Positions 1 through 64,000 of a stretch of DNA of 64,000 nucleotides are shown here, in pieces. How positions within the stretch are numbered: the first letter of the stretch is position 1; each line of letters starts with the position of its first letter. The notes beneath the pieces were generated by a model. That model did not search any database. It was given only the letters and a program-made list of their open reading frames with translations, and was not told the DNA's origin. The stretch covers positions 21,328,001 through 21,392,000 of the forward strand of contig NC_135806.1 in NCBI RefSeq assembly GCF_964213995.1, in the 5' to 3' direction. The stretch is from Mustelus asterias (lineage: Eukaryota). The position numbers and the translations under genes are program-made.

Positions 1-1009
1 CAGAGTAATTATTCGACAATATTGCAAGAATCTACAGCCTCAATATGTTCAGTCGGAGAAATGGAACATTTTGTGCAGATGGTAGGACGACAAGAGTTGA
101 TCAATTACATCCTCCTTGCACTCTTCACGAGTGTGAGTGCAACACATCATTTTGTGCACCACTGTACATATTATGCTTAGTTTTTTTTGCAGTACACAAA
201 GCAGTTTACTCAGGATGCATTTGTATCTGTGTCATCCTGTATGGAATGCTAACGGTGTGGGGAACTTTTCTCTGCTGCTTTCAGGGGACAGGACTGATGG
301 CGGGGGACGGACAACTGCCTCCCCCGCACCCTCCCCCCACCTCCCGGAGTCCCAAAAAGGATCTTACACCGGCAGGATTTCCAGTTGCGCTTGTTTCAGT
401 CCCCTACCAATGATGTAATGGATATCCCCATTTGACTATATTCAAATATCACTACCCAGTCTTTACACTTGATAGCCAATCCCCTGCTGTTAAATTGTCA
501 ATTCACGTTGGTGTGCCCTCATGCCGATGTGAATCATAACAGGTCCCCCATGACGTGCATCTGGCAAGCAGAATTCGTCTGAGGCACACAGGTAAGTACA
601 GCCCATAGCGGGGAGATGGCCATGCTTGGGCAGTGCCCTGGGGGCAGTACTAAGGGTTGTTCAATCGGATGGGGGTTGTTGGGTGGGTGGATGTTCTGTG
701 GGCAGAGCTCCTTGGGGTGGCCTCCATGTCCACGGTGGTTGGTGCGGGGGGGGGGGGGGGGGGGGGGGGGGGGGAGTGGGGGGTCCTTCGTGCTGGTGTG
801 GCTGCTGGAGGGGGCAGAGTTCTGAGTTGGTGGTGGGTTGCATGGGGGAGAGTTTCTATATTTCTTCTTTTTAAAAATGGCACCCAAATCTTTTAAAAAC
901 CAAGGCTGCTGGTGGGACAGGCTTGAGCAAAGCTTGCCCCACCAATGTGATCCCGTGGGTTAGATCCCTTAACTTTGTTTTTGATTAAGTGGCAAAAAGT
1001 AAACGTAAA

Positions 1010-1278
1010 GTATATTTATTAGCCACAAGTAAGGCTAACATTAACACTGCAATGAAGTTACTGTGAAAATCCCCTAGTCGCCACAATCCGGTGCCTGTTC
1101 GGGTCAATGCACCTAACCAGTACATCTTTTAGAATGTGGGAGGAAACTGGAGCACCCGGAGAAAACCCACACAAACATGGGGAGAACATGCAAACTCCAC
1201 GCAGACAGTGACCCAAGGCGGGAATCGAACCCAGGTCCTTGGCGCTGTGAAGAGGCAATTCTAACCACTGTGCTACCG
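1010..1278 (-). mobile_element. tRNA-derived V-SINE (HE1-like), tail type B
   Basis: The reverse strand has the tRNA-like head (GTAGCACAGTGGTTAG...GGTTCGATTCC) and the V-domain (GGGTGCTCCAGTTTCCTCCCAC). The tail reads GGGGATTTTCACAGTAACTTCATTGCAGTGTTAATG...AATAAA. Confidence 0.9.
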
Positions 1279-1404
1279 AGGAAGCTGTACTTGCAGCCAG
1301 TGACTTCAATTCTGTCTTTCCTGCCCACTGTGCCATTCTGTAGAAAAATGAGAAAATTTCACCCATTGTCTCTGAAAATGGCATGGAGGTGTCAATTGCC
1401 TCAA

Positions 1405-2990
1405 CTGGGCGGATAGACTGGAGAAGCTGGGCTTGTTCTCCTTAGAGAAGAGCAGGTTAAGAGGAAATTTGTTACAAGTGTTCAAAATCATGAGGGGACT
1501 AGGCAGAGTTGATAGGGAGAAAACGCTCTCCTTGACCAAGGGTCAAGAACCAGTGGACACCACTTTAGGTGATTGGCAAATCAAGCAACAATGACATGAA
1601 GAAAAAACTTTAAGTACAAGTGGTCTGTGGAGGGTGGTAGTGACCGCTTGAATTGTGGTTTTCAGAAGGGAGTTGGGTATGCACCTGAAGAGACACTGTT
1701 TTCAGGCTGCGGAGAAAGGGTGGGGGAGTGAGACCAGCAGCATTTCTCTTGCAGAGAGCTAGCATTGTAAGTTTTAGGGCAAATCCTCCATGATTAAAAA
1801 ACCCAGGGATAAGGAAAATGGCCGACTGGTTGTCAGGAACCTTTACAACCACATGAATATGCAAGAGGCTGGGAATAATGAGAAGGTCGAGACAGGGATA
1901 ATCTAATCAACAGGAAACAAAGGAGAAACCATGACCAGCAGACAAGGAGTAAATAGCCCAGCAGCAAGACAATGAGAACAGAGATCATTCCATCCACAGA
2001 CAACATCAATGACTCAGCTCGCTGATGGGATTCCAGTCAGGATGACTCAGAGAACATTTAAAAGATATTACAATGTCAATTAAGGGTGATCCCGACAGTT
2101 CCGGCCCTTTTGTCCCAGTCAATCGAAACTATCAATGATCAGAAACTGTTTTGGTGTGAGAGAATCACTGGTTCAGGTTTTAAAAAGGGACAAGCAAGCT
2201 CTGGTCTCTCTCTCTCTTCTGTTCGGACCAGCATGGCAGCACCCTCCACTCTCTTCTCCTGTTCCTGCCTCTCGTTCGTCTCCAGCACGCAGCCCGAAGC
2301 CCACTGAGCAATTTAAACTAGGATTGTGAGTACCCTCTGGTAATTCGCGAAGTTCCCGAGATCACCATAGTGGATGAGGCTTTGGGGAAAGGGGGGGCCT
2401 TTTGCATGCACCTTTCATAGTTTAAGACACTGGTAAACTTGTGTAAAATAAGCATTCTCGTTGTGTCTGTTTTAGTATTCCTTCCATGGCTATAGTCTTA
2501 TAGAGCATAAGGCATTGTGTGTTGTTTTCCTGGTGTTTGGTGACCTTGACCTTGATGTTTTAATAAATATTTATATATATATATATATCTTTGACTTCCA
2601 TTGGAGTCCGTTTTGATCTTTTCAATTTCTCACCAATGATCTCTGACCAAGTCACAATATTAAATATCCCTTTCCATAACTCCGGAGTCTAGAACTGAGG
2701 GTACCCTGGGCGCTTCGAAACCGCCCACTCAGGAAAGGTTGCCAGGTAGTGGATAGGCAGCAGTTTCCTTTTCTCTCTCTTGGGAGCGCTACTCTAGTGA
2801 AGTAGACGCAAGGGGGCCGTTGTTCCATCGACGAGAGAGAGAATCACTCGGGCATTGGTGGGGTTTGGGTAACGGAGAACCAAACCTAAAATAAGCCCAG
2901 TGGAGTTAAAAAGAGGGATCCCGCTACAGCATTGACATGAGGGACTGAGCTGCCTCAGTTTGTGCTGCAACCATTCTATGAATCTATAGG
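1405..2990 (+). mobile_element. CR1 LINE 3' fragment, split by a solo LTR (pieces ~1405-1765 and 2933-2990)
   Basis: Encodes the ORF2 C-terminus (RLEKLGLFSLEKSRLRGNL) and has a 3' UTR ending TTCTATGAATCTAT. The two pieces join cleanly once the LTR and one GCAT are removed. Confidence 0.85.
1766..2928 (+). mobile_element. Solo LTR, 1163 bp (ERV or Gypsy class)
   Basis: Termini TGTA...TACA. Exact 4-bp TSD GCAT at 1762-1765 and 2929-2932. TGACTCA at 2010 and 2043, TATA-like TTTAAAA near 2179, AATAAA at 2562. Confidence 0.85.
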
Positions 2991-3943
2991 ACATTTGTCA
3001 GTTCCCACTATTTCTTCTGTGTTATTTTTACAAATGTCACATAGATTAATAACATGCCACCCGAGTTGGGCCACATCCAAGATGTCAGTATAAGTAGTGT
3101 GAAACTGTGACCACCACGGCACCACAAATGACATGAAATAATGTTGGCAGTGCCGACAGGAATTAATTAATACTGTCCCTATCCTGCCATATCAGTGCTG
3201 CTAATGGAGGATCAAAATACAATGATTGATTTGTGCTGCACTGAACTCCACTGGCTCTGCAAATGATGATGCTTGTACAATTTTCCTGCAGTACCACAAT
3301 AATAAATAAATAGTCCCTGGTACCTGACACAAGCTGCAAATTAATATATGGTTACTCTGCAAAATAAAACAAAGCGGAAATCAAATTTAAGCTCACAAAA
3401 CCACAGAGGGAGCACTATGATTTAGTTCAAGGTCAAAATAACCAATGGAGTGTGTGCATCATCTTTTTATTTGTAAATACTGACATCTTGATGCATGTTT
3501 GCTGGATAGATACAGAACAAAACAGGAAATCTTTCAATCATGTGCTTAAGTTCTGTCTCAAATCCTTTTTAAAAAGATAGAATATTAAAATTGCAGCTGC
3601 CAGAACTTGCAGTTAATGTAGTTCCTTTCATAAAGAATGGACTTAAGTTTCATGCCCAGCTGGCCTCCACACATCAACTGATAGATATTTATCGACAAAC
3701 AATCCAGTATTTTTTGTCGTGATGCATCTGTTTGTGTCTCAATTAAAATCTTAAATTTAGAAATGGTATTTTCCATTGTAAAAGTAATAAAAAGGTTGCA
3801 CTAAACTGAGTTTATAATTACAAGGTATAGGATATAGTATGGAAGGTTGAGTTCATTTTCATTCTTTCATGTAGGCTCTATTCATCCAATGCAGATTGCA
3901 GCCTTCATTGTGTCTTATCTATTCATCTTTAATCTTTGCTGGC

Positions 3944-4249
3944 CATAGAATCCCTGCAGTGCAGAAAGAGGCCATTCAGCTCATCAAGCCTGCACCATCA
4001 ACAATCCCACTCAGGCCCAATCCCCGTAACTCCACTTATTTACCGTGTTAATTTACTCTGACACAAAGGGGCAATTTAGTATGGCCAATCAACCTAACCC
4101 GCACATCATTGGAATGTGGGAGGAAACCGGAGCGTCCAGAAGAAAACAATACAGATATGGGGAGAATGTGCAAAGTCCAAACTGTCATCCAAGCCCAGAA
4201 TTGAACCCGGGTCCCTGGCGTTGTGAGGGAGCAGTGCTGCCATCGTGCC
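3944..4249 (-). mobile_element. V-SINE (HE1-like), CR1-type tail A
   Basis: V-domain present. The reverse-strand tail reads GAATGGCCTC...GGGATTCTATG. Confidence 0.9.
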
Positions 4250-5279
4250 ATCCATGTGGTTCCTACAGGACAACCTGTAGGTATGATATTGTGTCACTTC
4301 CTTCTCTGCCGCCCCCTTCTTTATCCTATTCTAGACTGTTACCACGTCAATATTTTTTGTCAGACTATTATCATTTCTTCAAACAGCATGCCCAGCCAAT
4401 CTCTGTTTGGTTTCTTTTACCTTCCGAATGACATCCTTAGCCCTGTGTTTTCTGACACATTTCATTGTACCTAACTTTATCCCAGGTGGATATCTGTAAC
4501 ATCCGTCTCCCCATTGCTCACTGGACAGGGGGGGAAAATGAGCCGATGATTGGTGGGGTTGGGGGGGGGGGGTGGGGGGGGGGGCGCGGGGGTGGTGGGG
4601 AAGGGGCCGAATATCAAATTGGGAGTGGGGGCTTGGATAGAAGTGCTGACGCTGAATGGGGGTGTGGTTGGAAGCCGCTGAGGCCTCTGTGGTGGGCTGG
4701 GCGGGGAGGTTTATACAGGTTATGATTGGGGCACTCTTTAAAGATGGCACCTGGCAATTTGAGCCCTACTCCCGTGTCTGATGGTGTGAAACATGTTCCC
4801 CATGAGTTATTTTGGCAGAGTGTTGTAAGATTTGAAGAGAAAACCGGCCTGTTTCTCGGGAGAGAAACACATCGGTTTTCCAGCCAGAAACAACACTACC
4901 ATTTTTTTGTAAGACTTAGCCCGAAGAGTCTGGGAAGTGAGCTCAATTCATTTCCATTGACTTGAACAACCCTTCCATCAATCATACATACATAAAAGTG
5001 CATTCATAACAATGAACGAGAGAATGCACAGGCCAGAATTGAATGGCCACCTCAGATGAGTTTGGAATAAAGGGATATTTAACCAGGTATGAAGGTACCA
5101 GATGGGCACACTGGCACCTTGCTATCTTTGCCACCGCATGTCAGTCAAACATGGGAGGGTTCGTGGACAGCCTTCCCGCCCTGACACCAATTAAAGCCCG
5201 TAAGTGGGTTGAATACCAATGGCAAGCGGGGAAGCCATCATGCTGTAAGCCAGAAAAGCAAACCCTGCTGCACTTAGTG

Positions 5280-5640
5280 GGGAGATGATGGCCTCGTGGC
5301 ATTATTGCTGGACTATTAATCCAGAAACTCTGGTAATGTTCTGGGGACCCAGGTTCAAATCCTGCCACGCAGATGGTGGAATTTGAATTCAACAAAAATT
5401 ATCTGGAATTACAAATGTACTAATGACCATGAAACCACTGTCAATTGTCGGAAAAACTCATCTGGTTCACTAATGTCATTTAGGGAAGGAAATTTACCGT
5501 CCTTACCTGGTCTGGCCTACATGTGACTCCAGAGCCACAGCAATGTGGTTAACTCTCAACTGCCCTCGGCCAACTAAGGATGGGCAATAAATGCTGGCCA
5601 GCCAGTGACGCCCATGGTGTCCCATGTATGAATAATAAGA
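5280..5640 (+). mobile_element. tRNA-derived SINE with L2-type 3' tail
   Basis: Box A/B-like head (TGGCCTCGTGG...GGTTCAAATCC). Its tail GGATGGGCAATAAATGCTGGCC...ATGAAT is shared with the L2 LINE end at ~51545-51620. Confidence 0.8.
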
Positions 5641-6262
5641 AAACACCAAGTGACCAGCATTGGGAAGAGAGAGGCCTACTGTACGCCAACCCACTGCATT
5701 TTCTTTTGAACCCTTCTCTCACCGCCCCCAGCCAGTATCCCACTCCCTGCAACCACCCTAATGCCCTCACTCAAATCACTCACTGATCTTTGGCATTTGG
5801 TGGATCTCCAAAGTGGTGCCTACAGCAACGAGGAGCTACCAGCTTCTGCTCAGCTGGCAACATTAGGTGACTGATTTTCATCCCCATGGTCCTTGAACCC
5901 AGGGAAGGCCAATTGCCACTTAAGTGACACTAAATAAGGTGGGGCTTTCATCAAAGGATGCAATGGAGGGGCTCTTGCTGGGTCTCCAGCTGACTGGTGA
6001 GACCCAGGTTGCCTGGATTAAATTCCGCTTGCAGCTTTTGTTTCCCGAAACAAGCAGGACTGTCAAAAGTCAAACAATCAATCCCACAGAATCAAGTAAA
6101 CAACCAAAGCTAGAGGTTTGTTCTCAGTTGTGCTATTTTGGCATAATTCTATGGGAATATGCAAAATTGGCACTTTTGGTACAAATAATATTCAATGCTT
6201 TTCCTGCAATCTTTTGCTAAATCAGATCCTGCCCACAAAACAGTTTGTGCCCCTTGGGCAAA

Positions 6263-6545
6263 GTTTAAGTTTATTTATTACACAAATAGGCTGACATTAA
6301 CACCGCAATGAAGTTTCTGTGAAAATCCCCTAGTCACCACAGTCTAGCACCTGTCTGGGTCAATGCACCTCACCAGCATGTCTTTCAGAATGTGGGAGGA
6401 AACCTGAGCGCCCGGAGAAAACCCACGCAGACACGGGGAGAATGTGCAAACTCCACACAGACAGTGACCCAAGGCGAGAATCGAACCCGGGTCCCTGGCA
6501 CTGTGAAGCAGCAGTGCCAACCATTGTGCTACCGTGCCACCCCCG
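6263..6545 (-). mobile_element. V-SINE, tail type B
   Basis: tRNA head, V-domain and type-B tail on the reverse strand. Confidence 0.9.
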
Positions 6546-6559
6546 CCCCAGTGGGTGTT

Positions 6560-8150
6560 CTTAGCAGGCAGGCTTCTGGGCCACCATCTGATGAGCGCCA
6601 CACTGCTGCTGATGCACATCAGGCAGAGGCAGGAAGATCCCAGGGATCAGAAAGTCTGAGGTCTGCTGGATCCCGGGAGTCAACAGTGCCCCAGCCAGAT
6701 GCTGTGCCTCCGGCGTCGCTTGTCCCTCAGCTAATTGAGGTGCAAAGACAGAGCCAGAACTCCCAGGAAGGGGTGTGAAGGCTGCAAGGCTGAGTAAGAG
6801 TGCCAAAGCATTCAGTCACAGGAGATTGTACCGGCAATCTGAGGCATCGAGGTCATCACTGCAAAGGTGTTGGCTGCAGCGGAGAGCCTGGGGCTTGAAG
6901 TCAGATCCATGGCAGGAGATGTCTGAAGCATGGCTTAGCCCATGAGCTCCATGTCTGAGGGCATCAACTGCATGGTGCAGACACTGGTTGGCATCCAGTG
7001 CAGCTGCCCTTCAATTGCATGGAGTGACTCAGGGGGCCACAAGCACTCAAGGTGGAGGAAGATCTGCTGGTGCACAGCTCGGGGCCTTCCACCCAGAAGA
7101 CCCTGGGAGTGCCTTGCCCAGCTGACTCCACCTTTCCAGTGACCAGTGTCCCTCAGGCTCAGCAGACAGGGTGGCACTACAACACCAGTCTCACCCAAAA
7201 TTAGGCTGGGACCCTCCATGTCCCAGCCCTTCAGAGAACACCCACCAAGGGCATGTCAGGCATCAGGGCATTATAGACAGAGAAAGAACAACTACAATCA
7301 TGAGTTTAACAATAATAATGGCAATGTTGGCTTTAAAGGGCTATTCTGGCTGAGAGTTAAGCAGGCTGGGATTTTTGGTCAACTTATATTTTAAAACAGA
7401 TGCAGGTTGCTGGGAATCATGACCTGGTCTGGGAACCGTGACCTGAAGCTTCCTGTATTGATCAAATATAAGAAGTTGTTTAGTTTGAGTTAGACCTGAT
7501 GGCACCGAGCTTTTATTGGTTTTTGTGTGAGCTACATGCGATCTGAACTGAGCATAATGGAGTAGTTTACAAATAATTTAATTGGCTGTTCGAGCCATGA
7601 GATCGGTTTCCGGTTACACCATCGGCTGGTTTCCAGAGAATTTTCTGGAAAGTTGAAACATTGTTGAGGATAAAAGACACATGCATCCTTTGTCTGTCGC
7701 AATAACTCTTGAGATTAACCATCGCAAGAAGAAGTGTGCCCTGAGGAACATCTTCAGAGACCATGAGGATAGATTCTGCATTGGGAATGGACTTGGCCAT
7801 TATGTTCTAACTGGGTAGTGTCTATTTTCAGTTAAAGTTCAGTTAGAGCTAACGTCCAGTTCAGAGTTAAAGTTAGTAAAGGAGATGAAGTATTGCAACT
7901 GTTTGAATTGGAACGTAAGGTGTTAAATAAAGGAAGCTTGTTAAGAGAATTAAGAGTTGATGCCTGTCCTTGTTTGTCACATTAAATTGGAATGCTTGAA
8001 AGAGCTTGAATTAGTGGCCGAATAATAGCATCGTAGGCAGCAAGTCTCCTCCAACCCAGATGTGCATCCTAGGGACAAACTAAGATGTAGTGGGAGGGTA
8101 CGTAATGTTAAGAAAGTGTAGGTGCACAGCATGGGCACAGTGCAAAGTGA
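6560..8150 (+). mobile_element. Probable decayed accessory ORF region of a Harbinger transposon (interrupted by an LTR)
   Basis: GC-rich, coding-like remnants converge on the Harbinger transposase relic. The call rests on architecture only; no Myb/SANT motif was read. Confidence 0.35.
7325..8039 (+). mobile_element. Probable solo LTR, 715 bp
   Basis: TG...CA termini; 4-bp TSD GCAA at 7321-7324 and 8040-8043; TATAA near 7467; AATAAA near 7926. It is an AT-richer block inside GC-rich Harbinger sequence. Confidence 0.6.
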
Positions 8151-8379
8151 GGAACTTGTAGCTCTGCAACACTGTCATCTGTCCAATTTTGATCCACCAT
8201 TTTATTGAAGATAATTGATGTTCACCACTTTAAGGCTTCATAAGCTAAGTTACTTCTTAATGGAATTGTGCTTCTCACCTTCGGGACATATTTGGTCTTA
8301 TAGGGCCGACATGCCCTCCAAGTGATGAGGTCTTCTTAGTGCAACAGTTTCATTCTCAGAGTCTGGACTCAGTCATGAT

Positions 8380-9500
8380 GCAGGGAGCCTGAGACCCTCA
8401 CCCCAAATCCTCCTCTTCAGCATAAGGGCAGAAGAAGAATGTATGCGCTCATCGTCGCTCTGACGTGAGCCCAGGGAGTTTGAATGCTGGCATCAGACAG
8501 ACAGGAGTCAGACATTAGCAATATCTTGAAGGAGAATCATGGATCTTTCCTCACTGATATAGTGCAGGGCTCCACCGGACCTCTCTCAGGAGTGGAAGTG
8601 CATCTTCAGAAGTCCAATTCATCACTTGATCACCAAGTGTGTGGCATTGTGTGCCTTGCTGTTCTCTGAAGAATTCTGTGGCCTCCGCACTGGTGTCATC
8701 AGCCACAGCCTGAGGGGATAACCCTTGTCCCCGGGGAGCCTTCCCTGTAGCCTGGGTATCCCTCAAAGAGTCTCGGGATCTGGGACTGGCCAAGGATGAA
8801 AGCTGTCATGTATGTTCCCTGGGAAATGGGCACACACATGCATTATATGCAGCTCATAGTCGTAGACCAGCTGCACATTTAGGGAGAGGAGCTCCGACCT
8901 GTAAATGAAGGGGACACCTGATGCAATGGAGCATGGAGAGCCACATGGGTGCAGTCAATTTCCCTCTGCACCTGTGGCAAACCTGTTTTCTGGCCGAACC
9001 TCGTGGATCTCTCACCCTGTCTGGCTTGGTCCTGATCAAAATGACTGTCGTCATTTGTCCTGATGTGGAGATGCCGGCGTTGGACTGGGGTGAACACAGT
9101 AAGAGCTTTAACAACACCAGGTTAAAGTCCAACAGGTTTATTTGGTAGCAAATACCATTAGCTTTCGGAGCACTGCTTTTTGGAGCAGCGCTCCGAAAGC
9201 TAATGGTATTTGCTACCAAATAAACCTGTTGGACTTTAACCTGGTGTTGTTAAAGCTCTTACTGTGTCATTTGTCCTGGCATAGACTGTATCCACCACCT
9301 CATGGATGCACTTATGAGAGAATGCCTGAGAGATTCCACACAGGTCCCCGGTGGAGTCCTGGAAGAATCCCGAGGCACTGAAATTCAGGGCTGCCCTACC
9401 CTTAGTGCAGCAGGTGTCCTCCTGGGCTGGGAAGATCACAATTGGAAATCTTGCCACAGCAAATCCCATTTTTGGCCTCTCATGAGTTTTAGCAGCCATT
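8380..9500 (-). pseudogene. Decayed PIF/Harbinger DDE transposase (HARBI1-like family)
   Basis: Reverse-strand motifs occur in the expected order: GFFQDSTGDLCGISQA, EIDCTHVAL, GDKGYPLRLWLMTPVRRP, IGLLKMHF...RSGGALHY. Multiple stops and frameshifts. Confidence 0.9.
9063..9265 (-). mobile_element. Penelope-like mini-insertion made of two inverted terminal-repeat arms plus tail
   Basis: 13-bp TSD GTCATTTGTCCTG at 9050-9062 and 9266-9278. 84-bp arms at 9094-9177 and 9184-9267 with one mismatch. The sequence matches the termini of the PLE at 54579-56230. Confidence 0.9.
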
Positions 9501-10275
9501 ACGGGATTGCGCCCATGGCTAACATGGCCGCTAGATCATGCCCATTGTTTCATCCAGCTTAGAATTTGTGGTCCTTTGAAGTTCCTTCCTGACTCCTGTT
9601 CCTTCAGAAAACAAGGGATTTTCACAACTATTTAGAGGATACAACTGGAGGAGTCTTTTGCATTTGAATGACTCTTTGTCGCCAGCTCTAGGGTCTGATG
9701 AGGAAAGATGCCACGTTGTCCGCCCATACTTCCACTTAGAAAAAGGCTTTCAAACTCAATATAAAGATCTGAAGACAGTAATGTACCTTTAAAGACCATT
9801 GACCTTAAATCTGTAATCTCACAATTCCATGTTTGTGACAATTATGTAGCTATAAAGTTAGGCATTTGGAAATTGAATTGAAGGGCGAGAAACTCTTTGG
9901 TTTCTGCAAGTAGGTCAAAGAAGACAAACATAAAAAGAGTTGCTTCTTATAAAACGCCTACCTGAAAACGAACTGAAGCACCCACTTATGTTAACCTCAA
10001 TAGCAGCTTTTTATGTCAAGATGCACAACTACTTGCTTCCTTCCTTTGGCATTGTGATTGAGTGCAAAATATTGTTTCAGGAGAACAAATCCTGAAAAGA
10101 TTTGATTGCTATCAGGTCTCTGAATAATTCGAGAGCGGCTGCCATTCAAAGACCATGAATCAGTTCCACTGCTAATAAAAAAAAACATTGCATCACTTTT
10201 ATGCCATATCCTGGCTGATTCTCATAATTAAACTTCCAAAAATTTATCACAATTTTTACCTTGCTAACTGCACAG

Positions 10276-10294
10276 TCTTTCCAGCAAAGGAAGG
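10276..10294 (+). other. Candidate microexon (19 nt, or 10 nt from the alternative AG at 10283-10284)
   Basis: Branch-like GCTAAC, TGC motifs and CAG acceptor(s) upstream, with a consensus donor G|GTAAGT. Lies in non-repeat sequence. Confidence 0.4.
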
Positions 10295-11303
10295 GTAAGT
10301 ATTGCACAGCAGTTGATGAACATCCTGTTAATGGAACATATAAATAGGCGCTGTGATCCATTCCGTATACTGTACATCCTAACGGCTTATAAAACAGTTC
10401 AGAGTAGGTGTCAGTATCACAGGCAGTGTTCTGTGGCAGTCTTGAAATTGATCCCACATGAGACTAGCAGATCTACACAGGAACAGTTCTGTCACACAAA
10501 GCATTGTATCAAAACTGAAATGCGCAACTAAGTATGAATCATCGGGCATGAGACTGTATCAAATACACATCTCCAACATCAGCCAATGACAATCAATAAA
10601 ACTAATGCAATATCTGCAAAACCAGAGAGATGCCTGTGGGCAATTACAGCATGCCTGTATTGCCACCAGGTATTCTAAAACAAGAAACAAAAATACAATT
10701 TTATATGTTTATTGTACTGCATACTAGAACAACAATCCAAAATTACAATCTCTGTATCCTTCTTCCAATATGATCTTTGTCCCAAATGTGTAATTAGCTG
10801 CCAAGTGCATGTGTGCAGTATACAATATAGTATATGGTTAAAAATATTGTTCTGCAATTTTTACATAAGTTACTTAATATTAAATTTGTCAGAAACAGAC
10901 TCAAAGTGAAACATTTTCTTTAGAGTATTGTTGTTGTCAAACAATGAGATTAATGCAAACATAGTTTGACCAGCAACTGACACCAACTCTTCAGCTGATG
11001 TTAACCATATCTGTACACCCTATTCTGCTTAATAGCTGCAGTACCAAGACAGGAAAAAATTCTGAATATAGTTATTAAAATCTCTGATCGCTGCAGGATA
11101 TTATTTTTTGCAGTTACTTTCAAAGTTCAAATGGTTACTATTTAAAGTCAAAGGAAACAGAGACACATTAAAATCGACCCATTTTGTATACAATATGAAA
11201 CTAGGTGGCAAGGCAAATATTTCAAACAAGAAACTGGCCAGAGATGCACAAAAGAACAATGGTAGATAATTTGATGCAGAGATGCAGAGAGGTCACGTCA
11301 CAT

Positions 11304-11577
11304 TGTGGTGAACCATCGTTGGTTACCACTGTGGGGTTATTCTAATGTTGTTGTTGGGCTAGGGTGTTTTCACTGTGGGATTAATACACCTGTGGTGGTT
11401 GCTGTTGTGGCACATCCCAGTCGGGCCCCGCCTCCTGGGAGAGGTATAAGACCCTCTGCTCGGGCGGGACCCCTCCAGTCTGGAATGGTGTACTCGTGTT
11501 TAAATAGTTCCATTGTTAGACAATAAAAGCCTTCAATTACCGAAGCCTTGTGTCTCGTGCTCGATTGTCGTGCATCA
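11304..11577 (+). mobile_element. Solo LTR, 274 bp (Gypsy/BEL-type size and TSD)
   Basis: TG...CA termini; exact 5-bp TSD CACAT at 11299-11303 and 11578-11582; TATAA near 11445; AATAAA at 11522. CpGs are retained. Confidence 0.85.
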
Positions 11578-11599
11578 CACATGTTCACTGGATTTGAGA

Positions 11600-11720
11600 G
11601 AATTAGATGGTGGAATTTGAATTCAATAAAAAAATCTGGAATTAGGAATTTACTGATGACCATGAAACCATTGTCGATTGTCAGAAAAACCCACCTGATT
11701 TACTAATGTCCTTTAGGGAC
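11600..11720 (+). mobile_element. Internal fragment of the L2-tailed tRNA SINE
   Basis: Near-identical to ~5370-5487. Confidence 0.8.
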
Positions 11721-11722
11721 AC

Positions 11723-11970
11723 TACTACTTTCTCAGAAGACTAAGGAAATTTGGTATGTCCATACGACTCTCACCATCTTTTACAGATGCACGATAGAAA
11801 GCATTCTTTCTGGTTGTATCACAGCTTGGTATGGCTCCTGCTCCATCCAAGACTGCAGGAAATTACAAAGGGTCGTGAATGAAGCCCAGTCCATCACTCA
11901 GTCCAGCCTCCCACCCATTGACACTGTCTATACTTCCCGCTGCCTCGGAAAAGCAGTCAGCATTTACCAA
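11723..11970 (+). mobile_element. Rex1/Babar LINE ORF 3' fragment
   Basis: Translates as YFLRRLRKFGMS...FYRCTIESILSGCITAWYGSCS. Confidence 0.8.
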
Positions 11971-13174
11971 AGACGTAAAGAGTCTGAATATTATTGCATT
12001 TTGTGTGATGGTCATTTTGGACAGATTTATGAATAAAGTATATTTTTGGAAAAAAAAGTAACCTCTGATTTAAAATTCCACCAGCACCCAATAACCTTTC
12101 ACTCCATCCCATTTATCAGGAATTGATCTACACCTGCCTAAAAAATACTCAAAAGCTTTTCTTCCACTGCCTTATGAAGCAGGGAGCTCCAAAGGCTCAC
12201 TAACCTCAGAGGAAAGAAATCTCCTCAATTATGTCTGAAATGAGCGACCCGTTAGTGACCCCCCTAGTTCCAGATTCTCCCACAAGAGGAACCATCCTTT
12301 CCATTTCTCTCAAGGCCCTTCAGGATCTTATGTGTTTCAATAGAGTTGCCATTTACTCTTCTAAATTCCAACACAAGCTGGAACCCATCCATTCCAGTTT
12401 TAGTGTGGAAAACATTCTATGTCCAATCTTCTGACTTGCCTCACATCTTTGAGCAATTAGATGCTTTCTCTTTAAGTTCGATACTATCTTGAACTTTTTT
12501 AGTTAACCACAGATGGCGGGATCTCCTCTTGGAATTTTTCTTTCTCATTGGAATGCATCCACTCTGTATATTCGGAAATATCCCCTTAAATGTCTGCCAC
12601 TGCATCCCTATTGACCTGTCCTATAATCTAAATTGCCAGTTCACTTAGCTAGCTCTGCTTTCATGCCCTCATAATTGCTCTCATTCAAGTTTGAAATACG
12701 AATCTTTGATCCACTCTTCTTGCCCTCAAATTGAATGTAAAATTCAATCATATTTTGATTCTTGCTACTGAGGGGTAGTTCAATATGAGGTAATGAACTA
12801 ATCCTATCTCGTTGCATGAAACCAGGTCTAACATAGCCTGCTCTATGGTTGCTCCAGAATGTGCTGTTCTAAGAAACTATCCTAAAAGCTTTCAATGAAT
12901 TCCTCATTTAGGTTACCTTTGCCCATCTGATTTTTCCAGTTTATATTTAGATTGAAATCCCCCATGATAATTGCCATAGCTTTCTGACAAGTTCCCATCT
13001 TTTCTTCTTTGATATCCCATCCTCCCATATGGTGTCTGTTGGAGGGTCTGTAAACCACTCTCACTCGTGACTTCTTGCTTCTATCGTTCCTCATCTCACA
13101 CAAACCACTTCAATATCCTGATTTCCCAAACTTAGCTCATCTTTCTTTAATGTGCGATATCATCTTTAATTAAT

Positions 13175-13305
13175 TTGATTTGATTTGTCATATGTTTTGG
13201 GATACAGTGAAAAGTATTGTTTCTTGCACTCTGGACAGACAAAACATACTGTTCATACAGTACATAGGGAGAAGTGTTACAGTTACAGATAGGGTGAAGA
13301 GAATG
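13175..13305 (-). mobile_element. Rex1/Babar-type 3' tail
   Basis: Reverse strand ends TACTTTTCACTGTATC...TGACAAATCAAATCAAA. The same tail occurs at ~23605-23670 and ~57945-58100. Confidence 0.6.
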
Positions 13306-14139
13306 GGTTGTAATGGGCTAATATTATCTTTAATTAATAGAGCTCCTCCCCCCTCAATTTGTCCTAGATTCCCGTCCTTCCAAAATATCCAAATGTCACA
13401 ATATTCAGATCCCAATCAATGTGAATGTGCAGCCTTGATTCTGTCATGGCTTTCAGATCATATTTATTTATCTCTCTTCCGCCATCAGATCATCTGTTTT
13501 GTTCCGAATGCCACATGTATTCAGATACAGAGCCTTAGGTTTTGTCATTTTTATTATTTTTGTAATCCCTAGCCCGATATGCTGGTTTATTCTTTGCACT
13601 CTCTGTCCCTTCCTGTCACAGTCTATCATTCCTAATATTAATACCTTTCTCTCTGGCCTTGTCTCTACTCTTTGAAATACCACACTTTCCCAAATTTGAT
13701 CCCTTGCCTCCACTATTTAGTTTAAAATCCTCTCTAGTTCCCTAATTATGTGGCTCATTCGAATACTTGTCTCAGTACAGTTCAGGTGTAGGCCCTCCCA
13801 AAGGTACAGACCCCACCTCCTCCAATACTGCTGCTAGTTTCCCACAAACTTGAACACACTTCTCCCACACCAATCTTTGAGCCGTGCATGCATCAGTCTA
13901 ATCGTATTTGCATGTGGCTCATAAGGGATTATTACATTTAAGGTTCTTCTTCTTAATTCAATGCCTATTTCCTCATGCTGAGAATACAGTACCTTGTTCC
14001 TTGTCCTGTCTATGTCATCTGTACCTATGTGGACCAACCCTTCTTCCCGTTCCCACTCTAAATTCCTTAACCCTGAGCAGAGTTCCCAATCTTACACTGT
14101 GTAGGCAAAACTGCCTCTGGATTCTCACTCTTTACAGCA

Positions 14140-14503
14140 GGGCAGCACGGTGGTGGAGTGGTTGGCACTGCTGTCTCACAGCACCATGGACCCAGCCTTG
14201 GCTGACTATCTGTGTAGAGTTTGCATGTTCTCCCATGTCTGTGTGGGTTTCCTCTGCGTTTCCTTTGGACTGTGGGGTTTCCTCCCACAGTCCAAAGATG
14301 TGCAGGTTAGATGGATTGGCCATGCTGAATTGCCCCTCAGTGTCTGAAGATGTGTAGATTAGGTGGATTAGTTGGAGTAAATGCACGGGGTTACGGGGGT
14401 AGGGCAGGGGAGGGCCTGGGAGGGATGCACTTTCAGAGAGTTGGTGCAGACCCGATGGGCCAGGTGGCCTCTTTCTGCTTCTTAGAGATTCTATGGTTCT
14501 ATA
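14140..14503 (+). mobile_element. V-SINE, CR1-type tail A, full length
   Basis: tRNA head, V-domain and a tail ending TTCTATGGTTCTAT. Confidence 0.9.
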
Positions 14504-15127
14504 GAACAGTATTGTTCCCCCTCACTACACTGTCCAATACTATCACCACATTCCCTTGTGTTACCCCCACTTGAATGGCTTCCTACACCTTGGTGCCATT
14601 GTCAGTGTGCTCCCCGACACTGCAGACCTCACTTTCATCCACACAGATTGCGAGCACCCCAAACCTGTTTGACAATTGCAAAACCTGAGGCTTCTCCACT
14701 CCTGTCTGCTCGGTCCATTTACCTGCCTCACTTCCGGTCACATCCTCCTGTCCCTCACCACTGACCAAAGCTGGCAACCCCATTCTAAGAGACGTGGCTG
14801 TCCTCTGGAACACAGTGTCCAGCTATTTCTCCCTCTCCCTGATGTTACAGTTCAGCTTCCAGATCAATAATCCTGATCCAGAATTCCTTTACGTGTTTAC
14901 ACTCTCGACAGACGTTGTCTGCCCTGGATTGCCTTAGCATCCAGAAATTCTCACATCCCACTGCTGCAACATAACAGCTGCCCTAACATTATTACATGTT
15001 CTTTAGTTAATTTAATTTCATCATTTTATGGGCTCTCTCTCTCCAAACATTGCACTGCTTTATGGACTCTCTCTCAATCTCTGAAAGCTTTGCAGCTTTA
15101 CATTCTCTCTCTATATCTCCAAACTCT

Positions 15128-15800
15128 GGGGGCAATTCTCCCACTCCGCCATGCTAGTTTTCTAGCACAGCATGGCGGGAGAATCTCGCATCTGAGCATG
15201 CACACGATTCCCACGTCTTCCCGCCGCACGCGCATCTCCCAGTGCCGGATTTCTGGCGCTGTCAGATCCAGACTAGATACCGGCGGGAACACTAGGTAAA
15301 TAATTTACATCAATTTTTAAATGTTATTTCAATGTGATTACCGGGCCCGGGACTGAATTCTCTGGGCCTGGTAGCCTCTTCCAACCCCCCAGTGTGTTTC
15401 ACTCTAGCGGGGTTTACAGTAGGTCCCTACTTTCGAGGAACGAGCGGGGCGACCCCACTGGAATGAAGGGGGACAGGGGTTGGAGCTGGGCCAGGGAATG
15501 GTTGGGTGGCCGCGATTGGGCCGTGGGAGTTTGGGGGGGGGCAGCACAGCGGGGTCCTGGGCTGGCCAGCAAACATGAGGGTGGCAGTTCGGGGCCACTG
15601 CACGTCGCTGAGTCCCGCTAGTTTCAGCCACCGGGTGGGTATAGGCCCCACCACTGAAATTTAATCATATTGATGCTGGTGGCCTCTGCAGTGCAGAGTG
15701 TGGGAGATTCTAGTCTGAACTCCCACTGAAAAAAACAACGCGAATTACTCCAGTTTTCCCGCAAATTCGACACTTCGAATTTTTTTGGAAGAATCACCCC
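15128..15800. mobile_element. Non-autonomous Harbinger-type element (MITE)
   Basis: Imperfect TIRs GGGGGCAATTCTCC / GGAAGAATCACCCC. Its right end is the reverse complement of the left end of the element at ~42786-43908. Confidence 0.7.
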
Positions 15801-16718
15801 CCCCCCCATGTTGTTTTCTGGCGGTCTCACTCAGTCTCAGAACTTTGTGCCTCTTTTTGTTCTCTCTTTTTATCTCCAAACTAGATGCTACTTTACGGTC
15901 TCTCTCTCTCACTCTTTCTGAACTCTGTGCTGCTTTCTGGGCCTTCTCGCTCTCTGAACTCCCACTGTATGGGCTTGTGAAATGAACGAGTTAGCACACC
16001 TGATGGTGCTTGCTGGAGCCACTCTAAAAATGCGTAAGTTAGATTTTGTGAATTATATTTGCAGGGCTAGGAGGTCAGTGTACTTACAACCTTGCATTAT
16101 CACTGGGCTCTCCTCATTAACACCAATCTGCCAACTTGGCTCTATGGATGAACCAGTAGATTTTGTTCTTTAGCGAGCTGCCTGTCCCTTCACCAGTCCA
16201 ATAGTCTAGGATTCTCTGTTGACTTGTAACTAATGAAAGATGGAAAGATTTCTGCTCAGCTTACATTATTTCAACATTCCCATACAGTGACTGAGATCCA
16301 ATTTCTATTATACTCACCTTTCCCACCCCATACTTTTTTTTTCATTTCTCTTTTTATTTATATCAATTTTTCTTTTGTTTATTTTCATAGGTTAATTTTG
16401 TATACCATGCAAGCCGGGTTGGAGATTTACAATTCGAAAATCAAGTTTGCTCTTCTGAAGCCTTTGTCAAATTTTTGCTTTTGATCTTAATGAGGCAGAT
16501 AGATTGTACATTAAAATGTTGCATGGGAGATTAGATGCAAGTGACAACACATTAAAGAGAGGAACAGAAGAAAAAAAAAATCAGTTGGAGTTATAACTTT
16601 CTATTAGCAAATTATGGTTATGCAACAGCCTGCCAGATTAAGAAGCAAGTGGTACCTATAAAAGATTAAATCAGTTTGAGTTCCATTTTCTTCCACTTGT
16701 TGTTCACAAAATATAATT

Positions 16719-17031
16719 CATAGAATCCTACAGTACAGAAGGTGGCCATTCGGCCCATCGAGTCTGCACTGACCGCAGTCCCACCCAGGCCCTATCCCCA
16801 TAACCCCATGCATTTACCCTGGCAATCCCCCTGACACTAAGGGGCAATTTAGCATGGCCAATCCACCTAACCCACACATCTTTGGACTATGGTAGGAAAC
16901 CGGAGCACCCGGAGGAAACCCAGGCAGACAAGGGGAGAACATGCAAATTCCACACAGACAGTGACCCAAATCAGGAATCGAACCCGGGTCCCTGGCGCTG
17001 TGAGGCAGCAGTGCTAACCACTGTGCTACCC
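16719..17031 (-). mobile_element. V-SINE, tail A
   Basis: Head, V-domain and CR1-type tail on the reverse strand. Confidence 0.9.
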
Positions 17032-18075
17032 ATTAAAAGGTCTTTGTGCTTTGTATTCACAATTTTATTGCTACCATTAGAAAATGGAAGAAAATATACC
17101 CTCCATGTGCAGCTCAATCCGATGATACATTTGTTTAATTAGCACCATGCTCTAGGAAGCTGAGCAACAAGGACACAACTCTAAGACGTGAATCTCATGT
17201 GCAATCCAGTGCCTACATGACCTACTCCAACCTAATGATATTCCAAGTACTGAGAAACGGAAGCACTGATCGACTTGTCACCAGCTACTTAACTACACTA
17301 TCTCCCTAGGTCCTCGAAAGATAGCAGACTTCTGTACATTTGCATCACATGCATGAAAAATGGGCTGTAAATTACTTCCTACCTTGCATTCTGATCAAAT
17401 TAGCCCTGCTACAATTAAAAAAAATATACCTCTTACAAATAACACAAGTGCCTCTGTAAACTGTGGATCCTGCAATATAGAATTCTATATCACTTTTTTT
17501 TTAAATTGCAGTCTAGTCGAAATTTGTAATGAGATAATTGGCTGAAGGTGGGAGAGAAATAAAAAAATACATTGCAGAATCCCTGTCGGGCACAAGGATT
17601 TGGCACAGACACATAAGAAGGATTTCAGAATCTTTGACTGAATACCAGCAGCACAATTCAGAAATAGGATGGTGCAATAAAATGACAAAATTTCTGAAAG
17701 TGAAGAAACAGATTGGCAAACTATTCTCCATCCTCAATAAAAAAAGTTACAATGTCACGATTCATTAATCAGTCACAACCAACAATAAGATTCAAGAGAA
17801 TTTGGAGAATATACATAGCAAACAGGTGGAAAGTGGATTTCCCAAGCTGTAAATGTATTAAACTAATGTAATTAGTTTACTCACAGATGTTCTGATTTAT
17901 TTTATTTACTATTCCAAAGCATGTTATATAAGAACAACTCTGTACTTCTATAGCTCTTTTCACAAGCTTGTCCAGCAGTTTTGTAGTGTAAATATTGTTG
18001 TAATATATGATTGCTTTACTTCTTAAAGGAAAAAGATGATTTTGATTATCGACCATAAAAGGACCTATATTTGTG

Positions 18076-18215
18076 GGTGGCACAGTGATTAACACTGCTG
18101 CCTCACAGCGCCGGGGGCATGATTTGATTCTGGCCTTGGATGACCCGTCTGTGTGGAGTTTGTACATTCTTCCTGTGTTTGTGTGGGTTTCCTCCCACAG
18201 TCTAAAGATGTACAG
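18076..18215 (+). mobile_element. V-SINE 5' fragment
   Basis: tRNA head and partial V-domain. Confidence 0.85.
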
Positions 18216-18746
18216 TGTGTCGTTAATGGGCTGTCACCCCTGTTAATATTTTAATTGGTTTGTTTTTATTTGGTCCAAAATGAGCAATGAACAGTGGATA
18301 CCTGGGAAATTAGGTGGGATGGGAGGAGAGCTGTGCGACCGAATAAGTTAATAAACTCTCTTGGTAAGGGAAAGCTCGGTGTCTTGGCCTCACCATCACC
18401 AATTGCCTTGGATCCTATTAATATCTTTCACTATGACTCTGCAGCATTTTCTTCCTTGGTAAAGACAGATACGAAGCATTAATAGCTCAAACATGCTCTT
18501 TGCCTCCATGCATTAATCTCCTTAATCAATAGATTAAGGAAATCAATTGATAGTCTGAGGGATGGATGTGATTAAGCACTATCATTTTACTATTTATATG
18601 CCTATAGAAGACTTTTTTTTAGGTTAGTTGCCAGTTGCTTTTCATACTCTTTCTTTGCCTCTTTTATTTCCTTTTCCACTTACTCCTTCAGTTGCGCAAT
18701 GGCATTACGACTTGCTTACAAACAGAAGGCAGAGGTCCATAGTCAA

Positions 18747-18919
18747 GGCTGGAATTCTCCAGCCATTCGTGCTGGCAGAATCTTCCAGTTCTGCTGATGT
18801 TGCATCCCTGCCACGGGCTTCCCAGCGGTGTGGGGTGGAATCACCAGGAAAGTCTATTGAACGGTGCATTCCTCCCACCACTGAGAAACATGCGGCGGGG
18901 AAGCCAGAGAATCCTGCCC
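18747..18919. mobile_element. Short Harbinger-type MITE
   Basis: TIR-like ends GGCTGGAATTCTC / GAGAATCCTGCCC, followed by TAA. Confidence 0.6.
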
Positions 18920-19054
18920 TAAATCCTTTGATTGCCAGCCATGACTCAGTTGGTAGCACCCTAACCCCTGAGTCACAGGTTCTGGGTTCAAGTCCAACTC
19001 CAAGGCTTGAGCATAAAAATCAAAGTTGACACTCCCATGCAGTGCTAAGGAAGC

Positions 19055-19207
19055 CATGATGTGGAGATGCCGGCGTTGGACTGGGGTGGCCACGGTAAGA
19101 TGTCTCACAACATCAGGTTAAAATCCATCAGGTTTATTTGGAATCAGAAACTCGTGATTCCAAATAAACCTGTTGGACTTTAATCTGGTGTTGTGAGACG
19201 TCTTAAT
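19055..19207 (-). mobile_element. Penelope-like mini-insertion (tail plus ~55-bp inverted arms)
   Basis: Arms at 19092-19146 and 19155-19209 around the loop GAAACTCG. Diverged TSD GTGCTAAGGAAG / GTACTAAAGAAG. Confidence 0.85.
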
Positions 19208-19356
19208 GTACTAAAGAAGAATGTTGAAAGTGCATCTGCCTGCATGGTTGGATATAAAAGTTTTCATTGGACAATTTTGAAGAAGAACAGGCGAGTTATA
19301 CCCAGTATGCTGGCTAATGTGTATCATTCAAGCAACATCACACAAAAAGAAATATT

Positions 19357-19465
19357 GGGCGCAATCTTACCTTCCATTCACACCATACTCCCACCAGCCA
19401 AATCTCTGCTCACTGCGGCAGGATGGGAAAATCCCGCCAGCGTGAGCGGTGGTAAGATTCCGGCT
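19357..19465. mobile_element. Short Harbinger-type MITE nested in the Deu-SINE
   Basis: TIRs GGGCGCAATCTTACC / GGTAAGATTCCGGCT. Confidence 0.6.
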
Positions 19466-20059
19466 TTTATCTGGACATTATCACATTGCTGTTTGTGGGT
19501 GCTGTGTACATATTACCTTTCATGTTTCCTACATTACAATGGTAACTACACTTCCAAATTGTGCAGTTTGTGACACCTGGTAGTCATGAAAAGAACTACA
19601 TGAATGCAAATGTTTCTGTCCATTTCCCTTTGGTTCAGCCTGGTTTTCATCAATTCCACCTCTGTCATATCCAAGCTTTTTTCTGCTTCCTCTTAATGCT
19701 TTTCATTTTGTCTTCTAGGGAGCTCTGACTTACTTACCCTGCCATTCATGGGGATGGATCTGGACTGTATGAAGCCCGTTGTTCCATTCCAGTTTTTTTC
19801 TGCCAGTCTGATTGCAATTTATCTGGGCCAGACGGATTCTCACCCCACTGAAAAAGACCCTCTTCCAATTCAGTATTTTCACTCTAGATTGCTTCTTGTT
19901 CTTTTCCATTATGTCCCAGAAAGAAGACAGGAAGGAAATATACAGATACCTATGCCAACCTGGCTACTCTATAGATTGCTTTTTTAAAAATGGACAAGGT
20001 TTTATCATGACTCATACCAGAGGAATTTCTAATCTTCAGATAACAGGCAGGGACTTCAT

Positions 20060-20153
20060 TATGCCGTGGATTCGAACCTGGGCCCCCCAGAGCATTACCC
20101 TGGGTCTCTGGATTACTGGTCAAGTGACAATACCACTACGCCACAGCCTCCCC
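20060..20153 (-). mobile_element. 5' head fragment of an L2-tailed tRNA SINE
   Basis: Reverse strand reads GGGAGGCTGTGGCGTAGTGGTATTGTC...GGTTCGAATCC. Confidence 0.7.
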
Positions 20154-20664
20154 TATTTAATTATGGTCTTTGATGCCCTTCTTGCTTGTGTCCTTCCTGG
20201 CTCCTTCAAATGGGTTAGTCTCATCCCTTTTTCATTTGTCCTCAATACTGATAATGGAACCTGATCTCCGGCCATTCACCCTCAGAATGCTCTGCAGCCA
20301 CTCAGTGACATCCTTGACTTGAGCATCACGGAAGCAACGTGCCATCATGGGATAGACTATTCAATACAACATCATCTCACTTGTGTAAGACCTGGTGAAA
20401 TACAGAATGCAACTTTGGCTTGACACAGTCAGGAGAAAGCTGAGGCAGTAGAAAGAGTATTGCACCAATGCACTCAGATGTTGCCTGTTATCAGGAAATA
20501 AAATAGCAAAAAAGGACTTGCTTTTAATATGATGGCATGAATTAAGAAGGGGGTGGATTTGATAGAAGAATTTAAAACTTTGAAAGAATTGTAAAATAGT
20601 TTTCAGTGATGGTGAGCTGCGGAACAAGGGATATTAATACAAGGTTAAATGGAAGAGACTTGGA

Positions 20665-21620
20665 GTTATAGAGTCATCGAAGTTAACAGCATGGAAACAG
20701 GCCCTTCAGCCCAATTTGTCCATGCTGCCCAAATTTTACTGTTGAGCTAGTCCCAATTGCCAGCATTTGGCCCATATCCCGCTATAAAAATCTTACCTAT
20801 GTAATTGTCTAAATGATTTTTAAAAGGCAAAATTGTACCTGCCTCCACGACTATCACCTGGCAGCTCGTTCCAGACAGAGTACAGGAGCAGGGAGGTGTT
20901 GTTGCAATTATACACAGCCTTGGTGAGGGTACACCTAGGATATTGTGTGCAGTTTTGGTCTCCTTTTCTGAGGAAGGATGTTCTTGTTCTCGAGGGAATG
21001 CAGCGAAGGTTTACCAGGCTGATCCCGGGGTAGGCGGGACTGATGTACGAGGAGAGATTGACTCGGTTAGGATTGTTTTCGCTGGAGTTGAGATGAATGA
21101 GGGGGGGGATCTCAGAGAGACTTATAAAATTCTAACAGGACTAGATAGAGTAGATGCAGGGAGAATGTTCCCAATGGCGGGGGAGTCCAGAACCAGGGAT
21201 CAGAGTCTGAGGATTCGGGATAGACCATTTAGGATGGAGATGAGGAGACATTCCTTTACCCAAAGAGTGGTAAGCCTATGGAATTCATTCCCACAGGAAG
21301 TAGTTGATGCCAAAACATTGAATGTATTCAAGAGGTGGCTAGATATAGCATTTGGGGCGAATGGGATCAAAGGTTATAGGGAAAAAGCAGGATTAAGCTA
21401 TTGAATTGGGTGATTAGCCATGATTGTGATGAATGGTGGAGCAGGCTCGAAGGGCCAAATGGCCTCCTCCTGCTCCTATCTTCTATGTTTCTATGTTTCT
21501 CACCACCCTCACTGTGAAAAACTTCCCCCTCTGGACCCTTTTGTATCTCTCCCCTCTCACCTTAAACCTTTGCACTCTAGTTTTAGACTTCCCTACCTTT
21601 GGGAAAAGCTGATCTATACC
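20665..21620 (-). mobile_element. CR1 3' fragment (minus) split by a second CR1
   Basis: Pieces at ~20665-20875 and ~21500-21620 are collinear CR1 3' sequence; a related copy lies at ~50750-50970. Confidence 0.75.
20876..21499 (+). mobile_element. CR1 LINE 3' end (ORF2 C-terminus and 3' UTR)
   Basis: Translates as [19 protein letters not shown]...[10 protein letters not shown] and FTQRVVSLWNS. Tail is (TTCTATGT)n. Confidence 0.9.
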
Positions 21621-22199
21621 CCTAGGACAGAGCAAAAGGTAATCTTCAACAGTGGCTGTGAAGTTGAAAAATGAATTTATTAGTGGAGTTAGTGGTTTAA
21701 GTAAACAATTAAATTGAGATTTTTAAAAGTCAATATTAAATAATAGGTGAGTGAGACAGTTAAAAGTTGGGGTAAGGAGCATCGGACAAGAAGATTGCAA
21801 TAGATTAGAACTACTGCTTATGTGGGGAATAAACACTAATACTGACTGACTGAGCTGTTTGTACAAGCAATTTTCATCCAGGCAGAAGCACAAATCATCT
21901 GTGAGTAAGAAAATTAAAACTCTTGAAAAATATATGAATATGTGCCAGTATAACTAATATGAATCAATAAACAAGATGATTTCAATCTTTCAATCACAAC
22001 ACACATTTTAACGATTTGCCCCTGGTAGAATGAAAGTTTTCGGAATTACATTGATGATAAGCAGCTTTGGTACCATAATGTGAGCTACTTGCCCTACTGA
22101 CCACGATATATGACATGAGATGTCAATCGTCTTTTACAGCACTGGTTCAGGGTCACTGAGTGTGGCTTGGGTTGTTCAGTTAAACCTGTGGTGTGATCA

Positions 22200-22515
22200 T
22201 TGAATTGCTACAGTACAGAAGGAGGCCATTCAGCCCATCAAGTCTGTACTGACCACAATGCCACCCAGGCCCTATTCCCATAACCCCACACATTTACCCT
22301 GCTAATCCCCCTGACACAGGGGTCAATTTAGCATGGCCAATCAACCTAACCCACACATTTTTGGACTGTGGGAGGAAACCAGAGCACCCGGAGGAAACCC
22401 ACGCAGACACGGGGAGAAAGTGTATCCTCTATACAGACAGTGACCGGAGGCCAGAATCGAACCTGGGTCCCTGGCGCTGTGAGGCAAAAATGCTAACCAC
22501 TGTGTCACCGTGCGT
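22200..22515 (-). mobile_element. V-SINE, tail A
   Basis: Head, V-domain and tail on the reverse strand. Confidence 0.9.
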
Positions 22516-24369
22516 TCCCATTACGGGTAAACTACCACTGAGGTAATATTAATTTCTATTTTGTTATAGCATGTCACAAGCTTGCAAGTGATATGGTATT
22601 ATAACAACAGCAACGTTTTGCTGCTCTGTCACCTTGGCACAAAGATACAACAGTGTACATTCTTGTGGTTTTTCCTGTCTGCAAGTTCCTGTATAACGAG
22701 GAGGGAAGGCACATTAATAACTGGTGGCAAGTGTATCCATTCCTTCATTACATTTTAGCAGAATATCTGTAAAAGTGGGAAATAATTTTTTGTTGCCCTT
22801 TTGTTTTACACCAAATGGCAGATTGCTTTGGAGGATCACATTATGCGGTTAGCAGTGATCCTGCTGGTGGGAAATGTGGTTCAAAATTACATTGATATCC
22901 ATGTCATAAGCAACACTAGTGACTTCAGGGCGAGGTTTGAACTGTATTATGTCGTCTTTTTCTTAAATGGGACTCTGTAGTCTAATTAAAGATGCTATCT
23001 ATGTTGTTCAAGGTGGTAATTAAGCACTCACTAGCTCACTGTTAGGAACATCGGTGATTAAAAATATCCATTCATTTTATTCAACTTAGCTTCTGACTAC
23101 AGGAATGATAAAGTTACCAAATAGAATAATTTTCAAAAGGAACTATCGCGAAGGGCTTCAAGCTGGTAATAATGGAATGTGCAATGCAAAAAGACGACAA
23201 TAAATATCCGAGAGAAGAATGTCCACTGTTCCGTGTCGTCTAATTCTGTATCATTTTCTCTGGCTAATACTATTTGTTTACCTTTTGAATTTTCTGGCTG
23301 TATCCATTTCCCCTGACCTCAATAGCTTGCTCCATATTTTCACTGCATTCTGCTAAGCTGTATTTCAATTTAAACTTGAACTTCTCTCCTATGAATGTGA
23401 TTCCATGGTCCCTTGTATTGTACCAACCACTGCTGTTTAAATGGATTTAAATCACAGCCCAAAACATGACAGCAGAGACTGACAGGACATTTTTTTGTTC
23501 CTTTTTAAAACATTATGAAACTTTTGAATTGCAAAAGTATTATAATACATGACAATAACTATACTGTGATGGTCAATGTGAGGGTCAAAAAGACAGATCC
23601 CAATGATTTGATTTGATTTGGATTTGATTTATTATTGTCACCTGTATTAACATACAGTGAAAAGTATTGATGAATCATTGCATTAAAAATACATTTACAT
23701 TACAATACAGCACATAATGGTGACATTTGAAGGTGTAAAAATATTTTACACTTACTTCAGAATATTCCCGATTCCCCAACAAGCTTTCCCCAGTGGTCAT
23801 GAACTCTCCAAGGCAATGCACTTTTTTAGGGATGACAAAATCCACTTTGGCCAACAAAACACGTGCATCGGAGGAAATACGTGTGCGTGCGTGTGCGTGT
23901 ATGTTTTTTTTGCACCCATGGCCCCTATCCAACCCATCAAACAACGACACAGAAATGTATGGGGTCAGGAAGCAGAGGAAATTGTGTTTTCAAGCAAAAA
24001 AATATTTTCCGTGACCCAATTCGCATCTCCACTGGGAACTGGAAATCCGACTCCAACATTAACCCTCGTAAAATTAGAAACACTTAATAAACCTTTGTGT
24101 ATTTTGTACTTGTATATATAATTGCAGATAATAGGAAAGATAATACTGTAACAGTACATTACTGAATTCAATTTGTTGAAATGCTTTGCACAAATTATTA
24201 CATTTGTTTTACCACCGGTGGTGTTACAATTGACTTATACTAATACATCTAAATGACCAAGTTATTCTAGCAATCCACTGGAGGTTTGGGCTTTGTCCAC
24301 AAGTGTGCTCTTCATTTGAATACTGCATATATATCTGTGTGTATGTGGAGTATGTGTGCATATATCTGT

Positions 24370-24640
24370 GTGTCTGCATTGACCACAATCCCATCCAGTC
24401 CCTCTCCCTGTAACCCCACGTATTTCCCTTCCAATCATCTGACACTAAGGGGCAATTTAGCCTGGCCAATTCACCTAACCTGCACATCTTTGGAATGTGA
24501 GAGGAAACCGGTGCACCCGGAGGAAACCCACGTAGGGAGACCGTGCAAACTCCACATAGACAATCACCTATGGCCAGAATTGAACCTAGGTCTCTGGCTC
24601 TGTGAGGCAGCAATGCTAAGCACTGTGCCACCGTGCTGTC
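24370..24640 (-). mobile_element. V-SINE
   Basis: Head and V-domain on the reverse strand. Confidence 0.85.
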
Positions 24641-24689
24641 CCATTTTTGCAAAATTGCGCATTGTTCCAGTCTGTCTTCAAAATATTCT

Positions 24690-24826
24690 GTGCGGGATTT
24701 TCCGCCCGTGTTCGCCCCAAAACTGGAAAATCCTGCCTGAGGTCAAAGGACCTTTGCATGGTCCAACCCCCGACCCCACCCACTCTCTACGATCCCCGTG
24801 GCGGGTGGGACGGGAAAGTTCGCCCC
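24690..24826. mobile_element. Short Harbinger-type MITE
   Basis: Ends GTGCGGGATTTTCC / GGAAAGTTCGCCC. A homologous copy lies at ~39409-39531. Confidence 0.65.
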
Positions 24827-24884
24827 TATTAATTGTATATTTATGGCTAGTTTTAGCAGTCAGTAGGAGACTATCATAGGGTAG

Positions 24885-25398
24885 AATCATAGAATCCCTA
24901 CAGTGCAGAAGGAGGCCATTTGGCCCATCGAGCCTGAACGGACAACAATCCCACCCAGGCCCCATCCCTGTAACCCCACGTATTTACTCTGTTAGTCCCC
25001 CTGACACTGAGGGTTAATTTATCATGGCCAATCAACCTAACCCACATGTTCTGTCCGCGCAGGCGTGGCTTTCCTCCAGATGCTCCGGTTTCCTCCCACA
25101 GTCCAAAGATGTGCGGGCTAGGTTCATTCGCCACGCTAAATTGCCCCTTAGTGTCCTGAGATGAGTAGGTCAGAGGTATTAGTAGGGTAAATATGTGGGG
25201 TTATGGGAAAAGGGCATAGGTGGGATTTTTGTCAGTGCAGATTCAATGGGCCGAATGGCCTCCTTCTGAACTGTAGGGTTTCTATGTTTCTATCTTTGGA
25301 CTGTGGAAAAAACCCATGCAGATATAGAGAGTATGTACAAACTCCACACAGACAGTCACCTGAGGCAGCAGTGCTAAGCACTGAGCCACCATGCCGCT
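24885..25398 (-). mobile_element. V-SINE (minus) containing a 5'-truncated V-SINE (plus, ~25048-25291)
   Basis: The host SINE breaks at ...AACCCACAT and resumes at CTTTGGACTGTGG. The insert ends TTCTATGTTTCT. Confidence 0.85.
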
Positions 25399-28004
25399 CC
25401 GCAAGAGACAGATCTGCTTTTAGCTCTACAATGGCATTCCATCGTAAAGGAGAAAGTAAACATGCACCAAGGATCAGTAAGTATGAAGTATCAAGGAAAG
25501 GTCGCACAGGAGAACCATCCTGATTGTTTGACATTTGATGATATTGATGGAAATTGTGTCTATTGTAAAGATGCAGTTGGTACAGAGTACTGTTTGCTCA
25601 TGTATTTTAATGTTAAATAACTTTTCTGGTTCATAACCTGAGTAGCGGAGTGTGATGGAATGTATACTTACTGAAGATGAGGTGGTTATGGGGCATTTTC
25701 CAATGAACCAAAATACAGCGAGAAGATTTCCCTGTTCATCCCCCAGGTCTTTGTAGATTTATTCAGTTACTGAGCAGATTGAAAATAAAATAGCTTGTGG
25801 CACTGGTCACTGATGCTGAATGCACACGCATATCAAGCATAAAAATTCAAAAAATGCAACAGAGACTAGATCTGGAAGGTGAATATATTCTATGTGATGC
25901 TATGCAAAGTTCTCCATAATGTCTTGTTCACCGCTTATTATTCAGTCCTCGGTCTGAATCCTTAAATACATTGTATTTTGCTTTCCACAGAGTGATTAAT
26001 GCAAACACTGCTGACCTTTTCTCTACTCTGTCTCTTTTCCCTTTTGTAGTGCAACATATTCAGTCTCTCCACTTACCACTAAATGATCAAATGGCTGTTA
26101 CCAGCCAGATCAATTCTTTGATGACTCCAAAATAGCAAGTAAGGCTTTCTGTGTTATACAGGAAAAGCCAAGAGGTACAAACAAGACCTTGCTTTTAATG
26201 GACCAGCCACAAACCACAGCACTCAATATCTAACTTCTATTGTGTGCAGAGTATTGAATTCTGATGTGAACCAAACCTGCATCCACGGAAATCTAAACAT
26301 CCCTGCTGCTCCAATCCACTGCCAGAGTCAATGCACCAATAAAATCCCATAAAGATCTCAAATAAAATCTCTCACTGAGAGTTAGGAATGCTATGAGGTA
26401 TAAGATATTGGAACACCTTTGTTACAAGGTTCAAAAAGGCCATGGAAGAATAGAAATAGATTGTGGGTTTCCTCCAGTCATCCCAAAAATAAGATTTGTG
26501 TTCTAACAATGGGCTGGATTTTCCAGTCAGCAGTAACACTATGGCCGATGCCACTGACTGCATTTAGAAATGCATTGTTATCATTTTCACGGCTGCCATA
26601 GGAACCTGCTACCCCAGCTGCAGAGTGCACCCATCGACTGGATGAGTAGGGATGACCTGTGGCGAAGCGCAACTCTGCCAATGCCATGATACCTTTGACA
26701 TCTCAAGCTGAAGGAGTGCCTCTTGGGGTCTGTCCTCAGAAGCTTAATGATAGGCAAGTTTTTTTTAAAACTTTTTAATCATCAATCTATTTTTAATTCT
26801 GAGAAACCCTCCCCCCAACTCCAGTCCCCTCCCCACAACTCTGGCTCTGCTCGTATGCCATCCCACACTTCTGCCTCTGTTGATCAACACACACCCCTCC
26901 CTCCCCCATCTCTGGCCCTATTCTCCCTCTATGGCACCTCCAGTTCTGCTCCAATGTTGACAGGACTAAGGAACTGATGGGCAGCCGGGAGTACAGTGGG
27001 AGGTCTGGGGGGAGGGGAGGGCCAGGAGGGGCTTGGTGGTGGAGGCAGTGAGGGGGGGGGGGGATGTGAGGGTGGCGATGAGCCAAGGGTGCAGGTGGGG
27101 GCTGTGAGCAGGGCCGGTAGTGTGGAATCGTACATGAACAGACCCGAGGGGGAGAGGGCGTAAAGGTGAGCAAGGGTTCCACAGATACCCAGGGGAGGGG
27201 TGAGATTTTGTTTTAAATGATCCCAACAAATCTCTATTAGCATTGGTCACAGTTAAATCAGAGGATGTAAGCCTCAAAGATAGGAACATTTAGCCCTATA
27301 AGGTGGAATGTGTGTTACTTTTTGGACTGAAAGCAAAATTCATTTAAAATGGATGGTGATTTAACTTCAAGGCAGAGTAGAACCTTGGATTTTTTGTATT
27401 GATCATTAAAAGTTTGGGAGACATTTTATAATCTGTGCTTGGAGAGAGAAAGCTGAAAGACCGTGTAAGATTATTTGGCACCTTTTGCCCTTGTAATTGA
27501 TCAAAGTGGTGCACTGCTCTAAAGGGAGCTTTAAGACAATGTGGGTGCAGTCCATGACGACCTGGACTTGGGTAAAGTCTGCAGTCTGTCCAAATCTCAG
27601 AGCCCTGTCTTGCTGCTGATCACTGTACAGGGGAAAAGGCCTGATAATACAAGCATATGCTCTGGCTGACTGATGCCACTGATATCCTCAATTACTGACC
27701 AGAAGGAACTAGATCAGGGCTCCAGTGATCTTATAACAGACAATGTAATGCGGCAGAGAGATGAAACAACTCAATCACAGTTTCTATAAAGTCCCCTAAT
27801 ATTTGAGGGTGAGGATATGGTGGTGGCAGCTCTGAATGAAACAGAAAATCTCATCGGGGTCCTGATAAAGTTCCCTATTCACATTTTTTAAACAGGCTCA
27901 ATGGTTTCTGTTGTGAGTACTGGATGTCCAAATCAAAGTCTGTCTTAACTCAGAACAGGTGGGCGCAATTCACTATTGTTCTATTATTTTAGTTTTTCAG
28001 TCCA

Positions 28005-28125
28005 GATCTCCCAGTTCTGATGAAAAACTATCAACCTGAACCATTAGTTGCCCTCTCCACAAATGTCACCTGACCAGCGGAGCATTGCCAGCCTTTACAG
28101 ATTCCCAGCATCCAGTGCATTTGTC
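28005..28125 (+). mobile_element. Decayed terminal repeat of a second PLE-type family
   Basis: AGTTCTGATGAA hammerhead-like core followed by CTCTCCACA..TG..CCTGACC. Related pieces at ~32945-33055 (plus) and ~41025-41435 (minus). Confidence 0.5.
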
Positions 28126-28255
28126 TTATGCGACCTTACATCCTATGTTATTTGCCAAATAGTTTCAACTGGTTGTGCACTGCATGTTTTAACACCTCAG
28201 CAACCACCATGTATCCATTCTTAGTGATTAGTGTTATCACTAACCAAATATTATA

Positions 28256-28420
28256 CCATAAGACCATAAGATATGGGAGCAGAATTAGATCATTTGGCCC
28301 ATCGAGTCTGCTCTGCCATTCGATCATGGCTGATAATTTTCTCAATCCCATTTTCCCGCCTTTTCCCCGTAACCTTTGATCCCCTTACCAATCAAGAACT
28401 TATCTATCTCTGTCTTAAAT
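28256..28420 (-). mobile_element. CR1 3' UTR fragment
   Basis: Reverse strand reads GACTCGATGGGCCAAATG...TCTTATGGTCTTATGG. Confidence 0.8.
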
Positions 28421-29284
28421 ACATCATATTTCATCCAGCCCTTTCTTTAAAAAAAATAGTTTATGTCACACACCAATAGCTAATCCTCTGGGGTCTTTTC
28501 CACAAAGTTCTATCAGGGGAAAAAAAGTCTTCCTAATTTCAAGTCTCGCATAAGGTTCATTAATTGCGTACACATGTCTGCACTCATGCTCCAAATTAAA
28601 GTATCTGCTCGCACTTACATTCCAGTCTTCTCGGTGTTTAATTTTCCCCCATTTTATTCTCACTATCCATAATTCAAATTGATGCTAATCCACACCAAGA
28701 ACATCTCACACTGAAAGTGCATCGGAAAATCTCTCATTTAATTCAGACTGCTTAATTCAAATTCTTAGATTATGCAAGTATAAATTCCTGCTGGAATCAG
28801 GATTCAACAAAAGCGACTCACCACTCTAAATTAATTCAGCATGTAATCACCGTCAGGTGCATAGGGCAGCCAACTGAGTCCTACTTCAGTGGTCAAGGGG
28901 AGACACACAGCAGTTAGAAAACATGACCAGCAAGAATACAAAACCCTTCCAATAGCTGAACAATGCAGCATCAAATTCGATAAGGAACACTCAAGAATAT
29001 TGAAGTGATACCACGGAAATGAAATGCCCCTCCCGTCACTCTCTCAGGCAACCTGAAAGACAAGGAAAGTTGATTTTATTGGTGGAGGATGCACACTTTA
29101 GCTTACCAGACAGCCAAAGCACTTTGCTGAGCTGTTTCAAGCAGGTGAGAGCAGTTAAACCTGGTCAACTATCCAATGTCAACTTGAATGAAAAACCTGA
29201 ATGAATATGACGAAAATTTGGGAACACTTTCCACATCAGAAATTGAGTCCTTCTTTTCTAAACAAGTTGCCCCCAAACAGAATG

Positions 29285-30435
29285 TTTTTTTTATTTTATA
29301 ACTAATTTATTTACATAAGTTTCATACAAGCCATTAGGTTGTACAGAAAACAGCCATTTTAGGTCCACATTAAAATTTACATTAGTCAAGATTTTCCCAA
29401 AGGATTCAGCTGCCCCTTCATTTCGTCTCAGGTTTTTTCTCTCCTTCCTCAAGTTTAGGCAGTTCAGTTGGCTCACTGTGTGAATATAGAATCATACAGT
29501 GCAGAAGGAGGCCATTCAGCCCATTGAGTCTGCATCAACCACAGTCCCATCCAGGCCCCATCCCCACAACCCCATAACCTCATGCATGGCCAATCCACCT
29601 AACCCGCACATCTTTGGACTGTGGGAGAAAACCGGAGCACCCGGAGGAAACCGCCGCAGACATGGGGAGAATGTGCAAACTCCACACAGTCAGTGACCTA
29701 AGCTGGGAATTGAACCTGGGTCCCTGGCGCTGTGCCGCCATGCTGGGAAAGCTTCCCATGGACTGTTGAGGTCAAATTTGTGGAGTTCTTGGGCAAATTC
29801 AACAGGCTCAGTTACAGCATGTTTGATCTCATCATCGTAGCATATCTCGGTGTATCCAGAGAGTGGGAAACCTTTGTGAAAAGGATGGCCTTCAAACCCG
29901 TAGTTTTGTGAGAATCTGGGTGGTCAGCAAAAAACACACCTACATAACCCAAATCTTTCTCCCATACCAGTTTGCAGCCTTGAATACAGGTACCAATGAA
30001 TCTTGTGGCGTCAGTTCATCGGTGTGAGTCTTCACACAGATACGAGAGTTAAACTGAAGTGAAAACAGGTTATATACAATCTCAAATCTAAATGGACGAG
30101 AAGGAATATCCACTGCAGTCTCATCTGCAAGAGATTTAAACTGGGAGTTGGGGTGAACCCATAGAAATGTCAGCACTGGGATTTTGCCATCCGGATGGAT
30201 AAAAATCTCCAACTCATTGAAACAGGTCACCTGCTGGATGTATTTGGGAAGAATCTCTGCAATATATTCACAAAATGTAGATAGCTGGTTGTTGCTGTAG
30301 TTCATTCCTTGGTTGGAGTCTCAGAAACAGATCCCTCAAACCTAGTTGGTGATGCTAAAGTACTGTGGCCAGGAGCAAAATTCTGGAAAGCACTCTGGAA
30401 TCCAACCGAGCCACGCTCACCAACCTGGCCACCAT
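29285..30435 (-). pseudogene. NDUFS3: Processed pseudogene of NADH:ubiquinone oxidoreductase core subunit S3 (30 kDa)
   Basis: Intronless from ATG 30435 to TGA 29418-29420. Peptides: [79 protein letters not shown]. It has stops, frameshifts and small deletions, AATAAA at 29306-29311 and an A-rich tail at ~29285-29297. Confidence 0.95.
29487..29742 (-). mobile_element. V-SINE, tail A, inserted near the 3' end of the NDUFS3 pseudogene CDS
   Basis: Separates WEAFPA from HSEPTELPK. Confidence 0.9.
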
Positions 30436-31769
30436 GGTAATGGAACCTCACACCAATGAAAATATTCAGGTAAGAAAATTGCTGAACATTGAATTACCAT
30501 CAGCGAGGAAAATGAAAGCTATGGACTATTGGATACTTCAACACCCCCAACGTTTCAGTGGCTTTGATTTGCTCTCTAACCCAAAACAACAATTCAGCAT
30601 GAATGTCCGCTGTTCTTTCAAAAGATGGTGCACTTTGATTGAAGTATGGCGATGCAAGGCAGAAATGTCACCTCAGTTACAGATAACTGAGGGGTCCAAG
30701 TAAAGTGCTTGTGGCAAAATGAGATGGAACCAATGGTTTTATTGTCATGCCTGACAACTGTGAACCAGACAATCAATTCTGGCGATTTACAGAAACAAAG
30801 GAATATTTTGTTTGAAAAGTTATTGCTGCATGCGACTCAGATGTACCACTTTTCTTGGGTGTTCTGAAAGTAATTTGCATGATCTATTTCTCATGGAAGG
30901 AGTTCAAAGCAGAAGTTCCTGCCAACTCTTCTTGGCAATATTCATTGATCTCACCAGCAGAGGCAACAGCTGTAACAAATATAGTCAAGGATCCCAGACT
31001 AATGCAGGCGGCTGACGTTTATGGAGTAAAACTATCAGTGTATGAGTTCTCAGCTATGATTGCGAGCAGACCAAAACTTTGCATTTGCCCTCCATGGTAA
31101 GGAGAAAGTCCTGGCATTCAAATCATTGACTTATGTCAAAACAGTCAATATTTTTTGTCACTGGCTTAAAGAATATCGTGGCTAATGGGAATGTGTGCGA
31201 ACAAAGACACAAGCGAACGGATCCTACAAATACATGGACTATGAGGAACCAACTGTCCCCTTCCCCACCCACAACCCCCCCCCCCCAACCCCCCCACCCC
31301 CACTCTTGCCATGATGTCCTTTACATACCAGGGAAGTCTCTCCATAACTAAACTCATCTGTGCTAAAGGAATGTTGTTCTGTAACAAGTATAAAAATTGA
31401 CAATCTTGTGGATGGACATGTCCACAGTGGGAAGAAAATGACAATCATTGGCTATGTTTAAAAATGGCTCATCATTGTCTGCTTTAGCTTGGATGGTGCT
31501 GAAATTTCAAACACAAGCTTTTTGTTAATTGTATAATGCTTCCAACACTTATAATATCCCTATATATAGTATGCTGCTTTGTTGGAAATATTCATAGTAT
31601 GGGCAGCTTGCCCAACACTTTTGGCAAAAAACACCTTCCAAAGAAGGTTTCCAGTGAAGCCCAATGCAACTTGGAGGAACAGCAATTGGAAGAATTAGGC
31701 ACTTTACAGCCTTCCGGACTGAACATTGAGTAGAGTATGAACTCTCTCCTCCACCGTCACTCCAATTCC

Positions 31770-31842
31770 GAGGCTGGAATTGAACCCGGGTCCCTGGCAC
31801 TGTGAGGCAGCAGTGCTAACCACAGTGCCACCGTGGTGCCCC
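31770..31842 (-). mobile_element. V-SINE tRNA-head fragment
   Basis: Reverse strand reads GGTGGCACTGTGGTTAGCACTGCTGCCTCACAGTGCCAGGGACCCGGGTTCAATTCC. Confidence 0.85.
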
Positions 31843-32367
31843 TTCCATTTTCCATCTTTTTTTAAAGTGAAAAACTTTAAACATTTTTCATGCTTTTCCA
31901 TTCTGCATCTTTTTTCTCCCTCTTGGAATCTTTATCTCCCTTACTTTTCTTTTCCCTTTACTTAATTTGACACTAAATTCACCTACTCTAATTAAACATC
32001 CTGCTCAGTCATTCTGATATTTGTTTCTTAATCCTTAAATCTCATGTGTTTCTGGCCTGATATCTTTATACTCATGGACTAAAAAGTAGAATAGGCACCC
32101 CACATTTCGCTACCATCGAATCCCTATAGTGCAGAAGGATGCCATTTGGCCTATCAAGTCTGCAGTGACTCTCCGAAAGAGCATCTCAGTAAGACCCAAC
32201 TGTACCCTTTAGTACTTGTAGATAGATCAGGTGTCAATATACATAACCTTACATTTATCGACGTTAAAGGTATATATAGATATATAGCTTATGAACCTGG
32301 TGCATAGTCCAGGTTGCAAAAGGTCCTGATGAATGTAAGATGGAAAGCTTTGACAAAAACGTTTATA

Positions 32368-32929
32368 AAGTTTATTTATTTATTTGTCACAAGTAAGGCT
32401 TACATTAACACTGCAATGAGGTTACTGTGAAATTCCCCAAGTCACCACAGTCCGGTGTGTGTTCGGGCCAATGCACCTAACCAGCACGTCTTTCAGAATG
32501 TGGGAGGAAACTGGAGCACCCGGAGGAAACTCCACATGGCAGTGACCCAAGCCGGGAATCGAACCTGGGTCCCTGGCACTGTGAGACAGCAGTGCTAACC
32601 ACTGTGCTACCGTGCAGCCCTACAAAGTTTATTTAACAGTCATAAATAGTCTTACAGTAACATTGCAATGAAGTTACAGTGAAAATTCCCTAGTCACCAT
32701 CGTCCGGCGCCTGGTCAGGTACACTGAGGGAGAATTTAACATGGTCAATTCACCTAACCTGCACATCTTTGGACTGTGGGAGGAAACCGGAGCACCCGGA
32801 GGAAACCCACGCAGACACGGGGAGAACATGCAAACTCCATTCAGCCAGACAGTGACCCAAGCCGGGAATCGAACCCAGGTCCCTGACGCTGTGAGGCCAC
32901 AGTGTTAACCACTGTGTCACTACCGTGCC
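32368..32929 (-). mobile_element. Two head-to-tail V-SINEs, both tail B (~32368-32620 and ~32625-32929)
   Basis: Two head/V-domain/tail-B units in tandem. Confidence 0.9.
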
Positions 32930-34182
32930 TTTTTCAGCAATGGCCTGAAATGTTAACTCTGTTCCCCTCGCCACAGATGCTGCCTGACCTGCTCAGCGTT
33001 TCCAGCATTTTCTGCTGTTATTCTATATTCCCAGCAACTGTAGTGTTTCATATTTGTGTTGAAATCTGGGCATATGTCAGATTGTTTCAATTTACTTCCA
33101 ATTTTAATAATCTCTCTCCTACCCATCATCTGGCCATAAAACGTGGTGACTTCAGCCAGTTTTATAATATTGCAAGCATGATTTTTACGTATCACTGAAG
33201 AGTAGTGCTACTAACAGCAGGCAACTAAGAACAGTCCCTGAACAACTCAATTTATCACAATCCCTCAAAGTTTATATTTTTTGTCAGCTTCTGTTTTTAA
33301 CCGAGCAGTCATCAGCAGCAAACAGCTCATATCCACTACAACAGATAGAGCAACAATGAACGTAAACTCTTGAGAGATGTTTGAAGCAAGATAGTCATTT
33401 TTAAACCATTGACTAATACATTGGTCATACCGGGCCCATTCACAGATCAAGGGATGAACATTCAAACCATGCATGCAAAGATTATTCAGGCTTAAATTCA
33501 TGTGCTTTCTTACTGTAATTGGACACCCATTCTCTTTAAACTCCCAAATTTTGGAGAAAGAGATCTCTGAGCAATGAGGGCGTAAATACCAAGTTGTTAA
33601 CATTAAATTCAAGTAGCAACTCCAAATCTGAAATTTCGATGAATTCTGGTTATCTTGTTAGTTTAAAATGAAGCAGTCTTGCTTTTAGGCATTATGGAAA
33701 GCTACACCTTAATGGAAATGCCATATGCTAATATACAAGTCTCCAAATCGATAAAACTCAATTCATTAAATGAGGTCAAATATAATTTGCTGATCGGGAT
33801 GATTCATCTGTCGGGTCCATTTCCTTTTGTGGAATTTTGCTCAGTTTTTTGGAGGTCTTTTAAACCATTGACTGAAGTCCAGTTTTGGTATGTGAAGTTA
33901 ATAAAAATCAGTAAGTGACAAGTAGTCAACGCCAGTAAGAGAAAGCTCAGCATTCTAAATGAATAAGTAAGGGCAAAGCACTGTTATTTTGAAAGCATCT
34001 AACACCCGACATGTTTTCTGCTGCAGCTGTGGCTTAATGCATTATCGATTAATTTACCTCATGGATCACAGCACAGAAGATAGCAGAAAAACACTCTGCT
34101 ATCTATGCTGGTGACATAGATAGATCAAAAAATGCATGTCGAACGTTGAATGCTTCACAAAAGCTGACTTTTCTTTTTACAG

Positions 34183-34220
34183 TATGAAGACGAAGGACAG
34201 GATACTAATTACCACAGCAG
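34183..34220 (+). other. Candidate 38-nt exon
   Basis: Acceptor GCTGACTTTTCTTTTTACAG (branch point and pyrimidine tract) and donor CAG|GTATCT. Two open frames: YEDEGQDTNYHS or MKTKDRILITTA. Confidence 0.4.
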
Positions 34221-34344
34221 GTATCTCGAGTTGAGACGTTGACAGACCCATCTCAGATTAAAGGACCCCATTCAAGCCAGTTTTTGCTCTGGACAGGCAG
34301 GGAGGAAATAGAGTAGAAGCTATTAACCTCAATATCAGACCATA

Positions 34345-34495
34345 GTTTAGTTTATTTATTAGTGTCATAAGTAGGCTTACGTTAACACTGCAATGAAGTT
34401 ACTGTGAAAATCCCCCAGTTGCCACACTCCGGCACTTGTTCGGGTACACTGAGGGAGAATTTAGCTTGGCCAATGCACCTAACTAGCATGTCTTT
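34345..34495 (-). mobile_element. V-SINE 3' fragment, tail B
   Basis: Type-B tail on the reverse strand. Confidence 0.85.
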
Positions 34496-36992
34496 TAAAC
34501 TTTTCACATAGGTGACCTCATGGGTGATTGATTGCTGAAGTGGGCTCATAGGAAGGCCCACCTCTAATATCTGGGACTTCATCTCAGATGTTTTAGAAGC
34601 TGTTCTATCTCTCACCACTCACACCCATCAACCCCACCCACTCTTCATACCCCTTCCATGTCAACTCATGCCCCCACAACTATCCCCCTTTCCCCTGCAT
34701 GCCCGTCATGTCCCACTCATAACAATTTGTGCCACTTCATGCCTCTGCTTGCCCTCTCCATGTCATCTCCTGCCCATGTCACTTCCATAGCCATACACCC
34801 AATATCCACTATGGACAGACTTAAGGAGCCATGTGGAAAAGAAGAAAAATAACCATCTAACAGTCCAAGAGAGCTCTCGTTAAGACATAGATGATAGTAA
34901 AAAAACTCTCAGTCCTGAAGCCCATTCAAAGATTTCAAATCATGTCAAGTGTTCAAGCTGCTGTAAAAACAAATACATTTCTAATCAGGAACCACATTGA
35001 GGAGAGCCAATCATTTAATACACTCTTTAAACTGTCAATTAAAAATGAGCTCAAACGCAACCCCACCTCTCCCAACCTGCCCCCCGCCCCCAGAGATTCT
35101 GACTGAGATAAACACTTCTGTAGCTTTTTGAAACTCAGCCAAGCATTCATGATGATGCCAGCGGTAATAATAACACTGGAGAAATATCAACAAAGAAGTC
35201 AATTGAAATTGTAGGAACAGCTGGTAATTTGTTTGTCTATCTTACACTAGATCGTTTGTCAATCAAAGTATTCCAGCAGAAGTACTTTTTTAAAATCCAC
35301 CCGATAGCTTCAGCCTGTTTTTTTTTCATATTTAAATAATTTCAAATCAGGATATTTAAACTGACCTTAAACCTTATCCATCATTAAACAGCATTTACAT
35401 ATATTCTATCGACTCATGACTGCCACACTTCGGTTTAAGGTTCTTGGAATAGAAAAAATAGTGTCAGTTTGAATTATATTCAGTCATGGAGTAAGGGGGA
35501 GGGGAACGGATTCCCTTCTCTTCAACTGCTCACTTAGCACCAGCTTTTTAACACAGCAGTTATTTCAAGTTTCTGAGCCTTCATAGAAAGCTAGGAGCTT
35601 CAAACTGCTGTAAACCTTTGTTTCCATTCAAGTTCAGTTCTGTCCTTTTAGTAGCTGCAGGTAACTTCAAAGCAGCCGAGTGCTTTTCAGTTCCTTGTTT
35701 GTGTAAATATTACAGTTAGGAAGAATGGGAGGTACTTGAGATGCATTCAAGAATGAAGGGAAAGGTAAGTAAACACAACTGACTGGATACTGAGTAAAAA
35801 CCATTAAGCTGTCAATCAAAGAAGAGTTAAAAGGACTGAACTGAAGTTGAATGGAAACAGAGGTTTGAAGGTGTTTCGATGGCTCAGCTTTCTATGAAGG
35901 GTCAGAGACTTGAAATTAATGCTGTGTTAAAAGAAAGGGGATAAGTGAGCAGTTGTGGATAAGGGAATATCCCCTCCACTCTCCTTGCCCCAGTGAATGC
36001 GAGTGACGTATGTCAGATGAGAATTGAAAGAGACCTTCTCACATCTGCAGCTTCCTCGACAGAGAAAAGGGAATCACTTCTGCTGAATAGAGTGCTGCAG
36101 TGATTTGGAAGCCTTCCAGCTGTCCAGGGGGCATGGAGATTAAAGCAACAGAGGCAATAATGAGTATTTCACCCCAAAATGGTGTCTGAATTCATCATCC
36201 TGAAACAAAACAACACCTTTCCCAGGGCTAGAGGGGGCAGTCCAGCCACCAGACTCCAATCTTGGGAGGGGGGCGGGGGGGGGGGGGGTGCGGGGGTAGT
36301 GGCGAAGTGAACCCCTTGCCCCAGCCCCACCCCACCCAGACTCCAGGACCCTTGAGGACCCTCTGCAACCTGACAGCGGTAGAGGGACACATGGCCATTG
36401 GACATACATCCTTGACACCCCCCCCCCTTGGTATCAAAGGCAACAGGCCAGGTTGTCAGTGCCAGAATGCTAGGAGGCAGTGCACTATTGGCGTTGCCAG
36501 GGGATGGGGTCTCAGAGGGGGAGTGGGATGTGGGGGGCTGGGGGAGCGGGGGGAAGAGGAAGGCTGAGGGGGAGAGGGTTCCCTTCATGGCAATGTGGTG
36601 AGGGGGAGTGGTGACCCATTATTTCAGTGGTGTGAGGAAGATGCCCCTCTTTGCCAAGGGGTTGGAGTGCTCCCCTGGCCAGTGGCATGAGTCAGGCTAG
36701 CCAATGTGTTTCTCAAGATCCACTGATTTGCATCTTTCAGGTAGGTGAATCCCACTTGACACACGCTGCCAGTGCCAATGGGAAACACTCCAGTTTTACT
36801 GCTGGGAACTTTGTGCTGATTTGGGTGAATTGCACCTGACATCTCTTTATCCAACTGAACTGCAATGTCATCAGATCAAATTTTCCATCTTCTTCTCATG
36901 TGCCTGAACTCAACATCTTGCCAATGGTGACCTTCCCATTTTATGCCAGCAGGTGGCGCTGCTATGGCACCTTCACTGTCACCAATTGTCAC

Positions 36993-37083
36993 AGTAAGAA
37001 GTCTCACACACAGGTTTTAACCTGGTGTTGTGAGACTTCTTACTGTGTTCACCCCAGTTCAACGCTGGCATCTCCACATCATG
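36993..37083 (+). mobile_element. Penelope-like mini-insertion, 91 bp
   Basis: 12-bp TSD ACCAATTGTCAC at 36981-36992 and 37084-37095. Short inverted arms are followed by the tail ...GGCATCTCCACATCATG. Confidence 0.9.
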
Positions 37084-37559
37084 ACCAATTGTCACTAACA
37101 TCTTTAGGGAAGTGTTCAAGTGAGCAACACTTCAACCAGCCAGTCTTCAAACTAAACTGTGACTTTGATATGTTGATGACAATTTCAGATGGCAACATGA
37201 TTTGAGAGAACTTCAGTGTCCTACAACACCGCAACTAGCAACGTTTCGGCATTAATTTTAATATGGGGATGGAACAACAACTTTCCTTACCATTTCTTGG
37301 TGCTCTCATCATCCAAGCTCTCAACACGCCAATACATCAAGTCTATCATAAGACACTCATACTATCAGATACCCTCCACCTTCCAATCAGTTTCCATCAC
37401 TCATCCTAAAATACCCTACTCCATCAGTGACAAAAAAAACATATACAACAATAACTTTACCATCATAAACCTGTATGTTAACTCAATGGGTTCCCATTAC
37501 ACAAGATTAACACACAGCCACCAGTTACTCATTCCATAACAATTTTTTCCATTCCGACA

Positions 37560-37960
37560 AAGTTCAGCCTCCTATTCCACCATTCTTGGCCCGCTGCGCT
37601 GCTTGAGTAGTACAGTGAGCTGGGAAAAATATCAGCAGGAGACCAAAAACGGGAATCGCGACCGGCGTCCGGCCAGCCATCGTGAGGCCTGTGATGTCGG
37701 TGGGACAGAGTCGCATGTCAACCAATCTCCCAGACTGCTGGGAGATTGGCGCATGTGCACTGGCCACCTTAGCACTCTGCTGCTTGCATCTCAAGCGGGA
37801 ATAACCTTACCCTCCTTCCCCCGACCGGTGTGAATACCCTGTCGGCCTCTGTGTTGCAGAGTGCCGGAATTTCATTTTACTAAGCTCGTACAAAAATGCA
37901 CAGGAAAAACTCATTTTTCCGCCTATTGGGCACTTGGTTTTTTTTGGAAAATTGCACCCA
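37560..37960. mobile_element. Harbinger-type non-autonomous fragment
   Basis: GC/CpG-rich block ending GGAAAATTGCACCC. Confidence 0.55.
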
Positions 37961-38159
37961 ACATCATATACTCAAGTGACCCAAAGAAAGAAGCCTGATA
38001 AAGCTCCAATCTAACCTTCATATTCACAAAGACAAGAGCCATCTTATAATAAACCAATAATGTGCAGCAGACAATGCAACTGTGGTCTCATCCACATTGG
38101 GCAACAGGCCAAGACTTACACACTAAACTCAAGGAACCTCAAACCTGCATGAAAAGAAA

Positions 38160-38590
38160 TACTTACATTGGAAGCAGTTCAGAGAAGGTTCATGAGGCTG
38201 ACTCCTCAATGAGGGGTTTGTCTTATGAGGAAAGATTGAGCAGGTTGGGTCGATAGTCATTGCAGTTTTTATGACTTGAGAAATTATCGAAACAAATATG
38301 ATTCTGAGGTGGCTTGACACAGCAGATGTTGAGAGGATGTTTCGCCCTGTGGGGGAATCTGGAACTTAGGAGTTTCAAATAAATGGCTTCCCATTTAAGA
38401 TGAAGAGGAACCAGAGAGCAGTGGAGGCTGGATCATTGAATAGATTCAAAACTGAGCGAGACCAATTCTTGATTCACACAGGCAGGAATGTGGAATTAAG
38501 GACACAATCAAATCAGTCATGATCTTACTGAATGGTGGAGCAGATTCAAGGGGCCAGATGGCCTACTTCTGCTCCTATTTCTTGTTATGT
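38160..38590 (+). mobile_element. Decayed CR1 3' fragment
   Basis: LEAVQRRFMRL and GLSYEERLSRLG, plus a CR1 3' UTR. Confidence 0.8.
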
Positions 38591-39408
38591 TCAAATGCAG
38601 GTAGGGATGGTGGCGGGCTATCAACATAGTGGTGATGACTCGCCAATGGCGTAATGAGGATCCCACCATGATCAATTATCGCTGCCCCCCCACCCTGTTG
38701 GACTTTAACCTGATGTTGTGAGACTTCTTACTGTGCCCCTCCCTCCCCTCCCCACCCACCAATGGTGTAATGAGGTTCCCACCATGCAAGGAGTCATACG
38801 CTGGCAATGCCCTGGGAGTAACCTTGCACAGCCCCTGGCTCTCCACCCACTCCCACTCCCAGCAGTACCAGGACATAGTGGCAGAGGGCAGTGCTGGGGG
38901 CTTCATTTGGGGAGATCTTTGAGGGAGGCTGGGTGTCCTGTGCCATGGGGGATTAGCTGTGTCTGTGGCGGGGGGCCCCCATGTGTGTTGGGAAGTCTCT
39001 GTATGCATTTTTTGGGTTCCCTGTGCGCGTCGGGGATGGGTTTCTGTGTCCATGAGGGGGCATCCTTGTTTTTATTTTTACTCTTTTGGGCCTGTTGATC
39101 TCTTGAAGGCTGAGGTTGCTGGTGGGGTGAGTTCATTCAGAGCAACCCCCTCCCCCCCACCCCCACCACCAGCATGACATCGTGTGACCCACTTTTCTCC
39201 TAGCTTAAAAAAAATTGTGGGAAATGCTGGTTTATGGAGTCGCTGGGGCAGCACACCGCATTTCCCGCCCGACCTGGCCGTTAGTTAATAACTCAAAACA
39301 TTCCACCCAGTGAATGGGACAAATCGACTATGTTAATATGCTCAAGTTAGTAACCACCTCCTCCAATGACCCAGATCTAGACTTATCCATCAATCAGTGA
39401 CACACAAA

Positions 39409-39531
39409 GGGTGCGATTTTCCGGCCGTGTTCAACCCAAGACCAGAAATCCCGTGGTCAACAGATCTTTGCATGTTCTGCCGAATTTTCTGCCCTGCCCA
39501 CTACGATTCCCGTGGGATGGAAAATTTTGCC
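39409..39531. mobile_element. Short Harbinger-type MITE
   Basis: Ends GGGTGCGATTTTCC / GGAAAATTTTGCC followed by TAA. Homologous to 24690-24826. Confidence 0.65.
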
Positions 39532-39837
39532 TAAAGTGTAAGGCATGATCAGCCAACACAGTCCCCCAAGACAGCCACTTTCTCACGAGTTACATTTGGC
39601 TATCCTTACTAAACAAAGACACGACCACCCATTCTGCAGTCAACCAACTGGCAGCAAGAATGTTGACATACCAAAAACACAATTGCCTGTTCACACAGCG
39701 GTAAGGTCCGACCCATAATCCCATGTTCCACTGTATATAACTACCTCTTTCAGTTGTTGCAGTCATTCCTCCAGACAATAGGCAGAGTACGCTGTTCAAA
39801 TATCAAGGCCTTCTAAGGCACTCTTCGAAGGTAACAA

Positions 39838-40121
39838 CGGCACGATGGCACAGTGGTTAGCACTGCTGCCTCACAGCGCCAGGTACCCAGGTCCGATTCC
39901 CAGTTTGGGTCACTGTCTGTGCGGAGTCTGCACATTCTCCCCGTGTCTGCGTGGGTTTCCTCTGGTTTCCTCCCACAGTCCAAAACACATGCTGGTTAGG
40001 TGCATTGGCCATGCTGAATTCTCCCTCAGTGTACCTGGCGCCGGAGTGTGCCGACTAGGGGATTTTCACAGTAGCTTCATCGCAGTGTTAATGTAAGCCT
40101 ACTTGTGACAATAACAATAAA
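39838..40121 (+). mobile_element. V-SINE, tail B
   Basis: Complete head, V-domain and a tail ending GTGACAATAACAATAAAA. Confidence 0.9.
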
Positions 40122-41070
40122 ACGCTTCAGAGTAAATATTATGCTGTGTACCCATAAAACCATCTTTCTAAAATACAAGATTGTGGCATCTGTTTCTATG
40201 ATTTAAAGCGATTAAATAACCAGAAGGTCATCACTGAAAGTTCGCTGAAAGGTGATCAAGGTTGATCTTTGCCATCAAGACCACCACGAGATGAGCTGCA
40301 AAAGGTCTGAATACGTATGCCATTTTGATGCCTGTGGAACTCTGGTTGAAGGGCAGCGAGTGTCAGATGGGAATCTGAATGGTGAGAATGGTGACTAAAG
40401 TCTTGAAGGGAATAAGCTGGAATTTGATCAGAGGAAGATCAGAGAGGATGTTGGCCAGAGGCAGCTGAAGCACAGGAATGCGCAGCCCGGCTTGCTCAAG
40501 ACACAGGGGTAGCAGTACATAGGAGTTAGAGGAAAGGAAGAGGAATAACTTGTTGTGCAAGGGTATTCACTTGGGTGTCTAACACTGTTCAGCTGTCAAT
40601 CTTACCAACAATGTTTATGCACCTAAACTTTATTCAAGTCTCGGTCATCAAGGCACCCCATTGTTGCCTGTCGCCTGCCAAAGGGAGGTGATAACTAATG
40701 AGTGTCTGTATGGATTACTGAATGTGGTTATGATTTGCAATAGGGCCTGTGGGGGTTGGGGTGGGAGTACTGGTGGGGAATGGGTGGCGACAGGGGTGGT
40801 GGCTTCGCAGTTTCAGCACTGGCACACTGCTTAGCTGAATTTCGGGCAACAGTAGCACCCATGTGAGTGACTACAGGTACCCTCCTCCCCCCATGCCACC
40901 TATTGCTTCTTCTCCGAAGCTATTGAGTGGTCATGACTTTCTCCTGGTGATGATTTTGTCCTCCTGCACCTTCTCTGCTGCATGAAGGCACAGCATACAA
41001 TGCCATTCCTGATGTAATAATATTAAAACAAAATACTGCAGATGCGGAAATCTAAAATAAAAAGAAAATC

Positions 41071-41368
41071 GGTGGCATGGTGGCACAGTGGTTAGCACTG
41101 GTGCCTCACAGTGCAAGGGACCCGGGTTCAATTCTGGCCTTGGATAAATGTCTGTGTGGAGTTTACACATTCTCCCTGGGTCTGTGTGGGTTAGCTCCAC
41201 GTGCTCCAGTTTCCTCCCACAGTCCAAATGTCATGCCAAATTGCCCTTAGTGTCAGGGGGGGTTAGCAGGGTAAATATGTGGGGTTACGTGGATTGGGCC
41301 TGGGTGGGGTGCAGGCTTGATGGGCCAATGACCTCCTTCTGTACTGTAGGAAATCTATGAATTTATGA
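41071..41368 (+). mobile_element. V-SINE, tail A
   Basis: Head, V-domain and CR1-type tail. Confidence 0.9.
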
Positions 41369-42785
41369 CTCTAGCATCTGTGGAGACAGAAACAGAGTTA
41401 ACATTGAGTCCTTACGACTCTTCTTCACAGCTTCCAGCAGGTCAGTAGAAGAGGTGAAGGCAAAACTAAATCAGGCTGTTGGTAACCTTGATCAGGACAC
41501 CTTACCCAGGAACTGATCATAACTCCATTTAGTCATAGGGTTTGTGGTCTCTGCTCAACAAGAATGCACATGCCTGAATTCCTATCCCAGGTGTGGAAAA
41601 ACAACATTCAGAATAAATGGCAATGTGGCAATGAATGCCCATCTGGTCAACCGAGAAAATCTTTATCTAGAATGCTTCAGACATTAAGAGTCTGAGTTTC
41701 CTGAGGGACAGGTGATTGGTAATATCCAGAAGGTTAATTCCCCCCATGGTTAAAGATGCAGTCCATTGACATTCAGGACATTAATAGCAGACACCCCTGT
41801 CTCAGGGGGAATCCCCATTCTCATGAATGCACTGGAGTTAAATGTGGAAGTCAGCAGAATCCTTCTGGCTTCCCAACACACTGGCATTTTTTGATGTTTT
41901 AAACTTTCCGTATGCAGAAACTCACCCAATATACCTGAGGGCAAAACCTGTCATGAACCAACATCCCATTGGGCAATGCTTTAAAAAACAATTATTTTGA
42001 AAATAGTTTTAAAAACATCCTTCATAACTGGGTGATTAATAAATCTGAGAATGGGTTTATCATAGAAAAGAAAGCATGTTAAATTCATCCAATTTTAAAC
42101 CATTGAAAATATACACAACCCTTTTCTAGTCAGTCTTGTAGTAAATCAAAGGAAAAGCATGCAACCTTTCAAAATGTACATATTAGCGTCCTTGTATCCA
42201 TAAGTTCCACATTACTTTGAGAAACTTCATGGACTATAAATGAGCATAATTTGCATAAATTTCCTATGGCAATTAATTCATCACGGAGGCAAGGTCATTT
42301 TTTGCGGACAAGGCCTGCTCCTGGCAGAATATTTTTACAACTAGTGCAAAAGATTGCAGAAACTCACATTGTGCACAACTCAACTGGCCCTTAAAATTCC
42401 ATGATCTTTCCTGACAGCCAGGCTGATGTCAGGGGAATCGTTTCAAAAGTGAGATGCAATTGAATGGAAATTCCAGGTCAAAACCGTAAAATCCACAGAC
42501 AGGCCGATGGTTCTCCTATCAAAGACTTCATAGTCTTTGATCAAAGTACTGTTGGCAATCAGCTCCAAATGGGATGGAGCTGCCAAAGCAAACCTACTTC
42601 AATCCGACGCATTGATCATATCAGTCAAGGAGCCCATACGAATCGCTGGTTGGGAAATGAGAAGTGGGAGGTATCCTTGTGAAGTTAGAAGAATAGAGAG
42701 AAATCTATTCTGGAAGTTGTTTTCTCCCATCTGGGATAGAAATTCAGACGTGCCCATTTTTGTTGCGCACAGACCACAAACCTTG

Positions 42786-43908
42786 CGTGGGATTCTCCCA
42801 AAGAAATTCTCAGTGTCGAATTCGCATAAAAACTGGAGTAAATCCCGCTGGTTTTTGTAGTGGGAGTTTCAAAATGAATCTCCCACACTCTGTGCATCAC
42901 AGAGTGCCCTGGCATGAAAGACTCCAAAAATCAATGGTCAGAGCGCATATGGACTATCAGCATAGCGCTGAGCAAACTACCGCGCATGTGCTGATCTGTC
43001 AGCACCGAGATCGGCGCATGCGCTGTGGCCCTGCACTGGCCAGCTCGATCACTGGATAGCTCCGTGCTCCCAATCGCTGGCCAGACCTGTGACCCCGGCA
43101 ATGCCAGCCCTCCGAGCCCCCCACCGCCCGATCGCTGGGCCCGCGAACATGTCCGAACAGCCTCGCCCTGCCCCCCCCTTCCCCAAACCCCCACCTGGCC
43201 TTGATCTACTCCCTGGCAGTCCAGATCTCCTGATTCCCCCCCACCATTCCCCCCCTGCCACCTCCCCGCCCCACCCCGATGCCCAGCCCCAACCGTTGGC
43301 CTCCCTCCCTCTGCTTGCAATGCCAAATGCAGAGTAGCTGCGGGATCACCGACCCCCACTAATCCCCCCCCTCCCCAGAGGCTCCACCCCGTTAAGCCCC
43401 ACCCCAATGCCCAGTGGCAGTGCCAAGCTACGCCCTAGGCATAGGCACTTTGCCCCTTGGGCAGTGCAAGGGGGTGAGGCTGGCACTGTCAAGGTGGCAA
43501 TGCCCAAGGGGCACCCTCCCTTAACCCGACCCTCCTGGGGGAGGGGGGCCTCGATTGCACCCCCTTCACTCCAGCAGGGTCGGACCCCCAGCTCACCACA
43601 AGTAGGGAGCTATCGTAAACACTGCTGGAGTGAGCCACTCCTGGCTGGGGGCGGGGAGAGGCTAGTGGGTCCGGAGACTTCAGTCCCTGGCCCACTAATG
43701 ATATTTAAATATATTAAAATTAATATTAACATAATTTATGCATCTCCACGCCAGTTTCTGGCATGGAGTTGACGGCGCTGGAAAGCTTGCTGCCAGAGAC
43801 TTATGGAGGCCATGGTGTCCCGTGGGCAGCTCGCAAAACAGCCTCCGCTTGAGTGTCCCAGCCTGCTGCAGTGTAAACGCAGCACAGTGGGCTGGGAGAA
43901 TCACTCCA
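42786..43908. mobile_element. Non-autonomous Harbinger-type element
   Basis: Ends GGGATTCTCCC / GGGAGAATCAC. Same family as 15128-15800, in opposite orientation. Confidence 0.7.
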
Positions 43909-44009
43909 CTCCCTCTGTGGGAGTCCCAACTTGTTATGATTCTGTTTGGGATACCCCTGCATTGTTCTGCCACCAGAGATGAGGGACGACCAGGCCCCCT
44001 TTCATTATT

Positions 44010-44315
44010 TAACTCCCACCAACTTTTACAAATGCACTATAGAAAGCATTCGTTCTGGTTGTATCACAGCTCGGTATGGTTCCTGCTCTGCCCAAGGCCG
44101 CAAGAACCTACAAAGTGTCGTGAGTGAAGTCCGGTCCATCACGGAAACCAGCCCCCCATCCACTGACACTGTCTATTCTTCCCACCGCCTTGGACAAGCA
44201 GCCAGCATAAATAAAGACCCCACGCATCCAGGACATATTCTCTTCCACCTTCTTCCATTGGGAGGAAAGATACAAAAGTCTGAGGTCACACACAACTGGC
44301 TTGAGAACAGCTTCT
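44010..44315 (+). mobile_element. Rex1/Babar LINE fragment
   Basis: Translates as TNFYKCTIESIRSGCITARYGSCS and INKDPTHPGH.LF.LLP. Confidence 0.8.
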
Positions 44316-44519
44316 TACACACACACGCACGCACATAAATAAAAAATTTTTTTTTTTAAATCAGTCTTTGACTTTTCCATGAGCAGTAGATGGTGAAACG
44401 TTGCAGCCATAAGGTTGCATGGATCCAATAGCTCTGAGTTCAGTAGTTGGTTTTTGAAATTTCTGGTTCAACAGTTTAGCCGAGAGGAGTTGTCCTGTTG
44501 CCTCTGCAACTAGGGTAGG

Positions 44520-45255
44520 GTTCTGAAGGTAGGGTTCTGAAGAATGTGGAGGAACAGAGAGATCTTGGGGTTCATATCCATAGATCTCTGAAGGTTGCCA
44601 CTCAAGTGGATAGAGCCATGAAGAAGGCCGATAGTGTGTTGGCGCTCATCAACAGGGGGTTTGAGTTTAAGAGCCGTGGGGTTATGCTGCAACTGTACAG
44701 GACCTTGGTGAGACCACATTTGGAATATTGTGTGCAGTTCTGGTCACCTCACTACAAGAAGGATGTGGAGACACTGGAAAGAGTGCAAAGGAGATTTACC
44801 AGGACGCTGCCTGGTTTGGAGGGTAGGTCTTATGAGGAAAGGTTGAGGGAACTTGGGCTTTTCTCTTTGGAGCGGAGGAGGTTGAGAGGAGACTTGATAG
44901 AGGTTTATAAGATGATGAGGGGGATAGATAGAGTGAACGTTCAAAGACTATTTCCTCGGGTGAATGGAGCGGTAACTAGGGGGCATAACTATAGGGTTCA
45001 TGGTGGGAGATATAGGAAGGATGTCCGAGGTAGGTTTTTTACTCAGAGAGTGGTTGGGGTGTGGAATGGACTGCCTGCAGGGATAGTGGAGTCAGAAACT
45101 TTAGGAACATTTAAGAAGCTATTGGATAGGCACATGGAGTACTTCGGGATGATAGGGAGGAAATAGCTTGATCTGGGTTTCAGACAAAGCTCGGCACAAC
45201 ATCGTGGGCCGAAGGACCTGTTCTGTGCTGTACTGTTCTATGTTCTATGTTCTAA
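44520..45255 (+). mobile_element. CR1 LINE 3' end with an open ORF2 C-terminus (44546-45166)
   Basis: [29 protein letters not shown] and FFTQRVVGVWNGLP, with tail (TTCTATG)n. Confidence 0.95.
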
Positions 45256-45607
45256 CTCTGGCTTTGCAGACTAGATTTGTTTCCAACAATTAGAGTGAGA
45301 GGGTGAGATCTTTTATCTGTCAGAGCAGGGGCGCCTAGGATATCCTTCAGCTCTGACCTCCAGTGGAACAAGAACGCCAGGCAAGCCCACAGAGACCAGA
45401 GTTGCAGCTGATTTTAAGACACTAGATTCTGCGGTGTAGCTGGGGAGCTGTCTGATTTCCTTCTAGCTTTATGGCTTTTGTTGAGCTGTCTTCCATCAAC
45501 AGGGAGAGAGGGATCTTTTTTTCCGTGGCTGCCTTTGCAGGGTTGACGGTCTGCTGTCATTTCTTGTTTCTGCGTCACACACTCTGACACCCCAGCAGTG
45601 GTCAGTG

Positions 45608-45865
45608 GGTGGCACAGTGACACAGTGGTTAGCACTGCTGCCTCACAGTGCCAGGGACCCCGGTTCAATTCTATCCTCGGGTGACTGTGTGGAGTTTGCA
45701 CATTCTCGTTGTGTGGGTTTCCTCCAGGCGCTTCAGTTTTCTCCCAGAGTCCAATGTGTAGGTAGGTAGATTGGCCATGCTAAAATTGCCCCTTCGTGTC
45801 CCAAGATGTGTAGGGTAAAGGTATTAGCAGGGTAAATCCATGGGGTTACGGGGATAGGGCCTAGG
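45608..45865 (+). mobile_element. V-SINE
   Basis: Head and V-domain. Confidence 0.85.
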
Positions 45866-46329
45866 TCTTTCGGGATTCTCTGAATACACCCTGACCAGAT
45901 CTACAGCTGTTTTCTTTTAATCCACAAACAGGTCTGGGATATAACTTAAAGGATATGATTCCTGCTGAGATGATAATCAGCTTCCATTATCTCCACATGA
46001 GATAACAATTCAGTCTGTATTGCTTCTTCCTTTGAAATGTCTGAGAAAGATTGCTGAGAAAGAATTGAGTATAATCCACACAGGAACTTTTCAGACAGCC
46101 ACTGAACTATGTTCTCAGAATTTATATTGCCAGTCATCCTTGGCTTGTGTGGCCATTTTCAAAGCACAGGTGATAATTAAAAGTTCAATGTGGCTGTACG
46201 CAATTCAGGACTGTGATCCATTGTTATGGCAGTGCTGAGGTCCCAGGCAGTAATGATATTGCAGCTCAGATCTACTTCCATCAAGCTGGTGAGCAGGAAG
46301 ATCAAGACGCTGCTCATGTTTTGGCAGTG

Positions 46330-46425
46330 ATGTGGGTTGACTCTCAACTGCCAAGGGCATCTAGGGCTGGGCAATAAAGGCTGGCCAGACAGCGACACCC
46401 ATGTCGCATAAATGAATAAAAAAAA
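46330..46425 (+). mobile_element. 3' tail of the L2-tailed SINE/LINE
   Basis: Reads TGGGCAATAAAGGCTGGCCAG..AGCGACACCCATGTC..ATAAATGAAT. Confidence 0.75.
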
Positions 46426-47387
46426 CTAACAAATAAATAATGAGTGGTTGGAGTTAGAGACTGGGGGACAGAGATTGGAAGCCGAGAGGAGCAATTGTGC
46501 TGAATGGTGATGAGGTGGGAGTGGGCCATGTGAAATGAGGGGCAGCAGTACATGTTCTTCAACTGCAGAGTCTGGTAGAATACAGCTGTCATCCCAGTTC
46601 AACATTCTGGTACGTACATCGGTAAAGTGGCCCTGAGGCATGATTTACCCGAGGGGATACCGGTACATTGCAGTTGGGACCACAAGCGGGTGTTGCACCC
46701 TCGCTTGCATAGCCATCTCAAAATAATCGTGTGCCCTTTCTCAACATTGTGCGCGTAGCAGGGCTGTCAGCATTTAAAAAGAATGCGTGCTGCACAGCTG
46801 AATTTATCAGCCCTGATACAGCAAGCACTCAGTACTGAAACAGGATGCATGAATAAAATATTACATTCTGTGATTCTCACCTTCTTCGGATTGATGAGGA
46901 ATATATTGACTAAAATATGAAAAAAATCCTATCTGCACTAAAAATAAAATGAGCGAAAACAGAGCAGATTACAAAGCAGTTTTTTCAAGCGTTTTCTTAA
47001 ATATTACTTTTCTTTCTTCCTGGTCCCATATCACGAGTGTCATTATACAGAACAGTAAAGTCAGCGTTTTTTTATGAATTAAATTAGAATCTACCTGTGC
47101 CACATGTGGCAGACAAAACACATGCTTATGTCTGTTTTTGTCGCTAGATTTTCCAGAAACAGGTCACTAGTCATGTCGAGCATGGCTGACCAGAAGACTC
47201 TCCTGTCCTTCCAGCCTACCAGAGGCACATTTGGAGAGATATATTGTGACATTATGAATGCACCTTCTGTGGCCATAACTTCCTGAAATGGGATTTGAAC
47301 CTGGAGCTTCTGGCTCAGAGAGGCACAGCCACTACCCACTGTGCCACAAGACATCCTTAACTGAATTCACAGAATAACAAATTTATT

Positions 47388-47730
47388 TCATAGAATTTCA
47401 TAGAATCCCGACAGTACAGAAAGAGGCCATTCAGCCCATCAAGTCTGCACCAACCACAATCCCACCCAGGCCCTACCCCCATATACCTTCATATTTACCC
47501 ACTAATCCCTCTAACCTACGCATCTCAGGACACTATGGGGCAATTTTTTAGCATGGCCAATCAACCTAACCCGCACATCTTTGGACTGTGGGAGGAAACC
47601 AGAGCACCTGGAGGAAACCCACGCAGACACGAGAAGAATGTGCAAATTTCACACAGACAGTGACCCAAGCCGGGAATCGAACCCAGGTCCCTGGAGCTGT
47701 GAAGCAACAGTGCTAACCACTGTGCTACCA
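47388..47730 (-). mobile_element. V-SINE, tail A
   Basis: Full unit on the reverse strand; same subfamily as 63425-63646. Confidence 0.9.
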
Positions 47731-47940
47731 TGGTTATTTAAATAGAAATATAGAAGAGAAGACGTAGGAATCATAAAATCATGGGAATCATGTTTCATCT
47801 CCACACGCACGCGCACACACGCACACATACGTTGGACCATTTCTGTGGTTGTGACACAGAGTAATCTATTTAATTCAAAAGGAGAGAGAAATGAACAAAG
47901 AAAGAAAACAAATAGATGAATCGAGAAAGGAAAATCCTTG

Positions 47941-48207
47941 GGGTGGCACAGTGGTTAGCACTGCTGCCTCACCAGGGACCCGGGTTCGATTTCCGGCTTG
48001 GGTCACTGTCTGTGGAGTTTGCATGTTCTCCTCGTGTCTGCATGGGTTTCCTCCGGGTGCTCCGGTTTCCTCCCAAAGTCTGAAAGACGTGCTGGTTAGG
48101 TGCACTGACCCATACCGACACCGGAGCGTGGCTAGGGGACTAGGGGAATTTCACAGTAACTTCATTGCTGTGTTAACGTAAGCCTTTCTTGTGACTAATA
48201 AACAAAC
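47941..48207 (+). mobile_element. V-SINE, tail B
   Basis: Full unit. Confidence 0.9.
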
Positions 48208-49304
48208 TTTTGACTTTTAACTTTAGGGAAAAGGACAAAGATACACAGTGGAAATGGAAAGAGGACTGATCTCTGAGAAAGGAAGGAAATCAGAGAGGCA
48301 GAGAGAAAGAATGGAGCTGATAAACAGAAGGAAAAGAGCAGAGAGATGGGGCTGGATTTACTGCCCCCCATTAGGTATATTTTCAGAGTGGTGGGGGGGG
48401 GGGGGGGGGGGGGGTGGGGCAGCTCAAACATGTCAGGTGTTCATCCCACTTACTTCCCACCCAAAAATGTTCCTCATAATATGAGGTGGCAAGTCACCCA
48501 CTGGGCCACCTGCCTTTAGGCCTACTGAAGCCCTTAACTGTTCAGTTAATTGACAATTAAAGGCCTCAACCTGCCTCCACCAGCCTAAAACACTAAGCAG
48601 TGGCAGCAGGCCAGGTTGTGAAGACTGTTTTCGAAAGGGCTTCTTTGAAAAGATGGGTAAGGAGGAGTAGCACATCAATAGGGGAGCACCTTATGTGCAT
48701 CAGGTGCACCCCCTTCTGTCCCTCCCTGTCCCCCCAAACCATGTTCCTCTTGACTTTCCCTCCAAACCCGGCTCCCCAAACCCCTCTCCCCACTGTTGAG
48801 TTCTCTGAAGCCTCCCGCTCTAAAAGAGCTTGGACGGAACTGTCTCCGATCACCATCACTCTACTTCCTGCATCTCCCCGCAACCCTTACAGCACCCACT
48901 ACTGGACTCTGGCACTGCTGGTTAATCTGAATGGTTGAGACTTCCTGTCTAATGGGGGGGAAGCGGGGGCGCGAAGTCCAACCATGAGCTTTTTTAGCCC
49001 ACCTCACACCACCACCAGCCTATTATCACTGCAGGGAAAACTCTTTAAAGGCCATTCTATTTGGACCACCTTTGTTTCTCGAAGAGTCAAGCAGCACACA
49101 CCCCCCCACCCCCAGCCGTCCCCCAGCCTCCCTGCCCCAACCTGCCTCCATTAAGTCAAGGCCATGGCAACTCAGAAGGAAAGAAGGTAAAGGAAGAGAC
49201 ACCAGAGAAACAGAAAGGACCAAATAGGAAAAAACATAAAGTAAAGAAGAAGCTAGGAGAGATGAAAGAAGAGATATGATGATGTGGAAGAAATGGAGTT
49301 CCCA

Positions 49305-49480
49305 GAATGCCAACAGTGCAAAAGGAGGCTATTCGGTCCATCGAGTCTGCACCGACCACCCAATCCCATAATCCCACCCAAGCCCTATTTTCTCAACCCC
49401 TCACATTCACCATGCTAATCCACTGACACTAGGGTCAATTTAGCATGGCCAATCAATCTAACCCGCACATCTTTGGACTG
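49305..49480 (-). mobile_element. V-SINE 3' half, tail A
   Basis: Reverse strand shows the end of the V-domain and the CR1-type tail. Confidence 0.85.
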
Positions 49481-49699
49481 AGAGTTGAGAGAGAGACACA
49501 CAGAGGAGACAAATGTAACAAAGGTTGGGAATGAGAGTAAAGCTTGTGAATGCAAGCAATGGAGAAATGTGAAGACAAGTATGTGTATTAAAAGGAAAAA
49601 TCATTAAAACCTGCCTGAACTGGTCTTGTGTACATTAAAATGGAACGCCAATATTACTGTTCCAGTATTACTGATTTTCATTGGGATTTGAAAAGGTTT

Positions 49700-50150
49700 A
49701 TCTATTGTTTCCTAGTGCTTCTCATAATCTGAGGATATTTCAAAACGCATCATAGCCAATGAAGTACTTTTGAAATGTAGTCACTTTTGCGATGTAGGAA
49801 ATATAACAGACAATATGCAGGCGGGAAAGACCACAACGGCAAGGTGAGAGAATGACCACATCTCATGATGTTGATTGAAAGATCAATATTGGCCAGGACA
49901 TCTGTGATAACTGCCTTGCTCTTATTTGAAATTGTGCCATGGGATGTATTTCATCCATTTAAAGAGGGCAGACAGCACTTCATTTAACATTTCATCTGAA
50001 AAATGTCACCTCCAACAGTGCAGCAATTCCTTAATATGGCACTGCAGTATCAGCCTAGCCTTTTGTGCTCAGGTCACTAGACTAGAACTCCAACAACTCA
50101 GCCTTGTTAACTCAAAGACGTGAGTGGTACAAACTGAGGTATGGCTGACA
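49700..50150 (-). mobile_element. Old Deu-domain SINE
   Basis: Reverse strand reads GTCCTGGCCAATATTGATC, TTTCCTACATCGCAAAAGTGACTACATTTCAAAAGTACTTCATTGGCT. Confidence 0.65.
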
Positions 50151-50749
50151 GAGAGCTGCACGAGTTGGTTGATCAATTTGTGGGACTGTTACAGAAAGGA
50201 GAGGTTGGATGACAGATAGATACCAAATTAAATAGTAACAAGATTAGAAAGAAGAGAACTGACATGGGAGTGAAGTAAAATCAAATGTAACAAATTTACT
50301 CTATCAGAGTGCACAGAGGAATGCATACTCATTGCACTTTTTAAAGTTACTACTGAACGACATGATATTTGCAACTCCTTTGAATTTACAAAATGCAATT
50401 TTAGAATAAAGGCAAAGCGAGGCCAGATGCTTTCATTCTGTCAAAGTGAGGTATCAATTGGGGATTTTGTTCTTGTGGATCGCTAATCTAAAGGTGCAGG
50501 CGACAATTGTTTAGCTCCATTGGATAGCAACAGCAAATTAACATTGGGCATATTTCCAAATCATGCAAACAGTTTAATGGTTAAGGAAGATAGACCAAAG
50601 GGTTCTTGAGTGAAGGTTGCAAAATTCAGCCTGACAAGCTTGATTCATGTTAGCTGGCTGCAAATCGAACTCTCAGGATCAGGGAAGAGCATTGCACGCA
50701 GATATTTACATACATCCGCATGGTTAAACTTTTAAATGCACTGAGAACA

Positions 50750-50970
50750 GGCCCCTTTGGACCCTTTTGTATCTCTCCCCTCTCACCTTAAACCTATGCC
50801 CTCTAGTTTTAGACTCCCCTACCTTTGGAAAAATATCTATGCCCCTCATTATTTTATAGACCTCTATAAGATCGCCCCTCAGCCTTCTACGCTCCAGAGA
50901 AAAAAGTCCCAGTTTACCCAGTCTCTCCTTATAACTAAACCATCAAGTCCCGGTAAGTATCCGAGTAAAT
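50750..50970 (-). mobile_element. CR1 ORF2 3' fragment
   Basis: Near-identical in part to 21525-21610. Confidence 0.8.
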
Positions 50971-51544
50971 CTTTGACAATGAAGACCTGCCTAATTTTAT
51001 CAAGGATGTTTTTTATATATTATAACTTACCTGTTAAGGTTGACTGCCACATATCAGTCATTTATAGCCAAGCTGAGCTGCAAAAAAAAGATGCAATGTT
51101 TCTTTCCATTTGTACACAAGAGAGAAAATAATTTTTAAAATGTGCTGATAGTGTTGGATAAAAAATAAGGGGAAGAAATAAGGAGTATAATCATTGGCAT
51201 GGACCAGTTGAGTCAAATAGTCTGTTTGTGTGATGTACAATCTGTAATTCCATCCATTGCTGCCTTAGCCTTGATTAAAAATTTACTGGCAACATTCTGG
51301 ATCTGATTGTACCTCTTCAATTACATTTGAAAGCTGTCAGCTCAGCTTTGTTATCTGTAGCTCTCTACTCGATTTTCATGTTAGATTATAATTATTGTAT
51401 CAATTGACACGAGTAGAATTTGAAGAACATATCTAAACTCCTACATCTATTTGGTTTTGACTGCCTTTGGTACATGGCTTCCCTCCTACTAAAGGGTGTT
51501 CAAAGTACCTGACCTGGAGAGTACCCAAAATTGATCTATTTTTG

Positions 51545-52330
51545 AATCATTCATGAAATGTGGGTGTTGCTGGCAAGGCCAACATTTATTGCCCATCGCT
51601 AATTGCCCTTGAGAAGGTGGTGATGAGCAGCCTTCTTAAACCATTGCAGTGCATGTGATGTAGGTATACCCACAGTGCTGCTAGGGAGGGTGTTTCAGTG
51701 TGTTGACTCAGCGTCTATGAAGGAATGACAATATATTTCCAAGTCAGGATGGTAAGTGGCTTGGAGGGAAACTTCCAGGTGATGGTGTTCCCATATGCCT
51801 GCTGTACTTGTCCTTCTAAATGGTAGCAGTCATAGATTTGAAAGGTGCTGCCTAAGGATCCTTGGTGAGTTTCTGCAGTGCATTTTGTGAATGGTACTCA
51901 TTGCTGCCACTGTGCATCAGTAGTGGATGGAATGAATATTTGTGGATGGGGTGCCCAATAAGTGGGCAACTTTGTCCTGGGTGGTGACAGGCTTCTTGAA
52001 AATTGCTGAAGCTTCACTCATCCAGGCAAGTGGAGAGTATTCCATCACACTCCTGACTTGTGCCTTGTAGATGGTGGCAGACTCGGGGGAGTCAGGTGGT
52101 GAGTTACTCATTGCAGGATTCCCAGCCTCTGACCTGCTCTTGCAGCCAGAGTATTTATATGGATCATGCAGTTCAGTTTCTGGTCAATAGTAACCCTCAG
52201 GACGTTGATAGTGGGGGTTTCAGTGATGGTAACGCCATTGAATATCAAGGGGCGATGGTGAGATTCTCTCTTATTGGAGATGGTCATTGCCTGGCACTTG
52301 CCACTTGTCAGCCAAGACTGGATATTGCTG
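51545..52330 (-). mobile_element. L2-clade LINE 3' end
   Basis: KCQAMTISNKR, AGQRLGIL and TIYKAQVRSVMEYSPLAW, with tail GATGGGCAATAAATGTTGGCC...ATGAATGA. Confidence 0.85.
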
Positions 52331-52439
52331 CATTTGAACATGGACTGTTCAAGTCATCTGTCCTCTGCCTAGCAGGATCTTTTTTCAGTGAGATGTTGAT
52401 ATTCATCAGTTTTCATTACAGGTCACGACACATTTGTCT

Positions 52440-52880
52440 TGATTCTTTGATGGGCTGTGGGCATCGCTGGCAAGGTTTGTATTGGTTGCCCATCCCTAAC
52501 TGCCCTGGAACTAAGAGAGTTATTGGGCCATTTCAGAAGGCAATTAAGAGTCAATTACTATGGATCTGGGATCACATGTAGGCCTGACCAGATAAGGCCA
52601 CCGGATTTCATTCCCCAAAAGGAAATTAGCAAACCAGGTGGGATTTCACAACGCCAACGATGATTGCATGGCCACCATTACTGAGACTAACTTTTAATTC
52701 CAGATTTGTTAGTTGAACTTAAATTTCACCAGTTGCTGGGGTGGGATTTGGACCCATGTCCCCAGAACATTAGTAAGAAACATTAGTAAGAAAGTCCAAC
52801 GCCGGCATCTCCACCCCAGAACATTAGCCCAGGCCTCTGGATTGGTGATACAGCAACATTACCACAACACCACCTTTACA
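52440..52880 (-). mobile_element. L2-tailed tRNA SINE (diverged)
   Basis: Diverged relative of 5280-5640 in reverse orientation. Confidence 0.7.
52774..52813 (+). mobile_element. 40-bp Penelope-like insertion footprint
   Basis: 14-bp TSD CCCCAGAACATTAG at 52760-52773 and 52814-52827. The insert contains AGTAAGAA and AGTCCAACGCCGGCATCTCCA. Confidence 0.85.
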
Positions 52881-54671
52881 TGTACGAATTTTACTATTTG
52901 ACTATAAAATGAAAGCCATCAGTTTACACGGGTGATTTTAACTTGTTGTCAGTGAAATAATTAAATGAAACAGATTTTCATTATGCTATAAAATGGACCA
53001 AAAAACTGTCTGCTGGAAGGTTGTGAAGCAACTATTAGGTTCGACCTCCAAGGTGATCTTTGTACATGCTTACAAAGCAAATGCACCTCACTCTGTAATA
53101 CATTAATATTCAAGATGCAACATATACCAATGACACAAAAGTAAAACCGGACCAGTAATGTCACATAGCATTGAGATAGTTTTTCAAAGTGACCAATATT
53201 TCAGCAAAAGAATTGTTACGTTAATAATACCTCTAGCAGTTACATAAATTATCTTGTCGGCCAAGTCCTCTCTTCCATCCCTTCAACAGTACAAATGGTA
53301 GCTCTCATTCTCAATGGCTATTAACGTACAATAGTATGAGACACTATGGAAATATTTCATCCACATCACAAAAATGGGAAACAGGAGTATTCTTATTCAA
53401 ACATGTTTAAACTCTGCTCCTCTGCCACAAGATGGAGACAATTCAAGAATGCTCCAAAAACCAAATTCAAAATCCAATTGAATTCAATTCAAGGTCCCCA
53501 CAAGAGAGGCAAACAAGATTCAAGCTGACACGATGATGCATTGCACCCCATCTTGGGACTGATCTTTGCCAAAATAATTTTCTCTGCTCTGGGCAAGAAG
53601 AAAATACCTTGATGGTTTTCACAGCGTGATTTGACAGTAGTTACAATTACTGCATTCCTGAATCTGGGAGTCGGTGAGGAGGGGGGGGGGGGGGGGTTGT
53701 TAAGCAGGGGTTGGGCAAAAGTTATTTTTCCTCCCAAATCCATACATGGTCTTTTGATGTGAGCAGAAGTTTACCAACTTTGAAGACCTTCACTGGAATT
53801 CCATTGAGTTCACGGGTTTTGTTGTTTTTCATCCATTTCAATGGCTTTTACAGCTCTCCATCAGTAGAGTTGCACCCATGGATTCTCCCACAGTGCACTG
53901 GCGGCTGGCTTACAGTGTCTTAGCTGCCACTGTGGATTCCTGGTTGAGGAGTTGGTGAATGTTCTCTCCAGCATTGAAGAATGGCATTGTCACCTGTAAG
54001 AATCGGAACACCATCCTGTGTGAGTGACAGGGGTTTTGTCCATTTGGTCTTGTATGGTCCTGGATGGATTAAAAAAAACTTCATATATCATGATAGTCAA
54101 AATATTGTTGGGTCTCTTGGGATTTCTCTTCCCACCACATGTCCTTTCTCTTCTGGATTTGTCTTTGGGTATCAGTCTTAACCTGTTCGAATGCAGCCTT
54201 CTTGACTTGGGTTGCTCTGCTGGGCAATGAAGGCTGCTTGGTTTTAGTCCAGGAAATGTCATACTTCAGCACTGAACTAGTCCTGGTGATGGCAATGATC
54301 GAAGCCAATGATCTGGGCACAGGAGTCTAATATAGCTGACTTTATTTGATCCCACTGTTTTGGAATAGAGTTGGATGTGTGAAAATATTCCAGATTGGTT
54401 ATGAGCTGGTCTTAGAATTCCTCTCTTTAACCAGAATGCTTGGGTTTGGACATTGATCTTTTTCCTTTTGGATTTTTGGGCATTGCCAATGTCTAGGTGC
54501 CAGATGGATACTCATCACTGATTAAACAAGTGTATGGTTTCTCCAGCAGACAACAGTCCCCTGTATGGGTTCAGTGGTGATGTGGAGATGCCGGCGTTGG
54601 ACTGGGGTAAACACAGTAAGAAGTCTAACAACACCAGGTTAAAGTCCAACAGGTTTATTTGGTAGCAAATG

Positions 54672-54708
54672 CCACTAGCTTTCGGACCGCTGCCCCATTG
54701 TCAGGTGG
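54672..54708 (-). ncRNA. Minimal type I hammerhead ribozyme motif (core CTGACGA mutated to CTGACAA)
   Basis: CCAC-CTGACAA-T-GGGGC AGC GGTCC-GAAA-GC-TA-GTGG. Confidence 0.7.
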
Positions 54709-54933
54709 AGTGGGAGATGTGCTCACAAACAGGGCATACGGAGAGACAAACTCAATTTACAGAATAATGATTGGAATTCTAATCAAGCTAATCAATGCTA
54801 ATACAGCTAATCAAGTCTTAAAAGGTACAGACAATGTGACTGGAGAGAGCATTAAGCACAGGTTAAAGAGATGTGTATTGTCTCCAGACAGGACAGCTAG
54901 TGAGATTTTGCAAGTCCAGGCAAGTTGTGGGGG

Positions 54934-56035
54934 TTACAGATAGTGTGACATGAACCCAAGATCCCGGTTGAGGCCGTCCTCATGTGTGCGGAACTTGGCT
55001 ATCAGTTTCTGCTCCGCGACCCTGCGGTGTCGTGTGTTGTGAAGGCCGCCTTGGAGAACGCTTACCCGAAGCTCAGAGCCTGAATGCCCGTGACCGCTGA
55101 AGTGCTCCCCAACAGGAAGAGAACAGTCTTGCCTGGTGATTGTCGAGCGGTGTTCATTCAATCGTTGTCGTAGCGTCTGCATGGTTTCCCCAATGTACCA
55201 TGCCTTGGGACATCCTTTCCTGCAGCATATCAAGTAGACAACGTTGGCCGAGTTGCAAGTGTAAGTACCGTGTACCTGGTGGATGGTGGTATCACGTGTG
55301 ATGATGGCATCCGTGTCGATGTTCCGGCACATCTTGCAGAGGTTGCTGTGACAGGGTTGTGTGGTGTCATGGTCACTGTTCTCCTGAAGGCTGGGTAGTT
55401 TGCTGTGGACAATAGTCTGTTTGAGGTTGTGCGGCTGTTTGAAGGCAAGAAGTGGGGGTGTGGGGATGGCCTTGGCGAGATGTTCATCTTCATTGATGAC
55501 ATGTTGAAGGCTCCGGAGGAGATGTCATAGCTTCTCCGCTCCGGGGAAGTACTGGACACGAAGGGTACTCTGTCCACCGTGTCCCATGTTCGTCTTCTGA
55601 GGAGGTCGGTGTGGTTTTTCGCTGTGGCGCGTCGGAACTGGTGATCGATGAGTCGAACGCCATATCCTGTTCTTATGAGGGCATCTTTCAGCGTCTTTAG
55701 GTGTCTGTTGTGATCCTCCTCATCCGAGCAGATCCTGTGTATATGGAGGGCTTGTCCATAGGGGATGGCTTCTTTAATGTGTTTAGAGTGGAAGCTGGAG
55801 AAGTGGAGCATCGTGAGGTTATCTGTGGGCTTGCGGTACAGTGAGGTGCTAAGGTGACCGTCCTTAATGGAGATGCGTGTCCAAGAATGCAACCGATTCC
55901 GGAGAGTAGTCCATGGTGAGTCTGATGGTGGGATGGAACTTGTTGATGTCATCATATTGTTGTTTCAATGATTGTTCACCATGAGTCCAAAGGAAGAAAA
56001 TGTCATCGATGTATCTAGTGTATAGCATCGGTTGA
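54934..56035 (-). pseudogene. PLE reverse transcriptase C-terminal half plus GIY-YIG endonuclease (frameshifted)
   Basis: YTRYIDDIFFLW, VAFLDT, SLYRKPTD, AIPYGQAL.I.RICS, a Cys-rich linker, then NVVYLICC...WYIGET...QRLNEHR, EHF and GLNRD. Confidence 0.95.
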
Positions 56036-56137
56036 AGGATTGATAAAGCATTGATTAGCTTGATTAGCATTCAAATCATTATTCTGTAAATTGAGTTTGA
56101 GTCTCTGTATGTCCTGTTTGTGAGCACATCTCCCACT

Positions 56138-56174
56138 CCACCTGACGAAGGGGCAGCGCTCCAAAAGCTCGTGG
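56138..56174 (+). ncRNA. Minimal type I hammerhead ribozyme motif (GAAA mutated to AAAA)
   Basis: CCAC-CTGACGA-A-GGGGC AGC GCTCC-AAAA-GC-TC-GTGG. Confidence 0.75.
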
Positions 56175-56378
56175 CATTTGCTACCAAATAAACCTGTTGG
56201 ACTTTAACCTGGTGTTGTTAGACTTCTTACTGGGTTCAGTGGTACAGATATCACTTAGATCTTTGACCTGAAAAAGAAACATAATTGATGAGGTGCCAAT
56301 GCTTTGATCTAAGAGATCTCCATATGATTTTGTATTTATTATTCTAGGGAACAAGGGTGTTTCTTATGATAAGGCCAA

Positions 56379-57112
56379 TGTGATGATAGTGGTTTAATTG
56401 ATATAGATACATATATTTTTTATTAAGGGATGTTTAAAATTCAGCTTTATTCTGTAGTGAGTCAGGGTGTCTGGAAAACATTTAGCTCAAGGGTTGTAAA
56501 CACAAGTTAATTGCTCATTTCTGCCAGGAATGTGTTACTTTGATAGAGTTAATGTGTTTTTGTTTACTTAAGTTCTCCTGGGATTTCTGATTAGAGTCAT
56601 GTGATGTGTGGTTTAGATGTAGAGCTGAGTCTGTAGATGGGTCTGGGTCTCTCTGCAGAGGGAAAAAAGGATTTGCAGAAAGCAGTTGCAGCTGAAACCT
56701 GGTTGATGATAAAAGGACTTTGCAGGTTTCTGGAACTGTTTTTTTCTTTGAAAGCTTCAAGACTGTCTACACTCATTATAACAAGTATAGTTGTGGTTGC
56801 TAACTCTATTTAAAGTAGCATTTACGTCTGTAAGAGGAATGTTGCTCGTTTGGAACTGAAACGGTGATAAGTTGAAGTTGTTTCCTTTCATTTGTAAATA
56901 TTGTTCAACTGCTAGTAGTTAAGCCACTTCATTTGTTAGAGTTGTACTTAAACTGTGTTATTAAATAAAGTTTATTTTACTATAAAAAACACTAATAAGT
57001 CAGTGAATGAATGAAGCATCCTATCCTCACATTTATGCCAAGAATAGAAAAAATGTTGGGTTCTAGTCTGACATCCGAACCTAATTTGGTGTTCTGCTCC
57101 AGTACTCTGACA
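56379..57112 (+). mobile_element. Probable solo LTR, 734 bp, nested in the RTE
   Basis: TGT...ACA termini; 4-bp TSD CCAA/CCAT with one mismatch; AATAAA near 56964. The RTE reading CAQH|GLII resumes across it. Confidence 0.7.
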
Positions 57113-57689
57113 CCATGCTGAGCACATTTTGTCAACAAGAGGACACCAATTGATTCAATACTTCCCATTGTTTGTTTTCCAACGTTCCCACTCCACACAT
57201 TGGCATTAAAGTACCCCAGCCGGATGATTTTTTTCATATTTCGGGAAGCAGTGAGGACTTCATAAAAATCAAAATAAGACCTTTCCTTAACACTTCCATC
57301 AGAATCAAGGGTCTAGGCATAAGCATTGATAACAGTGGTATATTGGTTACGCTGAGCCATAGGTGATGTGTTATTCGTATTTCATTTCTACAATTGGGGA
57401 GCTCTGGCAGTCCAAGATCCTATTCTGGATGGCCAAACCAACTGTGTGGACACAAGGGTCAGCGTCAGCCTTTCATAGGTAGTGGATCTGCTGTTTGTTC
57501 CTTCAGCATTTTCTCTCCAGGAAGGCGAGTCTCACTGAGAGAGATGCTAGCAATTTCATAGCTGACGTGATATGATTGCAGTTCTTCATTCTGGACAGTC
57601 ACTCTTAAGATTATCCATTACCTAACATTCTGAGTTTCATCGGTTAAAGTTTTCTTTCTTTGACCACAATGATGGTGATCCCACAAAGT

Positions 57690-59800
57690 TTCATTCCCCA
57701 GCCTGGAGAAATCCTCCCAGAGACACAGTGAGACTTCAGACCTTCCACACAAACTTCCGACATTGTCTTTGTTGTCAGACAAATTCAAGAAAAAATGTTG
57801 AGATCAGCCTCTGGAACAAGTCATTGCATTCATATATCTAACCAAAGCATTTGATGCAGTATATCATAAAGCTTTATGGACTGTGCACTAAAGATTTGGA
57901 TGTCCAAGAAACATAATCCCAATCCTTCAATTGCTTCATGGTCTGATTTGATTTATTATTGTCACAGTGAAATGTACTGTTTCTTGCACGCTATACAGAC
58001 AAAGCATACTGTTCCTAGAGACAGAAAGGAGAGGGTGCAGAATATAGTATTACAGTCATAGCTAGGGTGTAAAGAAAGATCAATTTAATATACGGTATGG
58101 TAACTGTATGACTACAATTGTCTTGAGTGGGAGATCTGAAACTGATGCCTTCAAAGTTCAGACCAGGATCAAGCAAGGCTGTGAAATAACCCTTATACTT
58201 TCCACAACCTACCTGACAGTAAGTTAGGCGATTCACTTCATCACAGATCAACTGCCCTTTGGTGTTAGTGTTAAACACAACCTAGATGGAGAACACTTTA
58301 ACCTCATCTGCCTCTGTGCCAAAACTAAATTGACCATCATGGATACACATGGCCTACAGTTTGCAGATAACTGCAGTGTTATTGCCACTCTACACCAGAT
58401 TTGCAAGCCATTCTCAATTTCTTCAATTCGGCACACAAGAAACTCAGACTTTCCTTGAATGCTGGCAAAACAAAACTCATATCAACTTACATCCGGTCAG
58501 CCAAATATTCTACCTTACATATATGTTGATGGAGAGACTGCAATATGTGCAGCACCTCCCATACCTTGGCAGCCACCTCTCTCAAAAGGCCACCATTGAT
58601 AAAGGAGATCCAACAACAGCTGGGCCAGCTCAGCCTTCTCCAAACTACTGCAGCAAGTGTTCGGCAACAGAAACATCCACAAATCCCCAAGAAGTCCTAG
58701 TGCACAGAGCAGTTGCCATCACTAAATTCCTGTGCTGGTGTGAGGTCTGGTCTCTGTATCAGCAACACAAAAGAGCGCTGGGGAAATTCCATCAGCAATA
58801 CCTTCATCATATCATACATATCAAATGAGAAGACCACTGAACAAAGTTTTAAGTTTAAGTTTTCAAGTTTATTTATTAGTGTCACAAGTAGACTTACATC
58901 AACACTGCAATGAAGTTTCTGTGAAAATCCCCTTGTTGGCACACTCCAGTGCCTGTTCAGGTACACTGAGGGAGAATTTAACATGGCCAGTGCATCTAAC
59001 CAGCACGTTTTTCAGACTGTGGGAGGAAACCGGAGCACCCGGAGGAAACCCATGCTGACATAGGGCAAACATGCGGACTCCATACAAACAGTGGCCCAAG
59101 CCGGGAATTGAACCTGGGTCCCTGTGAGGCAGCAGTGCTGACCACTGGGTCACCAAGAAGTTGCTGACAAAATATCAGTATAAGAGAGAAAAAGAGATAA
59201 TGGATTGAATACAAATTGAGAGGCTAGCTGCTAAAGGCAAGCTGTGCTTGAAGTGGATAAGTTGCCTGTCCGAATGGTTTGCATGCCAGGTTGCTCGATC
59301 TTTTCACAATCTTCTGGCGCTATGAGGCAGCAGTGCTAACCATTGTGCCAGTAAACACTAGTGGCCTCCTTGAATCCATCTCCATAAGCACTCAGACAAA
59401 CCTCCTGCAAAATAAATTATGGTGGACTGGATTCTGTGCCAGACGACTGGGAGCCGTCTCCCCCACCAGGTCTTGTCCTCTCAATTCTCAAATGGCCAGT
59501 GTTTCAGTGGAGGGCAAAGAAAACACAACAAAGATACTCTCCATGGAACATGGCAGCATTGACATGAATGCCTGGGAGGAGCTCGCTACCAACTGTTCAA
59601 TTTGGTGGCAACTTATCCATCAGGACTTGAATTGAGATGTCTGAATGATGAGGCATAACAGCAACAGAAAAGGAAGCAAGTCCTGCATTCTTCATCCCAC
59701 TACCTCGTGGGACATCCTGGCACATTTGCTGAAAGATCTGTGGGTTGAGAATTGGTCTGTTCAGTCACATGGAGACCCAGGGCAAAAGATTGTGACCCTT
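57690..59800 (+). mobile_element. RTE-clade LINE 3' half (RT to 3' end), decayed
   Basis: EILPETQ..FRP, RQIQEKC, LTKAFD, FGCP, GIKQGC, QFADNC, LPYLGSHLS and C-terminal WEELA. Interrupted by a Rex1 tail and a V-SINE. Confidence 0.75.
58850..59153 (-). mobile_element. V-SINE, tail B
   Basis: Full unit on the reverse strand. Confidence 0.9.
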
Positions 59801-60534
59801 GAATTGGCAGACAGCTGACAACACCCTCAGGCCCTATTCTTCGCTCCCATCTCCCAATTAGATGGTTTTGTATCAAGTCATAAATACTACACATTGACTT
59901 ATTTCAGCGCTATAAATATCATAAACAGATTTTAACAAAAACAAGAAAAGTAGACAATGTCTGATGCAAAGTAGGAGTGAAAGGACCAGAAAAGAACAAA
60001 AAGAGACAGATAAATTCAAGAAAGAAATCCAATAATCAGCAACGGAAACACAGCACACACAGCTAAAACAGAGAGCATATCCTTTTCAATGATTAACACA
60101 ATAGGAAACATATTACCAAGGAGAAAGCATCAACCAGCTTACAAACTAATTATTGTTGCAACAAAATTTAGAATCATATTTGAATCATTCCACGCATCGT
60201 TTAATCTGCCATGGGATTAAAAAATTGCATTTCTGACACCTCTTAGTTCCTGGAGTTAATATGCCACTACCAAACGAACAACAGATCACAATGAAAAACT
60301 GGCATTCAATTAAGGAACCATTGGAATACAAGATTTTAATTTTTGTTGCCATAATTACAGTTATTTGGAAAATAAGTGTTTACTTCAATAATTGCAGTTA
60401 TGAAATTTTAAGGTCAGCTGGGGTCATTGCAAAGTACTCCTTTCAATGTTAATGGGGATACAAGTGTATTAATAATACACTTAATAATACATTAATAATA
60501 CAAGTATTATTAACTGTATTGTTGCTACTTATAC

Positions 60535-60820
60535 ATGGTGGCACAGTGGTTAGCACTGTTGCTTCAGAGCGCCGGGACCCGAGTTCGATTCCCGGCTTGG
60601 GTCACTGTCTGTGTGGAGTCTGCACGGGTTTCTTCCGAGTGCTCTGGTTTCCTCCCACAGTCCAAAAACGTGCTGGTAAGGTGCATTGACTATACTAAAT
60701 TCTCCCTCAGTGTACCTGAACAGGCACCAGAGTGTGGCAACTGGGGGATTTTCACAGTAACTTCATTGCAGTGTTAATGTAATCTAGTTGTGACAATAAT
60801 AATAATAATAAATAAATAAA
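60535..60820 (+). mobile_element. V-SINE, tail B
   Basis: Full unit ending GTGACAATAATAATAAT. Confidence 0.9.
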
Positions 60821-61124
60821 CCTTTGCTGCAAGTTGCATTGTTTGAATGTAGCGACATGAAGCCATTTCAATCTGAGCTACACAAGATTTCAACATATAT
60901 GTTGCATTGCTTCAGAGTTGTCCAATAAGTCAGCCTTTGGGCATGTGGCTAATTTGGAATACAGATAGACGTGGCTAATTTAATTTATGATTTGTAAATA
61001 AATGAATAATAGACAACAGATTTTTGTATCCGAATGCTTTGATTACACACGCATATGCTGTGAATCTGGAGGTAAAATGCTGAAATGAAAAGCAGAATGT
61101 GCCAATGTTTATTGATCATTATGT

Positions 61125-61770
61125 GGGCAGAATTTTTGGAAAAGAAATTCTGTCAAACGAGCAAGAAAATGGAAGAGTTTCATTCTTTTTTTTTGGGCAC
61201 GTTTGAAAATACCATCTTATGACACTTACTACAAAAAAAGTGCCAGGTTGCGATTCTCGCCCATGGGATAGGGAGTGGGTAGGAACGTGGAGCCTAAGCT
61301 TGACGATGATGCTGAGTTCTAGGGGCGCCATTACACAGGTGCCCCAATCTCCCAGTTTACTCTGGCTCTGCCCCCTTGGCACTGCCTCTGGCACAGTAAT
61401 GGTGCCCAGTGGTCAGTGCCAGGGTGCTAGGTGGACAGTGCCAAGCTGGCACTGCCCCATGGGCACTGCCCGCCCTATCCCCAAGCACACGGGGGCTTCA
61501 ATGGACTCCGAGCCCCCCAGCAAGGCAATCACATCTGGTCCCTGTTGGTGGGACCATATGTGATTCTCACTGGGGAGAACCTCGGCCGGTGAGATGGTAG
61601 AGGCAAGTGAGCCCGGACGATAGTGTCCCAAACTCGTTAGTGACAAATTGCCTTTGTGGCCTTTTTGGGCGTGAAGCTGATTTTGCCAACAAAACAGTGC
61701 TGGTAAGATTCGGGGAGCGGAAAAATCAGGTGCAGACCTGATTTTTCACCTCCTGCCCAATCTTACTACC
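61125..61770. mobile_element. Harbinger-type non-autonomous element
   Basis: Starts GGGCAGAATTTT. The GC-rich core with TGCC/GGCA motifs resembles that of 42786-43908. Confidence 0.55.
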
Positions 61771-61774
61771 TGGC

Positions 61775-64000
61775 CTCACAGAAACTTGGCTACAGGGGGG
61801 GCAGGACTGGCAGCTCAATGTTCCAGGGTTCCGATGTTTCAGACGTGATAGAGGCATAGGGATGAAGAGTGGGGGGGTGGCATTGCTAGTCAGGGAAAAT
61901 GTTACAGCAGTGCTCAGGCAGGACAGATTAGAGGGCTTGTCTACCGAGGCCATATGGGTGGAGCTGAGAAACAGGAAAGGAATGACCACATTAATGGGGT
62001 GTATTATAGACCACCCAATAGTCAGCGAGAATTGGAGGAGCAAATCTGCAAAGATAGCAGACAACTGCAGGAAACATAAAGTTGTGATAGTAGGGGATTT
62101 TAATTTTCCACATATAGATTGGGACTCCCATACTGTTAAAGGTCTAGACGGGTTACAGCTTGTAAAATGTGTTCAGGAAAATTTTCTAAATCAATATATA
62201 GAGATACCAACTAGAGAGGATGTAATATTAGATCTCCTATTAGGAAACGAGTTAGGACAAGTGACGGAAGTGTGTGATGGGGAACACTTTGGTTCCAGTG
62301 ATCATAACGCCATTAGTTTCAACTTGATCATGGATAAAGATAGATCTGGTCCTCGGGTTGAGGTTCTAAACTGGAAAAAGGCCCAATTTGAAGAAATGAG
62401 AAAGGATCTAAAAAGCGTGGATTGGGACAGGCTGTTCTCTGGCAAGGATGTGATTGGTAAGTGGGAGGCCTTCAAAGGAGAAATTTTGAGAGTGCAGAGT
62501 TTGTATGTTCCTGTCAGGGTTAAAGGCAAAGTGAATAAGAATAAGGAACCTTGGTTCTTGAGGGATATTGGAACTCTGATAAAGAACAGAGAGATGTATG
62601 ACATGTATAGGCAACAGGGAGCAAATAAGATACTTGAGGAGGATAAAAAGTGCAAGAAACTACTTAAGAAAGAAATCAGGAGGGCTAAAAGGAGACATGA
62701 GGTTGCATTGGCAGACAAGGTGAAGGATAATCCTAAGAGCTTCTACAGGAATATTAAGAGCAAAAGGATAGTAAGGGATAAAATTGGTCCTCTTGAAGAT
62801 CAGAGCGGTCGGCTATGTATGGAACCAAAAGAAATGGGGGAGATATTAAATGGGTTTTTTGCATCCGTATTTACTAAGGAAACTGGCATGGAGTCTATGG
62901 AAATAAGGCAAACAAGTAGGGAGGTCATGGAACCTATACAGATTAAAGGGGAGGAGGTGCTTGCTGTCTTGAGGCAAATCAGAGTAGATAAATCCCCAGG
63001 ACCAGACAGGGTATTCTCTCGGACCTTGAATGAGACTAGTGTTGAAATTGCACGGGCTCTGGCAGATATATTTAAAATGTCGGTATCCACGGGTGAGGTG
63101 CCGGATGATTGGAGGATAGCTCCGTTGTTTAAAAAATGCTCAAAAAGTAATGCGGGAAATTATAGGCCGGTAAGTTTGACGTCAGTAGTAGGTAAATTAT
63201 TGGAAGGTGTACTAAGAGATAGGATCTACAAATATTTGGATAGACAGGGGAGAGTCAACTAGGGAGAGTCAACATGGCTTTGTGCATGGTAGGTCAAGTT
63301 TAACCAATCTATTAGAGTTTTTCAAGGAGGTTACCAGGAAAGTGGATGAAGAGAAGGCAGTGGATGTTGTCTACATGGACTTCAGTAAGGCCTTTGACAA
63401 GGTCCCGCATGGGAGGCTAGTTAGATCATAGATACCCTACAGTACAGAAAGAGGCCATTTGGCCCATCGAGCCTGCACCGACCACAATCCCACCCAGGCC
63501 CTACCCCCACATCCCAACATATTTGCCCACTAATCCCTCTAACCAACACATCTCAGGACACTAAGGGGCAATTTTAGCATGGCCAATCGTCCTAACCCGC
63601 ACATCTTTGGACTGTGGGAGGAAACCAGAGCACCCGGAGGAAACCCAGTTAGGAAGGTTCAGTCGCTAGGTATACATGGAGAGGTAGTAAATTGGATTAG
63701 ACATTGGCTCAATGGAAGAAGCCAGAGAATGGTAGTGGAGGGTTGCTTCTCTGAGTGGAGGCCTGTGACTAGTGGTGTGCCACAGGGATCAGTGCTAGGT
63801 CCATTGTTGTTTGTCATCTATATCAATGATCTGGATGATAATGTGGTAAATTGGATCATCAAATTTGCTGATGATACAAAGATTGGAGTTGTAGTGGACA
63901 GCGAGGAAGGTTTTCAAAGCTTGTAGGGGGATTTGGACCAGCTAGAAAAATGGGCTGAAAAATGGCAGATGGAGTTTAATGCAGACAAGTGTGAAGTATT
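61775..64000 (+). mobile_element. CR1 LINE ORF2 (endonuclease plus RT), 5'-truncated, runs off the window
   Basis: TETWL, GGVALLV, VGDFNFP, SDHN, KSPGPD, NYRPVSLTS, YMDFSKAFDKV, GVPQGSVLGP and KFADD. There are a few frameshifts and stops. Confidence 0.95.
63425..63646 (-). mobile_element. 5'-truncated V-SINE inserted in the CR1 RT
   Basis: 6-bp TSD AGTTAG at 63419-63424 and 63647-63652. Confidence 0.9.

What the first reader, a model, noticed from the sequence alone, without database searches (positions are those of the whole stretch)
9050..56243. Graded series of five double-ended Penelope insertions that suggests a two-primer integration mechanism
Seen: five insertions of one PLE family (1652, 203, ~150, 91 and 40 bp) share one architecture. 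Each has a 12-14 bp TSD, the tail ...CCAACGCCGGCATCTCCA(CATCA) at one end, and at the other end an inverted copy starting at the same point (CAGTAAG, ~35 nt inside the tail end). At that second junction the target shares a few bases with the element (GTCAC|AGTAAG, TTAG|TAAG, CTTAC|TG, CTTACTGT|GT). The two arms of each insertion share the same subfamily variants (AAGAGCTTTAAC in both arms at 9 kb; AAGAAGTCTAAC in both at 54-56 kb). Established: PLEs often show an inverted 5' terminal repeat and a short 3' tail. Inference: both target 3' ends prime on the same template species, one at its end and one by microhomology ~35 nt upstream, and the two cDNAs join at a variable point. The short copies would then be primary integration products, not later deletions.
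Basis: partly seen in the sequence, partly recalled or inferred. Interest (0 to 1): 0.7.

Follow-up and report, generated by a model that had tools for sequence, protein, structure and literature searches.

The report
Twin-primed Penelope retroelement insertions
These five mirror-image inserts are real copies of a very abundant Penelope-like jumping gene with a layout already known for this class, and junction statistics from over a hundred sister copies indicate that it likely cuts a symmetric DNA site and copies one RNA from both cut ends, starting at two points about 37 bases apart.

Summary
The five insertions are real. Two have clean empty sites in another organism's contigs. They belong to a Neptune/Nematis-type Penelope-like family of roughly 170,000 copies. 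In a random 1.56 Mb sample, 46 of 47 double-ended copies pair a tailed arm with an inverted tail-less arm. Targets are palindromic, (C)TG-NN-[12-13]-NN-CA(G). With nicks fixed by that motif, both junctions, not just the second, carry about threefold excess microhomology (p≤0.0003). Tail-less arms occur alone between TSDs and are often the longer arm, so they are not folded back from the tailed arm. Inner ends coincide far above chance; length does not track age; no junction recurs. The best model is twin priming of one RNA at two internal windows, then end-joining. The layout, the two start sites and both-strand priming in vitro are published (PMC3846280, PMC8557442, PMC11167929). The genomic link, the microhomology and the symmetric target were not found in my searches. 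This scan noted the model and the motif before, in this genome and others.

The parts
54566..54578 (+). TSD copy of the 1652-bp insertion, on the tail side
   Evidence: empty site
54579..56046 (-). tailed arm: 5'-truncated, frameshifted RT-GIY-YIG ORF, 3' pLTR and tail (tail end at 54579)
   Evidence: (GIY-YIG, E 0.00029, below the curated cut-off)
56047..56230 (+). inverted tail-less arm of the 1652-bp insertion
   Evidence: (190 bp at 93.7% to the other arm)
56231..56243 (+). TSD copy on the tail-less side; empty target reads CTG-T-[TSD]-TA-CAG on the minus strand
9050..9278 (-). 203-bp head-to-head insertion (9063-9265) between 13-bp TSDs; arms end 119 and 115 nt from the tail end
   Evidence: empty site
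19042..19219 (-). old 154-bp head-to-head insertion between degenerate 12-bp TSDs (10 of 12 alike); both arms end 84 nt from the tail end
36981..37095 (+). 91-bp head-to-head insertion (36993-37083) between 12-bp TSDs
52760..52825 (+). 42-bp insertion: 8-nt inverted arm, 13-nt local duplication, 21-nt tail piece that does not overlap the inverted arm; 12-bp TSD
38694..38735 (+). sixth copy, not in the finding: solo tail-less fragment, no TSD found

Best explanation
These are insertions of an endonuclease-bearing Penelope-like retrotransposon, each likely built by twin priming on one RNA. Shown from sequence: (1) the target is a spaced palindrome, (C)TG-NN-[12 or 13 nt]-NN-CA(G), and the 12-13 nt are duplicated; (2) the last 4-6 bases of both target ends match the element imperfectly, one at the tail end (around the ORF's ATG) and one 30-51 nt upstream (median about 37); (3) either start can give an insertion alone; (4) double-ended copies nearly always use one of each start. 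Inferred: a dimeric GIY-YIG makes two nicks 12-13 nt apart; each 3' overhang pairs loosely with the RNA in its own window and primes RT; the tail-end cDNA displaces the other as it goes; both often run to the same RNA 5' end or break; host end-joining, which looks like polymerase-theta joining, links the two cDNA ends head to head. Short copies are therefore likely primary products, not later deletions and not a separate family.
For: Random 1.56 Mb: 153 terminal hits are bimodal, 75 at the tail end and 65 at 1428-1446. TSD-verified classes there: 46 tailed plus tail-less, 1 both tail-less, 0 both tailed, 6 tailed only, 6 tail-less only (sorted by hand; binomial p 3e-13). Target motif: half-site spacing gives 12 in 58 and 13 in 23 of 97; both half-sites in 36 of 87 held-out sites vs 6% at random; genome-wide CTG 1,553 vs control CAG 16 at the predicted place. 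Microhomology: mean 1.13 at site 2 (n=91) vs 0.36-0.49, mean 1.39 at site 1 (n=80) vs 0.41-0.46, three nulls, p≤1/3001 for the two sampled ones, also in the random set alone. Genome-wide the last primer base matches the template in about 67% of about 4,600 arms vs 27.5% background. Tail-less arm longer in 22 of 42 lopsided copies, including the youngest (3066 vs 291 nt, 1 mismatch in 261). Inner ends within 15 nt in 61 of 115 vs 13.6 by permutation, and in 12 of 41 long pairs vs 1.9; equal length fits only 5. Length vs arm divergence rho -0.11, p 0.28. Arm-to-arm 2.3% vs copy-to-copy 9.3%. In vitro support in a relative: both strands nicked and extended, two RT starts flanking the tail, dimer predicted (PMC11167929).
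Against: All of it is read from old junctions; no reaction was observed. 25 of 80 and 34 of 91 junctions have no terminal match, so pairing is not required. PMC11167929 reports start sites not homologous to the cut DNA and an ATT cut motif, in a different clade. 'One RNA molecule' is inferred: copies from one expressed source on two RNAs would also share subfamily marks, and a common RNA 5' end would make short copies symmetric on two RNAs too. Shared A-to-G changes, which would point to one edited RNA, were not enriched here (8 of 71 shared variants). 11 tailed and 13 tail-less ends of the random set had no usable TSD and are unexplained. 83 of the 122 pairs come from searches or the window, not the random set. 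Hairpin snap-back and end-to-end annealing give the same centre sequence in symmetric copies.
Confidence: 0.72

Rival explanations
1. Dual priming: both nicks prime, but on two separate RNA molecules carried by the dimer, one subunit using each start site.
For: Explains the target symmetry, microhomology at both ends and lopsided arms in both directions. Shared A-to-G marks were not enriched. Proposed for L1 in PMC2837659.
Against: Free choice of site predicts about half both-tailed or both-tail-less; seen 1 of 47. Long arms stop at the same template position in 12 of 41 vs 1.9 expected, and not at equal length. No arm pair mixes the major subfamilies: all 16 discordant pairs of 91 differ by one base.
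Confidence: 0.12
2. Fold-back: one cDNA primed at the tail end snaps back and copies itself, and the second target end then joins that copy by microhomology about 37 nt short of the end.
For: Symmetric inner ends. Several centres sit on local hairpins with 11-22 nt overlap. Self-priming was proposed for PLE palindromes in PMC3846280.
Against: Tail-less arms occur alone between TSDs (6 in the random set, 8 more in search loci). The tail-less arm is the longer one in 22 of 42. In the window's 42-bp copy and in L231 the tailed piece does not overlap the inverted arm. It could still make some of the symmetric copies.
Confidence: 0.08
3. Long palindromes were inserted first and shrank later by deletion, with the tail left by endonuclease resolution of an intermediate.
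For: Palindromes are unstable (general knowledge, recalled). PMC8557442 suggests the tail comes from EN-mediated resolution. The element has CTG at the upstream site. Local duplications at centres could also come from repair of a later break.
Against: Length is unrelated to age, and 14 of the 24 youngest copies are under 400 bp. Upstream starts spread over 10 nt in a register set by the target sequence, not one cut. 130 rare variants are private to one arm vs 17 shared, so arms aged separately.
Confidence: 0.06
4. The short palindromes are a self-replicating non-autonomous family (MITE-like or retrozyme-like).
For: Very high copy number and a pile-up of lengths at 120-290 bp.
Against: No shared inner junction among 115 copies; a continuous range from 42 bp to about 4.3 kb; all major subfamilies make them.
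Confidence: 0.02

Closest known systems
EN+ PLE insertion units with inverted pLTR, TSD and optional 30-40 nt tail (Adineta Pen2/Pen2a, PMC3846280, passages; Craig 2021, PMC8557442, passages)
   Same: Head-to-head layout; tail at one end; inverted pLTR 37 bp shorter than the full ones in Pen2a; TSD present; RT followed by GIY-YIG.
   Different: Those papers give TSDs of 8-10 bp and explain the layout by self-priming or EN resolution. The passages read give no symmetric target motif, no microhomology statistics and no class counts.
PAc, Poseidon of Anolis carolinensis, in vitro (Frangieh 2024, PMC11167929; parts 1-3 of 4 read, 3 supplements searched without hits, figures not seen)
   Same: Both strands nicked and extended; two internal RT starts that bracket the tail near the ORF start; dimer predicted; hammerhead upstream of the starts.
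   Different: Poseidon clade; ATT cut motif; starts reported as not homologous to the target; later steps left open; inverted insertions not derived from the two starts. Here: CX4CxxC linker, TG-N16/17-CA target, partial pairing at both ends.
L1 twin priming and dual priming (PMC2837659, passages)
   Same: The second nick's 3' overhang anneals inside the RNA and primes a second, inverted cDNA; TSDs kept.
   Different: In L1 the second site is variable, the two cDNAs cover different parts of the RNA, and the event is a variant of normal insertion. Here the second site is a fixed window about 37 nt from the first, the cDNAs overlap so the product is a palindrome, and it is the main route.

Membership tests
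EN+ Penelope-like element (C-terminal EN) | single ORF with RT followed by GIY-YIG | tested here: met
   892-aa open ORF in natural copy L108, RVT_1 E 3.8e-10; GIY-YIG E 0.00029 in the window copy, below Pfam's cut-off; VVY..YIG at residue 791
EN+ Penelope-like element (C-terminal EN) | pLTRs from partial tandems, inverted 5'-truncated copy, 30-40 nt tail | tested here: met
   L108, L159, L290 carry pLTR plus tail running into the ORF; tail length 30-51, mostly 33-42
EN+ Penelope-like element (C-terminal EN) | hammerhead ribozyme motif in the pLTR | tested here: inconclusive
   CTGA(C/T/A)GA...GAAA core seen by eye in 34 long arms (motif recalled); Rfam gave 0 matches at E≤1; cleavage not tested
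Neptune/Nematis clades | CX2-5CxxC zinc-finger linker between RT and EN | tested here: met
   CX4CxxC at residue 754; definition from PMC8557442
Neptune/Nematis clades | placement by RT phylogeny; Neptune vs Nematis | not tested
   no reference RT set on hand
Penelope/Poseidon clade | linker zinc finger absent | tested here: not met
   the linker is present
L1-type twin priming | inverted second cDNA primed internally by the second nick with microhomology, TSD kept | tested here: met
L1-type twin priming | the two cDNAs are non-overlapping parts of the RNA, with an internal deletion | tested here: not met
   arms overlap and form palindromes: works like twin priming, not the L1 form
replicating non-autonomous family (MITE or retrozyme) | many copies share one internal structure | tested here: not met
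   0 shared junction triples among 115

The most novel reading that the evidence does not exclude
For this PLE family two-ended priming is the normal route of integration. A dimer cuts a spaced palindrome with a 12-13 nt stagger, loads both overhangs onto one RNA at two windows about 37 nt apart by loose base pairing, copies the same RNA twice, and leaves host end-joining to close the centre. The tail is then simply the distance between the two active sites, and no second-strand synthesis step of the LINE kind is needed.
Probability: 0.55. Interest if true: 0.7.

Novelty: new variant of a known kind. Interest (0 to 1): 0.55.

Why it matters
How PLEs make their inverted repeats and one-sided tail is called undefined in PMC8557442, and PMC11167929 leaves the steps after first priming open. 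The copies here turn that question into exact predictions: the target sequence, the stagger, two start windows, register set by the overhang, and one RNA per insertion. All can be tested in the existing in vitro assay. It also explains a family of roughly 170,000 copies, many of them short palindromes, that could be mis-annotated as MITEs.

Tried and rejected
Pile-up of inner ends at the predicted hammerhead cut: not seen (1 of 150 ends at that base). There is a peak 5-14 nt upstream of the hammerhead core (33 of 150), weak in the random set alone (9 of 45 in the nearest 10-nt bin). It may mark an RNA 5' end; a TATA-like box lies upstream in some subfamilies but not all; untested. The apparent spike at 135 nt was partly an alignment edge and was redone. 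Equal-length termination of the two arms: rejected (5 vs 61). Correlation between the two start positions: none (rho 0.03, n=71). One both-tailed candidate (L189) was two separate insertions in copies of one repeat. Two DNA searches for common subfamily words returned nothing because such words are skipped. Rfam found nothing. Fewer chosen pairs of the CTCAC subfamily were examined than planned. No RNA run was examined, so RNA ends are untested. Pyatkov 2004 (PMC522041) was not held. Figures of PMC11167929 could not be seen and may bear on its no-homology statement. Literature searches that did not show this model or target in print; most subscription journals, including Arkhipova 2006, are not covered.
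Full report
Observation. Coordinates, TSDs and lengths (1652, 203, 154, 91, 42 bp) check out. The long copy has a 5'-truncated, frameshifted RT-GIY-YIG frame on the minus strand. Contigs of a different organism bridge two sites with the element and one TSD copy missing: 54565 joined to 56231 and 9049 to 9266 (three runs, one sample). So those two TSDs are true duplications. I number the element by the window's long copy, 1-1469, with 1469 the last A of CATCA.

The family. Two exact 36-base subfamily patterns occur 55,325 and 58,287 times in the genome, reversed controls 0. About 72 tail ends in 1.56 Mb of random sequence give roughly 170,000 copies. A natural copy (L108) has an open 892-aa ORF with RT, a CX4CxxC linker and a GIY-YIG motif. 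That linker marks Neptune/Nematis, not Poseidon (PMC8557442). In four copies the tail runs straight into the ORF, and position 1469 is the A of its ATG. So the tail end is an internal point of the RNA, not its 3' end.

Sample. 156 random 10-kb stretches, 120 loci from four searches and 20 chosen pairs. In the random set 153 terminal hits end in two groups: 75 at 1466-1469 and 65 at 1428-1446; 13 end earlier. Over all sets, 122 unique tailed plus tail-less pairs have a TSD at both junctions, 39 of them from the random set; 2 were dropped for a misplaced TSD and 1 as a duplicate. The longest TSD match is 11-14 bp in 104 of 122.

Target. Rebuilt empty sites read (C)TG-NN-[TSD]-NN-CA(G). Half-sites placed independently imply 12 nt in 58 and 13 nt in 23 of 97. 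Both half-sites are present in 36 of 87 sites not used for training, vs 6% at random. Genome-wide, arms starting at 1431 with a non-matching last base have CTG at the predicted place 1,553 times vs 16 for the control CAG. For 54 of 122 the target lies in a repeat whose other copies show the empty site; 45 of the 54 best hits have no indel there. A symmetric site with a fixed stagger points to a dimeric nuclease; that step is inferred.

Microhomology. The motif fixes the nicks without reference to the element, so primer ends can be scored one-sidedly. 107 of 122 sites scored well enough. At the upstream site 91 were usable: mean match 1.13 nt, vs 0.49 with primers permuted, 0.36 for genomic motif sites and 0.42 for the other primer of the same site. 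At the tail end 80 were usable (the first search set was left out because its query held flank bases): mean 1.39 vs 0.43, 0.41 and 0.46; p≤1/3001 for the sampled nulls. The random set alone gives 1.17 and 1.34 (n=29 each). Match rates are 0.44-0.69 over the last 5 primer bases and fall to background by base 7-8. Genome-wide, after subtracting controls, the last base matches in 3,055 vs 1,537 arms, 67% vs 27.5% background; some of that class may be element-derived where the TSD was trimmed. About a third of junctions show no terminal match. Starts span 1427-1436 and 1464-1482 and are uncorrelated.

Is the upstream site an independent start? Yes. Tail-less arms of about 55 to 1,900 nt sit alone between TSDs: 6 in the random set and 8 more in search loci (L295, L276, L234, L200, L238, L241, and L242 and L273 with short matches), often with the unused end trimmed. 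Tailed arms alone with a TSD number 6. Among 42 lopsided pairs the tail-less arm is longer in 22 and the tailed arm in 20. In the window's 42-bp copy the two pieces do not overlap. Fold-back from the tailed cDNA cannot give these.

One RNA or two? In the random set, TSD-verified double-ended copies are 46 mixed (39 regular, 5 with a more internal start, 2 with a very short arm), 1 both tail-less (L154) and 0 both tailed; I sorted these by hand. Free choice predicts half mixed (p 3e-13). Of the other ends, 8 tailed ones were cut by a stretch edge, and 11 tailed and 13 tail-less had no usable TSD. Inner ends lie within 15 nt of each other in 61 of 115 resolved pairs (13.6 by permutation; 7 unresolved), 17 of 35 in the random set (5.8), and 12 of 41 where both arms exceed 170 nt (1.9). 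Equal length fits only 5. Arms differ by 2.3% vs 9.3% between copies (n=105); subfamily class agrees in 75 of 91 vs 26 expected, and all 16 exceptions differ by one base. This favours one template molecule but does not prove it, and shared A-to-G marks were not enriched.

Primary or deleted later? Length does not track arm divergence (rho -0.11, p 0.28, n=107; random set -0.14, n=30). 14 of the 24 youngest copies are under 400 bp. No two copies share a junction triple. Many centres carry short copies of nearby sequence, which from general knowledge is the mark of polymerase-theta joining; I did not test that statistically. Short arms mostly stop 60-160 nt from the tail end, in and just above the hammerhead-like region, with no spike at the predicted cut.

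Known work. The layout is described in PMC3846280 and PMC8557442 (passages), which suggest self-priming or EN resolution. PMC11167929 (parts 1-3 of 4; supplements searched) shows both-strand nicking and extension and two RT starts bracketing the tail, reports no homology, and leaves later steps open. L1 twin and dual priming are the nearest mechanisms (PMC2837659, passages). PMC2377424 (passages) reports an internal promoter for D. virilis Penelope; the retrozyme preprint 10.64898/2026.07.22.740005 (passages) does not treat priming. Searches did not show the genomic two-primer case or this target in print. Earlier notes of this scan report both, in this genome and others; my analysis through one search came before I opened them.

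Verdict. New variant of a known kind, interest 0.55.

Noticed in passing
window 38694-38735: Solo tail-less fragment of the same family, no TSD found; a 28-bp direct repeat lies at 38643 and 38759 around it.
   Followed up: partly
L160:5640-5733 and L173; L192 and L197; lists: Separate insertions at the same base of other high-copy repeats, with different arm lengths; these spots carry the target motif. Earlier notes name the host repeat as CR1; I did not test that.
   Followed up: partly
L189: Two insertions at the same position of two nearby copies of one repeat, in opposite orientation, as a symmetric target would allow.
   Followed up: no
L271: An insertion whose target is the endonuclease region of another copy of the same family.
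   Followed up: no
L159:5341-9314: The tail-less arm runs about 3.9 kb through a whole ORF and an internal tail into the upstream tandem unit; the tailed arm is 351 nt.
   Followed up: partly
L108 and related copies, near the stop codon: A 61-bp insertion between short direct repeats marks some young copies of one subfamily.
   Followed up: no
L278:756-1028: Six tandem 45-47 bp repeats of ORF sequence inside the tail-less arm, near the centre.
   Followed up: no
L038, L154, L166, L172, L159: Five random-set copies have the tail-less arm starting 52-74 nt from the tail end, further in than the usual window, with the TSD kept.
   Followed up: partly
window 24882-25292, 35498-35977, 60471-60523, 61703-61766: Other inverted repeats, some built from the window's abundant SINE-like repeats, not part of this family.
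   Followed up: no
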